Source: a virus
Taxonomy: Duplodnaviria > Caudoviricetes
Length of the DNA: 64,000 nucleotides
Virus record (IMG/VR): IMGVR_UViG_3300035498_000654
Coordinates: 18,703-82,702 of that record
Strand: one strand, 5' to 3'
Numbering within the stretch: position 1 is the stretch's first letter; the number at the start of each line of letters is the position of its first letter. Positions 1-64,000 of the stretch are shown here, piece after piece. Under the pieces are notes generated by a model. It made no database searches, was not told where the DNA came from, and saw only the letters and a program-made list of their open reading frames with translations. The position numbers and the translations under genes were made by a program.

Positions 1-555
1 TCTGATGATTGGGTATATAAGCAATGTATTGTAAAATCATTAATAAAGAGCAAACTTGGTTTATATGATAAAAGAATATATGCAAGAAAATGTATAATTA
101 AAGAAGTATCTACAGAAGAAGCTCGAACATTTATTGATAATAATCACTTACAAGGATATACATCATCAAAGATAAAATTAGGTCTGTATTATAATGAAGA
201 ATTGGTATCTATAATGACATTTGGCAAATCCAGATTTAATAAGGATGAATATGAAATTATAAGATTATGTAGTAAATTAAATTATCAAGTAATAGGTGGT
301 ATTAGTAAAATATTCAAATATTTTCAGAAACATTACTTAGGTAATAATACATGTATATCATATTCATTTAATGACATATCTAATGGTAACATATATAAAC
401 AACTTGGTTTTATTAAAGAGAACGAATCAGAAAGTTGGATGTGGCTATATAATGGTATTCGATATAATAGATTGAATAAAATTAGAAATAACAAGAATCT
501 ATTAAAATGTTATAATTCTGGTGTTGTTAAGTGGTTGTTAAAAAATAAAGAATAA
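1..555 (+). CDS. Hef-like homing endonuclease, C-terminal part (5'-truncated by window edge)
   Basis: Frame 1 is open from base 1 (SDDW..KLGLYDKRIYARKC..FIDNNHLQG..LGLYYNEELVSIMTF..EIIRLCSK..VIGGISK), the same C-terminal module as the next ORF. Confidence 0.6.
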   Translation, partial: SDDWVYKQCIVKSLIKSKLGLYDKRIYARKCIIKEVSTEEARTFIDNNHLQGYTSSKIKLGLYYNEELVSIMTFGKSRFNKDEYEIIRLCSKLNYQVIGGISKIFKYFQKHYLGNNTCISYSFNDISNGNIYKQLGFIKENESESWMWLYNGIRYNRLNKIRNNKNLLKCYNSGVVKWLLKNKE

Positions 556-563
556 TATAATAT

Positions 564-2234
564 ATGGATGATAATAATTTATACAATATAATTTCGGAAT
601 ATTCTAATAAAGGAATAATGGTTAAACTCAGATATGATAATGAGTTAAAAGATTATTTAATAAAAGAAACTTCTTTTTTATATGATGATGCAACATTATC
701 AGAAAGAGTTTATTGCATCAAAAATCATATAACCAAACCTTTATTATGTCCTTATTGTGGTAAGCCAAGAAAGTTTTATCAATTAGATAAAGGTTATCAT
801 GCAACATGTGGTGATAAAGCTTGTAAATCTCAAGGTATAGCCGAAGCGAATAAACGACATGATATATCAAAAGCAATGGCTAAACTTAGAGAAACATATA
901 AGCAAAGAACCGGCTATGAACATAATATGCAAAATCCGGAATTTAAAAAACAATACTTTGATAATATAGAAAAGAAAACTGGTGAACGTTACCATATAGC
1001 ATCTGAGAAATCTAAAATTAATAGAGAAAAATCAATGTTATCTAAGTATGGAACAACAGCAGTTGGTGATTTAATTAAAAATAAAGAAGTGCAAGAATCT
1101 ATTATAGAAAAGTATGGTTCTTTAGATAATTTTTATAAATGTAGAGGATCTATAATAGGCAAATCCAGAAAAGAAAATGATTTAAATCGTCTTATAGAAA
1201 AATTAGATTCATTAGGCTATGAATATATTGATTCTTTTTATAAAGAATTATCAACTGAATATATGCATGTTAAATGTAAAAGATGTGAAAATGTATTTGA
1301 AGTAACCAGAAGAATGGCTAATATCTATTATAATATTGATAATAAAAATTTCTGTCCTTCTTGTGATATAAAAGAAATGCTATATAGATCTAATTTTGAA
1401 AAAGAAATTGTTGATTACATTAAGTCTATATTACCAAATACTTTGGTTTTAACCAATAAGTACATAAACAAATTAGAATGTGATATATCAATACCAGAAT
1501 TAAAAATTGCTATAGAATGTAATGGTTTATACTGGCATAGTGAATTATATAAAGATAAACATTATCATTTAAATAAAAAGAAAGCTATTGAAGAAACTGG
1601 ATATACATTATTGACAATCTGGGAAGACGACTGGAATTTTAAACAAGATATTATAAAGTCCAGATTAAAAGCTAAATTAGGAGTTGTTAATAATAAAATA
1701 TATGCAAGAAAATGTATTATTAAACAAATATCCAATAAAGAATCGTCAGAGTTTTTAAATGAAAATCATCTATATGGTAATATAAATGCGAGTATTAGAT
1801 ATGGCTTATTTTATAATGATGAATTAGTTCAAGTAATAACAATAAGCAAATCAAGGAAAGCTTTATCTAAAAATAATAATGGTTATGAATTATTACGAAT
1901 GGCTACTAAAAAGGATCATATTGTTATTGGTGGTTTTAGTAAACTTATAAAGCAATTTAAACATGATTATAATGATAGTATATTATATAGTTATGTTGAT
2001 TTAAGTTGGAGTAATTTAAATGGCGATGGTTATATAAAAGCTGGTTGGAATTTTATTAAATTATCGGAAAATGAATTTTGGTGGGTTGATGGTTCAGTAA
2101 GAAAACCACATAGAGAGAATAGATTAAAATATCAAAAACATAAAATAAGTGCAGATGATTCAGAAGAAAAAACCATGCATAAAAATAAGTATTACCGGGT
2201 ATTTGGTATAGGCAATTTATTAATGATGATATAA
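564..2234 (+). CDS. Hef-like homing endonuclease (Zn-finger/repeat N-terminus, Vsr/PD-(D/E)xK-like nuclease, Hef C-terminal domain)
   Basis: CPYCG/CKRC/CPSC Zn motifs; ECDISIPELKIAIECNGLYWH..LLTIWEDDW nuclease motif; IYARKC..NHLYG..LLRMATK..VIGGFSKL..SYVDLSW tail. Confidence 0.65.
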   Translation: MDDNNLYNIISEYSNKGIMVKLRYDNELKDYLIKETSFLYDDATLSERVYCIKNHITKPLLCPYCGKPRKFYQLDKGYHATCGDKACKSQGIAEANKRHDISKAMAKLRETYKQRTGYEHNMQNPEFKKQYFDNIEKKTGERYHIASEKSKINREKSMLSKYGTTAVGDLIKNKEVQESIIEKYGSLDNFYKCRGSIIGKSRKENDLNRLIEKLDSLGYEYIDSFYKELSTEYMHVKCKRCENVFEVTRRMANIYYNIDNKNFCPSCDIKEMLYRSNFEKEIVDYIKSILPNTLVLTNKYINKLECDISIPELKIAIECNGLYWHSELYKDKHYHLNKKKAIEETGYTLLTIWEDDWNFKQDIIKSRLKAKLGVVNNKIYARKCIIKQISNKESSEFLNENHLYGNINASIRYGLFYNDELVQVITISKSRKALSKNNNGYELLRMATKKDHIVIGGFSKLIKQFKHDYNDSILYSYVDLSWSNLNGDGYIKAGWNFIKLSENEFWWVDGSVRKPHRENRLKYQKHKISADDSEEKTMHKNKYYRVFGIGNLLMMI

Positions 2235-2237
2235 AAA

Positions 2238-2270
2238 TAAAGGTGTTAGAAATTAATCTAACACCTTTTA
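2238..2270. terminator. Bidirectional intrinsic terminator between convergent genes
   Basis: Stem taaaggtgttaga/tctaacacctttta with A/T tracts on both sides. Confidence 0.7.
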
Positions 2271-2293
2271 TTATATATTATTTGATATTATTA

Positions 2294-4135
2294 TCAAAGA
2301 TTTGCCATATCAACAGCAAAAGTTACATATTGTGTTTCAGGGAAGTAACCTGCATCCACAAGAGCATAACGTGATTTAATTTGCAACTTAGGAGCCATTG
2401 TGTTCTCAGCAATAATTCTTACTGAATCAGCCAAGATATATGGGCAGAAGTGTACACCAGGTTCATCCTTGCCACCTTTACGACCTACACAAACACGGTT
2501 GTCATAACCAGCCATATTAGGATCGCAATATACAGTCATACCAGCAACGGTGCCAACAGGATAAAGCTGACCAGCAGATTGGTTAATAGTATTTTCGATA
2601 GGTGAGAAGCTATAGTGAGCATTTGATTGAAGAGCAGTAGCAACAGTGATGTTAGTTACAACGAATGTACCAGCACCATGACGACCTCTTTGTTGAATCC
2701 AGTTAGAAGCCAAGAGGATGTTGTTATAAATTCTCTTAATCAAAGTATCACGGTTTTCAAATGTTGCATTAGGATTTGAATAGATTGGCTTATAAGGAAG
2801 AGCAATATTAGTATAAGATGTTACTTCATTACCATTGCTATTGTAGTAATTCTGAGGAATTGCAAAAGCAGGAGTCATCTTAGTAGTTGCATCAGGATCG
2901 AAAGTGATGTTCATGTTATTAGCAGGACCTTCAACTTCAACAATCTTAATATGGTTTTTCCAACCGAGACCGAAGATACGAGATGTGATATGACGGTTGA
3001 TAACCTGAGTCAATTCGTTGATAGCCGCGTTTTCAAGCATCTTAACAACATCGATACCCCATTGTTTCTGGAGGTCTTGAACTTGTTCCTGAGTAACAGC
3101 AACAGAAGCAGCGATAGTACCAACAGTTACGTTACGTGTGAAGAACTGGAGTGAAAGCTGGCGAGCAGGAGTCATTTCACCAGTACCACGAGACATAGGA
3201 TCGTAAAGAACTGTACCATCTTGATATGTACCAGTCCAAGGATCTTTATCACGAGCACCTGCACCAGCAAAGCCCATAACTTGATCTTCAAGCATTGAAA
3301 TCAAACGAGGACCAACAACTGTAAGGGTAACACCTTCACCAGTAAGAACAACATCGTCTTTAGCGAAATAATCACCAAGAGATTTAGAACCACTGATTAC
3401 TTTGAACATAGGATCGCCATCGATACGTGACCAACCAATGAATTCTACCTTAAGATCATCAGCAGCAAGAGCGAGACCAGCGGTAAGAACTTTATTCTCC
3501 TTAAGAGCGAGTTTTTCAGCGCCAGCTACGATTTCAACATCAGTAGCAGTTGCAGACTTAACAGCAACCTTGAAAGCTGAAGGAAGACCGTTTGTTGAGA
3601 AAGCAGAACCAGATACATGGCCATTAACCATAGGATTAGCAGATTCAGCATCATAAGCAGGAGTTGCACCGAAAGGTTGTTTTGAACCAGCATATACATA
3701 ATCCATGTAAGGAAGTACACCAGTAGGACCTGCCATAGGAGTTGTATTTACAAGTTCGAAGCCCATTGCCTTAGCACCAACTTTGAGTGCAAGAGGAAGA
3801 AGAGCAGCAAATTTATCACCTGAACCGAGGTTAGTGTGATCTGCATAATCAGCACCAGTTAAAGCGGGACGACCAGCAGGAACAGCGTCACCAACACCTA
3901 CAGTATTGTAAAGAGTTGAATAAGGTGAATATGCACCACCAAGAGCAGAAGAAGCATTAGAACTAAACTGGAATGCATCCTCGTTAAGGTTTTTAGCTGT
4001 GTTATGTGCAACTTGAGACAACCAGCTAAGACGTTCAGGATCCTTAATACCAGTTGTTTTCTCAATCATAGGTGCCCAAGATTCAGTGATTGACTTGGCA
4101 ACACCACGAGTTGTATTTTTTTGATTAAGTTTCAT
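2294..4135 (-). CDS. gp23: Major capsid protein, T4 gp23-like
   Basis: ITESWAP N-terminal leader, PMAGPTGVLPYMDYVY, AINELTQVINR, VHFCPYI, PKLQIKSRYAL motifs match the gp23 family; biased codon use suggests high expression; TATAAATA upstream. Confidence 0.9.
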   Translation of the reverse strand: MKLNQKNTTRGVAKSITESWAPMIEKTTGIKDPERLSWLSQVAHNTAKNLNEDAFQFSSNASSALGGAYSPYSTLYNTVGVGDAVPAGRPALTGADYADHTNLGSGDKFAALLPLALKVGAKAMGFELVNTTPMAGPTGVLPYMDYVYAGSKQPFGATPAYDAESANPMVNGHVSGSAFSTNGLPSAFKVAVKSATATDVEIVAGAEKLALKENKVLTAGLALAADDLKVEFIGWSRIDGDPMFKVISGSKSLGDYFAKDDVVLTGEGVTLTVVGPRLISMLEDQVMGFAGAGARDKDPWTGTYQDGTVLYDPMSRGTGEMTPARQLSLQFFTRNVTVGTIAASVAVTQEQVQDLQKQWGIDVVKMLENAAINELTQVINRHITSRIFGLGWKNHIKIVEVEGPANNMNITFDPDATTKMTPAFAIPQNYYNSNGNEVTSYTNIALPYKPIYSNPNATFENRDTLIKRIYNNILLASNWIQQRGRHGAGTFVVTNITVATALQSNAHYSFSPIENTINQSAGQLYPVGTVAGMTVYCDPNMAGYDNRVCVGRKGGKDEPGVHFCPYILADSVRIIAENTMAPKLQIKSRYALVDAGYFPETQYVTFAVDMANL

Positions 4136-4173
4136 AAATTTAAAAATATTTTTTAGGGTTTAAAACTTCTAAA

Positions 4174-4181
4174 TATTTATA
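4174..4181 (-). promoter_or_regulatory. T4-type late promoter TATAAATA upstream of the capsid gene
   Basis: Exact TATAAATA 38 nt upstream of the ATG. The same motif occurs at 4867-4874(-), 15204-15211(+), 19973-19980(-), 19994-20001(+), 25547-25554(+), 47045-47052(+) and 57118-57125(+). Confidence 0.7.
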
Positions 4182-4508
4182 GAAGATTGTGTAACCAAAT
4201 ATTCAAAAATATTAGTATTTAAAGGTATTTGTATAATATATTTAAAGTGATAATATAATTATTTTTATAATCTCTAAGTATAATTTTAAATTATTCGAAC
4301 CGCAAACTCCATATTTTTTCTCAGAGAAAACCCATCGTGAAATTTTAAAATTATAAAAATTTTAAAGAAAATATTTTAATATTAATCATCTATTAATTAT
4401 CCAATATATGTTTTCTGAAAGGATAACAATATAAGACAAAAATTTAAATACAATTAAATTAATGTTTAATTGGTTGATATATTTATTGTAGTATAAAATT
4501 ACTAATTA

Positions 4509-4796
4509 TTATTTTTCTTTTTTATATTCAATAGAATCTTGTTCAACTTCACTACGAAGTTTCCTTAAATCATTAATATCATTAACGATTTGATAATGAT
4601 CATCTATCTTCTTATTAATAACTTGAACTTCAGTTTTAATTTCTTCAATAGAGTCATATATCACAGGTTTTGAAACACAAAGATCCCAAAGAACAGCACC
4701 TACCATAAAGACGATAATTAATACAGAAGCTATACAACTCCATGTATTATAGCATTTTTTAGGAGATTTTTTAGAGGTTTTATTAGCCATTGTCAT
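4509..4796 (-). CDS. Small single-TM membrane protein (possible lysis accessory)
   Basis: Basic N-terminus, hydrophobic helix, coiled-coil tail; TATAAATA upstream. Confidence 0.6.
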   Translation of the reverse strand: MTMANKTSKKSPKKCYNTWSCIASVLIIVFMVGAVLWDLCVSKPVIYDSIEEIKTEVQVINKKIDDHYQIVNDINDLRKLRSEVEQDSIEYKKEK

Positions 4797-4941
4797 AATA
4801 GTTCGTTTATTGATTTTTAAAAATTTGGTAATTTTGTTGCTTTCTAAATTTTTAATTTTTATAGTATATTTATAACGTTTATAAAATTTTATAAATTTGA
4901 AAATCGAAGACTTATTAAGACTTTTTTAGATTTTATTCATT

Positions 4942-5433
4942 TTATTGAATGATTGTAGAATCTGGTTGAAACTTATTAATCATTTGTCTTAATTGTGCTT
5001 TTAATGCAATATGCTATTGATTTATTCTATCTTCAGTCATTTGCATTTCTTTTATTTTAATATCATTTTCAGTAACATGATATTTCATAGTAGATTCTAT
5101 ATAATCTCTATTAGATAATGCAAGATTATACACCTATTCATTAAGTTCTTCTAAAACATATAATGCAGTTATCATATATTCCAGATCAACAGAATAATCA
5201 TTAACAGAAATAACATCGGACACTTTCTTATTAAGGGAAACAACTTCTGATTGCATTTTATTAACATCTGCTGTAATCTACGGTTTAGTGTACATAAAAT
5301 AAAAAGCGGCTAAACAAAAGCTAAGTCCCATAAAGTTTCGGAGCCATTTAGGTATTTTAGTTATTTCATCCCAAATTGATTTCCATTGTATTGATTTAAT
5401 AAATTCAAGTAAATGATCAAAAAATGTCCACAT
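4942..5433 (-). CDS. 163-aa membrane-anchored coiled-coil protein (code 15, 3 in-frame TAG; absent from ORF track)
   Basis: Manual translation MWTFFDHLLEF..FMGLSFCLAAFYFMYTKP*ITAD.. is open to TAA at 4942 when TAG=Gln and fills the intergenic gap. Confidence 0.7.
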
Positions 5434-5533
5434 GTTAAAAAGTATTATTTAAATTATTTATAAAAATAAGGTGTAACCATTAATTAGATTACACCTTATT
5501 ACCAGGGGGTTTGAATAATGTTAATTATAATAT

Positions 5534-8500
5534 TTAACTTAGAATGTTAATAGCTTTTTTGGGATATTCAACTTCCTTATCAGCTGCATAACATTTTACC
5601 ATATCATTATCTTCTGCATTTATATAACTGGTAGGATCTATACGAATTTTTCTAATAGGCTCACCTTCTGCATTTACAACAACGGCATAAGGTAATTCTT
5701 TAAATTCGATATTATCCACATTATATTCAGCAGATACACCATCTTCATTAATAACTGTTAATACAGATTTAGATTCTTTAATCTCTTCAACAGGAACTAA
5801 ACATGGTGTCATATTAACTTTTTGTTTATCCATAATGATATTGCATTCTACATTCTTCTTATTAAGGTCCTTCATTTGTTGAGGTTCCTCATTTTTCAAC
5901 GGTTTATCAATATTATCAGGTTGTTCATCTGGTAAAACTTCTAAATCATTTAGGTATTCAGGATCTGGCTCAAGGTCTTTAACGTTAACTGTCATTTGTT
6001 TTCCTTCTTTACCTATAATGTTTGCAGTACCATCTTTTTCATCTATACTGATAATACTTGCTTTTTCCTTTTTGTAGATTACTTTATCATTAGGTTCATA
6101 TGTAATATCATATTTGGCTTTCATTTCACTGATAGTCATCTTACGATGAGCATTTGGTAATACTGGTACAAAAGCTTCCTCTTGAGCTTGCATTGGTGCT
6201 AATGGATTATCAACACCTGCTTCTTGAGTATCTTTTTCAACTTTATCTTCAAAGTCTCTTTGTACTTTATCACCATGTAAAATATCATCAGCCATCTTTG
6301 TATTCTCAAAATTATGACCGGCAGATAAACCAAAACGTCTAATTCTTGCATGTTCCAAAAGTTCATCAGGCATTGGTGCTATCATAGTTTTCAATACAGT
6401 ATCAATACCAAATTTCCAATCACTTGGTGTAGAACCATCACCTAAGAAAATAGGTTCATCAGATTCATCTGTATATGCAACAGCTAATGCATCAATTATT
6501 TGTTCTGGAACTTCATCTTCTAAGTCTTTGAGAATACCAAGGAATTCCTCAATAGGTCTTACATAGAAGCCTTCTGGCAATCCATATACAGCATATTCAA
6601 TTCTTGCAGTTTCATTTTTTATGGTAAAGAAATATGTATTTGATAATTCTGTTTTATCCAGACTACCATACAAATATCCTCCAAAGAAATCAGACTTTAA
6701 ATCATCTCCATATTGTTTATGGAGTGATTTACATTGTTTAGTACAATATTCATATATTGAATATATTGGATTGTTATTCACGCTTTCATTGATAAAGCCT
6801 TTGCTATTGGTAGCTCCACCAATTTTCTCACGGATGAGTTTGCTACCATAGCGGGCTAATTTAGAGGACTTGGTGGTATCCTCATTTACGAAAAAACGTG
6901 ACTTGCCAGATGCAGTTTTATGTACGGCACCAATTCCCAGAATAGACTTACGACTTTCTGTTACCGGACGTTTAGGAGGTTTCGCTTCATATTTTTCTGG
7001 AATATCTGTATCATCTACTGTAGGCGCAGGTAATTCAATTTCTGTATCACCAACTTTATATGTAGGAATTACAGGCTCTTCATCAGGATGAACATCATCA
7101 AAAGAATCAAAATCTGTATCATCTGTGGGAACATCAGCAGTTGTCAAATCTGTGTCAATTACATCTTCTTGAGGAAGTTCATCATCTGTAGGAATATCTT
7201 CAAAATCATCTTTAGGTGTAATTGTAAATTCATCATCTGTATCAATTACATTAAAGAAATCATTTACACCAGAAGGATCTTCATTTTCGTCTGAATAATC
7301 ATCTTCAGGTTCTGTATCATCTGTTAAATCAACTAATGATGAAGGTCTTACTTTAGGTTCATTTACTTTAGAATCTGATTTTTGATATTCATTTTCACCA
7401 GAATAATCAGCTTCTGTACCATTGTTTACTGCATCTTTATATTGAGTGCTTGCTTTAATGTTATCAACTATTGTTGTATACAAGTTATATTGCATTTCAT
7501 CATTGTCAATAATAGGTTCACCATCATCACCAAGATAGAAATCAAATTTTTGTGTATCATTGTATACTTTACCATCTTTATCAACCATAGGAATGATTAC
7601 AGATACTGTACCTGATTTATAAAGGGTATGTGTTTTAATATTCTCATCAAAACGTACACTTGCTACTTTAGCAACCATTTCATTTTCTGGAATATATTCA
7701 GGTTCTTCTGGAACAGGATTTTCAGTATCACCGCCAAACATGTCAGTTGCCATATCAGCATAATCTTCAGTATCTTCTACATCATCTGTGATTATATCTT
7801 CATCTGAAGGAACATCTTCTGCTTTAGGTTCAACATTAATGTCATCATCTTCTACATCATCTGATTCACCTTCAACTTCATCATCGCCAAATGCATCATC
7901 AAATTCTGTGAAACCATTATCACCGCCTTCGAAACCATAATCTGCAATAGCATCATCTACACTATCAGAATCCTCATCAGTATTATCAACAGGTTCTGTT
8001 TCTGTTGTAATATTAAGTATAGGTGATTCATTATTATCTGAATCTGCAGTATCTGTATCATCAGTATCTTCACCATTTAGGTAACTGTCAAATTCATCAT
8101 CTGATACACCCATTGGATTTTCATCGTCTTCAGAATCTTCAACTTCATTATAATCTGTAACAACTTCCATATCATCAGAAGTATCATCAATATTGCCATC
8201 AATAGGTGTAGTTAAATCATCCATTGCATTATCAATGTCTTTGTCATCCAATGGTTCATTAGTTGTTTCTTTCTTAACATCACCATCACCATTAACTTCA
8301 TCTTCACCAGAATCTTCTGAATCATCTTTAGAACCTGTTTCATCAGCAACTTTCTTTTGCCATTCCTTATATTCTGATTTAAGGTCTTTCAACTTATCTT
8401 CAGCAGTTTTAATACCATCTTCAAGTTTCTTAATAGAATCATCTGATGTTGCAGCTTCTTTTGCTTTTTTAAGTTTATCCAAAGTTTCCTCATAACGTTC

Positions 8501-10387
8501 AATAGCATCTTGATATTCGTTTTGAGTTTCATTTAACTTCATAATAATCTTATTTTGAGCAGGCAATAAATTCTCAAACAAGTTAGCAACATTAAGACCC
8601 ATGTGGTCATTAATAATATTCTTACATTGTAAAGGATTTACATTATGATAGAATGTTGATCTGCAAGTATCTTCATTAACAGTATTAATAAAGATATTAT
8701 CACCAATACGGAATAAATCAGCATTAACACCAGGATTATTATTTAAAGCAATACGACGACCAAAATCAATCTTAGCAATCTTATTAAAGTTCTCAAGTAA
8801 GCATGAACACATGATGAAGAAATTAGTATCATAATCATATTTCATACCCATTTCTTGAAGATTTCTAAGGGTTGATGTTGATTCTTTATTTCCATTTACT
8901 TCTGCATAACCTTCATAAATCTTAGCAGTCTTATCATTACCACGAAGAACGATATGGTCTTCATTAATAGAAACATTAGGATCGTTAACAAGTTTGCAAA
9001 GAGTAGTAAATTTCTCTGAAAGTTGTTTAATCAATTCAGGACCAATCTTAGCGATGTTTTGACCTTTGCGAACAAAGTATTGACCATTTGTATAGAATAC
9101 AGATTCGCCTTCTTTAATATATTGTACAGGTGAATAAATGTTCTCTGTATGTGCATGTTGTTTAACCAACTTAATTTCATCTGCAATAGAAAGAGCTTTT
9201 TCTGATAATGTATTAGCTTCTTTAGAATTATCATTATTAATAACTTCAAGAATCTTGCTTACATAAGGATCATTAGCAAATGAAACAAGACAGTTTCTAA
9301 GTTGGACTCTATTAGTAGGATTAGGTGTATTAACATAACGAGCACAATCTTCTTCAATTAAAGGGAGAATATTATAAGATTGTGATTCTGCCATTTCTTC
9401 AAGAATCTTTGTGATTTCAATACCAGTAGGATTCTTTTTAACAGCTTCATTAATAGAATTAATTGCTTTTTCAACAGGAAGCAAATAATTAAATGGTGTT
9501 ACATTATGGATGAATGTTTCATAAAGACGTTCTTCATATAAACCATCATTAAGTGCACCTGCATATTGTTCAACAATAGCCATCAAACGTTTATTCTTTT
9601 TAGCATCAGAATTAACAATTGATTTAACTGCTTCTGTTAGATTAATACCAGTGTTATTAACAATGTGATTGAATGAATTAATTTCTTTTTCTTTTGCAGC
9701 TTGTACTTTTGCATCTTCAAATACTTTATTAGCATAAGCTTCAAGTTTTTCTTGTGTTCTTTTAACTTTCTTTTCTTCACGTATCTTATTAATACGTTCA
9801 TTTATAGAATCATATTGAGCAGCTGGTGATTGTGCATCGTCATCTGAATAATCATCAACATATTCATAATTATTTTCATCTGAAATAATGCTAATGATAC
9901 GATTTGCATTAGGATCACCTTGTTCAACTAATGTCCAGCAAGCTTCAACAACTTCACGACGAAGTTCAGATGTTGGTTCATTCAAATATTCATTATATGC
10001 ATCCTTAATAGTTGCTTGTGCAACAGGATCTGAAATATTTTGAATGCAACATAAAACTTCAAGTATATCACCAAATTGAGACAAAATTTCTTTCATTTCA
10101 CCAAGAACATATTTAACTTCTGGTGTACCTTTTGAATATGCTTTTAATTGATTATAAAAAGCCTCAAATGATAAAAACTCAGGTTCATTGGTTTCTCTTA
10201 AATGATTATCCCAGGTAATAAGAAAATCCATCAATTTTGGATTATCATGTGCAGCACTTAATAGTGAAGCAATATACTTAGAATAATGAAAACGATCAGA
10301 TGCATCTTCAATAGGATTATCTGACATTCCTTCATTAATTATATTACGAATATTATTAAGATATTCTTCTTGTGTAAGTTTCGCCAT
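5534..10387 (-). CDS. 1617-aa acidic hypothetical protein, probable prohead/internal virion protein
   Basis: Long clean ORF in the capsid-gene strand cluster; coiled-coil then a D/E-rich disordered middle; many INE/LTE/VNE motifs. Confidence 0.7.
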   Translation of the reverse strand: MAKLTQEEYLNNIRNIINEGMSDNPIEDASDRFHYSKYIASLLSAAHDNPKLMDFLITWDNHLRETNEPEFLSFEAFYNQLKAYSKGTPEVKYVLGEMKEILSQFGDILEVLCCIQNISDPVAQATIKDAYNEYLNEPTSELRREVVEACWTLVEQGDPNANRIISIISDENNYEYVDDYSDDDAQSPAAQYDSINERINKIREEKKVKRTQEKLEAYANKVFEDAKVQAAKEKEINSFNHIVNNTGINLTEAVKSIVNSDAKKNKRLMAIVEQYAGALNDGLYEERLYETFIHNVTPFNYLLPVEKAINSINEAVKKNPTGIEITKILEEMAESQSYNILPLIEEDCARYVNTPNPTNRVQLRNCLVSFANDPYVSKILEVINNDNSKEANTLSEKALSIADEIKLVKQHAHTENIYSPVQYIKEGESVFYTNGQYFVRKGQNIAKIGPELIKQLSEKFTTLCKLVNDPNVSINEDHIVLRGNDKTAKIYEGYAEVNGNKESTSTLRNLQEMGMKYDYDTNFFIMCSCLLENFNKIAKIDFGRRIALNNNPGVNADLFRIGDNIFINTVNEDTCRSTFYHNVNPLQCKNIINDHMGLNVANLFENLLPAQNKIIMKLNETQNEYQDAIERYEETLDKLKKAKEAATSDDSIKKLEDGIKTAEDKLKDLKSEYKEWQKKVADETGSKDDSEDSGEDEVNGDGDVKKETTNEPLDDKDIDNAMDDLTTPIDGNIDDTSDDMEVVTDYNEVEDSEDDENPMGVSDDEFDSYLNGEDTDDTDTADSDNNESPILNITTETEPVDNTDEDSDSVDDAIADYGFEGGDNGFTEFDDAFGDDEVEGESDDVEDDDINVEPKAEDVPSDEDIITDDVEDTEDYADMATDMFGGDTENPVPEEPEYIPENEMVAKVASVRFDENIKTHTLYKSGTVSVIIPMVDKDGKVYNDTQKFDFYLGDDGEPIIDNDEMQYNLYTTIVDNIKASTQYKDAVNNGTEADYSGENEYQKSDSKVNEPKVRPSSLVDLTDDTEPEDDYSDENEDPSGVNDFFNVIDTDDEFTITPKDDFEDIPTDDELPQEDVIDTDLTTADVPTDDTDFDSFDDVHPDEEPVIPTYKVGDTEIELPAPTVDDTDIPEKYEAKPPKRPVTESRKSILGIGAVHKTASGKSRFFVNEDTTKSSKLARYGSKLIREKIGGATNSKGFINESVNNNPIYSIYEYCTKQCKSLHKQYGDDLKSDFFGGYLYGSLDKTELSNTYFFTIKNETARIEYAVYGLPEGFYVRPIEEFLGILKDLEDEVPEQIIDALAVAYTDESDEPIFLGDGSTPSDWKFGIDTVLKTMIAPMPDELLEHARIRRFGLSAGHNFENTKMADDILHGDKVQRDFEDKVEKDTQEAGVDNPLAPMQAQEEAFVPVLPNAHRKMTISEMKAKYDITYEPNDKVIYKKEKASIISIDEKDGTANIIGKEGKQMTVNVKDLEPDPEYLNDLEVLPDEQPDNIDKPLKNEEPQQMKDLNKKNVECNIIMDKQKVNMTPCLVPVEEIKESKSVLTVINEDGVSAEYNVDNIEFKELPYAVVVNAEGEPIRKIRIDPTSYINAEDNDMVKCYAADKEVEYPKKAINILS

Positions 10388-10470
10388 ATAAAATATGTAA
10401 AGTTTAAAAATAAATTCAAAATTTAATTTATTTATGTTTATAAAAATTAGTTATAATTTATTAAATGTCT

Positions 10471-11883
10471 TTAAACAACTGAAATCCAGTTATTTACATC
10501 ATTATTATTTTGTATAAATGAATATGAATCATCTTCATTATGAGCTCTAACAGCAAGGTCTATTCGTTTATAAGGAATATTTGCATTATATATAAAAGGT
10601 TCCATATGAACAGGATTAGATTCATCTACCATTCCATTTAATAGATTAATTACAATAGGATGCTCAACAACTTCTTCTGTTACTGGGTCTATATAAGAAG
10701 CGATAGCTGGTAATTCAGTTTTTTCATTCTCAACAAAGAATAAGCCTTTAGAAATAACTAATACATTAGATTCATCTATTATACGAGAATTTGGATCTGG
10801 ATATAATTTAAGAACTGGTAATGTATGAGCAATTGAATTTTCTAATGGTGGTATTATAATATCAATATTAACAGCATCAGGATTTATTTCCTCAGGAACA
10901 ATCCAATGATAGAAATTATTATTTTGAACTGTATCTATTATAGTATATTCTGTATCATTTTCTTCCTTATATAGAATATCAATATACACAGTATCTGCAT
11001 CTTCATAAAAACAATTCCATTCCAATATTACATCCTATCCTGTTGTTATAACAGATTTAGTAAGGTCTGTTTGCACTTTCATATTAGCATGTTTTGAATA
11101 ATCTATAGATGATGTATAATCATTTACAGTTTGTAAACTGAATGTTAATGTTTTCATTGTATTATCGGCAGGTCTTTCATTATGTGGATCAAATACCGGT
11201 TGATACGTTTCACATGTAATATCAAAACTAAGTTTAATATCGAATCCATCATTTGTTGATCCCATTTGGTAAGATGCTGTTTTTTCTTGTGAAATAGATT
11301 CAGGAAATCCAACACGAACCGGGACAACTGTACCCCTAAAATTAATTCTATATGTTTTATTCTTATAAAAAAATTCTCTAAAGGCTTGTTCTATTTTCCA
11401 TGCAGTATTCATATTATCACATTTAATAGATGCAGTAAAACTATATGTTAATGGGATAGAATAAAGGAATGAAACATATGATTTAATTTCGCCTTGTTCT
11501 TTCTTTGTATATCGTCCCATTACAAACCTATTAGATATATTACCAGAATCGATAGATGTTGAATTTAATGTAATAACACCACATGGTATAGGTTTATAAT
11601 CACCTGGCATTTTAGTTATTCCAATAGATGTACATTCATCATCTGTCCAATGTAAATAATTATCTTGTATAAATCGTTCAGATGAAACAGAACCACCAGA
11701 AAAATCATAAAAGAATGGTACAACTATATCTTCTTTTCCTTCTTCTGTATTATCCCATATTTGTTGATATATTAGTTTTTTATTAAGGACTCTTAATAAA
11801 CCTAAGATAACCAATCTGGATAAAACATCAGATGTATTTCGATCTTCATAAAATTGCTTATTTGAAACTTTAGTTTGTGCCAT
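10471..11883 (-). CDS. gp15: Tail terminator/sheath stabiliser gp15-like with C-terminal extension (470 aa, one TAG read-through joins two listed ORFs)
   Basis: IVVPFFY..ERF..IPCGVITLNS..SIPLTYSFTASI..AWKIEQAFREFFY resembles gp15; the junction GGA TAG GAT GTA ATA TTG GAA TGG is in frame. Confidence 0.65.
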
Positions 11884-12000
11884 ACTATAATTTAATATAC
11901 GTAAATAAAATATAAGATATTTACATTTAAAATAAAATTCGGTTAAAAAACTAATAGTATCAAAAAATTTTTTAATATTATATAATATTTTATCAATATT

Positions 12001-13236
12001 ATGCTAAGAGCAGTTAAAATAAGATTATATCCTAACAAAACACAAGAAGTTCAAATTAACAAACTTCTTGGTTGTTGTCGTGTTGTTTATAATCAATGTC
12101 TTGCTCGAAAAATAGAATCTTATAACAAAGAGAATAAAACTGAAAACTTATCGTCTTTAAGTAAGTGGTTTCATCATGATTTGATTAATAATCCAGATTT
12201 TATTTGGTTGAAAGAACAAAACACAAATGTTCTTCAACAATCAATAATGGATATGTTGAATGCTTATAAACGATTCTTTACATTGCATACAGGCTATCCA
12301 AAGTTTAAATCAAAACACGATAATAAACAATCTTGTAGATTTACAATAAATGCTATTTCAAAAAGAAATAACTACCTATCTTATAAATTATCACTTGCAA
12401 ATATAAGAGATATTAAATTTAGATGTAATAAACTATATTCAAAGTACCTTCAAGATAACAAGTCAAATATAAAGTCTGCAACTTTAAGCAAGTTGCCATG
12501 TGGTTAGTATTACTTATCAATCTTAGTTGATGGTTGTTTATTACATAAAGTTAAAGATACTGATAAAATAATTGGCTTTGACCTTGGAGTTAAAAACTTT
12601 ATTACTACATCAGAAGGTAATGTTTTTGAAAACTTACATTTTAAAAAATCAGAATACAAGAAAATTAAGAAACTTCAAAGACAGCTTTCCAAAAAGAAAG
12701 TTGGTTCTAACAACAGAAACAAAGCAAGGATTAAACTTGCAAAAGTATATAAAGTCATAACAGATCGTAAATCAAACTATTTGCATAAGGTGTCTAATTC
12801 ATTAATTGATGAAAATCAAGTCATTTGTATGGAGGACTTAAATGTAAAAGGAATGATTAAAAATCACAGACTTTCAGATTCAATATCTGAAATGAATTTT
12901 GGAGAATTCAGAAGAATACTTGAATACAAGAGTTTATGGTATAATAGAAAGTTAGTTTTTATAGATAGATTTTATCCTTCATCTAAGAGATGCAATCATT
13001 GTGGTTATATTAATAAATCACTTAAATTGCCAGATAGACAATGGACTTGCCCAGACTGCGGATCTATCATTGATAGAGACTATAATGCATCACTTAATAT
13101 CTTAGAAGAAGGCCAAAGAATAATAGGTTGCAGTACAACCAAATTTAAGCTTGTGGACTATCCAACTATGGATGACAAGGAAGTAATTCCCCTAAAAAGT
13201 AGTGATAGGTTGAAGCAAGAAGTTAAAAATGAATAA
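12001..13236 (+). CDS. tnpB: TnpB RNA-guided endonuclease (411 aa; one TAG at 12505-12507 read as Gln)
   Basis: HTH start MLRAVKIRLYPN, RuvC FDLG/MEDL/DRDYNA, CxxC..CPxCG Zn finger; the frame is continuous across the TAG. Confidence 0.9.
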
Positions 13237-13265
13237 ACTTAAATTTATTTAAATTTTAATATACT
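13119..13265 (+). ncRNA. Predicted omega-RNA scaffold/right end of tnpB copy 1
   Basis: Shares ataataggttgcagtac..gtggactatcc..cctaaaaagt..ttttaatatac with the other copies. Confidence 0.55.
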
Positions 13266-13271
13266 TTCATA

Positions 13272-13796
13272 ATGAAGACAATAGTCATTAATTTAATATC
13301 AGGACCATGTGCTGGTAAATCAACTGCAGCTGCTGGTATATTTTCTGCATTAAAAAAACAAGGCATAGAATGTGAATTAGCATTGGAATATGCAAAAGAT
13401 TGTGTATGGGACGAATCTTTCTATAAAATGAAAGATTAGGTTTATATATTCGGACATCAATTTCATAGGATATGGAGAATAAATGGTAAAGTTCAGGTTA
13501 TTATAACAGATTCTCCTATATTGCTTAGCTTAATGTATAATCAATTAATAGAACCAGAAATATTTGAAAAATTTATATTGGAATGTTTTAACAAATTTAA
13601 TAATAAAGTTTACTTCATAGAACGAAATGAAGTTATTGAATTTAACGATAATGGACGAGCACATACAAAAGAAGAATCGATTGCTATAGATAACCAAATT
13701 AAAGAATTATTAAATAAACATAATATAGAATATAAGACGGTTAAAAATAACGAATCTGTTGATTTAATAGTTAAAGAAACATTGGAAAATTTATAA
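13272..13796 (+). CDS. P-loop kinase/ATPase (NadR/AAA_28-like), 174 aa with one TAG
   Basis: INLISGPCAGKST Walker A, ALEYAKD, KD*VYIFG (family DQ.YIF pattern), IITDSPILLS. Confidence 0.75.
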
Positions 13797-13842
13797 TATA
13801 AAAAGGATTGAATAATTGAATATTCAATCCTTAATATTTTTA

Positions 13843-15189
13843 TTAATTTAATGCTTTTTTTATTATATTTAATTTTTTATGATCAAAAAATTGAAATGTT
13901 AATATATCTGAATAATGAAATATCGGATCTTCTGGGAAAATATTATTCTAATCTATATCATTTTTAGTATATCCTCTTACAATATATCTATTATAATCAA
14001 ATTCATCATTATCATGTTGATCTGTAATAACATCAGCATACATAATTAAAAATTTATTATTATCATTATTATAACATATAGCAAAGGGCGTATTATCTGG
14101 TATATAATGAAATGCATCATATGTTATTTCAAAAAAGTCATCTTCATGTGCTGCTACATTATTAAAATCTATAATATTATATAAATTTTTAATAGACTTA
14201 TCACTTGATACACCATCAATTAAGCTATGTAAATAATAAAATGATATATTTTGTTTTTTAAACATCTCTGTATAATCCTATTTAAATGTACCATCTTTTA
14301 TACTCTCTATACAATCGTTAAGACTATAATGCTTTACAGATTTTGGTAATTCTGTTGGTTCTTCATATTTAAATGCATCATAAAAATTGATACCAATTAA
14401 TTTTGAAATTTGTTCTTCATCCATCATATGTTCATTACCACCATATGAATGATTCCATCTTGATGTACATGATACGAGCTAATTTTGTGGATTAATCATA
14501 ACGCATATTAATGATAATCCATAAGTATCATATGGCGTATTATTTTCCACTTTTTTAGGTATATCTTCAAAATCTTCATGCATTATAAAGAATACATTAT
14601 ATTTGTTATTTGCTGTATATGTATTCCAAGATATACATGCCTGATTATATGAGCTATTTGCAATACACCAATCACAATAATCACCCACCAAATTATTAGC
14701 CATCTATGGATCTGTTATTCTTACAACTTTATAATTATCATTTGGTTTGGTATATTTTGTATGACATATTTTATATTGTTTATTATTTAAATATGTATGA
14801 TAATCATCATTAATGTCATCTAATAATTGTTCATATGATAAACCATTAAAATTTCTATCATAATTATCATATTTAAATTGTATTATAAAATTTAATATTG
14901 GACCAAATTTTATCTAAAAATTATGGTCGTTAAGATCACTGTCCTTGTCATTTATTAATAAACGTGTTGTTCCTTCAATAAATTTACCACCTGTTTTTGT
15001 TCTTAATATTGGAAACAATGATCTAATATCATCAATTATATCAACTGGATTAGCTTCAGGATATTTCTATTTCACAATCTTTTTAGCAGCACTTATTGAT
15101 TTAGATTCTTGTGATTCATTCAGAAAACATACATTATCAATGCTTTCCTTTATTATATTTTTTATTATATACTCAAGTTCTTTATTCAT
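13843..15189 (-). CDS. 448-aa hypothetical protein (6 in-frame TAG; joins listed ORFs 14479-14703 and 13948-14265)
   Basis: Manual translation MNKELEYIIKNIIKESIDNVCFLNESQESKSISAAKK..DWCIANS..TSRWNH is open to TAA at 13843 under code 15. Confidence 0.7.
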
Positions 15190-15233
15190 ATCATATTTAT
15201 TTTTATAAATAATTCAAATAAAATTTTTAACAT

Positions 15234-15850
15234 ATGTCTTGCAAAATAAAGAAACATAATAAAAATAATGTTAATGAATCTAATTATGTTAATAATATTA
15301 ATGAAAAGGCAGATTTTCAATTTAAATAGATTTTTAATAATTTTAAAGTAACCAAGGATGCCAAAATCCGAACTGCCCATGTAAAAATAATAAAAATCTT
15401 ATTAAACCATATCAATTAGACTTTCACCATATTATACCAAGAGCATTAACAAAACAAGATATATGTCAAATAAAAAATGAATCAAATGAAAATAAACAGA
15501 AGGTTTTAAATCAAAAAATGCTATCAGATTTAGTCAACAGCGGCGATACATATAGAGCAGTATATGAATTAGATCGAACAATGTTATTATGTTGCTTATG
15601 TCATAAAGAATTAGAATATACTACATCACACAGATATATAACTAAAGATCCATATTATGGAATACAAATATCTTCATTAACAGATGAATTTATTAAATTT
15701 TTAGGAATAGCATATGGAGACAATATTCAAAAATAGTATATAGATGAGGTTGAAAAATACCGTTAGAAATATGGAAATATAAACAAATTATATAATCAAA
15801 ATATGAAAAATACTAATAATTTAGACAATATAGATACAAGTATAAATTAA
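15234..15850 (+). pseudogene. HNH endonuclease, apparently frameshifted near 15345
   Basis: GCQNPNC..LDFHHIIP..LLCCLCHKE HNH pattern; the upstream ATG frame is offset by one base at ttttaaagtaac; two downstream TAGs read through. Confidence 0.45.
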
Positions 15851-15899
15851 AAGGATACTAATTAATTTTAGTATCCTTTATATTTTTATAATAAAAATT

Positions 15900-17072
15900 T
15901 TAATATTGTCGCATTGCTCTAATATGATAATCACTGTAGTGTTTATTTGCACCACCGCCATCTACTCTGCCATTACCAATACCAATACCAAATGCTTGAC
16001 CTGCTGAATACTATGTGGAAGCCCAATAGTTATTATTAATAATAAGAGTATCAATCCAATTGAAATTTGTGTTTTTAAGCATATATAGTGTTTGCTGGAT
16101 AGTATACCATCTTGATAAGAGATAACATAATTCACCAATAGCAGGCAAATACCAGTCATTACTATAATCTGTATAATATTCAATACATGCCTTTGCTGCC
16201 GGAAAATTATTTATATCATTAATTATCATTATATCAGTATTTGTTTTTCCATCAATATCACAGATTGGATTTAATTCATCATTATCATTTTTATATTTAA
16301 ACATCTAAGTATTTTTTAATAATAATGAACCATCTTCTGTATAATCATATAAAATAACAGTTCCTGGATTTGTGCCAGGTGCCCAAAGTTTAATACTAAG
16401 TATATTACCTTCAATAGGATCTTTTAATTGACCAGGCATAACATCGTATCCGTTAGATGATGTTTGGAATGTATTATTATTTAATGAATTTTCATAATCA
16501 GTATTAAATCCGACCTCGCACATAATTCGAGCCCATTTAAAAGTTGCTGTATAATTTTCTGAAAATTTATTATGATCTAATATATACTATTTTTCACTAT
16601 TATCATCTGAAACATTTGCATCTGTCATTGGTAACTACGTGTAGCATGTTAAATCATCGCATAATGTATCAGTGGATTGATACATATATGTATTATCTGA
16701 TTGTTTTAATGAAATCCATCTTGCTTTACCATTATCAGTATGGCAAGCAGGAATAACACATACACCATCAGGAACTAAATTATCATCCCAACTATCAAAC
16801 TTAGTATAGTCATGTACAACTCCTTCGCTGTCAGTATAAGTATGCTTTACATGTACAACTTCCCAATCTTTAGTTGATTTATTCCAGCATAACACATCAC
16901 CTACCCAAGCTGCTGATCCAGTGGACTTTACGAAAACTGTTTTTTTTTGTGAATCTTTACCTATCATACTATCTGTATCATCTACTAAAGATACATAAGC
17001 TGGCAAAGACTTTAAATCTAAAAAATCTGTGATATAGTCATTCTATGTACTATATCTCCTTAAATATTTCAT
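15900..17072 (-). CDS. DUF1566/C-type-lectin-fold protein A (390 aa, 5 in-frame TAG)
   Basis: Four listed ORFs join in frame through TAG; C-terminus DGKTNT..AAKAC..DWYLPAIGEL..YWAST*YS..HIRAMRQY. Confidence 0.7.
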
Positions 17073-17174
17073 TTCGGTTATTAATAAAGTTTTATTATTT
17101 ATTTGTATATACATAAAAAATGGATAACCTTTTAGAGTTATCCATTTCATTATTTTTAAATATTATATATCATT

Positions 17175-18336
17175 TTAAAACATCTTAAATGCCCTTGCAA
17201 ATGTATCACCCTAATTTTCATTACGAACCATACGATTATATAATGTATTTAATTTCATAAATGTCGAGTCATTTGTTTGGGTTGATGTCCAATAATAAAC
17301 ATCATTATTTATATTAATACAAGTAACATCATCATAATGGTTCGATAACAAATAAAGAGATCTTTGTATCTCATATAATCTTGTCGTTAGATATACTAAT
17401 TCACCAATATCTGGCAAGTACCATTCAACATTAGGATTATAATTATGAGTCTCAGATTGATAGTTATGAGCTTCAATAACAGCAAATTTTATCTGGCTGG
17501 AATAAACATCTATATTATCCATTATTGCTTTAGTATTAGATAAACCATTAAAAGTATGTAATATTGTAGGATTACCATCACTATTAAAAAATGCTAATCT
17601 ATTTTTACCATATAAATCAGATGTATATACAAAAGGTATTGTATTATCACCATCATTACCACTAACAATACCATCATCAGGATTTGAATCGTGTGCAACA
17701 TGTCCTACTATATTGTCAGGATAACCTTGTATATGTATAAGTTCATATGTTCCAAATGCATTGTAATATTGTAAATCTTGCATTATCTCATCAAATATCG
17801 AATCATTTGTATAAAGTGTTGTTGGCACGCAAAAATTCACATCACTTGTATAATCATTTATTGTATTTAAAAATATATTATTATTTTCATCATATATCAT
17901 AGTAGATAACGAATTTTCAGGATTATATATAGTACATCCATTAACATCGCCCATGTTCGGATATAATAAAACACTGTTTTCTACGCAATCTTTCAAAGCT
18001 ATCCACCTTGCTTTACCATCTGGTGTATGACAAGCTGGAATAACACATACAGAATCAGGAATTAAATTATCTGGAAATGTCCAATCATCTTCATCATATG
18101 TTGTATAATCTTTAACATGATGAATATACCAATCATTTGCATCTGTATCCCAGAATAGAATATCACCAACCCATGCATTACTGCTCGCAGTCTTATAATA
18201 TGCTGTCGGTTTTACAGATCCCCCCTATTAATGAATCTTCATCATCACAATAGTGAACATAAGTATCTAAACCTTGATAATTAGGAAAATCTGATGCTAA
18301 GTCACTCTATGATTTATATCTTTTTATATATTTCAT
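17175..18336 (-). pseudogene. DUF1566/C-type-lectin-fold protein B, paralog of A, with a +1 frameshift at a G6 tract (18220-18225)
   Basis: N-terminus aligns with A (WVGD.L.W..DW..H; PD.VCVIPACHT.GKARWI.LK); C-terminus EWYLPDIGEL..YWTSTQ..ARAFKMF; the start (18336) and body (17996) are out of frame by one base. Confidence 0.6.
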
Positions 18337-18442
18337 ATTAATAGTTTAAATTTTTAATTAAAATATTTATTAAAATATAAAAAGAATGGATACAATAAAT
18401 TTATTATATCCATTCTATATAGATTTGTATTATTTAATTTTA

Positions 18443-19945
18443 TTAAAGGTCATAATCGCCTTCACCAAGAGCTTCATTAAAAGTATTCACAAATGTATAC
18501 ATGTTAGTAAACCAAACACCAGATTCATTATCATAAACAGCAGCGAATAAACTTTCTCTATCTACTTGCTGATATGCAACAACATCTAACTCGTTGTCTT
18601 CATCAATAACAGTATCATTAAATCTATTATCTTCTTGGAATGCCATATACAAACCATCTGATGCACATGCAAAAATATCACTACACGTTTTTCCAGATAC
18701 TGTTACATTAGGATCAATAACATAGATTGTTTGATTTTCATCATCTAAAATATGTGCAGCTACAAAATCAGCAAGATAACCAAATTTGGGTGATTCAGCA
18801 AATTTTTCTAATGTATATGCATATCGAGGAGTAAACAAAATGCTATTTAATTCTTGCATTGCATCTTTAGGAAGATCTGTTAATAATACTGACTCATTTA
18901 ATCTTTTTCTCGATTTACCAAAAGGTTGAAAGCTTTCATCTAAAAGTTCACCGTCTGCAAGTTTAATCCAAGGAGCAATAATCTTATTAATTTCAGATTT
19001 CTTTAAGAAAGGATATTCTTGATAAATTGTTTGATCATTTACATAAGCAATACTTATTTTTTCGCCATTTTTACCAGTAGTTGTGCCAGCAATATAAAGA
19101 ACACTATCAAGTAACATAGTTTTGGTTGCTTTATGTGTCTTCATATCGAGTGCAGCGAGCTCAGCTTTGAAATTTCTTTCATCTTCATCCATTGCTTGAA
19201 GATCAACAGTTCCTTTATTATTTTTAATTTTCGAGAAAGAATGCATTAAGAAATAAATTACATCTTTAGGTATTTCAGTCATTTTACCAAATTCATCAAC
19301 AAAGAACCATACAGACCTATCATTATTTTCACGTGCAAGTTGCTGTCTGAGTGCCATTTTACCATCTTTAGACGTATACAATGTATCATGCATACCAGGT
19401 TGATATTTTGAAACACCTTGTGTACCTGATTTTAAAACTTTACGAAGCCCTACGCCACCATAAACTGGTTTACGTCTCCAGTCAGTTTCACTATAAGAAT
19501 CCTCATCCTTACCAAAACCGTATTTTCTTCTTAATTCAATTACATCATTATTATTCTTTTCCCAATATTCTGCATTTTTTACTTGATTACGCCAATTGAA
19601 TTTATAACGGCCTAATTTAATAATATTACAATCACCGAGAATAAATGGAGTGTATGATCCATTTTCTAATGCAAATTTGTATTTAGGTGAATTACGGAAT
19701 TCATCAAGTTTTTCTGCCCATGGTGTACCTGCATAGTGTTCAATAATATCACCAAGTTTCTTATCAACATCAGGATATATATATTTTTGAGTCCTGGGAC
19801 CATATGATGGAATTGCAGTGGATGATGTCATTATATAACCAACATCAACAAACTTGCCATTACCAAGTTTGTTAACCATAAAGAAATCCATTATATCATG
19901 TGTTATTGTGTGTGCATTTGATCTGCTTTCCAATAAAATTCTCAT
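18443..19945 (-). CDS. 500-aa hypothetical protein, putative head protein
   Basis: Clean ORF; LLES/LDES/LNES motifs; TATAAATA upstream. Confidence 0.7.
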   Translation of the reverse strand: MRILLESRSNAHTITHDIMDFFMVNKLGNGKFVDVGYIMTSSTAIPSYGPRTQKYIYPDVDKKLGDIIEHYAGTPWAEKLDEFRNSPKYKFALENGSYTPFILGDCNIIKLGRYKFNWRNQVKNAEYWEKNNNDVIELRRKYGFGKDEDSYSETDWRRKPVYGGVGLRKVLKSGTQGVSKYQPGMHDTLYTSKDGKMALRQQLARENNDRSVWFFVDEFGKMTEIPKDVIYFLMHSFSKIKNNKGTVDLQAMDEDERNFKAELAALDMKTHKATKTMLLDSVLYIAGTTTGKNGEKISIAYVNDQTIYQEYPFLKKSEINKIIAPWIKLADGELLDESFQPFGKSRKRLNESVLLTDLPKDAMQELNSILFTPRYAYTLEKFAESPKFGYLADFVAAHILDDENQTIYVIDPNVTVSGKTCSDIFACASDGLYMAFQEDNRFNDTVIDEDNELDVVAYQQVDRESLFAAVYDNESGVWFTNMYTFVNTFNEALGEGDYDL

Positions 19946-20032
19946 TACTTAAATATTTTAAATATTTTAAATTATTTATATAAATCAATAAATTATAAAT
20001 AAGTTAAAGTTGAAAATATATTTTTGTTTATC

Positions 20033-21232
20033 ATGATACAAAATACTAATAAAAGAATCCAAAGACCGGTTCGTAGACAAACAATTAATCGTTCAAAAAT
20101 GGCTTCTCGTAAAGCAATTTATGAGAGTGTTGTTAAACAAGTTATGCCTCAAATTGAAGCTATTCTTAATGAGCAAGAACTTGATGAAGGTTGGTTTGGT
20201 GGATCAGCTAAAAAACCTGAACAAGAACTAACGGCTGAATATATTAATAGTGCATCTAAAGAGGAACTTGCTAAAACAATAGGCGAACTTCTTAATTGGT
20301 GGTGTGCGAAAGCTGGTGATTCTGTTGATAAAGCATGTACTACAAGTACACAATATATTGTAGGCCTTATTAAGGGTTCAGGTGAAAAATCTGCAGATTT
20401 TTCTAAGAAATTGTTGATGTCATTTGTTGATGCCGTACGTATGGTTGTTAAAGGTGCTGGTGAACTTGTTGTCGACGGTGTTAAAGGTACTGGACGTATT
20501 ATTCTATTAAGTGTTGCAACACTATTTAAACTTGCAGTTAGTGGTGTTAAAATGGCAGAAGCTGCAGCTAAAGCAATTTATAAAACAGTTTCTGAATGGC
20601 TATCTTCTACATATGATTCTTTAAAAGATAAAGTACAAAAAGGTGCGGAAGCTGTTAAAGATAGTTTAGCATTATTCCTTAAAGTTTCTTTAGCAGTATG
20701 TGTACTTTGTGCAAATAAGATTCAAGGCGCTGCTGAAGCATTTGGTTCTTTCATTAAGAAAGTTGCTGGTGATGTTAAAGAGAAAGTTGTCCTTGCAGTT
20801 GTTGCTACCCGTACATGGTTTGCTGTTAAAGCTAAAGAAGTTGCTGAATGGGTAAAATCTGTAGCAGGTGATATTCGTTCTGCTTGTGTAGAAGCATGGA
20901 ATAAACTCGAAAAAGGTACAATTAAAGTATGGAAAGCTGTATCAGGTAAAATCCTTGATTGGTGTAATTCTATTCGTATGACAGTTGCTGAAATCGGTAA
21001 GAAGATTTCTGATACTATTTCTGCTACTGGTGAACATATTGTTGCTGCTAAGGATAAAGCTGTAGTTGCTGGTATTGGTAAAGCCGTTCGTATGTTATCA
21101 AAGAAATATTCAGAAGATGATGTTGTTAATATTGTACGTGCAGCTTATAATGAAGACCTTCATTTTGATGCTGCTGGTAATACATTGATTAATGAATCAT
21201 ATTATGCAAATACATTCCTCCGTCGTATTTAA
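20033..21232 (+). CDS. Hypothetical Ala/Lys/Val-rich amphipathic helical protein, putative virion/ejection protein
   Basis: Clean ORF (ATG 20033, or TTG 20024); IYES/LNE/LDEG leader; TATAAATA at 19994. Confidence 0.7.
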   Translation: MIQNTNKRIQRPVRRQTINRSKMASRKAIYESVVKQVMPQIEAILNEQELDEGWFGGSAKKPEQELTAEYINSASKEELAKTIGELLNWWCAKAGDSVDKACTTSTQYIVGLIKGSGEKSADFSKKLLMSFVDAVRMVVKGAGELVVDGVKGTGRIILLSVATLFKLAVSGVKMAEAAAKAIYKTVSEWLSSTYDSLKDKVQKGAEAVKDSLALFLKVSLAVCVLCANKIQGAAEAFGSFIKKVAGDVKEKVVLAVVATRTWFAVKAKEVAEWVKSVAGDIRSACVEAWNKLEKGTIKVWKAVSGKILDWCNSIRMTVAEIGKKISDTISATGEHIVAAKDKAVVAGIGKAVRMLSKKYSEDDVVNIVRAAYNEDLHFDAAGNTLINESYYANTFLRRI

Positions 21233-21387
21233 TCAGTATAATAAAAATTCTTAACATATATTATTTTGTTTTCAAATCAGGTTATTTTAAATTAATTTTT
21301 TAATAACCTGATTTTCTTTTTACAATGATTTTTTATATACAATAAATAATTTAAAATTTGAAATATAAACGTTTAGTTAATACAAAT

Positions 21388-24153
21388 ATGAATAAACGAA
21401 CATCTTACAATATTCCTGCTGTACTTGTACATGAAATCAATGGTACAGAATATAGGGTAAATGGTAAAATTGTAGGCATTAATGAAGCTAAATCAACAGT
21501 ATCAATGACCTTTAAGGGTTATCGTGGTGTTGAGCATGATATTCCTATGTCAGCAGTTCTTATCAATGAAGGCATTATTGATTCTCTTAAAAATGCTGGT
21601 AAAAAAATTGTAACTGGAATTAAAACACTTATCAAGAAAGTTAAAGGTTTCCTATTACCTGCATCTGAAGATGGTGAAGTTGATTATAGCTTTTTAAATG
21701 CCCCTGTTAATGTAGCTATCATGGAAGATAAAGGTATGTTAGCAGATTCAGTTCATTTCTATGCAAATGATGCTATTATAGAAACTGCTGCTGATAATGG
21801 TATTGAACTTGATAATGACGTAGAACCTTTTGATTATACAGGTGCTGAAGAAGGTGCTGAATGCGAAAAATATTGGGCTCGTGTAATGAAAGAATTTGTG
21901 AAAAACGAATCTCTAAGTTATACAGTATCTGATGCTATTAAGGATGTTAATGAAAAATATTACAGAGTTAATAATCTTTATAAACAACAAGCATTGAATG
22001 AAGCCATGGGTGTTGTTAGCCTTGAAAATAGTGGTGGTCATAAGGATATGTATGGCTCAATGATTGGTACAAAATTACTTGTTAAAGAAGTAATAAAGAA
22101 TATTAAAGAACAAACTGAACGTACAATAGGTGCAGGCCCCGCACAAAAACCTATTATGATTTGGGGTGCTCCTGGTATTGGTAAAACAGTAATTCTTAAA
22201 GAGGTTGTTAATACATTTAAAGAGCAATATCGTAAGAATTTAATGCTTATTGAATTATCGTGTTCAGCTCTTCAAATTGATGACTGGGGTTTGCCTACTG
22301 TAGATGAACGTGAGGATCTTAAGAAAAAATATCATGAATTGAATATTGGAAATGCAAAAAGTATTCCTCAAACATGGTTACCCGTTTATGAAACAACTGG
22401 TGATCCTGATATTGACCAACGAACAGATAATATCTATAATTCAGGAGAATTTAGAAAGGGCGTATCTGGTGGTTTTGACGGTGGCGTTATATTCTTTGAT
22501 GAATATTCTCGTCTCCCAGCATCTTCTAAAAATGTTATGATGACATTGACGGGTTCATGCATGTATGGTGGTATGACGCTTGCAACTGGTTGGTCTATGA
22601 TATTTGCATCTAATAGATTCCAAGATGTATTACATTCAGAACAAGCTGAATTCGAATATGAATCTGCACAAACTGACCGTTTCCAGCCTTTCACATATGT
22701 ACCGACTCGCGGTGAATGGTTACGTTGGGCACGCATGCAAAATACAGTGACCGGTCGTCAAAATATTGATGAAATGTTCTGTCAATTTATTGAAACCCAA
22801 GGTGATAGCGTTTGGTATGGCGCATTAACAACTGGTGCATTTGAAAATATACTTGATAGCAATCAAAACAAAACAATTGAAGCATATAAAACAAATCCAA
22901 CACGTCAGGGATTTAACGATTTATTGGCTATTATTAATGACGAAAGTGAAGGTTCAGCTGGTGAAACTATTAGACAGTCACACTTAACGGTAACACCTCG
23001 TACATGGCAACGTGGTCTTAATGATTCATTATTCGATGAATTAAGACTTATGATATTTGATGGTCATCCTAAATTATATCAATCAATCTTTGATGAAAAA
23101 GGTAATCTTGATCCTGCTGCATTAAAGAAAGCACTTAATATGCTATCACCAAAAGAATGGCATCGTTGGGCAGAAGTATACACAGCAGATTCCCCTGAAG
23201 AAATGAACCGAGGTGCTATTTGTTATACTAATCAACTTGACAGATATGACAGATATGTATTCTTTAAAGATTGGTTGGAACAACATTTTAAAAATACATT
23301 TGGTGAAAAGGCTAAAGCAACAACTGCATGGCATGATTATAATGAATATGCAAAAGTGTTCACACCTAAAGAAATGACAAGTATTTGGGAAACTGGTGAT
23401 TTCAGCACTGAAGAATTGAGAAAAGAGAATAACAAGTATTTCTCAGATCCAGCACGATATATGCAAGAAACTACAAATTGCAAATGGAAAACCAGTGATG
23501 GTTTAATTTCGGAAATAATTGAACGTATTTTTGATAATTTCCCAGGTGGTATATAGGCAGCTGGTCAAATGGTTATTGAAGATAGAAAACGAATTGATGC
23601 AGCTCCCGATTATAAATTATCAGATTTTGATAAACTTGCTAAAAAATGGAATGACAAATATGCAGTTACAGTTAACAAGAAAAAGAATTATACATTAATT
23701 ACACCTTATGATCTTGCAAATGCTGATCAATCATTTAAAGAAAGGTGGTTAACTATGTTTAAAACCCTTGAATATTCTGAATTTGCTAAAATGCTATGTA
23801 ATGTTATTGCTTTCTTTGCAAAGGTTAGAATCCAAGCTAAAGTTGGCACAATTGACTTTAAAAAGTATATAACCGCCCAAGGCAATAACACATCAAATAA
23901 TTCGGAAGTAGTGTTTGGTCAATTTATTAATGCAGTCGCAAATTCTTCTGATGAAGCCGGAAAAGCAATCAGAAATGACAAATATTGTGATGAAGTAATT
24001 ACTAATTCTGGTTATGCAAATATGACACAAGAACAGCAACGTGAATTAAAATGGAAGCTTAATAGCACTTTGATTGCAACTCCTGCATGTTATATGTCTC
24101 ATAATTTGTCTCAATTAGATCTTAGAATTGCACAAGGTATTGAAGACGCGTAA
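21388..24153 (+). CDS. AAA+ ATPase (MoxR/AAA_5-like) with long N- and C-terminal extensions; TAG at 23554 joins two listed ORFs
   Basis: IWGAPGIGKT Walker A, IFFDEYSR Walker B, FASNR sensor, TPRTW; the junction ATA TAG GCA GCT GGT CAA ATG is in frame. Confidence 0.8.
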
Positions 24154-24233
24154 TATTATAAAAATGTTTTAATAGGATGGTTTTTAAAAATCATCCTATT
24201 AAAAACTTTTATTAAAAATTAATTATAATAATT

Positions 24234-25484
24234 ATGAATAATATAAGAAGATATAATAGATATTTTTTAAATGAAGCTGTTGAACGAACAATTGATAAAA
24301 AATTGTGGGCAAGCGTAAGTTCCGGTATTTCACGAACATATCGTCAAGATATGGGTGCATCTGCCAAACCTCTTGGAACCAGAGATCAACTTCTTCAGAA
24401 ATATATTGCTGCATTAGTTCAATTGAAACAACCTTGTCCATCAACAGTTGATGAACTTAGAAATTCACCAGCTTTTCCTCAATGGGGTAAATGGCTTGCT
24501 AATAATGGTGTTGCTATTGAAGAAGTACAACAATTATATAATGAAAACTGTGGTAAACTTCCTAAAGCAGTAATTGGTAATGGCTCAACAGCTCAACCAA
24601 CAAATAATAATTTGTTTGATAATAACGATGAAGAAGATGATGACGATGATCTTGGTTTTGCTCTTGGTATGACAGATGATGAATATCAAGAAATGAAACG
24701 GCAAAAAACAATGAATCGTCAACAAAGAACACAGCAACCAGTTGTTAATAATGTGCCTCAAACACAAGTTATTGATACAGATGATGATTTTGATGAAGAA
24801 GATGAAGATGATATTAATCAATCATCAAATTATCAAGACGATAATGACGAAGATTGGGGTGATGAAGACACAGATACTGATGATATTATAGAAAATGAAA
24901 TTGAAGATGATGACGATGATGTATTAAATGATATTGACGATGAAGAAGACGTTGATCCTGAAGAAGATGAAGAAGATACTGAAGATGATGAGGAAGACAT
25001 TGAGCCAAAATCATCAAAAATATCTTCACAATCAACAACATCTCGTAAAAATCTTGGTTCATTTACTAAGAAATCTTCAGAACTTAAATCTAAATTATTT
25101 GATGGTATCATTTATAGTAGAGATGATTTCTTCAAAGATCTTAATGGTTGTCAAGACCCAGATGATGCATTAACAGCTCTTACAGTAAATCAATTAGAGG
25201 CTGAAGGTATTAATAACAGTGATGAACTTGTAGATCTTAAAGCATTAATGAGAGAAACTTCTTTCTGCTTTGTTATGCGAGTTTATGGTGAAGCTGGTCC
25301 TATTATAGAAAATGGTGAAATTGTTGGACTTGAAGGCGATGTTATTTGGTCTAATAATCCAACAGATGAATCTTATTATGTAGTGGCTGGTGATAATCGT
25401 GTAGCAATATTCTTCAAGGATAATTCTGGTGATTTGTCAGAAGTATACGATGCAAGTTTTGAAGAATTCGGTTTTTCTGATTAA
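24234..25484 (+). CDS. Acidic hypothetical protein
   Basis: Clean ORF with D/E-rich linker and FLNEA motif; terminator downstream at ~25512-25541. Confidence 0.7.
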   Translation: MNNIRRYNRYFLNEAVERTIDKKLWASVSSGISRTYRQDMGASAKPLGTRDQLLQKYIAALVQLKQPCPSTVDELRNSPAFPQWGKWLANNGVAIEEVQQLYNENCGKLPKAVIGNGSTAQPTNNNLFDNNDEEDDDDDLGFALGMTDDEYQEMKRQKTMNRQQRTQQPVVNNVPQTQVIDTDDDFDEEDEDDINQSSNYQDDNDEDWGDEDTDTDDIIENEIEDDDDDVLNDIDDEEDVDPEEDEEDTEDDEEDIEPKSSKISSQSTTSRKNLGSFTKKSSELKSKLFDGIIYSRDDFFKDLNGCQDPDDALTALTVNQLEAEGINNSDELVDLKALMRETSFCFVMRVYGEAGPIIENGEIVGLEGDVIWSNNPTDESYYVVAGDNRVAIFFKDNSGDLSEVYDASFEEFGFSD

Positions 25485-25587
25485 ATATTAATAATTTAAA
25501 TATTCTATATAAAATCTCAATGATTAACTTCATTGAGATTTTTCTTTATAAATAATAAAATATGTTTTATATTAAAAATTTAAAGAA

Positions 25588-25923
25588 ATGAAACAAGTAT
25601 ATAGAAATAATGTAATAACAACTACTATAGATTCATCTGTTGCTGAATATCTATCAGATGGTAATTGGAAACCAGATAATGAATTTCATCCTAATATGGT
25701 TAATGTACCAGATGAAGAAGATATGAAAAAAATACATCCTTGTCCATATGCTCGTATAACAGAATTAGATGTTGATGTTGATAAATTAGCTGCTGTATTA
25801 GCATATGGTTATAATCAACCTGTATCTGGAATAGCTGGCGCAGATGGTTCTGTTGAGCGTGTTACTTGTGACTTATATAAAGAAATGGGAATTTCAAAAG
25901 ACTCAGAAGACTCAGCAGAATAA
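25588..25923 (+). CDS. Hypothetical protein
   Basis: ORF with TATAAATA at 25547 and terminator at ~25963-25993. Confidence 0.65.
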   Translation: MKQVYRNNVITTTIDSSVAEYLSDGNWKPDNEFHPNMVNVPDEEDMKKIHPCPYARITELDVDVDKLAAVLAYGYNQPVSGIAGADGSVERVTCDLYKEMGISKDSEDSAE

Positions 25924-26014
25924 TTTAATAATTTACATTATTTCAATTTATATATAAAAACAATGGTTGATCTATTCACATAGACCAACCATTTTAAATA
26001 TTATTATGATTCAA

Positions 26015-27964
26015 TTACTTAAATAAATCAATTAATATATTGCCTTCAATTTTACGAAGGTCTACTGTATTTTCTTCTGTATGTTCTTCATCAAAATCTG
26101 TTACAATATCATATCCAGCATGTGTTAATACATAATCTAACATAAGATACCCTGTTAATTTATTAACATATGCTTCAATCTGTTCAGATGAATAATCAGA
26201 TACTCGTTTATCACTTGCTGATAAATCAACAAAATATATTTTATTATTATATATTAAACCAACAATTTGCTCTTTCTTTGCTGATATAATAGGAACACGA
26301 ACTGCAATAGAATCGGGATTAACCATATAATTTTCATGGAAGTTATTAATAATCTCATTTCCATAAAAAATTTCTGCCTTGGAGCCTACAGTACCATTAT
26401 ATCGATTTAATTTAATTAATCCATTAGGTACATTTTTCTTTGCATAGAACATTTCAACAGCTTCAGGATCGGCATCTGTCATATCGCCTGAGAATAATAA
26501 TGAATATTCATCTTCTTCCTTTTTTGTATAACGATATGATCCATTCCAGCCAAATTTACATGAAGCAGAAATATATGACAAATCAAAATCATAAGTACCC
26601 CATTCATTTCTCCAGTATACACCAAAGAAGTTATCTTCAGTCATTTCAAAATAAGACCCATAAGGAATATTTCCAAACATCATCTTATTTGAAATAGGAC
26701 ATGCTAATCTAACTTTTGAAGGTAGAATAACGGCAGTCTTATTATTCTTAATACGGTTATCACTTACAATATTAACAATACGATTGAAAATCATATCACG
26801 AATATCTGCCATCCAATCATAACGTTCGTTTGGTAATGTCTTATATGTTGAGGACTTTTCAAATACTTTACCATTACGGATGATATATGTATTTTGTATA
26901 TCAGATCCTTCTTTTAAAGTTTCATGTTCAACACATTTTGTATTCAAAATGTTATAAGCACGACAAAGCTTGAATGTATTTGTTTCCTTATTAAGAATAC
27001 GATTAATTGTATTCTTATCATACTTCTTATAAGTCTCTTCAGTTGTCAAAGATTCAAAGAATCCTGCAACCATAGGTTTATGCAAAGTCTTTGCTTTACG
27101 ACGGACTAAATTAACAAATTTACGAGCATCACTACCTGATTTACGATATGACAAGAACAGAGGTTTAAAACGATAAAAGATTTCAGCAAAATCGTTTACC
27201 ATTTTAGCATATGAATACTCAGGAAAATTATTTACAAAATCCATAGGTGTATCCATACAAATACTGGGGAAAGCCATAGCATTAATTGTATCTTTATCCT
27301 TAATAAGGAGTGTCTTACCAGTCACAGCATATACAAAAGTACGGAACTTTTCTACAGTTGATACGGGAAGTACATGATTAAACATAGATACTTCAGTTGC
27401 GACTTCCTTATTGGTAATAGCATCAACACTGCCATGTAAATATCCTTTTTCATATCCAAGTTTGATGAATTGTTTCAAAAGCCATATCATCTTATCTGAA
27501 CATGCAATACCAGAGCATGCATAATCATAAAGGATATTACAGAATTCTTCCATAGTAACAGCCTTGATAACCTTCAAATTGGTTGTATCCAATTTCAAAG
27601 GATTATCATTGGGTACATATGTATCTACTTCATCAGAATAATTTGTACCATAAGTTGTTAAATAATGCAGAATTTGATCATAAAGCAATTCTATATCGGT
27701 CTTCTCAATCAAATCTTTCCATGACTTATAAAATGTTGCATTATAATTAATATCAAGATCAATTATAAAATCTGCAACAGGTTGATTAATACAACGGGTG
27801 TCAATTGCATAACCTGCTTTATATGCTATCAAAGCATAATCAATAGCTGAACCACCAACCAATTCTACTTGATTAGGTTCAATAGGCAGAACACAAAAAG
27901 TGTCCATTGCTAAACGATACAATTCTGATTGTAGGTATCCACCACAAGTTGCTATATCACTCAT
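26015..27964 (-). CDS. Hypothetical protein with TerD-like C-terminal domain
   Basis: GVYWRNEWGTYDFDLS..GWNG.Y..LLFSGDMTDA..AVEMF resembles the TerD-family D.DLS/SGD motifs; host-type promoter upstream. Confidence 0.5.
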   Translation of the reverse strand: MSDIATCGGYLQSELYRLAMDTFCVLPIEPNQVELVGGSAIDYALIAYKAGYAIDTRCINQPVADFIIDLDINYNATFYKSWKDLIEKTDIELLYDQILHYLTTYGTNYSDEVDTYVPNDNPLKLDTTNLKVIKAVTMEEFCNILYDYACSGIACSDKMIWLLKQFIKLGYEKGYLHGSVDAITNKEVATEVSMFNHVLPVSTVEKFRTFVYAVTGKTLLIKDKDTINAMAFPSICMDTPMDFVNNFPEYSYAKMVNDFAEIFYRFKPLFLSYRKSGSDARKFVNLVRRKAKTLHKPMVAGFFESLTTEETYKKYDKNTINRILNKETNTFKLCRAYNILNTKCVEHETLKEGSDIQNTYIIRNGKVFEKSSTYKTLPNERYDWMADIRDMIFNRIVNIVSDNRIKNNKTAVILPSKVRLACPISNKMMFGNIPYGSYFEMTEDNFFGVYWRNEWGTYDFDLSYISASCKFGWNGSYRYTKKEEDEYSLLFSGDMTDADPEAVEMFYAKKNVPNGLIKLNRYNGTVGSKAEIFYGNEIINNFHENYMVNPDSIAVRVPIISAKKEQIVGLIYNNKIYFVDLSASDKRVSDYSSEQIEAYVNKLTGYLMLDYVLTHAGYDIVTDFDEEHTEENTVDLRKIEGNILIDLFK

Positions 27965-28002
27965 AATTTTTGTTGTTTTTAAATTCGTTTTTAATTATAT
28001 TG

Positions 28003-28024
28003 CAAAGATAAGTAAAATATTTGA
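28003..28024 (-). promoter_or_regulatory. Bacteroidota sigma-A-type promoter TCAAATA-N7-TAnnTTTG
   Basis: The same spacing occurs at 35186-35207(-), 38530-38551(-), 40579-40600(-), 54483-54504(+) and 61265-61286(+), with a variant at 41734-41755(+); TAnnTTTG is the known Bacteroidota -7 element. Confidence 0.7.
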
Positions 28025-28060
28025 TATATAAAAATATTTAGATATTTTTAATTATAAATG

Positions 28061-28513
28061 TTAAAATAATGGTATTGTCTTTATATACTTTTGAGGAGCC
28101 CAATTTTCATAATCCCATGTAAAAGTATCTGTACAAACAATATTATTATTTAAAATTTTTAAAACTATATCTTTTGATATATCCCAATTTTTTGATATTG
28201 CAATTTCATTAATATCTGATAATATTTTTTCTTTACATTCTTTTGTATTATCATCCATTAATTCAGTCCCATATAATGTTTCAATTGCTTTATATATATC
28301 TTCTGCAGAATTACAATATTCAAACCGTTTTTGAAGAATATATCTAAGTATATTTCCAATTCCACATGCTATATCACAGAAAGTTTTTGAAAAATCAGAA
28401 AATAATTCTGAATATTCATCGCACATTATTTGACATATTGAAACAGGTGTAAAATCTTCTTGTGTTATATGGTGTCTTTTTTTTCTTATTTCTGATTGAT
28501 CCTCTATTAGCAT
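28061..28513 (-). CDS. Small N6-adenine methyltransferase-like protein (SAM-binding half)
   Basis: QEDFTPVSI and FCDIACGIGNIL (motifs X/I), GTELMDDN; no NPPY motif. Confidence 0.65.
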   Translation of the reverse strand: MLIEDQSEIRKKRHHITQEDFTPVSICQIMCDEYSELFSDFSKTFCDIACGIGNILRYILQKRFEYCNSAEDIYKAIETLYGTELMDDNTKECKEKILSDINEIAISKNWDISKDIVLKILNNNIVCTDTFTWDYENWAPQKYIKTIPLF

Positions 28514-28550
28514 ATTAAAAGATTTTCTTATATATTTTATAAGATTTAAT

Positions 28551-31500
28551 TTATAGATTGTCTATATAATCTTTAACCTCATCATCTGTTATTTCAGATG
28601 ATGGTCCATCATACATTCGTTTAGCAAATACAGATTCAATACTATATTTTTTACAAGTTTTTTCAATTAATGAAATTTCATCATCTGTGAATTTAAACAA
28701 TTTATATATTTCTTCAGTTGTATATTTTTTATCAACTAACCATGGTATAAATGGCAATACATTATTGTTTTGGTCAATAGTTAATACATAAGATAAAAAT
28801 ATTGGTAAATTTGTATTATAAACTAAATGTTTATAATTTTCCAATTCTTCTTTTGTTCCTTGTATCAAATATTTTATTTCATCGCCATTTTTATTTTTAG
28901 GTAATTCATCTAAAACATCGCTATACCCGCATAATCGATAATAATATTTAGAAAATAATTCATCAAATCTATTACCATGTGATCGAGCTGTAATAAGTGG
29001 AACACCAATAAAATTATATTGTAAGTATTTTTGATCATTTAATATTATATTATCTTTTTTATATAAATGATCAGATACCATATCTTTATATGAAAGTAAT
29101 TTATTTAATATACTCCAAATTGTATTATATTCACCTATTAGATTACAATCATATACAGAATTAACTTTTTGTTTATAACCACAGATACTATAATCTATGG
29201 TATCATATTCTTTAGATAAATCAATATTGGTTATTGATAATCCAGCAAATATCCTTATATTAAATTCCTTAGTATAATTATCAACAATTATTTTAGATAC
29301 ATGATTTTTTATTCTATTTTTAAGAGGCTCATATATAGTCTTTGCATTACCATTCTTTCTAATATTAACTAACCATGTTGCAGGTTCTATAATAATCATT
29401 TTGCCATTTTTATTTAATAAATCTAATCCTTTATTAAAGAAATCTATATGTAAAGTTCCACTATATGGTGGATTTTGTACTATATAATCAAATTTGGGCA
29501 TATTATCTATATATTCGATGTTTTTATTTTTTACTTGACAACTATATATGTTTTTAATATTACATATTTTTGTGATTATTCTTTTAGTTATATCACTTGT
29601 TGTGCATGCATATATTATATTATTCAATATATAGTTGTTTCGTTCTTTTCTGTCTAAAATATCATTAGACAAGCCATCCATAAATTTATCTATAAGAATA
29701 TTAATGATGTAATCATTTTCAATAGTTAAATCACAGATTTTTATATTTTTATTTTTAAATATTGATGAATCAATATCATTTATAATATTATCACAAATAC
29801 TTTGAGGAATTGCTCTGTAATTAAAAAGGTTCCATCTTTTATATGTTGCATATTTTGTATTCGCATCCATATTAGATACCTTATTTAATTCTTCCCATAA
29901 TTGAGAAATAGAATAATTAAATTCATCTTCCTTTATAATATGTTTATCAATGATTATTTTAAATACTTGGTAATTTGTTATGCCTGTTGACCTTTCAAAA
30001 ATTAATTGATTATTATCTATATTATCCTCTAATGTTTTAATTATATCAGAAGTATTTTGACAGTTATATATTACAATATATCTGGAAATATAATGCATAT
30101 GATTTTTAACAAGTGCTACTAATTCTGATATTGAATACTTCTTATTATTTTTATTATCAGGTTTATTAAATTGGGTATTATCAGAATTTACTGATATTAC
30201 AGATACTCTATTTTTTGCGCCTGATATACCATTATCATTAACTGATACGCTTTTAGGATCTTTATTCAATATTTTTCCATTAAAAGATTTATCAAGACAT
30301 GATGTAATATCTTTTATTTCTGATTGTGTAATATTAATATTATGGTACAAATTATATAAAGAAGAATCACAAAATTTAGAAGCACCAATTTTATCATTCT
30401 TAAAGTATGCATTTTCAATATCTCGATAATTAACTTCAACAAATTGCTGGTCTGATAATTGATCATCCCACCTAATAATTGGTGCTGCTTTTAACCATTC
30501 TTTAATAATAACTTCTTTATCAATATTTTTATATGATTTTTTACATTTTGATAATTGTGAAATAAATCCATAATTAAGTGATAACATTCGTTCTGGATTA
30601 TAATCAAATACATAAAAATCTTCTTTGCCTTCAGCTGGTGATTGCCCTCTAAACATTGCTTGAAAATAACGTTCAGGAGATGCACCATCTTGTAACATAA
30701 TAACAGTATTCCATTCAGAAATTGTTACACCTTCAATAAATCTACCACATGAAAAAGTTATTGTCTTTATGCCTTTATTATCATTTCTTTTAATTATTTC
30801 TTTTAGTTTATCTACATTTACAATATCATTACTACCATCAATAGCATGTATATTTTTATATGTATCATTAATAAACTTAACAATTGCTTTAACAGAATCT
30901 TTATAATCCATTAAAGCCAATCCATGTTTAAATTCGCCATTATTTGTATTATTAAGTTTATCTATAATGAATTTAATTGTTTGTTTTGAAATATCACCAT
31001 ATTTAAAATCACCATTTGCATCAGCTTGAAATAATTTTTTCATATTAGGATAATCAACCATTTCAATATTCTTATGATAATAATCAATAAGTTTACTATC
31101 CATTTTTATGGCGTATTGTCTCAATTTAGGCATTTTATAATCTTCTGCATCTTGTTCATCCAGATATGTATATGTAAAAAGATTATTATCTTTAAATTCA
31201 TTTATTTGTTTAAATGGTGTGCCTGAAATATATAAAATCTTAGAGCATTTAAGTGTATTACAAATGCTATTAAAATTCTCAGTTGTTGTACCATAATGGC
31301 ATTCATCGGTAACAATTAAATCCCATTTATATGATGCTAATGTCTTTAAATTTTTCTTAAATAGTTTATTTGTAGTATTGTTATCTTTTTCAAAATCATT
31401 AGTCTCATCATTATAACGATAGCCAGCCATTTGAACTGAGCATGTTACAATATTAACATTATTATCAGATAATGTTAATTTATCTTTATTATCAGAAAAT

Positions 31501-32120
31501 GAAATATATTTAAAATCAGTAAAATCTACATGATTCTCAATATCATCTTTTAATGAATTGAATACACCAGGACGATATGTTAATAATAAAACATTTTTAT
31601 ATCCAAGTGTTTTAACCGCTTGTAAAAATGTAAAATTCTTTCCGAATCTCATTTTTGCTGCTAATAAAAATTCACCATTATTATTTTTAAAATATTCAAC
31701 AATTTTATCATGAGCAGCTTGTTGAGGTTTACGCATTTTATATGCATTTAATCTACGGCTACCATATAAAAATTCATGCAGTAATGCTTTCGGAATATCT
31801 GGATTTTCAAATTCAAACCATTCACGATCTGCATCTTCTCTATACTTTAAATAACCTTTATTATGTTCCAAAAAATCATGGAATTTCTTATCAACGTGTT
31901 CAACATCTGTCATAAAATCATCAGGAACACTTTCACACCAAACTAATACATTTGGCTCAGAATTAGATTCTTTATCCTGTTGTTTTATACGAATCAAAGC
32001 CGAATCTTTCATAGATTCAGCTTCTATACCAGTATCGCCAATCTTATAAATTGGATTTTTTCCTAATTGTGTACGATAACTATTTAATTCTTTATGCTGA
32101 TAACAATATATGGTTCTCAT
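28551..32120 (-). CDS. Restriction-modification-like fusion: T5orf172/GIY-YIG-like nuclease, SF2 (ResIII) helicase, Eco57I-type methyltransferase
   Basis: IYKIGDT..REWFEF; LAAKMRFGKN, TDECHYG, ISGTPF, QAMFRGQS; VQNPPY, IIEPATWL. Confidence 0.75.
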   Translation of the reverse strand: MRTIYCYQHKELNSYRTQLGKNPIYKIGDTGIEAESMKDSALIRIKQQDKESNSEPNVLVWCESVPDDFMTDVEHVDKKFHDFLEHNKGYLKYREDADREWFEFENPDIPKALLHEFLYGSRRLNAYKMRKPQQAAHDKIVEYFKNNNGEFLLAAKMRFGKNFTFLQAVKTLGYKNVLLLTYRPGVFNSLKDDIENHVDFTDFKYISFSDNKDKLTLSDNNVNIVTCSVQMAGYRYNDETNDFEKDNNTTNKLFKKNLKTLASYKWDLIVTDECHYGTTTENFNSICNTLKCSKILYISGTPFKQINEFKDNNLFTYTYLDEQDAEDYKMPKLRQYAIKMDSKLIDYYHKNIEMVDYPNMKKLFQADANGDFKYGDISKQTIKFIIDKLNNTNNGEFKHGLALMDYKDSVKAIVKFINDTYKNIHAIDGSNDIVNVDKLKEIIKRNDNKGIKTITFSCGRFIEGVTISEWNTVIMLQDGASPERYFQAMFRGQSPAEGKEDFYVFDYNPERMLSLNYGFISQLSKCKKSYKNIDKEVIIKEWLKAAPIIRWDDQLSDQQFVEVNYRDIENAYFKNDKIGASKFCDSSLYNLYHNINITQSEIKDITSCLDKSFNGKILNKDPKSVSVNDNGISGAKNRVSVISVNSDNTQFNKPDNKNNKKYSISELVALVKNHMHYISRYIVIYNCQNTSDIIKTLEDNIDNNQLIFERSTGITNYQVFKIIIDKHIIKEDEFNYSISQLWEELNKVSNMDANTKYATYKRWNLFNYRAIPQSICDNIINDIDSSIFKNKNIKICDLTIENDYIINILIDKFMDGLSNDILDRKERNNYILNNIIYACTTSDITKRIITKICNIKNIYSCQVKNKNIEYIDNMPKFDYIVQNPPYSGTLHIDFFNKGLDLLNKNGKMIIIEPATWLVNIRKNGNAKTIYEPLKNRIKNHVSKIIVDNYTKEFNIRIFAGLSITNIDLSKEYDTIDYSICGYKQKVNSVYDCNLIGEYNTIWSILNKLLSYKDMVSDHLYKKDNIILNDQKYLQYNFIGVPLITARSHGNRFDELFSKYYYRLCGYSDVLDELPKNKNGDEIKYLIQGTKEELENYKHLVYNTNLPIFLSYVLTIDQNNNVLPFIPWLVDKKYTTEEIYKLFKFTDDEISLIEKTCKKYSIESVFAKRMYDGPSSEITDDEVKDYIDNL

Positions 32121-32126
32121 AGTATA

Positions 32127-33380
32127 TTAAAATATGAACAAAACTTGTTTACTTTTAATTTCTTGCTTCATTCTATCACTACTTTTTAGGTTCATTTCTG
32201 AACGATCATCCATAGTTGGATAGTCCACAAGCTTAAATTCGGCTGTACTGCAACCTATTATTCTTTGGCCTTCTTCTAAAATATTTAATGCGGCATTGTA
32301 GTCTCTATCTATGATAGAACCGCAATCAGGACAAGTCCATTGTCTATCACTTAATTTAAGTGACTTATTAATAAAACCACAATGATTGCATCTTTTAGAG
32401 GAAGGATAGTATCTGTCGATAAAAACTAATCGTCTATTATACCATAGACTTTTGTATTCAAGTATTCTTCTAAATTTACCAAAATTCATTTCAGATATTG
32501 AATCTGAAAGCTTATGGTTTTTAACCATTCCTTTTACATTTAAGTCCTCCATACAAATGACTTGATTTTCATCAATTAATAAATTAGACACCTTATGCAA
32601 ATAGTTTGATTTACGATCTGTTATGACTTTATATACTTTCGCAAGTTTAATTCTTGCTTTGTTTCTATTATTGGATCCAACTTTCTTTTTGGAAAGCTGT
32701 CTTTGTAACTTCTTTATTTTCTTATACTCAGATTTCTTAAAGTGCAGATTTTCAAAGACTTCTCCTTCTGATGTTGTAATAAAATTCTTAACACCCAGAT
32801 CAATACCAATTATACTGTTAGTATTTTTGACTTTATGTAATAAGCCACCATCAACTAAAATTGATAGATAATACTCACCACAAGGTAGCTTACTTAAAGT
32901 TGCTGACTTTATATTAAGTTTGTTATCTTGAAGATATTTTGAGTATAATTTGCTACATTTAAATTTAATATCTCTTATGTTTGCAAGAGACAATCTATAT
33001 GATAGATAGTTATTACGTTTAGAAATGGCATTTATTGTAAATCTACAAGATTGTTTATTATCATGCTTTGATTTAAACTTTGGATAACCATTATGTTGGA
33101 TAAAGAACCTTTTATAAGCATTCAACATATCCATTATTGATTGTTGAAGAACATTTGTATTTTGTTCTTTCAGCCATATAAATTCTGGATTATTAATTAA
33201 ATCATGATGAAACCAATAACTAAGAGAAGTTAAATTTTCTGTTTTCTTTTCAGCTTTATAAAATTCAATTTTACGAGCAAGACATTGATTATAAACAAAA
33301 CGACAACAACCAAGAAGTTTGTTAATTTGAACTTCTTGAGTCTTATTTGGATATAATCTTATTTTTATTGCTCTTAGCAT
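32127..33380 (-). CDS. tnpB: TnpB RNA-guided endonuclease
   Basis: HTH, GIDLG/MEDL/DRDYNAA RuvC triad, Zn finger; right end ttttaatatact abuts the ATG of the R-M gene. Confidence 0.92.
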   Translation of the reverse strand: MLRAIKIRLYPNKTQEVQINKLLGCCRFVYNQCLARKIEFYKAEKKTENLTSLSYWFHHDLINNPEFIWLKEQNTNVLQQSIMDMLNAYKRFFIQHNGYPKFKSKHDNKQSCRFTINAISKRNNYLSYRLSLANIRDIKFKCSKLYSKYLQDNKLNIKSATLSKLPCGEYYLSILVDGGLLHKVKNTNSIIGIDLGVKNFITTSEGEVFENLHFKKSEYKKIKKLQRQLSKKKVGSNNRNKARIKLAKVYKVITDRKSNYLHKVSNLLIDENQVICMEDLNVKGMVKNHKLSDSISEMNFGKFRRILEYKSLWYNRRLVFIDRYYPSSKRCNHCGFINKSLKLSDRQWTCPDCGSIIDRDYNAALNILEEGQRIIGCSTAEFKLVDYPTMDDRSEMNLKSSDRMKQEIKSKQVLFIF

Positions 33381-33444
33381 TGTTTTTATCTTGTTATTTT
33401 ATAAAAATGTCCAGAATATTATTCAACTATTTCCTATACCAAAA

Positions 33445-34062
33445 TTATTCCTGATTTTTAACATTCATTAATGATGACATTGAATGCGATAATGCATCCA
33501 TTGCATTTTTCACATCACCCAAAATAAATTGGTTAAATACTCGAAGTTTAATTTGATTATATAGTTTATTTAAATCACCATCATTAACCAATATGGTATC
33601 TGGTTTATATCCTAATTCTTCTAATGTAATTTGTGATTCTTTACGAATATCATCTCTTTTTATTCTATCAGAATCTGTTGGATTATTTGGTCTTTCCATT
33701 TGACACCATATAACACGAATCTTATGTGCTTTATCAAGTTTATAAAGATCAATCAATCCGCGTTCATCAATCACATATGCATTATAAGTATCATTTTTCA
33801 ATTGATTGAAAGTTGTCCAATAATGATAACCACCAAAAAGTGTATATGCCATCATATCATCAGATTTTGGCATTTCATTTTCAGTTACAAAATAATGGTC
33901 AACACCATTAACTTCATCATCTCTTATAGGACGAGTTGTATATGAAATAATAGTGTTACAATAATGATTATCATTTAACCATTTTGCAACGGTTGTTTTT
34001 CCACATCCAGATGGTCCTACAATTGCTAACACTATTGGTATTTTAAAATCTTGAATATTCAT
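33445..34062 (-). CDS. gmk: Guanylate kinase
   Basis: IVGPSGCGKTT, ISYTTRPIRDDEVNGVDHYFV, YTLFGGYHYWT, VIDERG. Confidence 0.85.
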   Translation of the reverse strand: MNIQDFKIPIVLAIVGPSGCGKTTVAKWLNDNHYCNTIISYTTRPIRDDEVNGVDHYFVTENEMPKSDDMMAYTLFGGYHYWTTFNQLKNDTYNAYVIDERGLIDLYKLDKAHKIRVIWCQMERPNNPTDSDRIKRDDIRKESQITLEELGYKPDTILVNDGDLNKLYNQIKLRVFNQFILGDVKNAMDALSHSMSSLMNVKNQE

Positions 34063-34184
34063 ACTTTATAAATTATATTTCTTCCTTAATAATTATAGTA
34101 TAAAAATATTATTATGTTTAATTTATACCTTATAGGGTATAGTTATAATTAATATAATATAAATTATACCCTATAAGGTATATT

Positions 34185-35156
34185 TTATATCATTCTATTA
34201 ATTGCATTTACTCTTCTTTGATTATTCGTATTCTCTATAACTTTATGCATATAATTCACATACGAATTTTTATTTAATTTATTGTTATACAAATAAGAAA
34301 ATGGACCTATATCACTCATTTTATATTCCATATCTTGTTTATCAATTGGCTTCCAGTAATTTTCTAACAGATAATCATAAAGTTCATCTTTATTTTTATT
34401 GAATATATCCAAATCATTTATAACATGAATATCAAATGTAAATGGATCAAGTTGAATCCAAAATAGATTTGCATTTATATATTGACTACTTGGATGTTCA
34501 AATATTATAGAATATTCATCTAAGTCCTCTAAATTTTCTAAAGTTTCTAATTTAATTATCGGTTTATTCATTGTTACATATTCACATGTATAATCAGCTT
34601 TTTCTAATATTGGATATAATGTATCATTAACGAAATTTAAAAAATTTGAAAATTTAGATATACCTAAAGTAAGATATTCAATATATTTCATATTTTGAAA
34701 ATTGATGGCTCTATCAAATAATGTCAATGAATAATGCCTACCGTTATTATAATATTCATCATATTCAGGATTAACAAGTGCAATACAACGTTTTCCATTA
34801 GATTCAGTAAGCATATTACCATATATGTAAGACTCAACCTCAACTCTAATTACTGTACACTTATTAGGGTCTACTTGTAATTTATAATCTGGTTTATCAG
34901 AATGCAATATTAGCATTTGCTCGATATATTTTTTATATTCACCAGTTGGCTTAAAGAATATATGAACTTCCTTGTTATTAGGAGATATAAACGGCATCAT
35001 ATAATTATTATCAAAATCTAAATCATTGGCTGGTGACAATTCATATGATAAATCATAAGAATTTGCGTACTCTTTCAACAAATCATCATTAATCTGATAA
35101 TTCCGTTGTTTTAAGTAACATTCATAATCTTGATATGTTGAATTGTTTTCCCACAT
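34185..35156 (-). CDS. Hypothetical protein
   Basis: 323-aa ORF with host-type promoter upstream and hairpin downstream. Confidence 0.65.
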   Translation of the reverse strand: MWENNSTYQDYECYLKQRNYQINDDLLKEYANSYDLSYELSPANDLDFDNNYMMPFISPNNKEVHIFFKPTGEYKKYIEQMLILHSDKPDYKLQVDPNKCTVIRVEVESYIYGNMLTESNGKRCIALVNPEYDEYYNNGRHYSLTLFDRAINFQNMKYIEYLTLGISKFSNFLNFVNDTLYPILEKADYTCEYVTMNKPIIKLETLENLEDLDEYSIIFEHPSSQYINANLFWIQLDPFTFDIHVINDLDIFNKNKDELYDYLLENYWKPIDKQDMEYKMSDIGPFSYLYNNKLNKNSYVNYMHKVIENTNNQRRVNAINRMI

Positions 35157-35313
35157 ATTAATTAATATATTAATAATTTCTGGTGCGAAGATAATAAAAT
35201 TATTTGATATATAAAAATATTTTATGTAATTATTTTATATTTCTTCATAGAGGCCATTTAAATCATCTCTATCGCATTTATATGCTAAACTAATAAAACT
35301 ATCATCCGAATAG

Positions 35314-35353
35314 TTAGAATGCGATAGAGATGAAATAAAGGGCATTCTGGATG
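35314..35353. repeat. 40-bp dispersed direct repeat, copy 1 of 3 (others at 38401-38440 and 38648-38687)
   Basis: ttagaatgcga(t/g)agagatgaaataaagggcattctggatg; copy 1 differs by one base. Confidence 0.85.
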
Positions 35354-35486
35354 GTTTTAGGTTTTTAGATATAAAATATAATTTTATATATTATAAAAAT
35401 AAAAACAATATAATACTAAAGAACTAATGTGAAATTTTGTATTCCACAACAAATTTAAGAAAATCCCACTAAAAATAAGGTAATAT

Positions 35487-35925
35487 AATGTTAAACTTTA
35501 CTAAAGAGTAGTTAAACTTTGTTAAATAATAGACTTTTTGAATATATTAGTTAGACAACCAAAACTATATTATTTCAATATTAATCAAATAGTTAATTAT
35601 AATTTGAATAATTTTAATTGTTAAACTATGTTAAAGGCTCTCTAAAAAGTTTAGACAAATGTCGTTTTTTCTTGCTATAAGAGCTTGTAGGTTTTTTAAA
35701 AAAAGGAAAATATATTATTAAACTATATATAGGGTGAGAAAAATGATAGAAAATTAGTGAGGACAGACCCGAGAAAATTTAGGAGAATAAAAGAAACTAT
35801 AGGGATAGAAAATTAGTGAGGATAGTCCCGAGAAAATTTAGATATAAGAATGAGACTAAAGAAATAAAAAATAAAGAAACTATAGAGATAGGAAAATAGT
35901 AAAGATAGTCCTCGAAAATTTTAAA
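35487..35925 (+). repeat. Left arm of large non-coding inverted repeat (~250-bp core plus three iteron-like units)
   Basis: Reverse complement of 39120-39616; includes a 63-bp exact match (35675-35737 vs 39366-39428) and a 53-bp exact match. Confidence 0.85.
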
Positions 35926-35992
35926 TAATAAGTACATAAAATAAAAGTAAGGATAGAACCTCGAAAAAGTTCTATCCTTTTATTTTTATAGA

Positions 35993-37111
35993 TTAATTTC
36001 TTTTACCACTATTCCATTCTATATAATATAGAATAAATGTAGATATTATTGTTAATATTGATATAATTAATATTTGTGTTGTTGTTAAGTCAACAGAAAT
36101 ATAATTGAAATCTTTAAATTCTTTTCTTTTCCAATGTTTCAAATTACTTTCAATAAACTTACCATAATCATATAGATTTAATTTAGGATGATTAATGAAA
36201 TAATCCCTGGATTTTATTTCTAATATAGGTTTATCAGACCAACTGAATCCTCTACACCATGTAACAGAATCACCCTTTATACCTAAACATATTATTAATT
36301 CATTTTTGTTACCTTGATACCAATATGATTTTTGATATTCTGCAATTTCTGGTTTCTTATCTTTAAATAACAGAATATACATTCTAAATTGTTTTGATTG
36401 TCCATATTTAGAATTTAAAACTCTAATTTGATGTTCTTGCCAATATGGAACTTTCATTCCTATAATAGGTGATTGATCATAATTATCAGAATTAACTTTT
36501 GGATATTCATATAGACCTAAAGAATCAGCTTTTTCTTTAGATATTTTTGTATAACCTAATATAGTATATGGATTAGCTTTTATAGGATTCCAATAAGAAT
36601 GTGTATCAGTCAGGGTATACATATGTGTATCAATATTATCAAATGATGTAATATAAGCATCGCCATCTTTTGTATAATAATTACGATGCATATCTTTATA
36701 TACAGGTTCTGTTTTTAATCTATTATACATCCGTTTATACAAATCCTTGGAAATATAATGATCATAATCTTCAGTGTTTGATTTATATGAATACTTTTCT
36801 GAATGATATTCTATTTCCGTTGTTGTATAAGTTTCTTCACGTGTTTTACCATCAGAATCTGTATATGTTCTGGTTTTGGTTACTGTCACCTCTTCATTCC
36901 ATGGTTCATAATATGTAATTTGTGTTACATATGACCCATAATATTCTGTTGACGAACCATGTAAACCTTTACAACACACAAATGCAATAAAGAATATACA
37001 CCATGGTATTAATATTATTGGAATAATTTTTTGATATATGTTATCTGTTTTATTGTAATACCAAAATATAATAGCTGCAATAACAGGTACTAATAAAAGT
37101 AAAAAAATCAT
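35993..37111 (-). CDS. Membrane protein (N- and C-terminal TM helices)
   Basis: Hydrophobic termini around a large soluble domain; co-oriented with the LemA-like gene. Confidence 0.7.
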   Translation of the reverse strand: MIFLLLLVPVIAAIIFWYYNKTDNIYQKIIPIILIPWCIFFIAFVCCKGLHGSSTEYYGSYVTQITYYEPWNEEVTVTKTRTYTDSDGKTREETYTTTEIEYHSEKYSYKSNTEDYDHYISKDLYKRMYNRLKTEPVYKDMHRNYYTKDGDAYITSFDNIDTHMYTLTDTHSYWNPIKANPYTILGYTKISKEKADSLGLYEYPKVNSDNYDQSPIIGMKVPYWQEHQIRVLNSKYGQSKQFRMYILLFKDKKPEIAEYQKSYWYQGNKNELIICLGIKGDSVTWCRGFSWSDKPILEIKSRDYFINHPKLNLYDYGKFIESNLKHWKRKEFKDFNYISVDLTTTQILIISILTIISTFILYYIEWNSGKRN

Positions 37112-37214
37112 GATAATGTATTGTTATTTAACAAATTAAAGGTTGATCTCTATTTATGAGTAGAACCAACCTTTAATCAATGAATAATTTTATCTATAGA
37201 ACAATTTAAAATAT

Positions 37215-37760
37215 TTATTTCTTAAAAATATCAACGTCATCATCAAGTCCAGTTGTCATAACTGTTTTACTTCTGGTTGATGATACTGTTGTATATTCAA
37301 TATCTGATGTGTCAGAAATAAACCATTTACCTGGATATGTTTCACAGAGTGTTTTATGTTCCCTAATAATATCCAAAACGCGTTCTTGTGATTTTTGGAA
37401 TTCTGTTCTATAAACTTCGATACTTTCTGACAAATCTTTATAGACAGAAGAATCAAATTCAGGATTAGACTCTTTAATCCATTTCATCAAAGAACCATCA
37501 TCTGTTGCATATCGTTCTGACATGATATGTGTATATACAGAATCAAAAGCTTCTTTATACTGATCTGTTACATCAGCTTTTTGCTGAATGATTTTCCACA
37601 TCTTATCATGTGTTGCTTCAATCTTTTCGATTTGTGCACTTGCTTGATTTCTCAAACTTACTTCATTGTTGTTATAACTAAAATAACAACAGAAACACCA
37701 TGCAATAATGCAACCAACAATAATGATTGCACAAATTAGAATTTTCTTATTATTTGACAT
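37215..37760 (-). CDS. LemA-like membrane-anchored helical protein
   Basis: N-terminal TM, then YNNNEVSLRNQ..IE..HDKMWKIIQQ helical pattern ending in a FP/YPG.WF-like segment. Confidence 0.5.
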   Translation of the reverse strand: MSNNKKILICAIIIVGCIIAWCFCCYFSYNNNEVSLRNQASAQIEKIEATHDKMWKIIQQKADVTDQYKEAFDSVYTHIMSERYATDDGSLMKWIKESNPEFDSSVYKDLSESIEVYRTEFQKSQERVLDIIREHKTLCETYPGKWFISDTSDIEYTTVSSTRSKTVMTTGLDDDVDIFKK

Positions 37761-38046
37761 TTTTTCTATTTTTATATAAAGTTATTAAAATTGCAATTAA
37801 TATACCAATAGTTTCTGACAATAGATTATACCAATCAAATAATCCATATGATAGCATATAAAAAATTTCTTTATCAATACCAATGAATAGAATTATCATT
37901 GTTGATACTATTAGTTTCTTATTAAATGATTTTGTTTTTAAGATTTCAAAAACAAATACAAATAAAATTTGAGAAACTAATACATGCAAATAATATTCTG
38001 CTGGAATTAAATTTAATTGATAATATATATTTTTAATTATTTCCAT
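37750..38046 (-). CDS. Small multi-TM membrane protein
   Basis: Three hydrophobic segments; overlaps the next gene by 11 nt. Confidence 0.6.
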   Translation of the reverse strand: MEIIKNIYYQLNLIPAEYYLHVLVSQILFVFVFEILKTKSFNKKLIVSTMIILFIGIDKEIFYMLSYGLFDWYNLLSETIGILIAILITLYKNRKNVK

Positions 38047-38327
38047 TAATCAATAGATTCTTCTTCAACATAATTATCATCTAAATCATTATTAATATTA
38101 GATGAATTTTTTGTTTTGAGGCACCAACATTCTGGTGAATGTATAAAAATTTGTGTTGCATAACCAGGATTCATAAGGAATTCATGTTTATTACCATGAA
38201 TAACCAATGTGTCACATGTTACTCTAAGAAAATGTCCTTCTGTTGATTTTATATGTTCTTTATTTCGCATGCAAGATGATGTTATCATTATCAATAACGA
38301 AAATACTATAATAAAAATTTTCTTCAT
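38046..38327 (-). CDS. Putative lipoprotein
   Basis: MKKIFIIVFSLLIMITSSC signal peptide/lipobox. Confidence 0.6.
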   Translation of the reverse strand: MKKIFIIVFSLLIMITSSCMRNKEHIKSTEGHFLRVTCDTLVIHGNKHEFLMNPGYATQIFIHSPECWCLKTKNSSNINNDLDDNYVEEESID

Positions 38328-38799
38328 ATATTAAAATAATTATTTAAATTAATTCTAAGACAGTTTAACAGCACAGATATAGATTTTATCATCTGGATAG
38401 TTAGAATGCGAGAGAGATGAAATAAAGGGCATTCTGGATGATTTTAGACATCGAATACCTTATTACATATCTAATATCTATGTTATTCTATGTTTGTACG
38501 ATTATTTTCATATTATTTTTATGATGTTGCAAAGTTAAGTAAAATATTTGAAATATAAAAATTATTTTATAATAAAATTTAAAAATTTATTTAAATCAAT
38601 TCTAAGACAGTTTAATTACCAATATATAAAAACTATCATCTAAAGCCTTAGAATGCGAGAGAGATGAAATAAAGGGCATTCTGGATGATTTTACAAATTA
38701 CTGATGTAATCTACAAAATAAAAATAGCCAATAAAATGTATTTTTCCGGATTTACATTTTACTGGCTATTAAACAAACAACATAATACGTATTTAAAAA

Positions 38800-39096
38800 T
38801 CAATAATTATCTAAATCTAATTGGATAATATCAGGAGAACGATATTTTTTAAACGATACTTGTCTTAAATCAGGAAAAATATAATAATTAAAATCGGTAT
38901 CACCTAATTCATAACAATATTCCGGTTCAAAACCGTTTGACAATAGATCCCATAAAAATTGTTCTGCTGACTTAGGAGTATCTAAAACCTTTTTAATTAT
39001 TTTACCAATATATTCTGGAAAACCATCATGCGACATGAATAATGTTACTTCATGGCTGTTATCTTTAATAATATGCAATTTACATTCTGTACTCAT
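38800..39096 (-). CDS. Hypothetical protein
   Basis: 98-aa ORF with SHDGFPEYIG motif; hairpin downstream. Confidence 0.65.
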   Translation of the reverse strand: MSTECKLHIIKDNSHEVTLFMSHDGFPEYIGKIIKKVLDTPKSAEQFLWDLLSNGFEPEYCYELGDTDFNYYIFPDLRQVSFKKYRSPDIIQLDLDNY

Positions 39097-39119
39097 ACTT
39101 AATATTACTTTTTATATTG

Positions 39120-39616
39120 TTTAAAATTTTCGGGGACCATCCTTATTAATTTTCTATCCCTATAGTTTCTTTATTCTTTTATTCTATTTTCTTTATTTCT
39201 TATATCTAAAATTTTCCGGGACTATCCTCACTAATTTTATACCCAATAGTTTCTTTCTTATTTTTTATTTAGTCTCATTCCTATATCTAAATTTTCTCGG
39301 GACTATCCTCACTTTCTTTACAGTCTTTTATCTCTATTTTCTTTTCTTTTCTTATCTAAAAATTTTCACCCTATATATAGTTTAATAATATATTTTCCTT
39401 TTTTTAAAAAACCTACAAGCTCTTATAGTAAATTCCAGGGACATTTGTCTAAACTTTTTCTCTGGTCTTTAACATAGTTTAACAATTAAAAACTACGAAT
39501 TTGTTAATAACTATTTGATTAATATTTAAATAGTATAGTTTTGGTTGTCTAACCAATATGGCTAAAAAGTCTATTATTTAACAAAGTTTAACTACTCTTT
39601 AGTAAAGTTTAACATT
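39120..39616 (-). repeat. Right arm of large non-coding inverted repeat
   Basis: Three copies of gactatcctcact/aattttc..cggg units plus the core matching 35487-35737 in reverse. Confidence 0.85.
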
Positions 39617-39685
39617 TAAATTACTTAATTTTTGAGTTATATACAAGATTTTCATTAAAATTTTTCCAGAATAGGTTTTATTATC

Positions 39686-40105
39686 TCAACCACCATTTTT
39701 AGACATCACCATTCCACATTCAGTACAAAATATACAATTATCTGGTAGCCTCTCGATAAATTGATAATCTTTATTTTTAGCGTCCAGCATATCGATAATA
39801 ACATTATGTTTACAATTATCTTGTCTTACTTTGACCGCATTTATAATTTCAGATCTATCTTTATTATATTTCGAAAATTTATTGATAATATCCTTAATTT
39901 TATGATTATCCTCATCAGAAAGAATAATGCCAAAATCTTCAAGGATTTTTATGGATGTATCAAGATGAAATTTAATAGATTCTACAGAGCTTAAATCATA
40001 ATATTTAAAATAATCATCAGACCATATATAATATGGTTCATTCCTAATTTTACTTATTAAAGAATTTTTATCTATAAGATTTGGATTAAGATCAAAATAA
40101 TTCAT
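39686..40105 (-). CDS. Hypothetical protein with C-terminal Zn ribbon
   Basis: CKH..CTECG; similar layout to the adjacent ORF. Confidence 0.6.
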   Translation of the reverse strand: MNYFDLNPNLIDKNSLISKIRNEPYYIWSDDYFKYYDLSSVESIKFHLDTSIKILEDFGIILSDEDNHKIKDIINKFSKYNKDRSEIINAVKVRQDNCKHNVIIDMLDAKNKDYQFIERLPDNCIFCTECGMVMSKNGG

Positions 40106-40120
40106 TGTTTCTATAAAAAT

Positions 40121-40522
40121 TTACCATTTTTTCCCACAGTATTCGCATATATAATCACCATAATTATTTTCATGGATTTCCGGATGCTTACAAATGTTTT
40201 GTTTTTCCATTAATATATTATTGTAATTATCACGATATGATTTATATTTTTTATTATAATCTTGAATATATTCGGTAATTTTACATATTTGGTTATCTGT
40301 TAATTTTGTTCCACAGATTTCTAAAAATTTTTGAATATCTTCAAAAAATACTTTATAATCATCTGGTTTTATAATTTTATCAAATGTATCATCTATTTGA
40401 TATTTGATAGATGAATATTTTTTAGATTTGAGACTATCTAATAATTCATTAATCTGTTTATCGGAAATGTTATTTGTTAATTCAAATTGATTATTTGAAT
40501 AATGTAATTTATAATCACTCAT
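40121..40522 (-). CDS. Hypothetical protein with C-terminal Zn ribbon
   Basis: CKH..CEYCGKKW; host-type promoter at 40579-40600. Confidence 0.6.
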   Translation of the reverse strand: MSDYKLHYSNNQFELTNNISDKQINELLDSLKSKKYSSIKYQIDDTFDKIIKPDDYKVFFEDIQKFLEICGTKLTDNQICKITEYIQDYNKKYKSYRDNYNNILMEKQNICKHPEIHENNYGDYICEYCGKKW

Positions 40523-40663
40523 AATCTTAAACTTTTATTAAATTAATACTATAATTAATGTGAGATTTTATCACGCCACAAAGGTAAGTAAAATATTTGA
40601 AACTTAAAAATATTTCTTCCTAAAAATTCGATTAAATATTTAAATTTATGTTTTCATTTAAAA

Positions 40664-41224
40664 ATGAATGATGATTATAAGAAATATCATAAACCAGTAA
40701 TCGATTCTGATAAAGTTAAATTTCATCAAGGATACTATTATCCAAAGCATCCTGAAAAATGTTTAACAAAGGAAAATGTTTATAGGTCTGGTTGGGAATA
40801 TTTCTTTATGAGATATTGTGATGATTCTCCTAATATAGTAAGGTGGGCAAGCGAACCTGTTAAAGTTCAATATTTGAATCCGGTTGCTAATATGCAGAAA
40901 TGTGTCAAAGAAGGATTGGATCCTTAGAATCCGTTAAATTGGAAAGTTTGTAATTATTATACAGATTTCTGGATTGAAATGAAAGGATAGAATAATACAA
41001 TAAGAAAAATTTTTATAGAGATTAAACCTTATGCTCAGACATAGCAACCAAAACCAATTAATGAAAATGCATCTATGAAAGAACATAAACGTTATAATAG
41101 AGAAGCAGAAACTTATTTGGTTAATATACAAAAATGGAAAGCTGCCACTAAAGAATTTCAATCCAGAGGAGCTGAATTTATGGTTGTCACTGAAAAAACC
41201 TTAAAGAAGCTTGGCATGGAATAA
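40664..41224 (+). CDS. gp4: Head-completion nuclease, T4 gp4-like (186 aa, 3 in-frame TAG)
   Basis: YRSGWE..CDDSPNIVRWASE..YYTDFWI..IEIKPYAQT*QP..NIQKWKAA..FMVVTE matches gp4 only with TAG read-through. Confidence 0.85.
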
Positions 41225-41257
41225 TATTATAAAAATATAAATTTCTCAATACGAATT

Positions 41258-41713
41258 ATGATTTCAGAAAAGAAGATGGATAAAATAATCAGAGAAACAT
41301 ATACATTATTATATAAGTATGCATATCCAAGTGCAGACTTTAACTCTTTATGCGAAAATTGTTGCACATATAGAGATAGAAATAATGATGATAAATTAAT
41401 AACACTTGATAAACCATTATCCATTAATGAATGTAAACTTCGGAATTATACAAAGGATCTTCAGTATGATAGATTTTTTCTACCACATGAAGTAATGGTT
41501 AATATAATAGAGAAACAAAAGAAATTATATAAAATACCGTCATGGCAAGCTAAACAATTTGATTGGTGTATGTATTTAGGTGCTGGGCCAACATCAGGAT
41601 ATAATTCATGGAAAATATATCATCCAGGTGTTTCTTTAACTGATTTACAACAAATTGTGGATAATACTGATTATGGTGAATATAAACCTGAAAAGCAAAT
41701 AATTGTTAAATAA
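41258..41713 (+). CDS. Hypothetical protein
   Basis: 151-aa ORF. Confidence 0.6.
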   Translation: MISEKKMDKIIRETYTLLYKYAYPSADFNSLCENCCTYRDRNNDDKLITLDKPLSINECKLRNYTKDLQYDRFFLPHEVMVNIIEKQKKLYKIPSWQAKQFDWCMYLGAGPTSGYNSWKIYHPGVSLTDLQQIVDNTDYGEYKPEKQIIVK

Positions 41714-41781
41714 TTAATTTATATTTTGCTATATCGGAGATTATACTTAACTTTGTACTGTTAAAATTAAAAACAACAAAT

Positions 41782-42240
41782 ATGTATAACATTACAGACA
41801 AAGTCAGAGAGCTTCTTGGTCAAGCCCCTAAACAAAAACCAAACCCTTATACAGTATTGAATACCTCAACAGGTATATCAGCTAAGTCTGCATATATGCG
41901 CACCAAGTATGGAATGGATACTACACAAACCGCACTATTGAAGAAATTCTTTAATGATGTGAATTCTTTGGTTGCTGCTAAGAGTCTTGATGGTTCATAC
42001 TGCTGTATGATAGAAATTGATAAAGACATTAAACAATTTATTCCTGAAATCATTGAGCATTTCCAAAATAAACTTGGTTATACATTGGTTGTTATTGATA
42101 GAGATACTGTCATTACCAATAAGGTAACAGGTGATAACAAACAACTTGATATTGCAAGTGATTCAGCATTTGTTATCCTTATGTGGAGTAATGCATTTAT
42201 TTCTGATGTTGAATCTTCAAAAGTAACAGAAGAAAAATAA
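41782..42240 (+). CDS. Hypothetical protein
   Basis: 152-aa ORF with TAACTTTG promoter element upstream. Confidence 0.65.
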   Translation: MYNITDKVRELLGQAPKQKPNPYTVLNTSTGISAKSAYMRTKYGMDTTQTALLKKFFNDVNSLVAAKSLDGSYCCMIEIDKDIKQFIPEIIEHFQNKLGYTLVVIDRDTVITNKVTGDNKQLDIASDSAFVILMWSNAFISDVESSKVTEEK

Positions 42241-42248
42241 AAAATCTA

Positions 42249-43463
42249 ATGTTTCGAACAATAAAAATAAGGTTATATCCTAACAAAACACAAGAAGTTC
42301 AGATCAATAAACTTCTTGGTTGTTATCGTGTTGTCTATAATCAATGTCTTGCTCGAAAAATTGAATCTTATAACAAAGAGAAGAAAACTGAAAACTTATC
42401 TTCTTTAAGTAAATGGTTTCATCATGATTTGATTAATAACCCAGATTTTATATGGTTGAAAGAACAAAACACTAAAGTTCTTAAACAATCCATAATGGAT
42501 ATGTTAAATGCTTATAAAAATTTCTTTGAACGCCATATTGGTTATCCAAAGTTTAAATCAAAGCATGATAATAAGCAATCTTGTAGATTTGAAATAGCAA
42601 GTATATCTAAATGTAATAACTACCTATCTTATAGATTATCACTTGCAAATATAAGAGATATTAAATTTAAATGTAGTAAGTTATATTCAAAATATCTTCA
42701 GGATAATAAGCCAAATATAAAGTCGGCGACTTTAAGTAAACTACCATGTGGTGAGTATTACTTATCACTCTTAGTTGACGGTTGTCTAACTCATAAAGTC
42801 AAAGACACAAACAACATGGTTGGTATAGATCTTGGTATTAAGAATTTTATTATAACATCAAATGGAAATGTTTTTGAAAACCAACACTTTAAGAAATCAG
42901 AATATAAGAAAATAAAGAAGTTACAAAGACAACTTTCTAAGAAAGTTAAAGGCTCTAACAACAGAAATAAAGCAAGGATCAAACTTGCAAAAGTATATAA
43001 AACTATAACTGATTGTAAATCAAACTATTTACATAAAATATCCAATATACTAATTGATGAAAACCAAGTCATTTGTATGGAGGACTTAAATGTAAAAGGA
43101 ATGCTTAAGAATCATAAGCTTGCTGATTCAATATCAGAAATGAATTTTAGAGAATTTAGAAGAATATTGCAGTATAAAAGTTTGTGGTATAATAGACGAT
43201 TAGTCTTTATAGATAGATATTATCCTTCATCTAAGAGATGCAATCATTGTGGTTATATTAATAAGTCACTTAAATTGTCAGATAGACAATGGACTTGTCC
43301 TGACTGTGGTTCTATCATAGATAGAGATTATAATGCTGCATTGAATATTTTAGAAGAAGGACAAAGAATAATAAGTTGTAATGTAAATCCTATCTACATG
43401 GATAAACATTCAGAAATGAACCTAAAAAGTAGCTGTAGATTGAAGCAAGTAGTTAAAAACTGA
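42249..43463 (+). CDS. tnpB: TnpB RNA-guided endonuclease with shortened/diverged omega-RNA region
   Basis: GIDLG/MEDL/DRDYNAA, Zn finger; ATG 8 nt after the previous stop; 3' region lacks the gcagtac..gtggactatcc segment present in other copies. Confidence 0.92.
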   Translation: MFRTIKIRLYPNKTQEVQINKLLGCYRVVYNQCLARKIESYNKEKKTENLSSLSKWFHHDLINNPDFIWLKEQNTKVLKQSIMDMLNAYKNFFERHIGYPKFKSKHDNKQSCRFEIASISKCNNYLSYRLSLANIRDIKFKCSKLYSKYLQDNKPNIKSATLSKLPCGEYYLSLLVDGCLTHKVKDTNNMVGIDLGIKNFIITSNGNVFENQHFKKSEYKKIKKLQRQLSKKVKGSNNRNKARIKLAKVYKTITDCKSNYLHKISNILIDENQVICMEDLNVKGMLKNHKLADSISEMNFREFRRILQYKSLWYNRRLVFIDRYYPSSKRCNHCGYINKSLKLSDRQWTCPDCGSIIDRDYNAALNILEEGQRIISCNVNPIYMDKHSEMNLKSSCRLKQVVKN

Positions 43464-43580
43464 ACACACTTAACTTTGTTCAGATTTTAATATAATATTA
43501 ATTAAAAAATATTATATAGACAATTTTATTATTAATGCTATAATAAAATGTAAGTGAATACAAGAGTACATTGACTAAAT

Positions 43581-43664
43581 GGGGGATTGGCGTAATCGGT
43601 AGCCGCGACATGCTTAAACCGTGTTGTTCAATTGAACGTATGGGTTCAAGTCCCATATCCCCTA
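43581..43664 (+). tRNA. trnL: tRNA-Leu(TAA)
   Basis: Acceptor gggggat/atcccct, anticodon stem acatg/cgtgt with loop CT-TAA-AC, long variable arm, T-loop ttcaagt. Confidence 0.9.
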
Positions 43665-43693
43665 CAATTAATACTTTATAAGTATATTTAAAA

Positions 43694-43840
43694 AATAATA
43701 GGTTGCAGTACAACCGAATTTACGCTTGTGGACTATCCTCTTATGGATGACCGTTCAGAAATGAACCTAAAAAGTAATGATAGGATGAATCAAGAAATTA
43801 AAAATGAATAAATCTAATTTTGTTCAGATTTTAATATACT
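43694..43840 (+). ncRNA. Stand-alone TnpB omega-RNA scaffold/right end without a tnpB ORF
   Basis: Near-copy of the last ~145 nt of tnpB copies 1, 2 and 4 (aataataggttgcagtac..ttgttcagattttaatatact); no upstream tnpB sequence. Confidence 0.7.
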
Positions 43841-43927
43841 GTAGAGAGTATATACGAACAACCTAAGTCATTGATTATGATATGGTTATGACATAGTCCA
43901 AGCTGTAGTAGGCAAAACTATAGTAAG
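43841..43927 (+). other. 3' half of a group I intron (P7-P8-P9-omega G)
   Basis: gtagagagtatatacg (R-like), aacc/ggtt P8, atgac-atagtcc (S-like), P9 hairpin ctgtagt/actatag, terminal G directly before the tRNA exon. Confidence 0.65.
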
Positions 43928-43977
43928 AAAATCTCTTGGCCATTGCGGCTGTGCGGGTTCGAGTCCCGCTGGCGGTA
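43928..43977 (+). pseudogene. 3' exon of a tRNA-Leu (anticodon probably TAA); 5' exon not found in window
   Basis: aaaa-tctct anticodon 3' strand, long variable arm, gcggg-ttcgagt-cccgc T-arm, acceptor strand tggcggt-a. Confidence 0.7.
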
Positions 43978-43991
43978 CTAATAGCAAGAAT

Positions 43992-44030
43992 TTAAAATCT
44001 GAACAATAATTAGAATTGTTCAGATTTTAA
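43992..44030. repeat. Isolated 15-bp perfect hairpin derived from the TnpB right end
   Basis: ttaaaatctgaacaa-taattagaa-ttgttcagattttaa followed by tatac. Confidence 0.7.
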
Positions 44031-44070
44031 TATACAAATATTTTATTATTAACTAAATTGAAAATATAAT

Positions 44071-45159
44071 ATGTCAATGAATAATGTAGAATTTAATTAT
44101 TTTCAAATAATTGGCAATAGAATAATAAATGATTGGAAACTTCCAATCTCTATTGGTTCAGTGAAAGATCTGAATCAATTTTTCTATTTTAATACTTTTA
44201 AAAAATTTTTGGCATATACCAATAATCTTGATAGATGGATGACATTAATTCAAAATAGTAGTAATGCATACACATCTCCAGAAGATTTTGCAAATGATTA
44301 TTATGAATATCGTAATATAATTATTAATGGTATAAAAAATAGTGAATCATATCAAGCATTTAATAATGATGATATGACACAATTTATTGTTAAATCAAAT
44401 TATTCATTACCAAAGAGATCTAACATTTATAATAATGATGTTAATTTAAATTTATATTATATTTCAATTGATCTAAAGGCTGCTAATTTTACAGCACTTC
44501 GATTTTATAATCCTAATATATTTGGTATATTTGATAATGGTATACCAGTAAAAACATACGAGGATTTAATTAAGTTTTATATTCCAGATAATAAAGAAGT
44601 TCTTCAGAATTATTTTAAACAATCTAAATATGATAGACAAGTTATATTTGGACAACTTAATCCTCGTAGACATATTGCTGTTGAAACATATATAATTAAA
44701 TCATTATTGAATAATTTATGGGATGTTATTAAAAATCATACAGATTTCAATAGTATTGAATGTATAAATTCAGATGAGATTATTCTTTCATATAATACAT
44801 TACAGAAAGAATCTACGATTGCTGATATAAACAAAGTTATTATTGATTTTTGTAAAGAGAATATTGGAAATATAACACCAGATTGTTTTAAAGTAACAGA
44901 ATATAAATTAAAACATTATATTGTTAATAATACAGATACACAAGCAAAATGTTTTGATTTTTATCATAAGTATTTTATGTATCCTACAGATAATTCTTCA
45001 TTAACAGATGAAGATTTGTTTAAATGTATACCTAAACAATATTTCTGCTTAATAACAGCATTATTTAATGGAAAGCCTGTTGAAGAATGGATGAAGAAAA
45101 TATATGTTAATAATATGGAATTTATATTGGATTCTGCATTAGAGATAATTGACGTTTAA
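44071..45159 (+). CDS. Hypothetical protein with possible polymerase palm-like motifs
   Basis: SIDLKAANF and INSDEII resemble motifs A and C; weak evidence. Confidence 0.55.
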   Translation: MSMNNVEFNYFQIIGNRIINDWKLPISIGSVKDLNQFFYFNTFKKFLAYTNNLDRWMTLIQNSSNAYTSPEDFANDYYEYRNIIINGIKNSESYQAFNNDDMTQFIVKSNYSLPKRSNIYNNDVNLNLYYISIDLKAANFTALRFYNPNIFGIFDNGIPVKTYEDLIKFYIPDNKEVLQNYFKQSKYDRQVIFGQLNPRRHIAVETYIIKSLLNNLWDVIKNHTDFNSIECINSDEIILSYNTLQKESTIADINKVIIDFCKENIGNITPDCFKVTEYKLKHYIVNNTDTQAKCFDFYHKYFMYPTDNSSLTDEDLFKCIPKQYFCLITALFNGKPVEEWMKKIYVNNMEFILDSALEIIDV

Positions 45160-45177
45160 AAATAAAAAGACACTATC

Positions 45178-46893
45178 ATGGAAGAAAATAAAATATTAAC
45201 AATGTCAGAAAATGGAAAGTCTGAATATTGCTGTAATGTAATTCAAATAGGTACACTGGAACCTATTGAAGGATCAGATTTTCTTGCAAAAACACATATT
45301 AATGGTGAATCTATTGTAGTACGTAAGGATCAGATATTTGAGGGTGAATATTATCTTTATGCATCTAATGAATGTGCATTAAATGAAAAATTTTTAAGTG
45401 CAAATAACTTGTATGAACTTGGTGAAGCCTCACGTAACAGTAATGCAGATGAAGTTGTACCTGTTATCGAACATGCTGCCAAATATAAAAAACGTATTGA
45501 AGCCATTGATAATAAAAATAAAAAATTATCAAAAGCTCGTAGATTATTTGAAGCAAAACAAGATGTAGAGAATAATTATAATAAAGGCGTTAAAATATTA
45601 AAAGAATTTAAACATGACAGTTATAAGAATGCAGATGAGTATATTAATTATATATTGAATGCAATAGCTGATAATAATAATGATAAAAATGAATTAACAA
45701 AAGAACGTGAAAGTCTTTTGAATTCATTAAAATCAAAGGTTGGATTCTTTAATAAACATGGTCGTGTTCGTTGTATTAAGCTCAAAGGTACACCTTCATA
45801 TGGTTTTATTTTTAGTTTGAATGAACTTGCTAAAGTATATCCAGATGTTATTAATTTAAAATTGGAAGAACATCTTGGTGAAGATTTTGATACTGTATAT
45901 GGTGAATTATTTGTTAAGGCATATGTACCTCCTATAAAACCTGTTAAAGAACGTATACAAGATTCTGGTAAAAATCTTTCTAAGAGAGCAGACCGATTTG
46001 ATCGTATGGTACCAGGAGAATTCAAATTTCATTATGATACCCAACCACTTGGTAAGAATATGTGGAAATTTGAACCTGATGATATTGTTATTATTGATAA
46101 TAAGATCCATGGTTCACAAGCATGTTTCTCTAATATAAAGACCAAATATCCTAATAAATTGAATATCTTTAAAAAAGTTATAAATGTAATTTATAAACTT
46201 TTTAAGAAAGAAGAAAAGTATCCAACTTATCATATAGATTACGGATTTGTATATTCATCTCGTAAGGTGATTAAAAATAAGGATATTAATCCTAATCAAA
46301 AACAGGGATATTACAGTTCTGATATATGGGGGCATTGGGCAGAAATAATTAAAGAATATGTTCCTAAAGATTGGTCTATATATGGTGAAATATATGGATA
46401 TACACCAGATGGTTCATATATTCAAAAAGATTATGATTACGGTTGTAAACCAGGCGAATCTAAATTTACACCATATCGTATTTCAATTCATGATCCTGAA
46501 ACTGATGAGTGGAAAGAAATGAATAAGGAAGATGTTTATAACTGGACAGTAGATTTATTGAATAACCATCCTGAGTTACATAATAAATTGGTTCCTGTTG
46601 ATATATTCTATCATGGACGATTTAGAGATCTTTATCCTAATATAAAGGTTAATAATGAATGGCATGATAAAGTATTATATGCAATGCAAGCAGATACTGA
46701 AAACTTTGGTATGGAATTAATGGAGCCTTTATGTGTAAATGTTGTACCTCGTGAAGGTTTGATTATCCGTAAAGATAATGATAAAGTACCAGAAGCATTT
46801 AAGTTGAAAACTGATGCATTTAAAGCAAAGGAAAGACAGCAAATTGATGAAGGTATTGTAGACAGCGAAACTCTTGAAGGCTATAATAGTTGA
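45178..46893 (+). CDS. RNA ligase, DRB0094 (Rnl5-like) family
   Basis: N-terminal OB-like domain (IEPIEGSDF, RVRCIKLKGTPSYG); nucleotidyltransferase motifs KIHGSQ, IYGEIYG, REGLIIR, FKLK. Confidence 0.8.
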   Translation: MEENKILTMSENGKSEYCCNVIQIGTLEPIEGSDFLAKTHINGESIVVRKDQIFEGEYYLYASNECALNEKFLSANNLYELGEASRNSNADEVVPVIEHAAKYKKRIEAIDNKNKKLSKARRLFEAKQDVENNYNKGVKILKEFKHDSYKNADEYINYILNAIADNNNDKNELTKERESLLNSLKSKVGFFNKHGRVRCIKLKGTPSYGFIFSLNELAKVYPDVINLKLEEHLGEDFDTVYGELFVKAYVPPIKPVKERIQDSGKNLSKRADRFDRMVPGEFKFHYDTQPLGKNMWKFEPDDIVIIDNKIHGSQACFSNIKTKYPNKLNIFKKVINVIYKLFKKEEKYPTYHIDYGFVYSSRKVIKNKDINPNQKQGYYSSDIWGHWAEIIKEYVPKDWSIYGEIYGYTPDGSYIQKDYDYGCKPGESKFTPYRISIHDPETDEWKEMNKEDVYNWTVDLLNNHPELHNKLVPVDIFYHGRFRDLYPNIKVNNEWHDKVLYAMQADTENFGMELMEPLCVNVVPREGLIIRKDNDKVPEAFKLKTDAFKAKERQQIDEGIVDSETLEGYNS

Positions 46894-47088
46894 ATAGTTG
46901 AACAATAAAATCTCCTATGAAGATATTAAATATTTCATTTTAGTTAATTTTTATTTTAAATTTTTTAGTTTAGTTGTGTTATACATTGTCTATTGTGAAA
47001 TAGGCAATGTTTTTATTTTTAATTATATTTGATTTCTAATATGATATAAATACAATAAACTTTAATAAAAGTAATTTTATATTTTATA

Positions 47089-49263
47089 ATGAAATCAACT
47101 TTGACATTCAATACAAGCGCCTATGTTCGCAATAAAGGAACAAAGGGTGATTTTAATAAATTGAGAGATATGCTTACTGAATCACATTGTGTGGTAACTG
47201 GTGAGCGTCAATCAAATGGTGATGTTTACATGGTTGTTAATGGTAATATTAATGAAAAGAAATTTGCTAAATTAGCAGGAAAATGTAAACTATATGAAGC
47301 AGAAGATTATCTCCTTGATGATGACGAGCTTCCTATTAATCTTGAAGATGACGATTATGACTATGATGAAGATGATGATCTTGAATCATTGTTAAATGAT
47401 GATACTGATGAAGATGCAGATCTTGATGCTGAAGATTTTTCTGAATATGATGCAGAAGAAGATCCTGATATTTTCGATGAAGAGTTTAATGATGATGTAG
47501 AAGAAGATTTTTCATTCGACTTATATGATGATTATTGCGATAGTTGTGCTGATGATTATTGTGATGATGATTATGATTGTGATTTTGATGAAAAATTCTT
47601 TGATCAAGATTACATGGATGATAGCTATGATGATGAACTTGCTGATGAATATATTGAAGATGATGATATTGACGAATGCTTGAATGAAGCACTTAATGTT
47701 AATATGCGTCAGATTGAAAAATGTAATCGTAAGAAATTAATTGAGTCTAAACTTGCTGCTCATAGAATGCGCTCCAAAAAATTAATGGAAAGCAAACGTG
47801 CAGATATTAGACGTAAATGTAAACTTAATGAGCATAAACGTTTGGTTAATGGTAAATTGACACCAATGGATAAAGCACTCAATGAAAAGAAACGTGGTTG
47901 CTGCCCTCCTAAGAAAGACAAAATGGTTTCTTTGGCAGAAGCAATGAAAGCATTTAAACCTGAAGACCAAAAGAAACTTGATAAAGCAGTTTCATCAATC
48001 GAAGATGTTGTACGTTCAGTAAAGGGTCAAACTATTGGCGCTGCTGAAGTAGCTGCAGCAATGAAGAAACTCAAAGCTCAGCAATTACAGCTTAAGAAAA
48101 TTGCTAAAGATAAGAAAGAGAATTTTAAAGTAACTGATGTTAAGGGTGTAAGTGGTATCATTAAGAAAATGATTGAAGCTGATCCTGATAAAGCTGAAGA
48201 AATTAAGAAATTCCGTGATTCTTTGACAGAATCTGTTGTTACTGCAATTAATAATAAGAAAAAAGTTCTCCATGAAAATGTTGCTATTGATGGTGTTGCT
48301 ATGAGCAAAATCAAATCATCTAAACTTCAAAGTATGTTGAAAGAAGCTGTAGATGCTAAAAAGAAATATAGCAAAACAATCCGTAATGCAAATGGTGATA
48401 ACGCACTTATTGAAAAATGCAAAAAGATAATCAGCAATAAGAATAAACTTATTGGTATTCTTTCTGAAGAATTATCATATCGTAAGATGGTTGCTAAATT
48501 TGGTAAATCATTATTCGAGTCAGATGATAAAGAGGAAAAGAAAGAAAAGAAAACATCTGATGCTGCTGATATGAGTGATGACGATCTTGCAGCACTTATG
48601 GGTGGTTCATTTGATGATGCTGACGGTGATGCAGATGATAAAGATGATAAGAAAGATGACGCAACTGAAGGTGATGAAGAAGTTGATTTAGCACGTGTTG
48701 TAATCGAACTTAAAGATAAAGAATCTGCAGATGAGTTGAAAGACCTTTGTGTTGAGGCTGGTATTCCTGAAGATGCTATTGATATTGAAGAGGATACAGA
48801 CGAAGACGAAAATGATGAAGAGTCTGATGACACAGAATCAGATGAAGATACTGAAGAGAAATCAAATGATGCAAATGAATCAATTCATTATGCAAATATC
48901 AGAAAATTGTTTGAAGCCGATGATGACACAGAAGATGCAGAATCCGATGATAAAGAAGATGACGGTGAGACAGACCAGACTGATGATAGCCAAGATGAAG
49001 CATCAACAGAATCTACTGTTAAATTCGTATTGACTGATACTGATTATATTGATGAACTTGCACAGGTTCTTGATGATGAATATGGTATTTCAAAAGATGA
49101 ATTTGAAGAGATGATTGGTGGTGAAATCATTAAAGATGAAGACGATGAAGACGACTCTGATGAGGATTCTGATGATGATAAAGATGATAAGAAAGATGAT
49201 AAAGAAGATGAAGATGACGATACAGAAGAGATTTCTGCAGATGACATTTTCGGAAATATGTAA
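47089..49263 (+). CDS. Highly acidic prohead scaffold/core-like protein
   Basis: Alternating D/E-rich and basic blocks, more than ten [LI]-x-E motifs, TATAAATA at 47045. Confidence 0.65.
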   Translation: MKSTLTFNTSAYVRNKGTKGDFNKLRDMLTESHCVVTGERQSNGDVYMVVNGNINEKKFAKLAGKCKLYEAEDYLLDDDELPINLEDDDYDYDEDDDLESLLNDDTDEDADLDAEDFSEYDAEEDPDIFDEEFNDDVEEDFSFDLYDDYCDSCADDYCDDDYDCDFDEKFFDQDYMDDSYDDELADEYIEDDDIDECLNEALNVNMRQIEKCNRKKLIESKLAAHRMRSKKLMESKRADIRRKCKLNEHKRLVNGKLTPMDKALNEKKRGCCPPKKDKMVSLAEAMKAFKPEDQKKLDKAVSSIEDVVRSVKGQTIGAAEVAAAMKKLKAQQLQLKKIAKDKKENFKVTDVKGVSGIIKKMIEADPDKAEEIKKFRDSLTESVVTAINNKKKVLHENVAIDGVAMSKIKSSKLQSMLKEAVDAKKKYSKTIRNANGDNALIEKCKKIISNKNKLIGILSEELSYRKMVAKFGKSLFESDDKEEKKEKKTSDAADMSDDDLAALMGGSFDDADGDADDKDDKKDDATEGDEEVDLARVVIELKDKESADELKDLCVEAGIPEDAIDIEEDTDEDENDEESDDTESDEDTEEKSNDANESIHYANIRKLFEADDDTEDAESDDKEDDGETDQTDDSQDEASTESTVKFVLTDTDYIDELAQVLDDEYGISKDEFEEMIGGEIIKDEDDEDDSDEDSDDDKDDKKDDKEDEDDDTEEISADDIFGNM

Positions 49264-49423
49264 TTAATTAACCAATAACAATAATAAATAATCATGATGA
49301 GAGATTTTTAATTTTTGGATGAAAATAAATTCATGATGGTGTTGAAATCAGGTGGTTCGTGAGAATAGCCTGATTTTTTTATACTTATATCAGTAAATAC
49401 TAAAAACAACTTTAATCTTTAAT

Positions 49424-49810
49424 ATGATCTTGCAAATTGATAAAATATCATTAAGGGAAGCAATGAATAATGATAATGGACGTACATCATCTAAGAAGCT
49501 TATTGGTTTTTTAGCATCTATTGTATGTTTAGTATTATTAATAGCATTGATTATTTTTTATTTCTTCCATACAGGTGACGCAACTGTTATATTATAGTTT
49601 GTGGATAAATTAATAGTTATATTTGGTATTGCTGCTGGTTTATTAGGTGTAAAATCTATTGCAAATGCAATAAGTAATAGATATATACAAACACCAACAT
49701 ATGTACAATAGGTTGCATAGAAAGTAGTCACCACTAATATTGATGATGATTCTGATGATTCAGAAGAAGAAACATCTACAACAACAGTATCATCAGAAAC
49801 TGAAGCTTAA
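49424..49810 (+). CDS. Putative holin (128 aa, two TM helices, 3 in-frame TAG; absent from ORF track)
   Basis: Manual translation ..NGRTSSKKLIGFLASIVCLVLLIALIIFYFF..IL*FVDKLIVIFGIAAGLLGVKS.. is open to TAA at 49810. Confidence 0.6.
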
Positions 49811-49924
49811 TATTTGTTAATTAGACATTTTATTAAAATTGACTATAATTTTATAAGGTTATCAATAGGTGATTAAAATTTTGATCATTATTATAAATCT
49901 TATATAATTATTTTATTAATTATT

Positions 49925-51166
49925 ATGTTTCGATCAATCAAAATAAGATTATATCCAAATAGCAATCAAGAAGTTCAAATTAATAAACTTCTTGGTTGTT
50001 ATCGTGCGGTTTATAATCAATGTCTTGCTCGAAAGATTGAATCTTATAAAACAAAGAAGAAAACAGAAAATCTAACTTCACTTGGTCATTGGTTTCATCA
50101 TGATTTGATTAATAATCCAGATTTTATATGGTTAAAGGAACAAAACACTAAGGTTCTTAAACAATCCATAATAGATATGTTAAGTGCATATAAACGGTTC
50201 TTTACATTGCATACAGGTTATCCAAAGTTTAAATCAAAACATGATAATAAACAATCTTGTAGATTTGAAATAGCAAGTATATCTAAACGTAATAACTATC
50301 TATCATATAAATTATCACTTGCTAACATTAAGAATATTAAGTTTAAATGTAGTAAATCATATTCAAAATACCTTCAAGATAACAAGTCAAATATAAAGTC
50401 AGCAACTTTAAGTAAACTGCCATGTGGTGAATACTACCTATCAATTTTGATTGATGGTTCTTTATTACATAAAGTTAAAGATACTGATAAAATGATTGGT
50501 ATTGATCTTGGGGTTAAAGACTTTGTTATCACCTCAAATGGTGAAGTTTTCAAAAACCGACACTTTAAGAAATCAGAATACAATAAAATCAAAAAGTTAA
50601 ATAAACAACTTTCTAAAAAGAAAGTTGGATCTAACAATAGAAACAAAGCAAGGATTAAGCTTGCAAAAGTATATAAGAAGATAACTGACAGAAAATCAAA
50701 CTATTTGCATAAAGTAAGTAATTCATTAATTGACGAAAACCAAGTCATTTGTATGGAGGACTTAAATGTGAAGAGCATGATTAAAAACCATAGACTCGCT
50801 GATTCAATATCTGAATTAAACTTTGGTGAGTTTAGAAGAATACTTGAATACAAGAGTTTATGGTATAATAGAAAGTTAGTTTTTATAGATAGATTTTATC
50901 CTTCATCTAAGAGATGCAATCAATGTGGTTATATTAATAAGACACTTAAGTTATCTGATAGACAATGGACTTGCCCAGAATGTGGTTCTATTATAGAACG
51001 TGACTATAATGCATCATTAAATATATTAGAAGAAGGACAAAGAATAATAGGTTGCAGTACAGCCGAATTTACGCTCGTGGACTATCCAACTATGGATGAC
51101 AAGGAAGTAATTCCCCTAAAAAGTAGTGGTAGAATGAAGCAAGAAGTTAAAAGTGAACAATTCTAA
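49925..51166 (+). CDS. tnpB: TnpB RNA-guided endonuclease
   Basis: GIDLG/MEDL/ERDYNA, Zn finger, full omega-RNA region with right-end hairpin to ~51190. Confidence 0.92.
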   Translation: MFRSIKIRLYPNSNQEVQINKLLGCYRAVYNQCLARKIESYKTKKKTENLTSLGHWFHHDLINNPDFIWLKEQNTKVLKQSIIDMLSAYKRFFTLHTGYPKFKSKHDNKQSCRFEIASISKRNNYLSYKLSLANIKNIKFKCSKSYSKYLQDNKSNIKSATLSKLPCGEYYLSILIDGSLLHKVKDTDKMIGIDLGVKDFVITSNGEVFKNRHFKKSEYNKIKKLNKQLSKKKVGSNNRNKARIKLAKVYKKITDRKSNYLHKVSNSLIDENQVICMEDLNVKSMIKNHRLADSISELNFGEFRRILEYKSLWYNRKLVFIDRFYPSSKRCNQCGYINKTLKLSDRQWTCPECGSIIERDYNASLNILEEGQRIIGCSTAEFTLVDYPTMDDKEVIPLKSSGRMKQEVKSEQF

Positions 51167-51412
51167 TTATTGTTCAGATTTTAATATACTGTAGTATAAC
51201 TACTAACTTATCGATTATTTTCACGATGGTTAAAATAAAAATTTTGCGAGGTGTACTACACCGAATAATCCGGTGGTTGACTAATAAAAAACCTCCGGAA
51301 CAAAAGCCAGAGATTGATAAAGATAAAACACCAGAAATAAAAGTAATTTCTTGTAAAGTGAAATCTATATCAACAAAATCAAAAATTTAAAAATATTTGA
51401 ATAACATCCAAA

Positions 51413-52477
51413 ATGAAACTTTATTTTCAACATGTTGATGAATCAGACGAAACTTTATTTGGAACAGTAACAAGTCTTGCATATATAGATGATACTGATC
51501 CTTCTATGGTTTTATATGTCTTCACAGATGGCACTAAATGTAATCAACAATTAGTTGCACCTATTAATACAGAGGAACCTCAACTTGCATATGCGATGAC
51601 ACAAGTCGAGAGTCCTACTAATGCATTTAAATTCTCAAAGAACGAGAATCTTGGAGAACCTATTATTAAAGGACAAAATGCAGATAAAGAAGAGGTAATT
51701 ATATATAATCCAAATTTCTTTGATTATAATGGTAATCCTAAACGAGTACGAAAAATGAAGATTGATAAACCAGCTAAGTTTACCAATAAAAAGTTTGATG
51801 ATATTTCAGATTATTATATCACTAAAATTCAAGATGATATTGAAAATGGTGAACCTATTAATCCTGAAATTGATACCGCTAAATTACCTGATTGGATAAA
51901 CACGAAAAATATTGTCCAAGCTAAAACAATAGTTAAAGAAATTGACAATTCAGTTGAACCTCAAGAATATAATATTAAAGATGATATTATAGCTACTGAT
52001 TGTATAAAAGCAGATAATCTCAGTGTAACTCTATCTAATATGAGTAATGATTTAAATATTCATTTTAAGGATAATAAATCAAGTTTAATTGTTAAATTAG
52101 ATAATGGCAACATTAGTACATTAACATTTGACAATGGTGTAGAAACTAAGGAATTTACTGATGAAGAATTCATTGAACAACTTGGTTATGAAAAACCTAA
52201 ATTTGGAGAGTTAAATGTTGAAAATGCTGATAAGTCTATTGTTACATTAGTTAATGGTATGATTGACCAATCTGATAAAGAAGCATCAGATATTAATTTG
52301 GTGCTTGGTCTTGAAATTCCACCTAAAGCATTGTTTGATGTAATTAAAAAAGTATATAAAGAACAGCATACTAAACAGTTTGTTACTACTATTGCTAATA
52401 GAATACCTGATGATGTTCTAAGACAAGCAATTGCAGATGGTTTATATGCTTATTATGATGGTAATGAAAATGAATGA
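51413..52477 (+). CDS. Hypothetical protein
   Basis: 354-aa ORF. Confidence 0.7.
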   Translation: MKLYFQHVDESDETLFGTVTSLAYIDDTDPSMVLYVFTDGTKCNQQLVAPINTEEPQLAYAMTQVESPTNAFKFSKNENLGEPIIKGQNADKEEVIIYNPNFFDYNGNPKRVRKMKIDKPAKFTNKKFDDISDYYITKIQDDIENGEPINPEIDTAKLPDWINTKNIVQAKTIVKEIDNSVEPQEYNIKDDIIATDCIKADNLSVTLSNMSNDLNIHFKDNKSSLIVKLDNGNISTLTFDNGVETKEFTDEEFIEQLGYEKPKFGELNVENADKSIVTLVNGMIDQSDKEASDINLVLGLEIPPKALFDVIKKVYKEQHTKQFVTTIANRIPDDVLRQAIADGLYAYYDGNENE

Positions 52478-53039
52478 TAAGTTTTTAAATTACATAAAAG
52501 AAAATGGAATAACTGATAAATCAACTGACAATATAGTTGAGACTCATTCAGATGATATTCGAAATAAATTAATACATAACATAGAAATGGCAGAACAAGA
52601 TATTAATGATATAACACCAGGGCAGCCTGTTGAATCTGATAAAGAAGCACAGTCATTAGCTGAACTTAAAGAAAGGGCATCACTTGAATTGCTGAGTACT
52701 GTTGCTACTAATAAAGCTAAAGAACAACAAGCATTGGAAAAGAAACGCCCATTAGAAGATCGTATTAAAGATTATTATATTAAAGCCAGTATTTCATCAT
52801 CAAAAACATATTACTTGGAAAAAAATGGTTTTGTTATGACTGGCCAACAAGAACGTAAACTTCGTAGACAACTTGAGCATAATTATGGAAAGCCTGGTTA
52901 TAAGCCAACAGCTGAGCAAAGAGAACAGATTATTTCATATTTGAATATGCCATCATCAGAAAAGCAAAAAGCACAAGAAACTCAAAGAAATAATCGTTCA
53001 ACTGCACAAAGTATTAATAGTTTAATGTCAATGATTTAA
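52470..53039 (+). CDS. Hypothetical protein
   Basis: The likely start ATG at 52470 overlaps the end of the previous gene by 8 nt. Confidence 0.65.
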   Translation: MNDKFLNYIKENGITDKSTDNIVETHSDDIRNKLIHNIEMAEQDINDITPGQPVESDKEAQSLAELKERASLELLSTVATNKAKEQQALEKKRPLEDRIKDYYIKASISSSKTYYLEKNGFVMTGQQERKLRRQLEHNYGKPGYKPTAEQREQIISYLNMPSSEKQKAQETQRNNRSTAQSINSLMSMI

Positions 53040-53042
53040 TTA

Positions 53043-53852
53043 ATGTCACAAAAGAAACCCAATAATACATTATTCGAAATTCTATCTTCTATCGTGGACC
53101 ATATATATGTTTTAAATATGTCTAATCGTCCCGATAGAAGAGAAAGAATTTTATATCAGTTAAAATATATAGGATATGATGAAAATAATATAGATCATAT
53201 CAAAAAACTATCTTTTATATATGCAACAAAGTTTCCTTATAATGAATTAATAACTGATGCATTTAATAAACATGTAGGTTATGAAAGATTGCATTATCCT
53301 AATGAATTTGATTGTACCAGAAATCATTATAGTATAGTAAAGCAATCACTGGATCTTGGATATAATAAAATATTGGTTATTGAAGATGACGTGTGTTTAT
53401 TAGATACAGAATATTTTATTGATATAATAACTAATATACCAGATGACTTTGATATATTACAAATGTGTGGGTTTTCTCAAGATATTAATGTAGAAAAGTA
53501 CTATAAGCTGTATAATGATAATAATATTAAATTCATAAAGAATCCAGCCATAACAGGGTTATGGAATGCCGGATTTTATATGTTAAGTAAACAAGGAATG
53601 AAATATTATATATCATTTATAAATCAAAGATTTGGAGCAGCAGATACACCATTTTTTGTATTACCTACAATAAAGCATAATTTAAATTATTATATTACAA
53701 GTATTCCATTAGCTATACAGAATCATTCTAAATCTTTAAGTGATATACGTCCATTAGATCATGATGTACAATATGGATTAACGGTTGATTATAATATTAA
53801 CTACTATGAAAGTCAAATAGACAAATCACGATATATACAATATAATAAGTAA
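53043..53852 (+). CDS. Glycosyltransferase family 25
   Basis: IYVLNMSNRPDRRERI, CTRNHYSIVK, ILVIEDD, DFDILQM, NAGFYMLS. Confidence 0.8.
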   Translation: MSQKKPNNTLFEILSSIVDHIYVLNMSNRPDRRERILYQLKYIGYDENNIDHIKKLSFIYATKFPYNELITDAFNKHVGYERLHYPNEFDCTRNHYSIVKQSLDLGYNKILVIEDDVCLLDTEYFIDIITNIPDDFDILQMCGFSQDINVEKYYKLYNDNNIKFIKNPAITGLWNAGFYMLSKQGMKYYISFINQRFGAADTPFFVLPTIKHNLNYYITSIPLAIQNHSKSLSDIRPLDHDVQYGLTVDYNINYYESQIDKSRYIQYNK

Positions 53853-54063
53853 TTAGAAAAAGTAATGATACCACCAAAGTTGAAGCCAAAAAATTTTACC
53901 ATATATACAGGTGAAAAATTAAAAAATCTATAGGAAATTACATTGAATATAGAGGTTCCCGAAAAAAAGACAACGAATGAAAAACCTGCTATAATATATG
54001 TAAGCAAAAAGAAACCAACCAACAAATTAAATACATTATTTTAAACTTTTTGTTTAATAAAAA

Positions 54064-54138
54064 TGCCTCATAGTGTAATGGTTAGCACGAGGGACTCTAA
54101 CTCCCTACGTCTCTGTTCGAACCAGAGTGGGGCGACCA
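54064..54138 (+). tRNA. Amber suppressor tRNA (anticodon CTA), Gln-type body
   Basis: Anticodon stem aggga/tccct with loop CT-CTA-AC, T-arm ctctg-ttcgaac-cagag, U1 start, encoded CCA. Confidence 0.92.
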
Positions 54139-54189
54139 ATAAAACCATAATATTTGGTTTAACTAAAATACTAATAATCTAAAAACCGG

Positions 54190-54441
54190 ATGAATAATGA
54201 AACAAAAAGAGACAATATAGTTTTACTTTTAAATAGACTTAAAAGTCTTGCTATTATAGTAGATTTGAATGTTCCATACAAGAATGGGTATCCATCAATT
54301 ACTACTGGATATGATGATATTATTGCATTAATATCAAAATTGAGAACATATATTAAAGAGCAAGGCCAATTAAATTCACAAGAATATCTTAATTTTGAAG
54401 ATAATTTAAATAAATTATCAATAACAGATCCAAATGATTAA
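54190..54441 (+). CDS. Hypothetical protein
   Basis: 83-aa ORF. Confidence 0.5.
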   Translation: MNNETKRDNIVLLLNRLKSLAIIVDLNVPYKNGYPSITTGYDDIIALISKLRTYIKEQGQLNSQEYLNFEDNLNKLSITDPND

Positions 54442-54550
54442 TAAATAATTTGCAATAATTAACATTAAATTATTTTGGTAATTCAAATAAATTAGTTATC
54501 TTTGCAATGTTATTAAACATAATATTAAGAAAATTAACAACACCAATCTT

Positions 54551-54724
54551 ATGAAGACAATTCTAATCATTATCGCAATTTTTTATGTGATATATTTTGC
54601 ATGGTTCATTTATGAAATTGTACATGCACCTTTAATATCAGATGAAGATGATTTAACGATAGAAGGTTTTACACAAGAGGAAATTGATAATTATCTTAAT
54701 AATCGGGGCCAACGTGGAAATTGA
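54551..54724 (+). CDS. 57-aa single-TM protein whose 3' end overlaps the tmRNA 5' end
   Basis: MKTILIIIAIFYVIYFAWFIYEIV..; directly downstream of promoter 54483-54504. Confidence 0.5.
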   Translation: MKTILIIIAIFYVIYFAWFIYEIVHAPLISDEDDLTIEGFTQEEIDNYLNNRGQRGN

Positions 54725-55070
54725 TTACAATCATAGTTGGTATAGGAATCATGTAGCGTCAACTGACTTTAAGTTGAAAAACTTCAAATTTAAACGGCGA
54801 ATATAACGAATATCGCATGGCTGCCTAACCTTGGAGGTTGGATGATTTTATTAGCCTGAGTGTGTACGACTTGCACTTGTAAACAGAATCAAAAAGTCGT
54901 GAAATGTAAACAAGGTAAGGTTTAATGAAAAAATAGTTAGTGAATATTGAAACCAACCTGTACCTGTAACAAGGTTTGATGAAAAAGACATTTACTAACA
55001 AAACTTGAAACATGTATAAATTCTTATACTGATTCTTTGTAAGACCGGGGTTCGACTCCCCGTGGCTCCA
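54705..55070 (+). ncRNA. ssrA: tmRNA, tag peptide (A)GEYNEYRMAA
   Basis: Acceptor ggggcca/tggctcc-a, T-arm cgggg-ttcgact-ccccg, tag ORF 54796-54828 ending MAA-TAA, similar in form to Bacteroidota GE..Y..AA tags. Confidence 0.9.
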
Positions 55071-55232
55071 CAATAATGATTGGACGGACGTTGTAAAACG
55101 TTGTTGGTATTATGGTTAGGCTGTTTGTGAAAATAGCCTAACTTTTTATTTTATAGTAAATACATTATCAAAATAAACATATACATGATAATTCTCTATA
55201 ATATAAAGAATTATATAAACATATAAATTAAA

Positions 55233-57095
55233 ATGCCAAAGAAATTTATAATACGAAATTTTAAACCTGGTTAGAGATCACATAATAAGGTAACTGACCT
55301 TATTAGTTTATCAGCTCTTGGTTTTAATAATGACGCTAATATCTTCAAAGCATCTATGGCTTATGGTGTGTCTGAAACAACAGAACAGACAACATCACAG
55401 GCTTATATGGGTGTAAGTGATACATTAAATACATCTAAGTTCAATCGATATAAAGATATAACAAAGAATCAAGCATCATCATTTGCATTCTTTGATATGT
55501 CATATCCACAAAGAAGAGATTATTTAAGGCAATTTGCATGTGATAATGAAATCAACTTTATTCTGGATACCATATCAAATGAAAGTATTGTACAAGATGA
55601 GAATGGGTATTTTGCATATCTTGATATGGATAAACTTAAATTAGCTCTAAATAAAGACTTTAAAGATACAAGAGCACAAACTAATGCAGACAGATTAATA
55701 ACAGATTGTCAGATTGCATTTGATACAATTTATTCATGTTATGGTTGGGAAAGCTCAACAGATGGTTGGAATTATTATAAGAAATTTTTAATAGATGGTT
55801 TCTTGGCATTTGAAATCATATTTGATGACCCTAAAAATCCAACATCTATTGTTGCTTTTAAAGAATTAGATCCAAGTACATTAGAGCCTGAAATACACAT
55901 TTATAATGATCAAGAAGTACAAGTATGGTATCAATTCCGTGGTGAGGAAAGAGAACGTATTATACCAGATGCAAATATAATTTATATTTCATGGGTTGGT
56001 ATGAATTTTGCGAACCAAACTCGTATATCATATCTTGAAGGTTTAGTAAGACCATTTAATATATTAAGACAACTTGAAAACGCACATTGTATTTGGAATA
56101 TCCAGAATTCTCAAAAGAGAATTAAGATAACAGTTCCAGTAGGTTCAATGACTGAAGCTAAAGCACAAAACCGTGTATCTGAGTTATTGGCAGATTGGAA
56201 TGAAGAAGTTGTTATTGATAATGCAAGTGGTGAAGTAACTATTAATGGCTATCCTAAATTCTCATTTGCTAAAACATATGTGATACCACAACGAGATAGC
56301 GGTACTACTAATATTGAAGAAGTTGGTGGTGAAGGATACGATATGAATACTACAGAATCACTACAATATTTCTGGAGAAAATTCATATTGGAATCACAAG
56401 TGCCTGCTAATAGATTTACATTGAATATATCAAGTCCTCCTTCAAATAATCTAAATCTTGATGCAAGTGTATCCAGAGAGGAATATGCTTTTTCACGATT
56501 CATACAACGTATTAGAACTGTCTATAAAGAAATACTGTTGAAGCCATTATGGATTCAAGTATGTTTAATGCATCCTGAAATTGCAAAATCTGATTATCTT
56601 AAATCTTGTTTAGGCATTGTATATAATGAAGAGAATTTATTCATGCTTGCTAAGAAAAGAGCAACTGTTTCTGAAGGTGCAACCACTGTCGGTACATTAT
56701 CTGGCATGCAAGATAGCACAGGCAAACCAATATTTTCCATTGAATGGCTTATTAAAGAATTTATGGGATTAACTGATACTGATCTTGAAATGAATAGACA
56801 TTATATGGAAAAAGAAATCCTTAATGATATTAAACGTCAGAAACTTATTAAGAAACATCAAGAGAGTGCTCAGCCTGCAACACAAGCGGGTGACCAGCAA
56901 GCTGCTGATAACGGTGGTTTCGGTGGTGATACTGGAGGCGGTATGGACTTTGGTGGAGGCTTCGGTGGTGATACTGGAGGCGGTATGGACTTTGGTAGTG
57001 ATACTGGAGGTGGTTTTGGTGCCAGTGATACTGGAGGAGATACAGGTGGTGCTGAAGCTGCACCTGCTGATACTGGTGGCGGATTTGGCGAATAA
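55233..57095 (+). CDS. gp20: Portal vertex protein, T4 gp20-like (620 aa with upstream start through one TAG)
   Basis: KFLIDG, LRQLENAHCIW..VPVGSM..KA, YVIPQRDSG..IEEVGG, YFWRK..VPANR, REEYAFSRFI; ATG 55233 is in frame with the listed ORF. Confidence 0.88.
56913..57092 (+). repeat. Gly/Asp-rich tandem repeat (GGFGGDTGGGMDF) in the portal C-terminal tail
   Basis: ggtggtgatactggaggcggtatggacttt occurs twice exactly, plus degenerate copies. Confidence 0.8.
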
Positions 57096-57161
57096 TGACA
57101 ACATATTGAAAATATACTATAAATAGATGAAAGATAATTAGTTTCTTTCATCTATTTTTAT

Positions 57162-58241
57162 ATGGATTTCAATAACATACTATATAATAAATCAAACAAT
57201 ATTTCTGAAGATTTTGACTTTAATAAAGTTAAACATCGTAATACTGATATTGATGCAATGGATAGCTATATTAAATTAAAGGTTGCTATAGATTGTTTGC
57301 AAAATAAGTATAATATGAAATGTGTGCCATCTACTGATAGAGACAATATGTATTATATATACTCGCTACTTGGTGTCAATGACGAAATTGGAAAGATTGA
57401 TAAGTATAATGGTATATTATATACAGATGGTTCAGATTTAGTATTTGAATATATTAGCACAATGGCACAAGTATTTAAATATGCTGAAGCTGATATGCGT
57501 TTAGGATTTGCAATATTATCAGATGAAATTCCTATTGATAGATTTATTTTAAGAGTAACAAAAGATCATAATTGGTATTCATCATATATAGAATTATATG
57601 CATAGGATTATAATATGCTATAGAAACTTATAGAAATCTTAGAAATATTACCAGATAATAATTGCAGTACAGTAAATCCTGAAATTTTATTGAGTGTATA
57701 TAGTGATTCAGAAATATCTGATGATAGTAATACTGTACCAGATAATTATTTAGATATTGTTAAACAGTTAGACAAAAAGTTTCCTAATATAAAATTATTA
57801 TTTGCACCAATGCCTATATCAAAAAGTTATAGAAAAAATGTATATAGAGCATTTTTTAGTAATAAAAAATATTTTCCATATGGCATATTTAATAATCCAG
57901 AAGATTGTAGGAGTTATTTGGAATCTAAGGGATATTCAATACCATCGGAATATTATATTAAATCTTTTGCTAAAGATTTTTAGAATAAACACTTACCACA
58001 TAAAAAGGAAAATGGCAGGTCATATCAAAATATTATGGGCTTTATATCTGAAATTATATTAACACCACGTATTAATTTATATACATTATGTAATGTCCAT
58101 ACTATTATGAAGGCTATTAATACTAATGATACATCTTCTATAACAAACACTGCACTTGAAGATTCTATAGGAATAGATAGTTTGCCTATTAAAGTAAAAT
58201 ATGCTTATATAGGTTATATAAACTACTTAATTTGGAAATGA
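57162..58241 (+). CDS. 359-aa hypothetical protein (3 TAG; joins three listed ORFs)
   Basis: ORFs 57162, 57690 and 58035 are all in one frame and linked only by TAG; ends in TGA; TATAAATA upstream. Confidence 0.7.
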
Positions 58242-58298
58242 TATATATCATATACGATAATATATTATTATATAAAAAATTAATGAGGAAATATCATC

Positions 58299-59045
58299 AT
58301 GAAAGTTAAAGATATAACAGCTACACTTGGTGGTTTAATAAATCAAGCAAATCAACAAGCAAATAATAATCCATATACAGGACAAGGTAATCCATTAAAT
58401 CCTGGACCTGTATATGGATCACCAGAAGATTCTATACCAGATGAATTATAGGATGAACCAATATTTGAAATCGATTATAAATCTGAACAGGAACAATGTA
58501 TAGATAAAGCAAGAAAATCTATCATGATTGTTGTTAGAGAAGTTGTACCCGAAACATTACAAGAAACTTCTCTTATACAAGATAAAATAGATTAGGATGC
58601 TGAACAACTTGGAAACTTATATTATCAATATGTAAAGAAAGAAACATATCATCAAGCTATGATGGATTTGATTGCTCGGGGTAATCACAATGTAAAGATG
58701 TTTGAAGTGTGTGAAAAAATATCAAGATCTCTTGAAGACCTTGGTTCTAAAATAACAGAACTTCAAAATCAATTTAGAAAATATTATATTGATACATATA
58801 AGGATATACAATATAAGGAACAAGAAGATGAATATATTGCAGAAAATGGAGGTTCTACTGTACATGCTGGTTTACCATCATCACAACATAATAAAGCTGA
58901 AGTTATTACATCTGCTGATAATGTAAAATCATTATCTAATCGTATAGTAGGAACCGAAGCAGTATCCAAAATATTATCGGAACAAAAGAAAGAAAAATTA
59001 AAAGCAATGGCAATGGCTGAAACAGCTGAGCCTATACAGCAATAA
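58299..59045 (+). CDS. Probable terminase small subunit, gp16-like (248 aa, 2 TAG)
   Basis: NVKMFEVCEKISRSLEDLGSKITELQ resembles the gp16 R/K-x-FEV helical motif; upstream part reachable only through TAG. Confidence 0.45.
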
Positions 59046-59074
59046 AAATAAAATACAAAATAATCTACAGTAAC

Positions 59075-59407
59075 ATGGCGAATTTACTTATAGAATATAA
59101 ACATGCAAAATTTGCAAAGGTAAACACCACAAAGAATAATATATCAATTATTGATTCTTATAAAATTAAAAAACGTTCTGATCAAAATGCTCTTATTAGT
59201 GAATTAAGATCATTATATACAGATGATAAAAATAATGTACTTGATAATAGAAGTGATTTTTCATTAATATGTGAATGGAGAACACATAATCTATTATATG
59301 CATTACATGTATTAAGAGACCATACTGGAACAGTTGATTTAGAATATCCACAACCTTGGTATATGAAAGTTGGATACTTTATTGGTTCTTTATTTTATTG
59401 GATATAA
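59075..59407 (+). CDS. Hypothetical protein
   Basis: 110-aa ORF. Confidence 0.65.
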   Translation: MANLLIEYKHAKFAKVNTTKNNISIIDSYKIKKRSDQNALISELRSLYTDDKNNVLDNRSDFSLICEWRTHNLLYALHVLRDHTGTVDLEYPQPWYMKVGYFIGSLFYWI

Positions 59408-59428
59408 TTTATAAAATAAAAATATATT

Positions 59429-59848
59429 ATGAAATACGATGTTTGTTATATAAATGATGGTATCCATGGTCAACAAATGTTTACTATATGTGGAGATTGG
59501 GTTGACTATGACGAGGATTATCAAATCTATGATGAAAGATATTATGATCCAGAAGATCCATTTAGAGGTTCCAGACGATATAAAATTGCTATATTAGAAA
59601 ATAAGAATTGTATTAATACATTAAGAAAACGCCATAAGATACCAGAGGAATCTGATAAAGATTGGCAAGAATTTTATAATGAGATAACAAACTTTAATAA
59701 GATTGCTGATGAAAGATTTGATTTAAGTAACAAAATCAATAATTCAAAATCATCGGATGAAGATTCTTTTATTGAAGAACAATTTAATAATTTTATTGAT
59801 GCTTGGGTAGAAGAATGGTCAAATAAAGTAAAATGGTTATTTTGGTAA
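59429..59848 (+). CDS. Hypothetical protein
   Basis: 139-aa ORF. Confidence 0.65.
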   Translation: MKYDVCYINDGIHGQQMFTICGDWVDYDEDYQIYDERYYDPEDPFRGSRRYKIAILENKNCINTLRKRHKIPEESDKDWQEFYNEITNFNKIADERFDLSNKINNSKSSDEDSFIEEQFNNFIDAWVEEWSNKVKWLFW

Positions 59849-59856
59849 GTTAAACT

Positions 59857-60147
59857 ATGAAACATTATATAAGAATTGGTGAAATATCAGATAATCCAAA
59901 ATCTTTATTATAGGTATACGATGTTACTTTAATTGATTGTAAATGGCGACTTGTATTACCTGAATATATAAACCAAAATATTTGTGATAATTTATATGCT
60001 AGCCTTAGTAATATTGAATACCATAATGAACCATCATATATAGTAACTGGTAAATTATGGGGATACGATAATAATGGTTGTCCATTAATCACAGATGTTA
60101 AAATTGAAGATAAAATAAAAATTTTTAAAAATGAAAACAATAGATAA
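59857..60147 (+). CDS. 96-aa hypothetical protein (1 TAG; absent from ORF track)
   Basis: MKHYIRIGEI..LL*VYD..YIVTGKLWGYDNNGCPLI fills the gap between co-oriented genes. Confidence 0.6.
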
Positions 60148-60661
60148 TCCTATATATGGTATAGAACTTGATCAATATACATATATGTGTAATACCATAT
60201 TAGAAACAATTGAAACTGATATAGGCCATTATAGAAAATCTTTAACAAGTCAATATCAATTATGGTTAGTTGAACATCCAAATGATATAGAAGAGTCCAA
60301 TAAGTTAAAAGATTCACTTAATATAAAATTCAAAACTTTAACAAATAGATTATTGCAAAAATCATTGAATATTGATTATTATAAGATGTATTCAATCGGT
60401 TCTAAATTTAAGGTTGATTTTAATAGTAACAATTATTGTATCATTACAAATACTGAATTTGAATATCCAGATTTATGGTTAAATGAATACAATAGAGTTG
60501 CTATTAAGAATATACATTATTATATATATAATAATGATAATAATATTATTAGTAATAATACTATGTGTTATCCAGAAAATAATTTGCAATTATCAAATTT
60601 TTGTATAGAACCGGATTTAAAAATAGATCAATTACATGATTTTATAAGATCATTAATTTAA
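60131..60661 (+). CDS. Hypothetical protein
   Basis: 176-aa ORF. Confidence 0.6.
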   Translation: MKTIDNPIYGIELDQYTYMCNTILETIETDIGHYRKSLTSQYQLWLVEHPNDIEESNKLKDSLNIKFKTLTNRLLQKSLNIDYYKMYSIGSKFKVDFNSNNYCIITNTEFEYPDLWLNEYNRVAIKNIHYYIYNNDNNIISNNTMCYPENNLQLSNFCIEPDLKIDQLHDFIRSLI

Positions 60662-60681
60662 AAATATAATATATAAAAGAT

Positions 60682-61230
60682 ATGGGCAGCTATATTGACA
60701 CATTAATATCAGAATATGATATTGATACTATATTACGAATGAAAGAATCTTTTGAATCCATTGTAAAATCTAATATTAAACATTCAAGAGATCATCTCAA
60801 TAAAATAAACAAAAAAGCTATAGAAGATTGTAGATATGAAGAGGATTTAAAAAATATAATTGAATCATCACATAGAATGTTCGATTTGGATACTAAATCA
60901 ACTATTGCTGATTATTTGTCTTTAGAATATTTTGATTTATTTAAAACAGGATCCATGTTTCTACCTAATGATACTGACTATTATATTAGCGAAGTAATCA
61001 GTTATGACATAGCAATGCCAACTTTTGATAATGATTTAGACATTCCTGTAATTACTCTTATAACTGTAAGAAATACAAAGAATCCTAATGCAACATGTAT
61101 TTATGATGATTTTCCAGAAAATGCAGTTATTGAATATCCATGTGATAAATTAAAAATAGAAAGATTTTTTTATAAGTCAACTTGGAGAGAAGACCGGATA
61201 ATTGCTTTGGAAAATATGAAATCTAAATGA
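60682..61230 (+). CDS. Hypothetical protein
   Basis: 182-aa ORF, similar layout to the previous one. Confidence 0.6.
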   Translation: MGSYIDTLISEYDIDTILRMKESFESIVKSNIKHSRDHLNKINKKAIEDCRYEEDLKNIIESSHRMFDLDTKSTIADYLSLEYFDLFKTGSMFLPNDTDYYISEVISYDIAMPTFDNDLDIPVITLITVRNTKNPNATCIYDDFPENAVIEYPCDKLKIERFFYKSTWREDRIIALENMKSK

Positions 61231-61314
61231 TTAATATTTTTTAACATTGGTTTTTATTCATAATTCAAATATAATGCTTATCTTTGTATTGTTAATTAAA
61301 AAACAAATATTAAT

Positions 61315-61854
61315 ATGAATAATCCGTTTGGACAATATCCGCAATACGTTGCCATAGTTAATATACCAGAATTTGGGATTAACGAAGGAGATATTATAGT
61401 TATATATAAAGATAAGATATATAATACAACAACATGTAAAGAAATACCGGGTCTTTCGAATTTTGATACTAAATATTTCATTAAAATTTCTGATTGGGCT
61501 TCTAAATGGCAATATGGAATACATCTTGCTATAACATATAAAGGTGAACATCAATTCGATGCAATACTATGTGATGATAATCCTGAAGAAATGTTATTGG
61601 CACCAGATGATCATATTCATTATCCAGATTATGTTACTTTAAGTAAAATTTGTGAATATTTCCATGATTATTCATTCAAAGAAATTTCATATTATTACTA
61701 TGTCGATTCTGATGGAACAACTCAATTGGCATTGGTCGGTGAAAATGAATCACAAGATTTAAAAAGAAAAGAAATAAAAAATTATTTCTATGATAAGACA
61801 ACTGCTATAAATGTTGCTAATAAATTTATATCAATGTTGAAATCATTTGAATAA
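61315..61854 (+). CDS. Hypothetical protein
   Basis: 179-aa ORF behind host-type promoter 61265-61286. Confidence 0.65.
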   Translation: MNNPFGQYPQYVAIVNIPEFGINEGDIIVIYKDKIYNTTTCKEIPGLSNFDTKYFIKISDWASKWQYGIHLAITYKGEHQFDAILCDDNPEEMLLAPDDHIHYPDYVTLSKICEYFHDYSFKEISYYYYVDSDGTTQLALVGENESQDLKRKEIKNYFYDKTTAINVANKFISMLKSFE

Positions 61855-61861
61855 TCAAATA

Positions 61862-61948
61862 GGAAGGTTGGGTGAGTGGCTTAAACCACATCTCTGCTAA
61901 AGATGCGTACTGGAAACGGTACCGCTGGTTCGAATCCAGCACCTTCCG
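61862..61948 (+). tRNA. trnS: tRNA-Ser(GCT)
   Basis: ggaaggt/accttcc acceptor, catct-CTGCTAA-agatg anticodon arm, long variable arm, G73. Confidence 0.92.
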
Positions 61949-61978
61949 CTAATTATTAAATTAAAAAAAGATATTATA

Positions 61979-62215
61979 ATGAAGAATTCAGATAGAGAAC
62001 AAGTTTTGAATCAGCTTGTAAATTTTGCAAAGAAAAATCATTTCATGGGATTGCCTTTCGGTGATGTGATTGATGAATATGAGCAAACATTGGAAACAGC
62101 TGAAGCATATGAAGACCTTGATGATTATGACGATGATGAATATGAAGAAGAATCAGATTATCAAGAATATGATTATGATGAGGATGATGAAGATAACAGA
62201 GATCCTTATATGTAA
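61979..62215 (+). CDS. Small acidic hypothetical protein
   Basis: 78-aa ORF with D/E/Y-rich tail. Confidence 0.55.
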   Translation: MKNSDREQVLNQLVNFAKKNHFMGLPFGDVIDEYEQTLETAEAYEDLDDYDDDEYEEESDYQEYDYDEDDEDNRDPYM

Positions 62216-62232
62216 TCCTTAAAATATGGATT

Positions 62233-62606
62233 GGTCCGGTAGCTCAGCTGGATAGAGCAACAGTCTTTTGATTAATAGGAGCGTTTATGTGGAATATTCA
62301 AAAAGTTATAAGTAGTGATAATTATATCATAGTCAATTTTTGAATACAAATGAATTAATTTCATGGATTAACACATGAACTGAAGGACGCTATATCGGTG
62401 AACGTCTTAACATGTTATACGCAATATAATGATGAAGAAAACGCCGAGGGAACTTGCTTATAAGAGGCTCCGTAGAGACTTTACGCGTCCCACCTGAAAT
62501 GGTGAAGACAAAGTCCAGACTACAACAATATTAATAATATTGGCTATAGAAATATAGAGTAGCAAAGCTAAACTGTGGGTCATGAGTTCGAATCTCATCC
62601 GGATCA
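62233..62606 (+). tRNA. trnR: tRNA-Arg(TCT) interrupted by a group I intron (exons 62233-62267 and 62568-62606)
   Basis: Spliced anticodon arm acagt-CTT|CTAA-actgt, Arg-type D-loop ctggatagagc, acceptor ggtccgg/ccggatc. Confidence 0.88.
62268..62567 (+). ncRNA. Group I self-splicing intron, ORF-less, 300 nt
   Basis: P1 with U-G at the 5' splice site, P3 ggacgc/gcgtcc, P7 gactt/aagtc, P8 cacc/ggtg, terminal G. Confidence 0.85.
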
Positions 62607-62868
62607 CTAATTAAGTATGATGACAAATTTTAAACAATATGATATTATTCTTTTAAATAATGGTATCTATGGATTTATTGATAATATTGATACCAAAAAT
62701 AATATTGTATATCTAACAATAAATCCTATTAGTAGTCAAACAAGCAAATGTTATATATCTGATATAAAAGAAATAATTAAATCAGATTAATACGTTTAAT
62801 GATGCAATGACATGGATGTTTGACAATTTAAAAAATCAACCTCTAAAAATAGATTTAACATAATAATT

Positions 62869-63069
62869 ATGGATAATTGGATAGATGTTAATGATAGATT
62901 ACCTGAGCATGATGATTATGTACTTGTTGCTACTAAATATGGCGAAATGCAAGTTTGCTATTATAGCAAATACCAAAATACATGGTACATACATAATTAC
63001 AAAACAGGAATAGAATATGAGGTTCATTATGATATAAAATATTGGAGGAATCTACCAGAATTTAAATAA
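62869..63069 (+). CDS. DUF551-like small phage protein
   Basis: WIDVNDRLPE..VLVA..I.YWRNLPE pattern. Confidence 0.7.
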   Translation: MDNWIDVNDRLPEHDDYVLVATKYGEMQVCYYSKYQNTWYIHNYKTGIEYEVHYDIKYWRNLPEFK

Positions 63070-63149
63070 TATAAAAAATATTAGTACATTGACATTCTGT
63101 TAAAATTTTTAATTAGTTGTAATATACGATATAAAATAATACTACTATA

Positions 63150-63854
63150 ATGTTACCATTCACTTATAAACAATTTAAAGATTACATTTTTGCTATATAT
63201 TATCATACTGAAAGTGATATTTGTCAAGAAATTGAAAATATCATAAAAGATACATATAATGAAAATGTATTGATTGCTTTTAAGGAATATATTAATAGTA
63301 ACGTTTATAATTATAGCATTAATATCTTATATAATAATATTATTAAATTTCCAGAAAAACGAATTCATCAAATCATTGGTGCAGGTTTAAATGGTTTTGT
63401 CATTGATATGAATGATAAGGTTTGTAAAATATTTTATAATCCGATACCACAACTTGAAATTAATTTTTATAGTTATTGCAAATCACATAAATCTAATATA
63501 TTTCCATATGTATATCATCAGTATAAAAATTTGGTAATTTTGGAAAAACTAAATATGTATACCGATAAATGTAAATTATATGACAGTTATATATCATATC
63601 CATCAAAGAATACAATAGATGGTATATCAATGGAAGATTTAATATTAGATAGTCGTAAAATATGTGATAAACAAAAATATAAAAATATAATTCATAATCT
63701 TAATTATGAACAGATGAAAGTTTTTAGTTGGGGATATATATTATTAGATTCTTTAAAAGATGCAATAGGTGATGATACAAGTTTCTATGATATTAGATTA
63801 TCTAATATTGGTGAACGTATAAACACAGGTGAAATCATATTTTTTGATATATAA
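63150..63854 (+). CDS. Protein-kinase-fold hypothetical protein
   Basis: IIGAGLNGFV..VCKI, DIRLSNIG..IIFFDI. Confidence 0.5.
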   Translation: MLPFTYKQFKDYIFAIYYHTESDICQEIENIIKDTYNENVLIAFKEYINSNVYNYSINILYNNIIKFPEKRIHQIIGAGLNGFVIDMNDKVCKIFYNPIPQLEINFYSYCKSHKSNIFPYVYHQYKNLVILEKLNMYTDKCKLYDSYISYPSKNTIDGISMEDLILDSRKICDKQKYKNIIHNLNYEQMKVFSWGYILLDSLKDAIGDDTSFYDIRLSNIGERINTGEIIFFDI

Positions 63855-63855
63855 T

Positions 63856-63938
63856 GCGTCTGTGGTGGAATTGGAAGACACGGTTGATTTAGGCTCAGCT
63901 GCTTTACTTGCATATAGGTTCGAATCCTATCAGATGTA
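63856..63938 (+). tRNA. trnL: tRNA-Leu(TAG)
   Basis: gcgtctg/cagatgt acceptor, gttga-TTTAGGC-tcagc anticodon arm, long variable arm. Confidence 0.88.
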
Positions 63939-64000
63939 CTTAGACAATGTTTTTATTCATGCTATATATATTATAACACAGTAAATAAAAATACAATTCA

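Follow-up and report, generated by a model that had tools for sequence, protein, structure and literature searches.

The four tnpB genes that we have characterized in a fragment of a Lak-like megaphage are, judging from their sequences, non-autonomous descendants of IS605-type insertion sequences without tnpA. That they act as RNA-guided homing elements, in the manner of a gene drive, is plausible, with a likelihood that we put a little short of even. The original prediction, which described nuclease-intact TnpB genes with conserved omega-RNA ends but no TnpA and no shared left end, and proposed homing instead of transposition, turns out to be mostly right though only partly confirmed, its statement on the left end being wrong. 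TnpB is the ancestor of Cas12 and is encoded by one of the commonest genes of prokaryotes, and many tnpB copies persist without tnpA. TnpB is known to drive the spread of insertion sequences in multicopy plasmids without TnpA (PMC11870625), and homing between co-infecting phages has already been proposed as a concept (PMC13565253).

TnpB genes in a recoded megaphage

The window, a stretch of 64,000 nt within an 82.7-kb record, is considered to be recoded at TAG because a suppressor tRNA-CUA is encoded and many ORFs of the record merge when TAG is translated as glutamine. It contains four full-length tnpB ORFs, copies 1, 3 and 4 on the plus strand and copy 2 on the minus strand, arranged as follows.

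11944..13267, plus strand: element of copy 1, with a predicted left end from 11944, behind TTCGGT
12001-13236, plus strand: tnpB of copy 1, 411 aa, with one in-frame TAG at 12505
~13124-13267, plus strand: omega-RNA scaffold of copy 1; putative guide from 13268, ATG of the next gene at 13272
32119..33437, minus strand: element of copy 2, left end from 33437, preceded by TTTGGT and bearing a type I left-end motif in degenerate form
33380-32127, minus strand: tnpB of copy 2, 417 aa
~32257-32119, minus strand: omega-RNA scaffold of copy 2; its last two right-end bases double as the first two of the following gene's ATG (32120-32118)
42241..43498, plus strand: element of copy 3, without a left end
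42249-43463, plus strand: tnpB of copy 3, 404 aa; ATG 8 nt past the upstream stop
ending at 43498, plus strand: copy 3's own scaffold, terminating in ATATAATAT, degenerate inside, with an 18-nt deletion
49860..51192, plus strand: element of copy 4; TAM-like flank AAGGT at 49855-49859, left end at 49860-49924
49925-51166, plus strand: tnpB of copy 4, 413 aa
~51048-51192, plus strand: omega-RNA scaffold of copy 4; putative guide 51193-51212
51190..51254, no strand assigned: segment of 62-65 nt adjoining the right end of copy 4, inverted in the empty allele of a relative, G006
54064..54138, plus strand: suppressor tRNA, anticodon CTA, reading TAG as a sense codon and needed for tnpB of copy 1

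All four proteins have the domains HTH_OrfB_IS605, OrfB_IS605 and Cas12f1-like_TNB, and their Pfam matches (PF12323+PF01385+PF07282) follow the TnpB order of HTH/WED-REC, split RuvC and zinc ribbon (TNB). The D-E-D triad of RuvC, which had been reported for every copy, is invariant in all of them (D194/E278/D360), its residues sitting in the motifs GxDLG, ME(D)L and RDxNA when aligned to TnpB structures. The protein of copy 4 aligns over its full length with ISDra2 TnpB (PDB 8bf8/8exa/8h1j, E 2e-60) and scores 294 bits on the NCBIfam model guided_TnpB (cut-off 100), as well as 353 bits on IS200_TnpB vs 163 bits on IS607_TnpB. In domain order, RuvC triad and full-length match to ISDra2 TnpB, the genes thus resemble ISDra2-type IS200/IS605 and the tnpB-only IS1341-like elements. 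An IS607 identity was rejected on the higher IS200_TnpB score, the lack of any resolvase domain (PF00239) in the 82.7-kb record and the position of the IS607-type TnpA of Lak phages, which is present in three of five genomes (Lak-A1, C1 and B8), never adjacent to these tnpB genes. The description "nuclease-intact" applies to all four genes with one proviso, for copy 1 would be broken if the phage did not read TAG as a residue: it has TAG at 12505-12507, where the other copies have GAG. Lak tnpB copies contain 8-17 in-frame TAG codons each, with intact catalytic motifs, and are by this load evidently long adapted to recoded phages.

The copies had been called diverged; their divergence is moderate only, with identities to each other of 85-90% in amino acids and 82-86% in nucleotides. 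Between them dS is 0.67-0.80 and dN/dS 0.07-0.12, dS dropping to 0.12-0.22 in the part of the ORF shared with the scaffold. On these estimates the copies are old (dS ~0.7) and under strong purifying selection on the protein, with additional constraint at the RNA level, and the intactness of the nucleases extends to their being selected (dN/dS ~0.1, triad invariant). Copies 1-4 form one lineage-specific clade (SH-aLRT 100), and the TnpB clade to which they belong is, in its known distribution, restricted to huge, Lak-like phages. Since all four copies fall into a single clade, the lineage must have colonised new sites, which homing alone cannot do; the contention that homing replaces transposition is therefore not supported.

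Ends, guide-RNA scaffolds and tnpB-less copies

DNA homology among the four copies stops at TTTTAATATA(C/A) plus 3 nt, in line with the convergent 3' ends first noticed, and the scaffold terminus reads ..TTTTAATATAC(T/G)GT. The right end of each copy is, by comparative folding, an omega-RNA scaffold, which overlaps the 3' end of tnpB and finishes at the right end. RNAalifold predicts 30 pairs across 31 relatives, 15 of them with compensatory changes, and the right-end hairpin is conserved with covariation, so that the conserved omega-RNA ends are borne out. An omega-RNA spanning the gene's 3' end and the right end, with a subterminal hairpin, is a feature of IS200/IS605 elements, and the scaffold core shares homology with the omega-RNA of those Bacteroidales IS605 that carry tnpA, from which the megaphage scaffold differs in missing one stem-loop; a search of Rfam found no family matching it. 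The sequence that follows the right end changes from copy to copy. Current guides do not match the only available empty alleles, the guide of copy 4 matching G006 on the opposite strand only, with 3 mismatches, and in the two genomes available no second target of a guide turned up.

As claimed, the ATG of copy 3 lies 8 nt after the preceding stop codon, and the right ends of copies 1 and 2 lie close to the next ATG, copy 1 ending 4 nt before it and copy 2 overlapping it by 2 nt. A general rule that the right end abuts a start codon was rejected family-wide, the distance to the next ORF ranging from 4 to >360 nt; some of the insertions do lie in gene-start regions. The ORFs upstream of copy 3 were ruled out as part of the element, having no homologues at other loci.

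The upstream sequences, once taken to be unrelated, do share a left end in copies 1, 2 and 4: it is short (57-65 nt), begins with a conserved start (..TAATAG/TATAG..) and lies behind a (G/T)GT flank. Left-end and right-end arms of the same sequence, TGAACAAT..ATTGT(T/A)CA, define a type I left end that occurs in Lak copies, in L006 and in a mini element of the window, is degenerate in copy 2, different in copies 1 and 4 and absent from copy 3. The left-end palindromes of copies 1 and 4 are unlike their own right-end hairpins, while the right-end terminus AC(T/G)GT mimics the (G/T)GT flank of left ends. From left-end flanks and three empty sites the candidate TAM is N(G/T)GT. Two further features shared with IS200/IS605 are the short conserved motif that precedes the left end and the occurrence of mini derivatives lacking tnpB, and the conserved start, TAM-like flank and same-sequence arms look like substrates of a Y1 transposase; unlike in IS200/IS605, however, the left end of the megaphage clade is cut to 57-85 nt or lost.

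Besides the four genes, the window contains scaffolds and remnants devoid of tnpB.

43581-43665, plus strand: tRNA-Leu(TAA), with a consensus-like promoter
43699..43842, plus strand: solo omega-RNA scaffold, tnpB-less and structurally complete, 34 nt past tRNA-Leu(TAA)
43843..43977, plus strand: relic; 43843-43927 corresponds by homology to the 3' part of the G006 group I intron
43928-43977, plus strand: within the relic, 3' half of an older tRNA-Leu(TAA); in G006 this tRNA is intact and has no intron
43977..44038, plus strand: 62-nt mini element, directly behind ..GGCGGT of the old tRNA

The solo scaffold neighbours the tnpB of copy 3, whose own scaffold is broken, and is followed on its 3' side by sequence of a group I intron. 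This assignment is made because of homology to the G006 intron, which scores 34 bits as a group I intron (E 1e-6, below the Rfam gathering score); the window's own sequence gives a non-significant 11 bits (E 2.4). The record contains no 5' exon for the old tRNA-Leu. The mini element consists of the left-end start (ACTAATAGCAAG..TGAACAAT) fused through a hairpin to the right-end terminus (ATTGTTCAGATTTTAATATACAAA). Another tnpB-less right end lies 7.8 kb upstream of the window, and about 8 of the 18 IMG/VR loci with this right end are tnpB-less.

Empty sites and the search for a transposase

Three pairs of filled and empty alleles were found among Lak genomes that are 97-99% identical, and G006 is empty at copy 3, copy 4, the solo scaffold and the mini element. 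The alignment of these alleles documents presence and absence at the same sites, with some exact junctions, but no co-conversion tracts, none being found in the 3-kb flanks of the three Lak pairs. Relative to G006 the left junction of copy 4 is exact after ..GGT, and that of the solo right end is exact between TGTGT and AGAGA in the intron; in Lak-C1 the left junction is clean and the hairpin has been replaced. The junction of copy 4 also shows a 62-nt inversion and 20 extra nt with respect to G006. Insertions of Lak subfamily 2 have direct repeats of 8-14 nt; among direct repeats called by eye in general, several may be due to chance matching of AT-rich DNA. At the site of copy 3 G006 has 97 nt plus tRNA-Cys, free of TnpB, which suggests that the left end of this copy was lost by deletion together with tRNA-Cys. 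Where filled and empty alleles differ, the changes crowd into the ~30 nt immediately past the right end: between Lak-B2 and Lak-B8, 8 differences, of which two are synonymous, fall within 100 nt of it, and the 800 nt that follow are identical. Searches for further alleles of the window's sites yielded nothing useful with the neighbouring 1189-aa and 470-aa proteins as probes, nothing in a metagenome protein scan, and only G006 plus chance matches in a 19-mer scan.

No Y1_Tnp domain (PF01797) was found in the 82.7-kb record, an absence that alone proves little because the record is ~15% of a genome. Y1 TnpA is also missing from five complete Lak genomes (Lak-A1, A2, B2, B8 and C1; PF01797), from a complete 363-kb phage with 6 TnpB, from the 3 kb around ~54 relatives of at least 47% identity (tblastn) and from the 18 loci sharing this right end, and the claim of an absent TnpA stands. 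The sister clade in Bacteroidales (Phocaeicola, Parabacteroides, Bacteroides) is a classical tnpA+tnpB IS605. Some huge phages carry a Y1 tnpA beside another TnpB clade; those of G003 and G004 were discarded as partners, since they accompany a different TnpB and omega-RNA clade. The megaphage clade departs from IS200/IS605 in having no Y1 TnpA in complete carrier genomes, in occurring only in huge phages with recoded TAG codons, and in having copies that are old and diverged, not near-identical.

How the elements may persist

How could a lineage so depleted of transposase keep its nuclease and guide RNA? Under the reading that we tentatively favour, TnpB loaded with omega-RNA would take as its guide the 16-20 nt that follow the right end and would cut genomes lacking the element, whether of the same phage or of a co-infecting one, where a (G/T)GT TAM precedes the target; a filled genome would then serve as template for recombinational repair, by which the element would be copied in (non-restorative homing, also termed gene drive), and such copying would maintain selection on both nuclease and RNA. 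Occasional moves to new sites are proposed because the clade of paralogues requires them, and may involve illegitimate recombination or a transposase that the host or another phage supplies in trans. The intact and selected nucleases, the omega-RNAs, the absence of Y1 TnpA and the filled and empty alleles speak for the homing part of the original prediction; its exclusion of transposition is not supported. As with the TnpB gene drive and the Seg/Mob homing endonucleases of T4, a nuclease gene lies between conserved phage genes, is polymorphic in presence at the same site of close relatives, resides in a multicopy, recombination-proficient replicon and has changes concentrated at the presumed target. 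Homing by Seg/Mob has been shown by experiment, whereas the megaphage drive is one that we infer, lacks detected co-conversion tracts and would recognise its target by RNA instead of protein.

It is somewhat unlikely that the copies are ordinary non-autonomous IS200/IS605 elements, all moves of which are made by a Y1 TnpA in trans (from IS605 copies of host Bacteroidales, another phage or the unsampled 85% of the genome) while TnpB does no more than restore the element after excision, as in classical restorative homing. Such an origin would agree with the sister clade and its homologous omega-RNA, with the Y1 tnpA of some huge phages (even if beside another TnpB clade), with the conserved left-end start and (G/T)GT flank and its right-end mimic, with the spread of paralogues to new sites, and with the tnpB-less mini elements, PATE-like and typical of trans-mobilised families. 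It is hard to reconcile with the lack of tnpA beside ~54 close relatives and in six complete carrier-phage genomes, and with the strong selection on all copies even though left-end palindromes of copies 1 and 4 do not resemble their right-end hairpins and copy 3 has no left end; moreover, a dS of ~0.7 is unlike that of recently transposing insertion sequences, and genes filled with TAG cannot have recently shuttled through standard-code hosts. At the other extreme, the clade might have given up transposase and spread purely by RNA-guided cutting and recombinational copying, with solitary omega-RNAs, of which one would be freed from a tRNA transcript and others would reside in group I introns, as extra trans guides of a multi-guide gene-drive or inter-phage weapon system, active only in TAG-recoded late infection; we regard this as unlikely.

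Unlikely as well, in our opinion, is a domesticated set of nucleases with several guides, a weapon against rival phages (marker exclusion) or other targets for which spread is a by-product, made up of several TnpB and of additional free-standing omega-RNAs, one of which would share its transcript with a tRNA. Four paralogues selected over a long time, different sequences after each right end, the frequency of tnpB-less right ends in IMG/VR (~8/18) and an intact solo scaffold 34 nt behind a promoter-bearing tRNA-Leu, beside a tnpB with a broken scaffold, would fit it; yet the guides are simply local flanks without a second target in the two genomes at hand, and solo copies can equally be read as deletion relics, that of the window lying in a broken intron and tRNA. 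Relics is what all copies would be if function were gone, as the missing left end and degenerate scaffold of copy 3 and the commonness of fragments might suggest, but this is highly improbable given dN/dS ~0.1 over dS ~0.7, constrained synonymous sites in the scaffold overlap, an intact triad and RNA pairs kept by compensatory changes.

For the homing reading, this gut megaphage fragment is a good natural case for testing cut-and-copy spread between phages: a huge-phage clade keeps nuclease and guide RNA under strong selection with no transposase in complete genomes, and filled and empty alleles in near-identical Lak phages make transposase-independent RNA-guided homing between viruses directly testable. 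The clade is, in addition, a source of compact, AT-rich TnpB/omega-RNA pairs for which a short TAM is predicted.

The elements, furthermore, remodel tRNA and intron loci of megaphages. In described IStrons the right end and the 3' splice site are one and the same position; the window's copy sits instead inside the intron core, as a relic without 5' exon, 5' intron half and tnpB. It is nonetheless reminiscent of IStrons, which join a group I intron to an IS605/IS607 TnpB (PMC10690162), in that one scaffold lies in group I intron sequence attached to the 3' exon of tRNA-Leu(UAA), and the same intron position is filled in a second, unrelated phage of 279 kb, there by a mini element.

The four copies and their host genome

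Four full-length tnpB genes are present in the window (copies c1 to c4), each encoding HTH_OrfB_IS605, OrfB_IS605 and a Cas12f1-like TNB zinc ribbon, together with a phage-encoded tmRNA:

12001-13236, + strand: tnpB of c1
33380-32127, - strand: tnpB of c2
42249-43463, + strand: tnpB of c3
49925-51166, + strand: tnpB of c4
54705-55073: tmRNA, phage-encoded

The ORFs are 404-417 aa long and 85-90% identical in pairwise protein comparisons, with D194, E278 and D360 invariant, in line with the original prediction of four nuclease-intact copies retaining the D-E-D triad; c1 is intact only under a recoded reading because it has a single in-frame TAG (12505-12507), where c2, c3 and c4 have GAG. Residues 4-377 of c4 align with the solved ISDra2 TnpB (E 2e-60), and c4 also passes the NCBIfam guided_TnpB model. 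TAG is a sense codon in this phage: a suppressor tRNA (anticodon CTA) is encoded at 54064-54138, and reading TAG as Gln joins up many broken frames. The IMG/VR record, of 82.7 kb, of which the window covers bases 18703-82702, is ~15% complete according to CheckV, so that the full genome should be around 550 kb; this size, the recoding and the megablast matches of the window in the phage collection, all of them to tnpB elements of Prevotella Lak megaphages, bear out the guess that its source is a megaphage. The G+C content of the window is ~27%. Genes bearing TAG are clustered in some of its blocks and missing from others, three of the four tnpB genes being without TAG.

In pairwise comparisons between the copies, codons 1-370 show dS of 0.67-0.80 and dN/dS of 0.07-0.12. 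Where the ORF overlaps the RNA scaffold, over its final ~40 codons, dS falls to 0.12-0.22 in c1, c2 and c4 and dN rises, which argues for constraint on the RNA; the exception is c3, in which an 18-nt deletion takes out the first hairpin of the scaffold and the end reads ATATAATAT. The high dS with low dN/dS, combined with this constraint, points to old paralogues that have been kept functional. A recent burst of copies is ruled out by the dS values, and an interpretation as relics by the dN/dS values and the constraint on the RNA.

Element ends and the predicted omega-RNA

The 3' ends of the copies converge as had been noticed earlier, their DNA homology stopping at TTTTAATATA(C/A) plus three bases. 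For 31 copies, drawn both from the window and from other phages, the final ~150 nt were aligned and folded with RNAalifold, which predicted 30 pairs; 15 of these retain pairing through two-sided changes. On this model the right end is an omega-RNA, with a predicted 5' hairpin, three long-range helices and an extended terminal stem in which GTTAA would pair with TTTTAA, enclosing a GAACAA..TTGTTC hairpin. Beyond this predicted stem lies the 3' tail A(T/C)AC(T/G)GT, the common end of >30 independent insertions, after which the sequences diverge immediately. The core of the scaffold shows recognisable homology to the omega-RNA of the IS605 copies with tnpA found in Phocaeicola, Parabacteroides and Bacteroides, which differs in having one extra stem-loop.

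As for the left end, that of c2 is a degenerate version of T(A/T)ATAG(C/T)AAA.AAATAATTTGAACAA.ATTG.ACATTTTTATAAAA, a motif common to independent Lak and IMG/VR copies, with the same arms as the right-end hairpin (element-end hairpins, TGAACAAT); c1 and c4 have a second variant with the same start (TATCAATAGG.. / ..CTAATAGT..). The flank outside always finishes in (G/T)GT (TTCGGT, TTTGGT and AAGGT, with GGCGGT at a mini element described below), resembling the AC(T/G)GT of the right-end tail. A left flank motif mimicking the right-end tail is usual in IS200/IS605 elements. The boundary of c4 is confirmed independently by G006, a phage relative of 47.9 kb in which no TnpB was found, since homology with it ends exactly after ..TA(A/G)GGT. 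The conserved start, the flank and this boundary therefore contradict the claim that the copies share no left end.

The right ends of c1 and c2 do abut the next ATG, if not at the distances first given: c1 ends 4 nt before it and c2 supplies its AT. The notion of safe sites in 5' UTRs fits these two and several Lak copies but not the family as a whole, in which the next ORF begins 4 to >360 nt away and many insertions of relatives adjoin or interrupt tRNA genes. Many related huge-phage elements (L017, L030, L043, L045, L021-L041) lie directly 3' of tRNA genes, with ..GGGTTATTAAC(A/T)GT before the junction, and some of their right-end flanks begin with a tRNA T-arm. One Lak-C1 copy (L091:8470-8514; MK250029, ~211.5 kb) has its terminal right-end hairpin swapped for 35 nt matching the empty-site sequence of Lak-A1/A2, and its right end gives the downstream gene an in-frame ATG plus four codons.

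Filled and empty sites

Filled and empty alleles in related phages were found for three Lak pairs and for G006. One copy is present in Lak-C1 and absent in A1 and A2; another is present in Lak-A1 and absent in C1 and A2; the third is present in Lak-B2 and absent in B8, with flanks 99.1-99.5% identical. The B2/B8 alleles have eight differences in the 100 nt past the right end, two of them synonymous and placed within the opening codons of the following gene, and then none for 800 nt.

G006 is collinear with window 35804-63991 at 82-90% identity. At the c3 site (window 42241-43504; L186/L187 region, reverse-complemented G006 9038-9201) it carries 97 nt and a tRNA-Cys(GCA) instead of c3, which starts, as first noted, 8 nt past the preceding stop; this is most simply read as a deletion that took the tRNA and the c3 left end, joining tnpB to the upstream stop. 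The phage of the window has lost, or never had, this tRNA-Cys(GCA). c4 has a clean left junction, but the 62-65 nt adjoining the right end (51190-51254) are inverted in G006 (L157:3787-3851), which has 20 extra bases. The inverted segment adjoins a conserved hairpin, ACACCGAATAATCCGGTG.

Between c3 and c4 lie three further features:

43699-43842, + strand: solo omega-RNA scaffold, tnpB-less, recognised by right-end homology
43843-43977, with L185:13868-14076 (-): tRNA-Leu(UAA) relic, intron 3' part and 3' exon
43977-44038, + strand: mini element of 62 nt, a left-end/right-end fusion following the tRNA relic

The 85 nt 3' of the solo scaffold share homology with the 3' portion of a group I intron-like sequence in G006, which scores 34 bits (E 1e-6) against Rfam RF00028, under the gathering score of that family. 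At the solo-scaffold site G006 reads uninterrupted, ..AAATGTGT being followed directly by AGAGAC..; its tRNA-Leu(UAA) is intact and without the intron, the homologous intron being located elsewhere in its genome. The readings of an intron relic and of a putative solo guide both stand up to this comparison with G006. The 5' exon of the relic was found nowhere in the 82.7-kb record, and another tRNA-Leu(TAA) upstream (43581-43665) replaces the broken gene. A tnpB-less mini element occupies the same intron position in an unrelated 279-kb phage, and about 8 of 18 IMG/VR loci with the common right end are tnpB-less scaffolds (L190-L193, L199, L202, L203, L206). The L199 scaffold is inside a group I intron and shares its site with the solo copy of the window.

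Transposase and mode of spread

The absence of TnpA was confirmed for the 82.7-kb record, where a profile search for PF01797 and PF00239 gave no hit (weak alone, as the record is ~15% of the genome), and for five complete circular Lak genomes (540-552 kb; 2-4 TnpB hits each), which have no Y1 TnpA. The same is true of a complete phage of 363 kb in which several TnpB hits occur. No Y1 gene lies within 3 kb at 54 loci of at least 47% identity, all on phage-like contigs even if some are filed under bacterial MAGs, and no tnpA was found at 18 further loci retrieved by right-end sequence. The sister clade (37-41% identity), in contrast, carries a divergently oriented tnpA, placed 45 nt upstream, at 15 of its 34 phage loci and at 9 of the 10 from Bacteroidales. 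The elements form a securely identified, tnpA-less, IS605-derived TnpB/omega-RNA family specific to huge phages; no description of such elements in Lak phages was found in the literature.

How would these elements spread? RNA-guided homing or gene drive, an idea published for plasmids (PMC11870625) and proposed for phages (PMC13565253), would act among co-replicating phage genomes and is, in our tentative judgement, the best single mechanism, at somewhat short of an even chance. It is favoured by a nuclease and RNA under selection without a transposase, by presence/absence polymorphism at fixed sites, by the recurrent filling of one intron site and by allele differences clustered in the first ~30 nt past the right end. 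Yet a quick tree unites c1-c4 with two copies of one further contig in a single clade (SH-aLRT 100) inside the phage clade; new sites have therefore been colonised, contrary to pure homing. Also against it, several junctions are untidy, no co-conversion tracts are visible in the filled/empty comparison of Lak pairs, and the present guides find no match in the empty alleles compared. The original prediction of homing consequently survives only in part. The element ends still resemble Y1 substrates, again at odds with pure homing; mobilisation in trans by an unseen TnpA is less likely than homing, and use of the TnpB set as a multi-guide weapon less likely still.

An IS607-family serine transposase is encoded by Lak-A1, C1 and B8, not by A2 or B2, and never adjoins these tnpB elements; with seven TAG codons, it is followed by a 449-aa ORF with only a faint TnpB-like signal (L188:1253-3256; Lak-A1 MK250015, 43.7-45.8 kb). 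The tnpB genes of Lak subfamily 2 have 8-17 in-frame TAG with catalytic motifs retained, so this clade has long evolved inside recoded phages. Large AT-rich contigs with phage-type TnpB (L108-L114) occur in MAGs assigned to Bacteroidales, Bacilli, Mycoplasmatota and Prevotella sp. CAG:1092; they probably represent megaphage DNA that was mis-binned.

Follow-up and report, generated by a model that had tools for sequence, protein, structure and literature searches.

Within a 64,000-nt stretch of DNA from a huge gut phage, called the window below, an omega-RNA scaffold of the TnpB type stands without a tnpB gene, directly behind a complete tRNA-Leu and in front of what is very probably the remnant of a group I intron. 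We propose that this segment may be a functional omega-RNA gene, one of a class of solo guides met repeatedly in huge phages of Bacteroidetes type, and that its guide would be co-transcribed with the tRNA and used in trans by the TnpB nucleases of the phage for RNA-guided homing or marker exclusion. Having weighed the evidence, we regard this proposal as evenly balanced. The scaffold is intact, its RNA structure is under selection, solo scaffolds of this kind recur, their context is one of tRNAs and promoters, and several guides match uninterrupted alleles in relatives. The proposal draws further on the self-sparing pattern at two related loci, an empty locus in the relative L011, the degenerate scaffold of the neighbouring tnpB copy 3, the failure to find TnpA, and the fact that trans-acting stand-alone omega-RNAs are known.

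The window is part of an 82.7-kb viral contig that is estimated to make up about 15% of its genome. In this AT-rich contig there are a tmRNA, a CTA suppressor tRNA and additional tRNAs; an Rfam search at gathering thresholds returned the tRNAs, the one tmRNA and nothing else in the contig. The best protein relatives among deposited phages are the Prevotella Lak megaphages. Since these matches are limited to 44–48% identity over part of one large protein, we class the source as a distant Lak-like huge phage. The features of the window are collected in Table 1.

Table 1. The solo scaffold, its surroundings and the tnpB copies of the window. Positions are those of the window; R1 is the scaffold covariance model described in the text.
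Feature	Position	Strand	Remarks
tnpB copy 1 and scaffold	12001..13267	+	ORF 12001-13236; scaffold R1 155.7 bits
tnpB copy 2 and scaffold	32119..33380	-	ORF 32127-33380; scaffold R1 148.8 bits
tnpB copy 3 (404 aa)	42249..43463	+	HTH_OrfB_IS605, OrfB_IS605 and Cas12f1-like TNB (Pfam); closest candidate to use the solo guide
Degenerate scaffold of tnpB copy 3	43365..43498	+	Stem 1 and 5′ strand of the long-range helix missing; R1 40.3 bits
Promoter-like site	43517..43544	+	TAGACA-16-TATAAT, preceded by TG; 11 of 12 consensus positions
tRNA-Leu(UAA), "tRNA-Leu*", complete	43581..43665	+	ARAGORN; Rfam tRNA 49 bits
Solo omega-RNA scaffold/right end without tnpB	43692..43842	+	Homology from ~43688; R1 161.7 bits over full model 1-153 (partly circular, see text)
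Presumed guide AGAGAGTATATACGAACAAC	43843..43862	+	Directly 3′ of right end TATACTGT, as in all family members; J6/7-P7-P3′-like intron sequence
3′ remnant of probable group I intron	43843..43926	+	R-like element, P8, S element ATGACATAGTCC, P9 hairpin, terminal G
3′ exon of older tRNA-Leu(UAA), A35 to discriminator	43927..43976	+	48 of 50 nt as in the 3′ half of the intact L011 tRNA-Leu
Isolated right-end terminal hairpin	43992..44036	.	Perfect 16-bp palindrome, then TTTTAATATAC; repeat family D19; R1 21.6 bits, E 0.21
tnpB copy 4 and scaffold	49925..51192	+	ORF 49925-51166; scaffold R1 156.0 bits

The preliminary description had recognised in this segment the conserved 3′ tail of the tnpB elements, free of coding sequence and beginning 30 nt after a tRNA-Leu, and both observations are borne out. 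A repeat search returned positions 43690–43840 as the third copy of a 151-nt 3′ tail common to tnpB copies 1 and 4, at 83% identity, and a search of the whole contig showed the solo scaffold to be 87, 84 and 83% identical to the tails of copies 2, 4 and 1, respectively. The scaffold of copy 2, which is the closest, also has the same variable hairpin. The homology begins at AATAATAGG (~43688–43692) and ends with the right end. By these identities and its full-length match to R1, the scaffold has the origin expected of an omega-RNA, in a tnpB 3′ end and transposon right end. No tnpB coding homology precedes residue-equivalent ~375 of TnpB in the alignment, and no ORF of at least 80 aa lies between 43463 and 44071. 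The scaffold has no attached effector ORF, and compatible TnpBs are encoded elsewhere in the genome. The gap between the tRNA and the first scaffold stem is 34 nt.

The tRNA in front, tRNA-Leu*, shows no sequence relationship to the older tRNA-Leu that it has displaced, and it starts at the same point as the tRNA-Leu of L011. No match that would indicate its origin was found in the viral contigs or the phage collection. We ruled out tRNA-Leu* as the 5′ exon of a split tRNA, since it forms a whole tRNA and there is no pairing between its acceptor stem and the remnant. The spacer that bears the promoter-like site is conserved in L011, upstream of its tRNA-Leu, and the plus strand has no other promoter-like site before the scaffold. 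The locus thus reads, in order: the conserved spacer with the promoter-like site, the foreign tRNA-Leu*, the solo scaffold, the guide, the rest of the intron, the old 3′ exon and a right-end hairpin. This last hairpin (43992–44036) is terminator-like on a scan; it may be the terminator of a tRNA–guide transcript or have been left by some other event. The loop of this hairpin reads as the reverse complement of that in copy 4, and no TGT follows TTTTAATATAC. The terminal hairpin of the scaffold itself, with its TTTT, also has a terminator-like shape and is located before the guide, which counts against a working guide.

The state of the scaffold was judged against its relatives, which were collected from public viral contigs by an exact 24-base motif, a procedure that would miss decayed copies. 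The scan gave 41 matches in 40 loci and, together with four in the window's own contig, 45 scaffolds. In the RNAalifold consensus of 32 distinct scaffolds, there are 21 pairs, six of which show double compensatory changes. Stem 1 (GGNNG/CNNCC) and the variable hairpin covary heavily, and three more helices are invariant or changed on one side only. Because of the many double compensatory changes in stem 1 and the variable hairpin, we conclude that the RNA structure of the scaffold is under selection.

The solo copy of the window shares this covariation-supported structure, keeping 20 of the 21 consensus pairs; the exception is the terminal pair 38/111, which is U-U. Among the 89 columns conserved at 90% or more, it deviates at two, columns 50 and 98, and these two form a compensatory pair, C-G to U-A. 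Solo copies as a group depart from the conserved columns 2.0 times on average, compared with 2.75 times for tnpB-linked copies. On the covariance model R1, the solo copy scores above copies 4, 1 and 2 (Table 1) and above the second solo copy of the contig (144.9 bits), with the copy 3 scaffold far below; R1 was built from the scaffold alignment, with all the copies named here except copy 3 in the training set, and the solo score is therefore partly circular. It had been allowed from the outset that relatives might expose the segment as a deletion remnant in neutral decay. The comparison with other solo loci, the intactness of the copy and its compensatory pair speak against decay.

The guide begins at position 43843 (AGAGAGTATATACGAAC...). 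From the right end to a terminal G there are 84–86 nt, which contain an R-like GTAGAGAGTATATACG, a small hairpin, the S element and a CTGTAG...CTATAG hairpin; the 5′ strand of P7 is GAGTA. A search of the whole contig with RF00028 at E ≤ 10 gave no hit. A 5′-truncated match to the same family spans 43836–43923 (model positions 162–253; 9.6 bits, E 1.8–2.9), with high posterior over the S element and P9. Alignment with L011 and L010, whose tRNA-Leu(UAA) genes are intact, places the last intron base, G43926, exactly at the U34/A35 boundary, where group I introns classically interrupt tRNA-Leu(UAA). An insertion between U34 and A35 that ends in G is the arrangement found here. With a weak Rfam score and this position as the basis, the flank is probably a group I intron remnant. 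The preliminary description had assigned the guide to the J6/7–P7 region of such an intron. The position fits an intron before A35, but the guide starts 2–3 nt later than was described, and the intron, at 9.6 bits, is probable.

The tRNA gene that would have housed this intron is represented by its 3′ half, which is 86.5% identical to a Bacteroidetes-type tRNA-Leu in the phage fragment L010. A pattern search of the 82.7-kb contig found no convincing 5′ exon, and the 5′ part of the intron (P1–P6) is likewise absent from the contig; the intron sequence is therefore a remnant and not a working intron. At the same locus, L011 has an uninterrupted tRNA-Leu(UAA) behind the same promoter-bearing spacer, and no tnpB. 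The cassette of the window is thus flanked by an L011-type upstream spacer and the 3′ half of an L011-type tRNA-Leu. Searches for orthologous loci by way of the downstream gene returned the L011 contig alone among viral contigs and, in the phage collection, only distant proteins of less than 30% identity. No orthologue found in this way carries the cassette at this exact locus.

The four TnpBs that might use the guide are mutually 81–90% identical. Copy 1 was identified by its 84–90% protein identity to copies 2–4; it has one in-frame TAG, and the ORF is open only if TAG is read as Q. The window that holds this copy also holds a CTA suppressor tRNA (54064–54138) and a tmRNA (54705–55073). Copies 2–4 have the usual TnpB domains in Pfam, and when copy 2 is aligned to solved TnpB structures, the RuvC triad motifs DLG, EDLN and DRD are in place. 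All copies begin at the ATG or a few nt before it, with no intron sequence at these left boundaries. Copy 3, which is 81–84% identical to the other three, has an intact ORF, and the gap in its scaffold is visible in the alignment and in its R1 score of 40.3 bits, compared with 149–162 bits for the other copies. Since its own scaffold is without stem 1 and half of the long-range helix, copy 3 probably needs a scaffold in trans. It lies about 200 nt upstream of the solo scaffold, and if the solo guide works, copy 3 would be its natural first user.

Solo scaffolds form a recurrent class. In a tblastn search with TnpB, 13 of the 45 scaffolds had no tnpB in front. Twelve of these 13 begin at TnpB residue-equivalent 371–376, and the remaining one, L043, keeps a longer stump from 353; at least 11 other solo scaffolds in huge-phage contigs thus share roughly the start boundary of the window copy. 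The variable hairpins of the solo copies are those of different tnpB-linked subfamilies, and for this reason we suggest that the solo copies had several origins, or underwent exchange, with the same 5′ limit being reached. A complete, co-oriented tRNA lies 8–75 nt upstream of the solo scaffold in L030 and L032 (both tRNA-Lys), L016, L033 and the window, and a promoter-like TTTG/TAnnTTTG sequence lies upstream in L017, L043 and L026. Co-oriented tRNA arrays hold five of 11 independent solo loci and two of 23 full-length elements (Fisher p = 0.024). The contig has a second tnpB-less scaffold outside the window, at C1:10735-10889 (L005:1503-1655), with the same 5′ limit and an AT-rich guide, ATTAATAAATTAAATA; about 60 nt upstream of it resemble the left flank of tnpB copy 2.

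Relatives also show what such guides may recognise. The L024 guide has a 16/16 match in L039 with the 5′ flank GGGT, and the L032b guide has a 16/16 match, again flanked by GGGT, to the T arm of an intact tRNA-Glu in L016. The homologue of the copy 4 protospacer in the relative G001 is flanked by GGTGT; the flank of tnpB copy 1 has no counterpart in that relative. A guide directly 3′ of the right end, together with an element-free and suitably flanked site in a relative, was found for L024, L032b, L030, L032a and copy 4. Six cases, three of them in tRNA T-arm contexts, suggest GNGT as the candidate TAM. In the right ends, the corresponding position –4 is occupied by C (CGGT or CTGT), and from these few cases, we infer that this C would protect the element itself. 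The preliminary description had called for a consistent TAM in the 5′ flank of the targets; GNGT-like flanks are present at the protospacers of relatives, but for the window guide no target was found.

The loci L030:6040-6420 and L032:352-732, from two related huge phages, are orthologous and 95% identical, and each consists of a tRNA-Lys, a solo scaffold and a T-arm remnant. Their differences cluster in the guide and in the T arm of the functional tRNA. The L030 guide mismatches its own tRNA-Lys at positions 2, 5, 15, 16 and 18 and the L032 tRNA-Lys at 13, 16 and 18; the L032 guide mismatches its own tRNA-Lys at 2, 5, 13 and 18 and the L030 tRNA-Lys at 15. Each guide is thus mismatched to its own tRNA-Lys at seed positions 2 and 5 and nearly matches the allele of the other phage. 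A nuclease that leaves its own genome alone and attacks the allele of a rival would be expected to show such a pattern, which looks like reciprocal RNA-guided allele targeting.

A target for the window guide was sought in several collections. Exact scans of public viral contigs with two intron or guide words found no match to a target or to an intact intron allele, and metagenome contigs scanned with a degenerate S–P9 word and a terminal-G-plus-exon word gave no match either. Among sequencing runs, no RNA run with this stretch was found, which speaks neither for nor against its expression, and one run with a small share of matching sequence contained only host-type tRNA-Leu and other scaffolds, with no read across the locus. 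The 18-mer consisting of GT and the guide has eight hits in genome contigs, compared with about 17 expected by chance on our estimate; all eight are in ordinary coding DNA and none in a mobile element or tRNA. One of them (L064:327-344, on the Prevotellaceae MAG contig JAITKY010000203.1) matches GT and the 16-nt guide exactly, has a GTGT flank, and lies within an unannotated 143-aa ORF that adjoins leuA-like and folE genes. As the number of hits is below the chance expectation, this match is probably fortuitous. The preliminary description had proposed a trans-acting guide aimed at intron-bearing tRNA loci. The first half of that idea gains from the intact scaffold, the recurrence of the class behind co-oriented tRNAs and the presence of compatible TnpBs; for the second half, no such intron-bearing tRNA-Leu allele was found in any of the collections searched.

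The way in which the elements sit in their sites bears on how they spread. In the known empty alleles, the right junction is exact, and the sequence on the 5′ side of the target has been exchanged, not just interrupted. When the L024 contig (L056/L057; G006) is compared with L039, a 2005-nt block with tnpB is seen in place of 259 nt immediately 5′ of the protospacer. The gene concerned, of 259 aa, is thereby split into two ORFs (143 and 141 aa), and the replaced stretch equals the lost one in codons (86). Where L011 has a tRNA-Cys and a 91-nt spacer (L011:3602-3674), the window has tnpB copy 3 (42241–43494), which starts 8 nt past the stop codon of the upstream gene. At the solo locus, tRNA-Leu* has taken the place of the 5′ exon and of the intron's 5′ part. 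The 65 nt that follow the right end of copy 4 (51193–51257) are in the opposite orientation in L060:1501-1565, where they are bounded by GGTGTAGT; the window has the complement of GGTGTAGT. Searches of the contig and five large relatives revealed no Y1 TnpA. A serine recombinase was found neither in the contig nor in three of the five, including one complete genome; the other two have a resolvase domain. On comparison with published systems, the site pattern resembles that of T4-like free-standing homing endonuclease cassettes with co-conversion of one flank, and IS605/IS607 transposition appears to fit less well (PMC13565253, PMC10690162).

If the guide works, events might run as follows. The conserved promoter at 43517–43544 would drive one RNA that contains tRNA-Leu* and the guide. 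Excision of the tRNA by RNase P and RNase Z would free the 5′ side, and TnpB may trim the remainder. The RNA would be loaded in trans by the 81–90% identical, nuclease-intact TnpBs, of which copy 3 would be the most obvious user. The complex would then cut GNGT followed by AGAGAGTATATACGAA, the J6/7–P7 core of the intron in the tRNA-Leu(UAA) allele that was presumably once at this locus. In a co-infecting relative, the broken allele would be repaired from the cassette-bearing genome, so that tRNA-Leu* and the guide overwrite the rival, as "intronless" homing or marker exclusion. tRNA-Leu* would supply the tRNA function that is destroyed and, since it has no intron, would be immune to the guide.

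We advance more tentatively, as a possibility that falls short of an even case, the wider proposal that huge phages run a tRNA-processed, multi-guide TnpB system in which "tRNA plus omega-RNA" cassettes overwrite the tRNA alleles of rivals and bring an immune replacement tRNA. The reciprocal allele warfare suggested for L030 and L032 would belong to this system, and the window would be its tRNA-Leu/group I intron instance, which we put forward with the same reserve. If the role proposed for the window guide is right, TnpB in phages would act as a homing or exclusion endonuclease that several guides can program, which would bring it closer to CRISPR with its effector-plus-guide-array logic, and the strong rearrangement of megaphage tRNA gene clusters would be explained.

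The main rival to a working guide is a recent and still intact relic; MITE-like and other-task readings are less likely. A full-length tnpB element would have resided in the intron of the resident tRNA-Leu, and a later rearrangement would have introduced tRNA-Leu* at the expense of the tnpB ORF, the 5′ exon and two-thirds of the intron from its 5′ side, leaving the scaffold as recent debris. The resident tRNA gene is clearly dead, with its 5′ exon and P1–P6 absent, and its 3′ half differs from that of L011 at only two of 50 positions, as a recent event would allow; another truncated right end lies 150 nt downstream, and the longer tnpB 3′ remnant of L043 indicates that deletion series exist. 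We nevertheless consider this explanation unlikely, since 12 of the 13 solo copies, from different subfamilies, have one common 5′ boundary, solo copies show no excess of changes at conserved columns, the only changes in the window copy are compensatory, and solo copies are enriched behind tRNAs and promoters.

That the segment is a non-autonomous, MITE- or PATE-like IS605/IS607 element, mobilised by a TnpA supplied in trans by phage or host, with the guide serving only "restorative homing" after excision, seems to us distinctly improbable. Such an element keeps both transposon ends, and the window copy does not: the 34 nt between tRNA-Leu* and the scaffold contain no left-end-like sequence. 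The contig and one complete relative genome yielded neither class of TnpA, and the sequence 5′ of the target is replaced in G006 (259 nt), at copy 3 (the tRNA-Cys region) and at the solo copy (the tRNA 5′ half). These points have to be set against the description of stand-alone omega-RNAs as "evidently mobilized" (PMC10691335), the left-end-like ~60 nt of the second solo copy of the contig, the resolvase domain in two of five large relatives, and the CGGT/CTGT right end and GNGT flank, which are reminiscent of IS607-type elements with their GG core and TGGG target (PMC10690162). Least probable of all, and in our view very much so, is a different task for the guide: it would turn TnpB on the Prevotella host or on some unrelated competitor, or would serve as an RNA decoy, as a regulator or as transcription terminator of the tRNA operon. 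The exact 16-nt protospacer with its GTGT flank in L064 could be read in this way, VIPR, another phage system, is reported to use solo guide RNAs in mobile-element conflicts (bioRxiv 10.64898/2026.10.15.759431), and the right-end hairpin and T-run resemble a terminator. The shortfall of 18-mer hits relative to chance, their absence from mobile elements and tRNAs, and the probably fortuitous nature of the host match argue otherwise, as does the nuclease triad kept in the TnpBs, which speaks against a role as repressor only.

Stand-alone omega-RNAs of the OMEGA systems (IscB/IsrB/TnpB) are reported to work in trans with compatible effectors (PMC10691335, citing Altae-Tran et al. 2021), and their biological role is stated there to be unknown. 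The window copy is like them in being an effector-less scaffold with its own guide in a genome that has compatible effector loci. In contrast to them, it is in a phage, inside a predicted tRNA transcription unit and directly behind a complete tRNA; it lies beside the remnant of a displaced gene, has no recognisable left end, and belongs to a class enriched in tRNA arrays. Stand-alone omega-RNAs as such are already known, and the tRNA-linked phage arrangement would be new. The case offers a concrete role for them, which we propose to be that of a guide uncoupled from the nuclease gene, expressed from a tRNA operon and aimed at a displaced allele.

TnpB-driven homing has been documented for IS605/IS607 elements and plasmids (Meers et al. 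2023, 10.1101/2023.03.14.532601; PMC10690162; PMC11870625, a plasmid gene drive; reviewed in PMC13565253). There, as proposed here, the guide corresponds to the sequence that flanks the right end on its 3′ side, an element-free allele beside a TAM is targeted, and repair copies the element. The window differs in that no TnpA was found and no excision step is implied, the copied unit would be a tRNA-plus-guide cassette without nuclease gene, and the sequence 5′ of the target is replaced. In T4-like phages, intronless homing or localized marker exclusion is carried out by free-standing homing endonucleases, including SegB in the T4 tRNA region (cited in PMC13565253). There, as in our proposal, co-infection leads to cutting of the rival allele, sequence differences shield self, inheritance of the tRNA region is favoured, and flanking sequence is co-converted. 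Unlike in T4, recognition here would be by an RNA guide, which is separable from the nuclease gene and can be multiplied.

IStrons are group I introns fused to an IS605/IS607 element (PMC10690162, PMC4227781). They share with the window the physical joining of a group I intron and a TnpB guide RNA, with the guide adjoining intron sequence. In IStrons, the ribozyme is at the left end, the 3′ splice site is the right end, and the guide is in the exon, whereas the window scaffold precedes the J6/7–P9 part of the intron, and the 5′ two-thirds of the ribozyme are missing. We rejected the IStron as an identity for the segment; the tnpB copies are without the 5′ part of an intron, and 84 nt of intron follow the right end.

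A guide RNA next to a tRNA is also the layout of the engineered polycistronic tRNA-gRNA arrays that Xie, Minkenberg and Yang reportedly introduced in 2015 as a laboratory design for Cas9, in which RNase P and RNase Z are said to release the guide. We found no description of a natural TnpB counterpart of these arrays in the literature searched, nor of solo omega-RNAs in phage tRNA operons, of tRNA-plus-guide cassettes or of reciprocal allele targeting between phages. If our proposal is true, the locus would show that expressing tRNA-flanked guides for a very small nuclease has a precedent in nature.

The "tRNA introns" of Lak phages, which have been called enigmatic, are inserts of about 93 nt (PMC6784885, Table S6); they are unrelated to the scaffold and represent a different kind of insert. 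A group I intron is present on the minus strand of Lak-A1 (L052, MK250015.1:209334-209571; RF00028, 46 bits, E 3e-11), in a region without a tRNA gene.

Follow-up and report, generated by a model that had tools for sequence, protein, structure and literature searches.

The DNA at positions 43841-43977 of the analysed stretch was identified as the orphan 3' end of an intron-bearing tRNA-Leu(UAA) gene. It consisted of the last third of a group I intron (43841-43927, + strand) joined to a tRNA 3' exon (43928-43977, + strand), and it was directly preceded by the right end of a TnpB element. The stub is probably (at about 0.8) a non-functional relic, dead both as a tRNA and as a ribozyme; we infer the order of events that produced it, the mechanism of recombination and its transcription.

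The stretch (the window, 64,000 nucleotides) corresponded to C1:18703-82702 of one 82,702-bp viral contig, which had a G+C content of 28% and was estimated by CheckV to be about 15% complete. A 724-aa protein of the window matched only the Prevotella Lak megaphages in the phage collections (38-40% identity over one fifth of its length), and the omega-RNA relic was 85% identical to Lak-A1, Lak-A2, and Lak-C1. These matches point to a distant Lak-like huge phage as the source, most of whose genome would lie outside the contig. ARAGORN called a tRNA-Leu(taa) (43581-43665), a suppressor tRNA with the CTA anticodon, a tmRNA, and two further tRNAs in the window. The amber suppressor tRNA was located at 54064-54138 and labelled Pyl by ARAGORN, and the phage-borne tmRNA at 54705-55071; both presumably fit TAG recoding as in Lak-type phages.

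The tRNA-Leu remnant and its group I intron

The exon corresponded to nucleotides 35-76 of a tRNA-Leu(UAA). It began with A35-A38 from 43928, followed by the 5-nt 3' strand of the anticodon stem (43932-43936), a 16-nt variable region (long variable arm), the T arm (43953-43969), the 7-nt 3' strand of the acceptor stem (43970-43976), and the discriminator A (43977). A Bacteroidales-type tRNA-Leu(TAA) in contig L001 had the same layout. Contig L109 was located via its downstream gene (78% amino-acid identity), and ARAGORN called a tRNA-Leu(taa) there (L109 5751-5836) that is intact and has no intron. Alignment showed that 43928-43980 matched the 3' half of this gene at 51 of 53 positions. The exon, with its long variable arm and T arm, was thus the orthologue of the 3' half of the L109 gene. 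In L109 this gene sits between homologues of ORF 41782-42240 and ORF 44071-45159 of the window. The synteny and the 51/53 identity settle the identity of the exon, as the sequence-only reading had assigned it, and indicate that an entire tRNA-Leu gene once stood at the window locus. Neither ARAGORN nor the Rfam tRNA model called a tRNA at 43841-43977, and the acceptor, D, and anticodon stems were unpaired, with their 5' strand absent from the contig.

The locus was arranged in the order of promoter-like stretch, foreign tRNA-Leu(UAA), 24 nt, orphan scaffold, and stub. The promoter-like stretch (43517-43550, + strand) had 11 of 12 consensus matches, with TG, and occurred once in the window. It was conserved with L109, where it lies upstream of the orthologous tRNA-Leu. 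In the window it was directly followed by the intact tRNA-Leu(UAA) (43581-43665, + strand), which stood in the place of the lost 5' exon, 260 nt upstream of the stub. The acceptor stem of this gene was unrelated to that of the stub, which agrees with the earlier observation that the two do not pair. The ancestral promoter now heads a different tRNA-Leu, which indicates that the former content of the site (5' exon, P1-P6, and a tnpB ORF if there was one) was probably replaced, beyond mere interruption. Searches of IMG/VR and phage records for the replacement tRNA-Leu gave unrelated D-arm matches or none, and no relative with it was found. A perfect 16-bp hairpin (43992-44035, + strand) carrying the right-end terminal motif was located 15 nt 3' of the tRNA stub and represents either the terminator of the unit or a solo right-end relic, the third at the locus.

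The intron piece was the 3' third of an IC3-type tRNA group I intron. According to the family alignment (A1), J6/7 and the 5' strand of P7 occupied 43841-43850 (P7 5' strand itself 43846-43850) and P3' occupied 43855-43859. P8 was formed by 43867-43871 and 43877-43881, J8/7 lay between the P8 hairpin and P7' (43894-43898), and P9 was formed by 43903-43909 and 43917-43923. The terminal G (43927) was immediately 5' of A35. The same alignment bore out the earlier statement that the segment from P7 to P9, with the terminal G, is joined to a tRNA 3' exon, and corrected the pairing that had been drawn for P8. The complete P3-P8 catalytic core with the P1 and P2 substrate helices was lacking; only J6/7 to P9 was present, and the partner of P3 was absent. 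Folding of the stub alone gave z = -0.63.

Comparative analysis showed that 43840-43927 was identical at 78 of 88 positions (88.6%) to the 3' part of the intron in L055, the best relative of the stub, where the intron-bearing tRNA-Leu is complete and contains an HNH-type ORF. This homology of the 3' domain, together with the G at the exon border, assigns the piece to the group I introns. A pattern of the intron core (J6/7-P7, 10 free bases, and the start of J3/8-P8) matched the window once, at 43841-43869, with 0.00 matches expected from shuffles. It recovered 106 IMG/VR loci and 46 bacterial/MAG loci, nearly all of them group I introns in tRNA genes, and nearly all ran on to a terminal G and then to a tRNA 3' exon (AAAATC-type). 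The loci were mostly of the Leu(UAA) type, with some of the Ile and Arg types, which are known from proteobacteria. Introns of the same family were also seen in the tRNA-Leu(UAA) genes of Bacteroidales MAG contigs (L232, L235, L238, L240, L246, L256, L265, L268, and L274) from Paludibacteraceae, Prevotellaceae, and Bacteroidaceae. The lineage of the probable hosts would thus draw on the same intron pool as the phages, unless these MAG contigs are binned phage DNA.

Rfam scans of 41000-45000, both at the gathering threshold and by E-value, gave zero group I matches, and the stub searched alone gave a 5'-truncated match to RF00028 (8 bits, model positions 182-253). Rfam was insensitive for this tRNA intron family, since the intact introns of L055 and L031 also failed the gathering threshold; the ORF-less L031 matched RF00028 over its full length (33 bits, E 8.9e-7), under the gathering score. 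The intron of contig L110, described below, was likewise not detected by Rfam in L110 1700-3250 with E up to 1. Standard scans are silent because the family matches RF00028 below the gathering score, and ARAGORN and Rfam at the gathering threshold thus overlook intron-bearing tRNAs in these phages. The intron core was absent from Lak-A1 (541 kb) with up to 2 mismatches allowed, and blastn against published phages matched only the omega-RNA part (Lak-A, Lak-C) and a Bacteroidales-like tRNA-Leu.

The P7 helix of the window had GAGTA opposite TAGTC, so that the 5-bp helix is interrupted at its centre by a G.G mismatch, with the G at 43848; an intact P7 was thus lacking. Among 88 distinct relatives, GACTA was always opposite TAGTC (at least 70 cases, three single-base variants), and GAGTA was always opposite TACTC or TATTC (TAYTC; 11 cases), whereas the combination of the window was found in none (0/88). 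The mismatch noted from the sequence was therefore real and unique, but its reading as decay is less favoured. The G was the sixth nucleotide of the right-end flank, inside the 19-nt junction common with L110, and its arrival with the flank of the element would explain it better than random decay, an argument that rests on one base. The alternative, a lone C-to-G change in a decaying pseudogene, would be expected in roughly 4% of cases given the divergence of about 11% from L055. A search of sequencing runs returned only three freshwater runs, each with 4-5% of the words and none of them the source of the window.

The missing 5' half

Neither the 5' exon nor the 5' half of the intron was found on either strand of the 82.7-kb contig, which confirms the absence stated in the sequence-only reading. 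Exact acceptor words (exon regex) gave three matches on the contig, all in coding sequences and without tRNA features. The 35-nt 5' exon of L109 gave no match in a fuzzy search of the contig with up to 10 substitutions. An nhmmer profile of the 5' core (140 nt 5' of J6/7, built from 87 distinct relatives) had a sole match on the contig, at about 62377-62452, in the intron of a tRNA-Arg(UCU) gene; this match served as a positive control and offered no partner for the stub. In the tRNA-Arg(UCU) gene (62233-62606), a group I intron of about 300 nt without an ORF follows U34, and exons and core are visible by eye; the gene was found by the profile with an E of 0.0097 and was missed by ARAGORN and by Rfam at the gathering threshold.

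A 5' half may exist outside the contig, in the remaining ~85% of the genome. With the 5' exon and P1-P6 encoded there, the two RNAs could trans-splice into a second tRNA-Leu(UAA). In favour of such a split gene, the contig covers no more than about 15% of the genome, and the stub has a well-formed T arm and variable arm as well as well-formed P8, P9, and terminal G. However, L109 has the entire gene at the same place, so that the 5' half appears to have been lost and not moved, and an intact tRNA-Leu(UAA) with the same anticodon is adjacent. Moreover, the G.G mismatch in the middle of P7 is unique among the 88 relatives, and a 150-nt omega RNA precedes J6/7 in a stub without an extra pairing arm to join the halves. 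Trans-splicing is therefore very improbable. The P7 mismatch, the synteny with L109, and the adjacent tRNA-Leu(UAA) favour a relic over trans-splicing, which was also the preference of the sequence-only reading. As a relic, the stub cannot fold as a tRNA because the 5' strands of the acceptor, D, and anticodon stems are missing, and its lack of P1-P6 and of the partner of P3, together with the broken P7, prevents folding as a ribozyme.

The orphan omega RNA and a complete invaded intron

The orphan TnpB right end (43690-43842, + strand) was an omega-RNA scaffold composed of the last ~38 codons of tnpB, preceded by a stop, and the terminal hairpin. An adjacent tnpB ORF, as found in OMEGA elements, was lacking, only these codons being retained. 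Both homology (85% identity to Lak-A1) and folding supported the scaffold: the RNAalifold consensus of 11 scaffolds (alignment A2) contained 35 pairs, 10 with compensatory changes, and all were kept in the orphan. The right ends of the family followed the consensus up to ATACTGT and diverged beyond it. The junction between element and intron was therefore placed at 43840-43842, where 2-3 nt shared with J6/7 can be assigned to either partner, and the would-be guide begins at 43843.

Three intact tnpB genes were present in the window, mutually 80-83% identical and each encoding HTH, OrfB_IS605, TNB, RuvC D-E-D, and zinc finger. Copy A (42249-43494 including its own right end, + strand; ORF 42249-43463) encodes 404 aa, and 18 nt are deleted within its omega-RNA region. 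The second comprises ORF 49925-51166 (element to 51192), and the third, on the minus strand, comprises ORF 32127-33380 (element 32119-33380). A fourth copy (~12898-13101) was truncated. No TnpA of either type was found on the contig. Homology among the copies started at the ATG, without a conserved left end, and the left flanks of 13 aligned copies (16 elements examined) shared no motif; with left end and motif unconserved, no TAM could be derived. The orphan scaffold was 87.5% identical to that of the L126/L136 lineage, nearer than to the window's own copies, and the earlier proposal that the gene was split by recombination between tnpB ends was not supported.

The intron core was found 3' of the right end in none of the 80 tnpB loci checked. 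In L126 (full tnpB) and L136 (internal deletion, same site), the right flank opens with the first 9 nt of that of the window, in a non-intron context. A 13-mer equal to the J6/7-P7 consensus of the intron was noticed in L136 (~4907-4921) and also in L126, at the end of an unrelated ORF and about 85 nt 5' of the tnpB element (L136 5009-5329). This arrangement may represent a guide-directed ectopic insertion.

A pattern spanning the junction was matched by one IMG/VR contig, L110 (279.7 kb), which is also the contig of metagenome locus L141. The corresponding scan of metagenomes gave 30 loci, mostly chance 18-mers, of which only L141 and L126/L136 were relevant. In L110, the interrupted gene (intron at about 2184-3110) opened with the 5' exon of a tRNA-Leu and the 5' intron core (nhmmer E 6e-7). 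The decayed 3' end of a tnpB came next, carrying an orphan scaffold, and was followed by the 19-nt junction, P7, P3', an enlarged P8, P7', P9, and the 3' exon. Unusually, the exon seems to have C at position 33. The 19-nt junction of right end and intron core was identical between the window and L110, and the two orphan scaffolds were 79% identical. In L110, P3 (TCTCC) pairs with P3' (GGAGA) and P7 (GAGTA) with P7' (TATTC) across an insert of about 250 nt, which suggests that the halves of the ribozyme are mutually adapted. Beyond its first 15 nt, the intron piece of the window resembled L055, unlike L110.

The search among relatives for an invaded intron, which the sequence-only reading had proposed, thus led to L110, where the tRNA-Leu and its intron are complete and the omega RNA stands at the identical junction. 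An invasion of the intron by TnpB is supported by this contig. Only two loci among ~150 introns, the window and L110, had an orphan omega RNA inside or abutting such an intron. L110 is a candidate for a ribozyme that folds around an embedded guide RNA, comparable to the balance of splicing and guide function in IStrons.

Just upstream of the omega-RNA-bearing tRNA-Leu, L110 has a second interrupted tRNA-like gene (~1757-1990), in which a Leu-type 5' half is separated from a T arm by some 170 nt that lack the IC3 core motif. L046, a 332-kb phage contig, was tried as a further example of an invaded intron and rejected. Its IS605-type tnpA-tnpB (1700-3172) lies directly upstream of an intron-bearing tRNA-Leu(UAA) (3451-4225; intron with HNH ORF), adjacent to it and not nested in it.

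An artefact or a chance resemblance was also considered. The window has four + strand copies of the 19-nt right-end motif, and contigs mis-joined at this repeat, or an attP-like copy of a tRNA 3' end, could place the same pieces side by side. However, the same 19-nt junction occurs in L110, an independent 280-kb contig from another sample, and the repeats are short, with flanks only 69-85% identical. An attP-like duplication is opposed by the fusion of the tRNA piece to an intron, not to an integrase-type core, and by the intact gene in place in L109. Both versions were rejected, and such an origin is still less probable than a split gene.

The following history of the relic is proposed. Judged by its state in L109, the ancestral phage carried an ordinary tRNA-Leu(UAA) at the locus. 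In the lineage of the window, this tRNA-Leu would have carried an L055-type group I intron after U34. A TnpB/omega-RNA element would then have entered the intron at the boundary of P6 and J6/7, the slot of HNH genes in sister introns, most likely through recombination with an L110-type intron that had itself been invaded before. On the right-hand side, the crossover would have fallen within the ~15-nt conserved core, so that the GAGTA of the donor was joined to the TAGTC of a GACTA-type recipient. In a later or the same event, the segment that runs from the 5' end of the tRNA up to the scaffold of the omega RNA, with the 5' exon, P1-P6, and the tnpB ORF, would have been replaced by an unrelated tRNA-Leu(UAA), leaving the new tRNA-Leu behind the old promoter. 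The stub is probably still transcribed behind the new tRNA. Its present role, if any, would be that of its first ~16-20 nt as the guide of the orphan omega RNA.

Whether this relic was kept as the guide of a functional orphan omega RNA has to be weighed separately, since such a role is compatible with a stub that is dead as tRNA and as intron. In this predicted scheme, promoter, tRNA-Leu, omega RNA, and guide would be co-transcribed, RNase P and RNase Z would free the tRNA, and a resident TnpB would load the omega RNA. Uninvaded introns of the family in co-infecting phages would be cut. Either the cassette would then be copied in, breaking the allele with the intron while supplying a spare tRNA, or the competitors would be damaged. 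The orphan scaffold keeps every consensus helix, in contrast to the adjacent scaffold of copy A with its 18-nt deletion, and the three TnpB copies of the contig have intact D-E-D and zinc finger. The unit is bracketed by a strong promoter-like site and a terminal hairpin, a second orphan scaffold stands at the same position in L110, and 13 nt of the would-be guide are matched by natural introns of the GAGTA type. A native promoter followed by a foreign tRNA is the residue expected from a two-crossover replacement, and the scheme accounts jointly for this arrangement, the intact scaffold, and the chimeric P7.

Several observations count against a working guide. No TAM could be derived and the left end is unconserved; the orphan scaffold is of the L126 lineage, whose TnpB is just 55% identical to the resident copies; a donor with the cassette was not found in IMG/VR and phage records; and only two such loci occur among ~150 introns. 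A candidate working guide is therefore unlikely, although far from negligible. Slightly more doubtful is the wider proposal that a TnpB guide module in huge gut phages parasitises tRNA group I introns and that the window holds a drive or weapon cassette against intron-bearing tRNA-Leu alleles. If it were true, the alleles of co-infecting phages would be destroyed and replaced by the cassette, and the stub would be left over from one such event while also serving as the guide today.

Comparison with known systems

IC3 tRNA introns occur in the tRNA-Leu(UAA) of cyanobacteria and plastids and, in the Azoarcus type, in tRNA-Ile. The stub resembles them in its insertion between U34 and A35 of tRNA-Leu(UAA), its core motifs of J6/7-P7 and J3/8, its short P8 and P9, and its terminal G; we take this resemblance to extend to the IC3 introns of Azoarcus (tRNA-Ile) and Anabaena. 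The core pattern also recovered the tRNA introns of Polynucleobacter, Novosphingobium, and Oligoflexus and the tRNA-Leu introns of Bacteroidales. In contrast to these introns, the window has the last third only, with a mismatched P7 and with the right end of a TnpB element in the place of P6.

The omega RNA of the window occupies the same slot as HNH homing-endonuclease ORFs in the P6 extension. The sequence-only reading had stated this generally, and it holds for part of the family: the HNH ORFs stop 4 nt before J6/7 in L007, L051, L062, L070, and L107, but the ORF lies further upstream of J6/7 in L055, L016, and L013. Protein homing endonucleases act on the exon junction of intronless genes and thereby spread the intron. 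A guide taken from the right flank, by comparison, would recognise the intron core and would spread only the TnpB module among introns. The guide of TnpB is the DNA that flanks the right end (PMC10055086; bioRxiv 10.1101/2023.11.20.567912). In the window this flank is the intron core (J6/7-P7-P3'), and TnpB would therefore target introns and could not spread the intron into intronless tRNA-Leu genes. The earlier suggestion that TnpB served as the homing nuclease of the intron is thus not supported, and TnpB is better seen as parasitising the intron than as providing for its homing.

The TnpB/omega-RNA homing systems of ISDra2 and Geobacillus IS605 (PMC10055086) share with the window a scaffold at the 3' end of tnpB and a guide taken from the flank, as well as resident copies with intact RuvC and zinc finger and covarying scaffold helices. 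They differ in that the scaffold of the window is without ORF, TnpA, and left end, and that its target lies inside another selfish element. A limited search of the literature found no account of TnpB or omega RNA between P6 and J6/7 of a tRNA intron.

IStrons (CdISt1, BcISt1, and CboIStron) are group I introns fused to IS200/IS605 or IS607 with TnpB; their introns belong to subgroup IA2 (CdISt1 and the elements of C. difficile and C. botulinum) and lie mostly in protein-coding genes (PMC4227781; bioRxiv 10.1101/2023.11.20.567912). Both IStrons and the window combine a TnpB/omega-RNA element with a group I ribozyme in one nested unit, with the omega RNA beside sequence of the catalytic core or splice site. 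In IStrons the IS follows P9.2 and the transposon ends are the splice sites (PMC4227781; bioRxiv 10.1101/2023.11.20.567912), whereas in the window the right end stops at 43842, before J6/7. The intron of the window is of the tRNA IC3 type with the element between P6 and J6/7, its 3' splice site (43927/43928) is 85 nt past the right end, and it has neither TnpA nor a conserved left end. The earlier view that the arrangement differs from IStrons therefore stood (PMC4227781).

As a pseudogene with an intact tRNA-Leu(UAA) next to it, the stub itself matters little. It does reveal that a TnpB/omega-RNA module can fill the homing-endonuclease slot of a tRNA group I intron. With the most conserved sequence of the ribozyme as its guide, such a module could, through a single guide, reach hundreds of related introns both in the phages and in the Bacteroidales that host them. 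This architecture is set apart from IStrons by the class of the intron, the host gene, the insertion point, and the missing TnpA.
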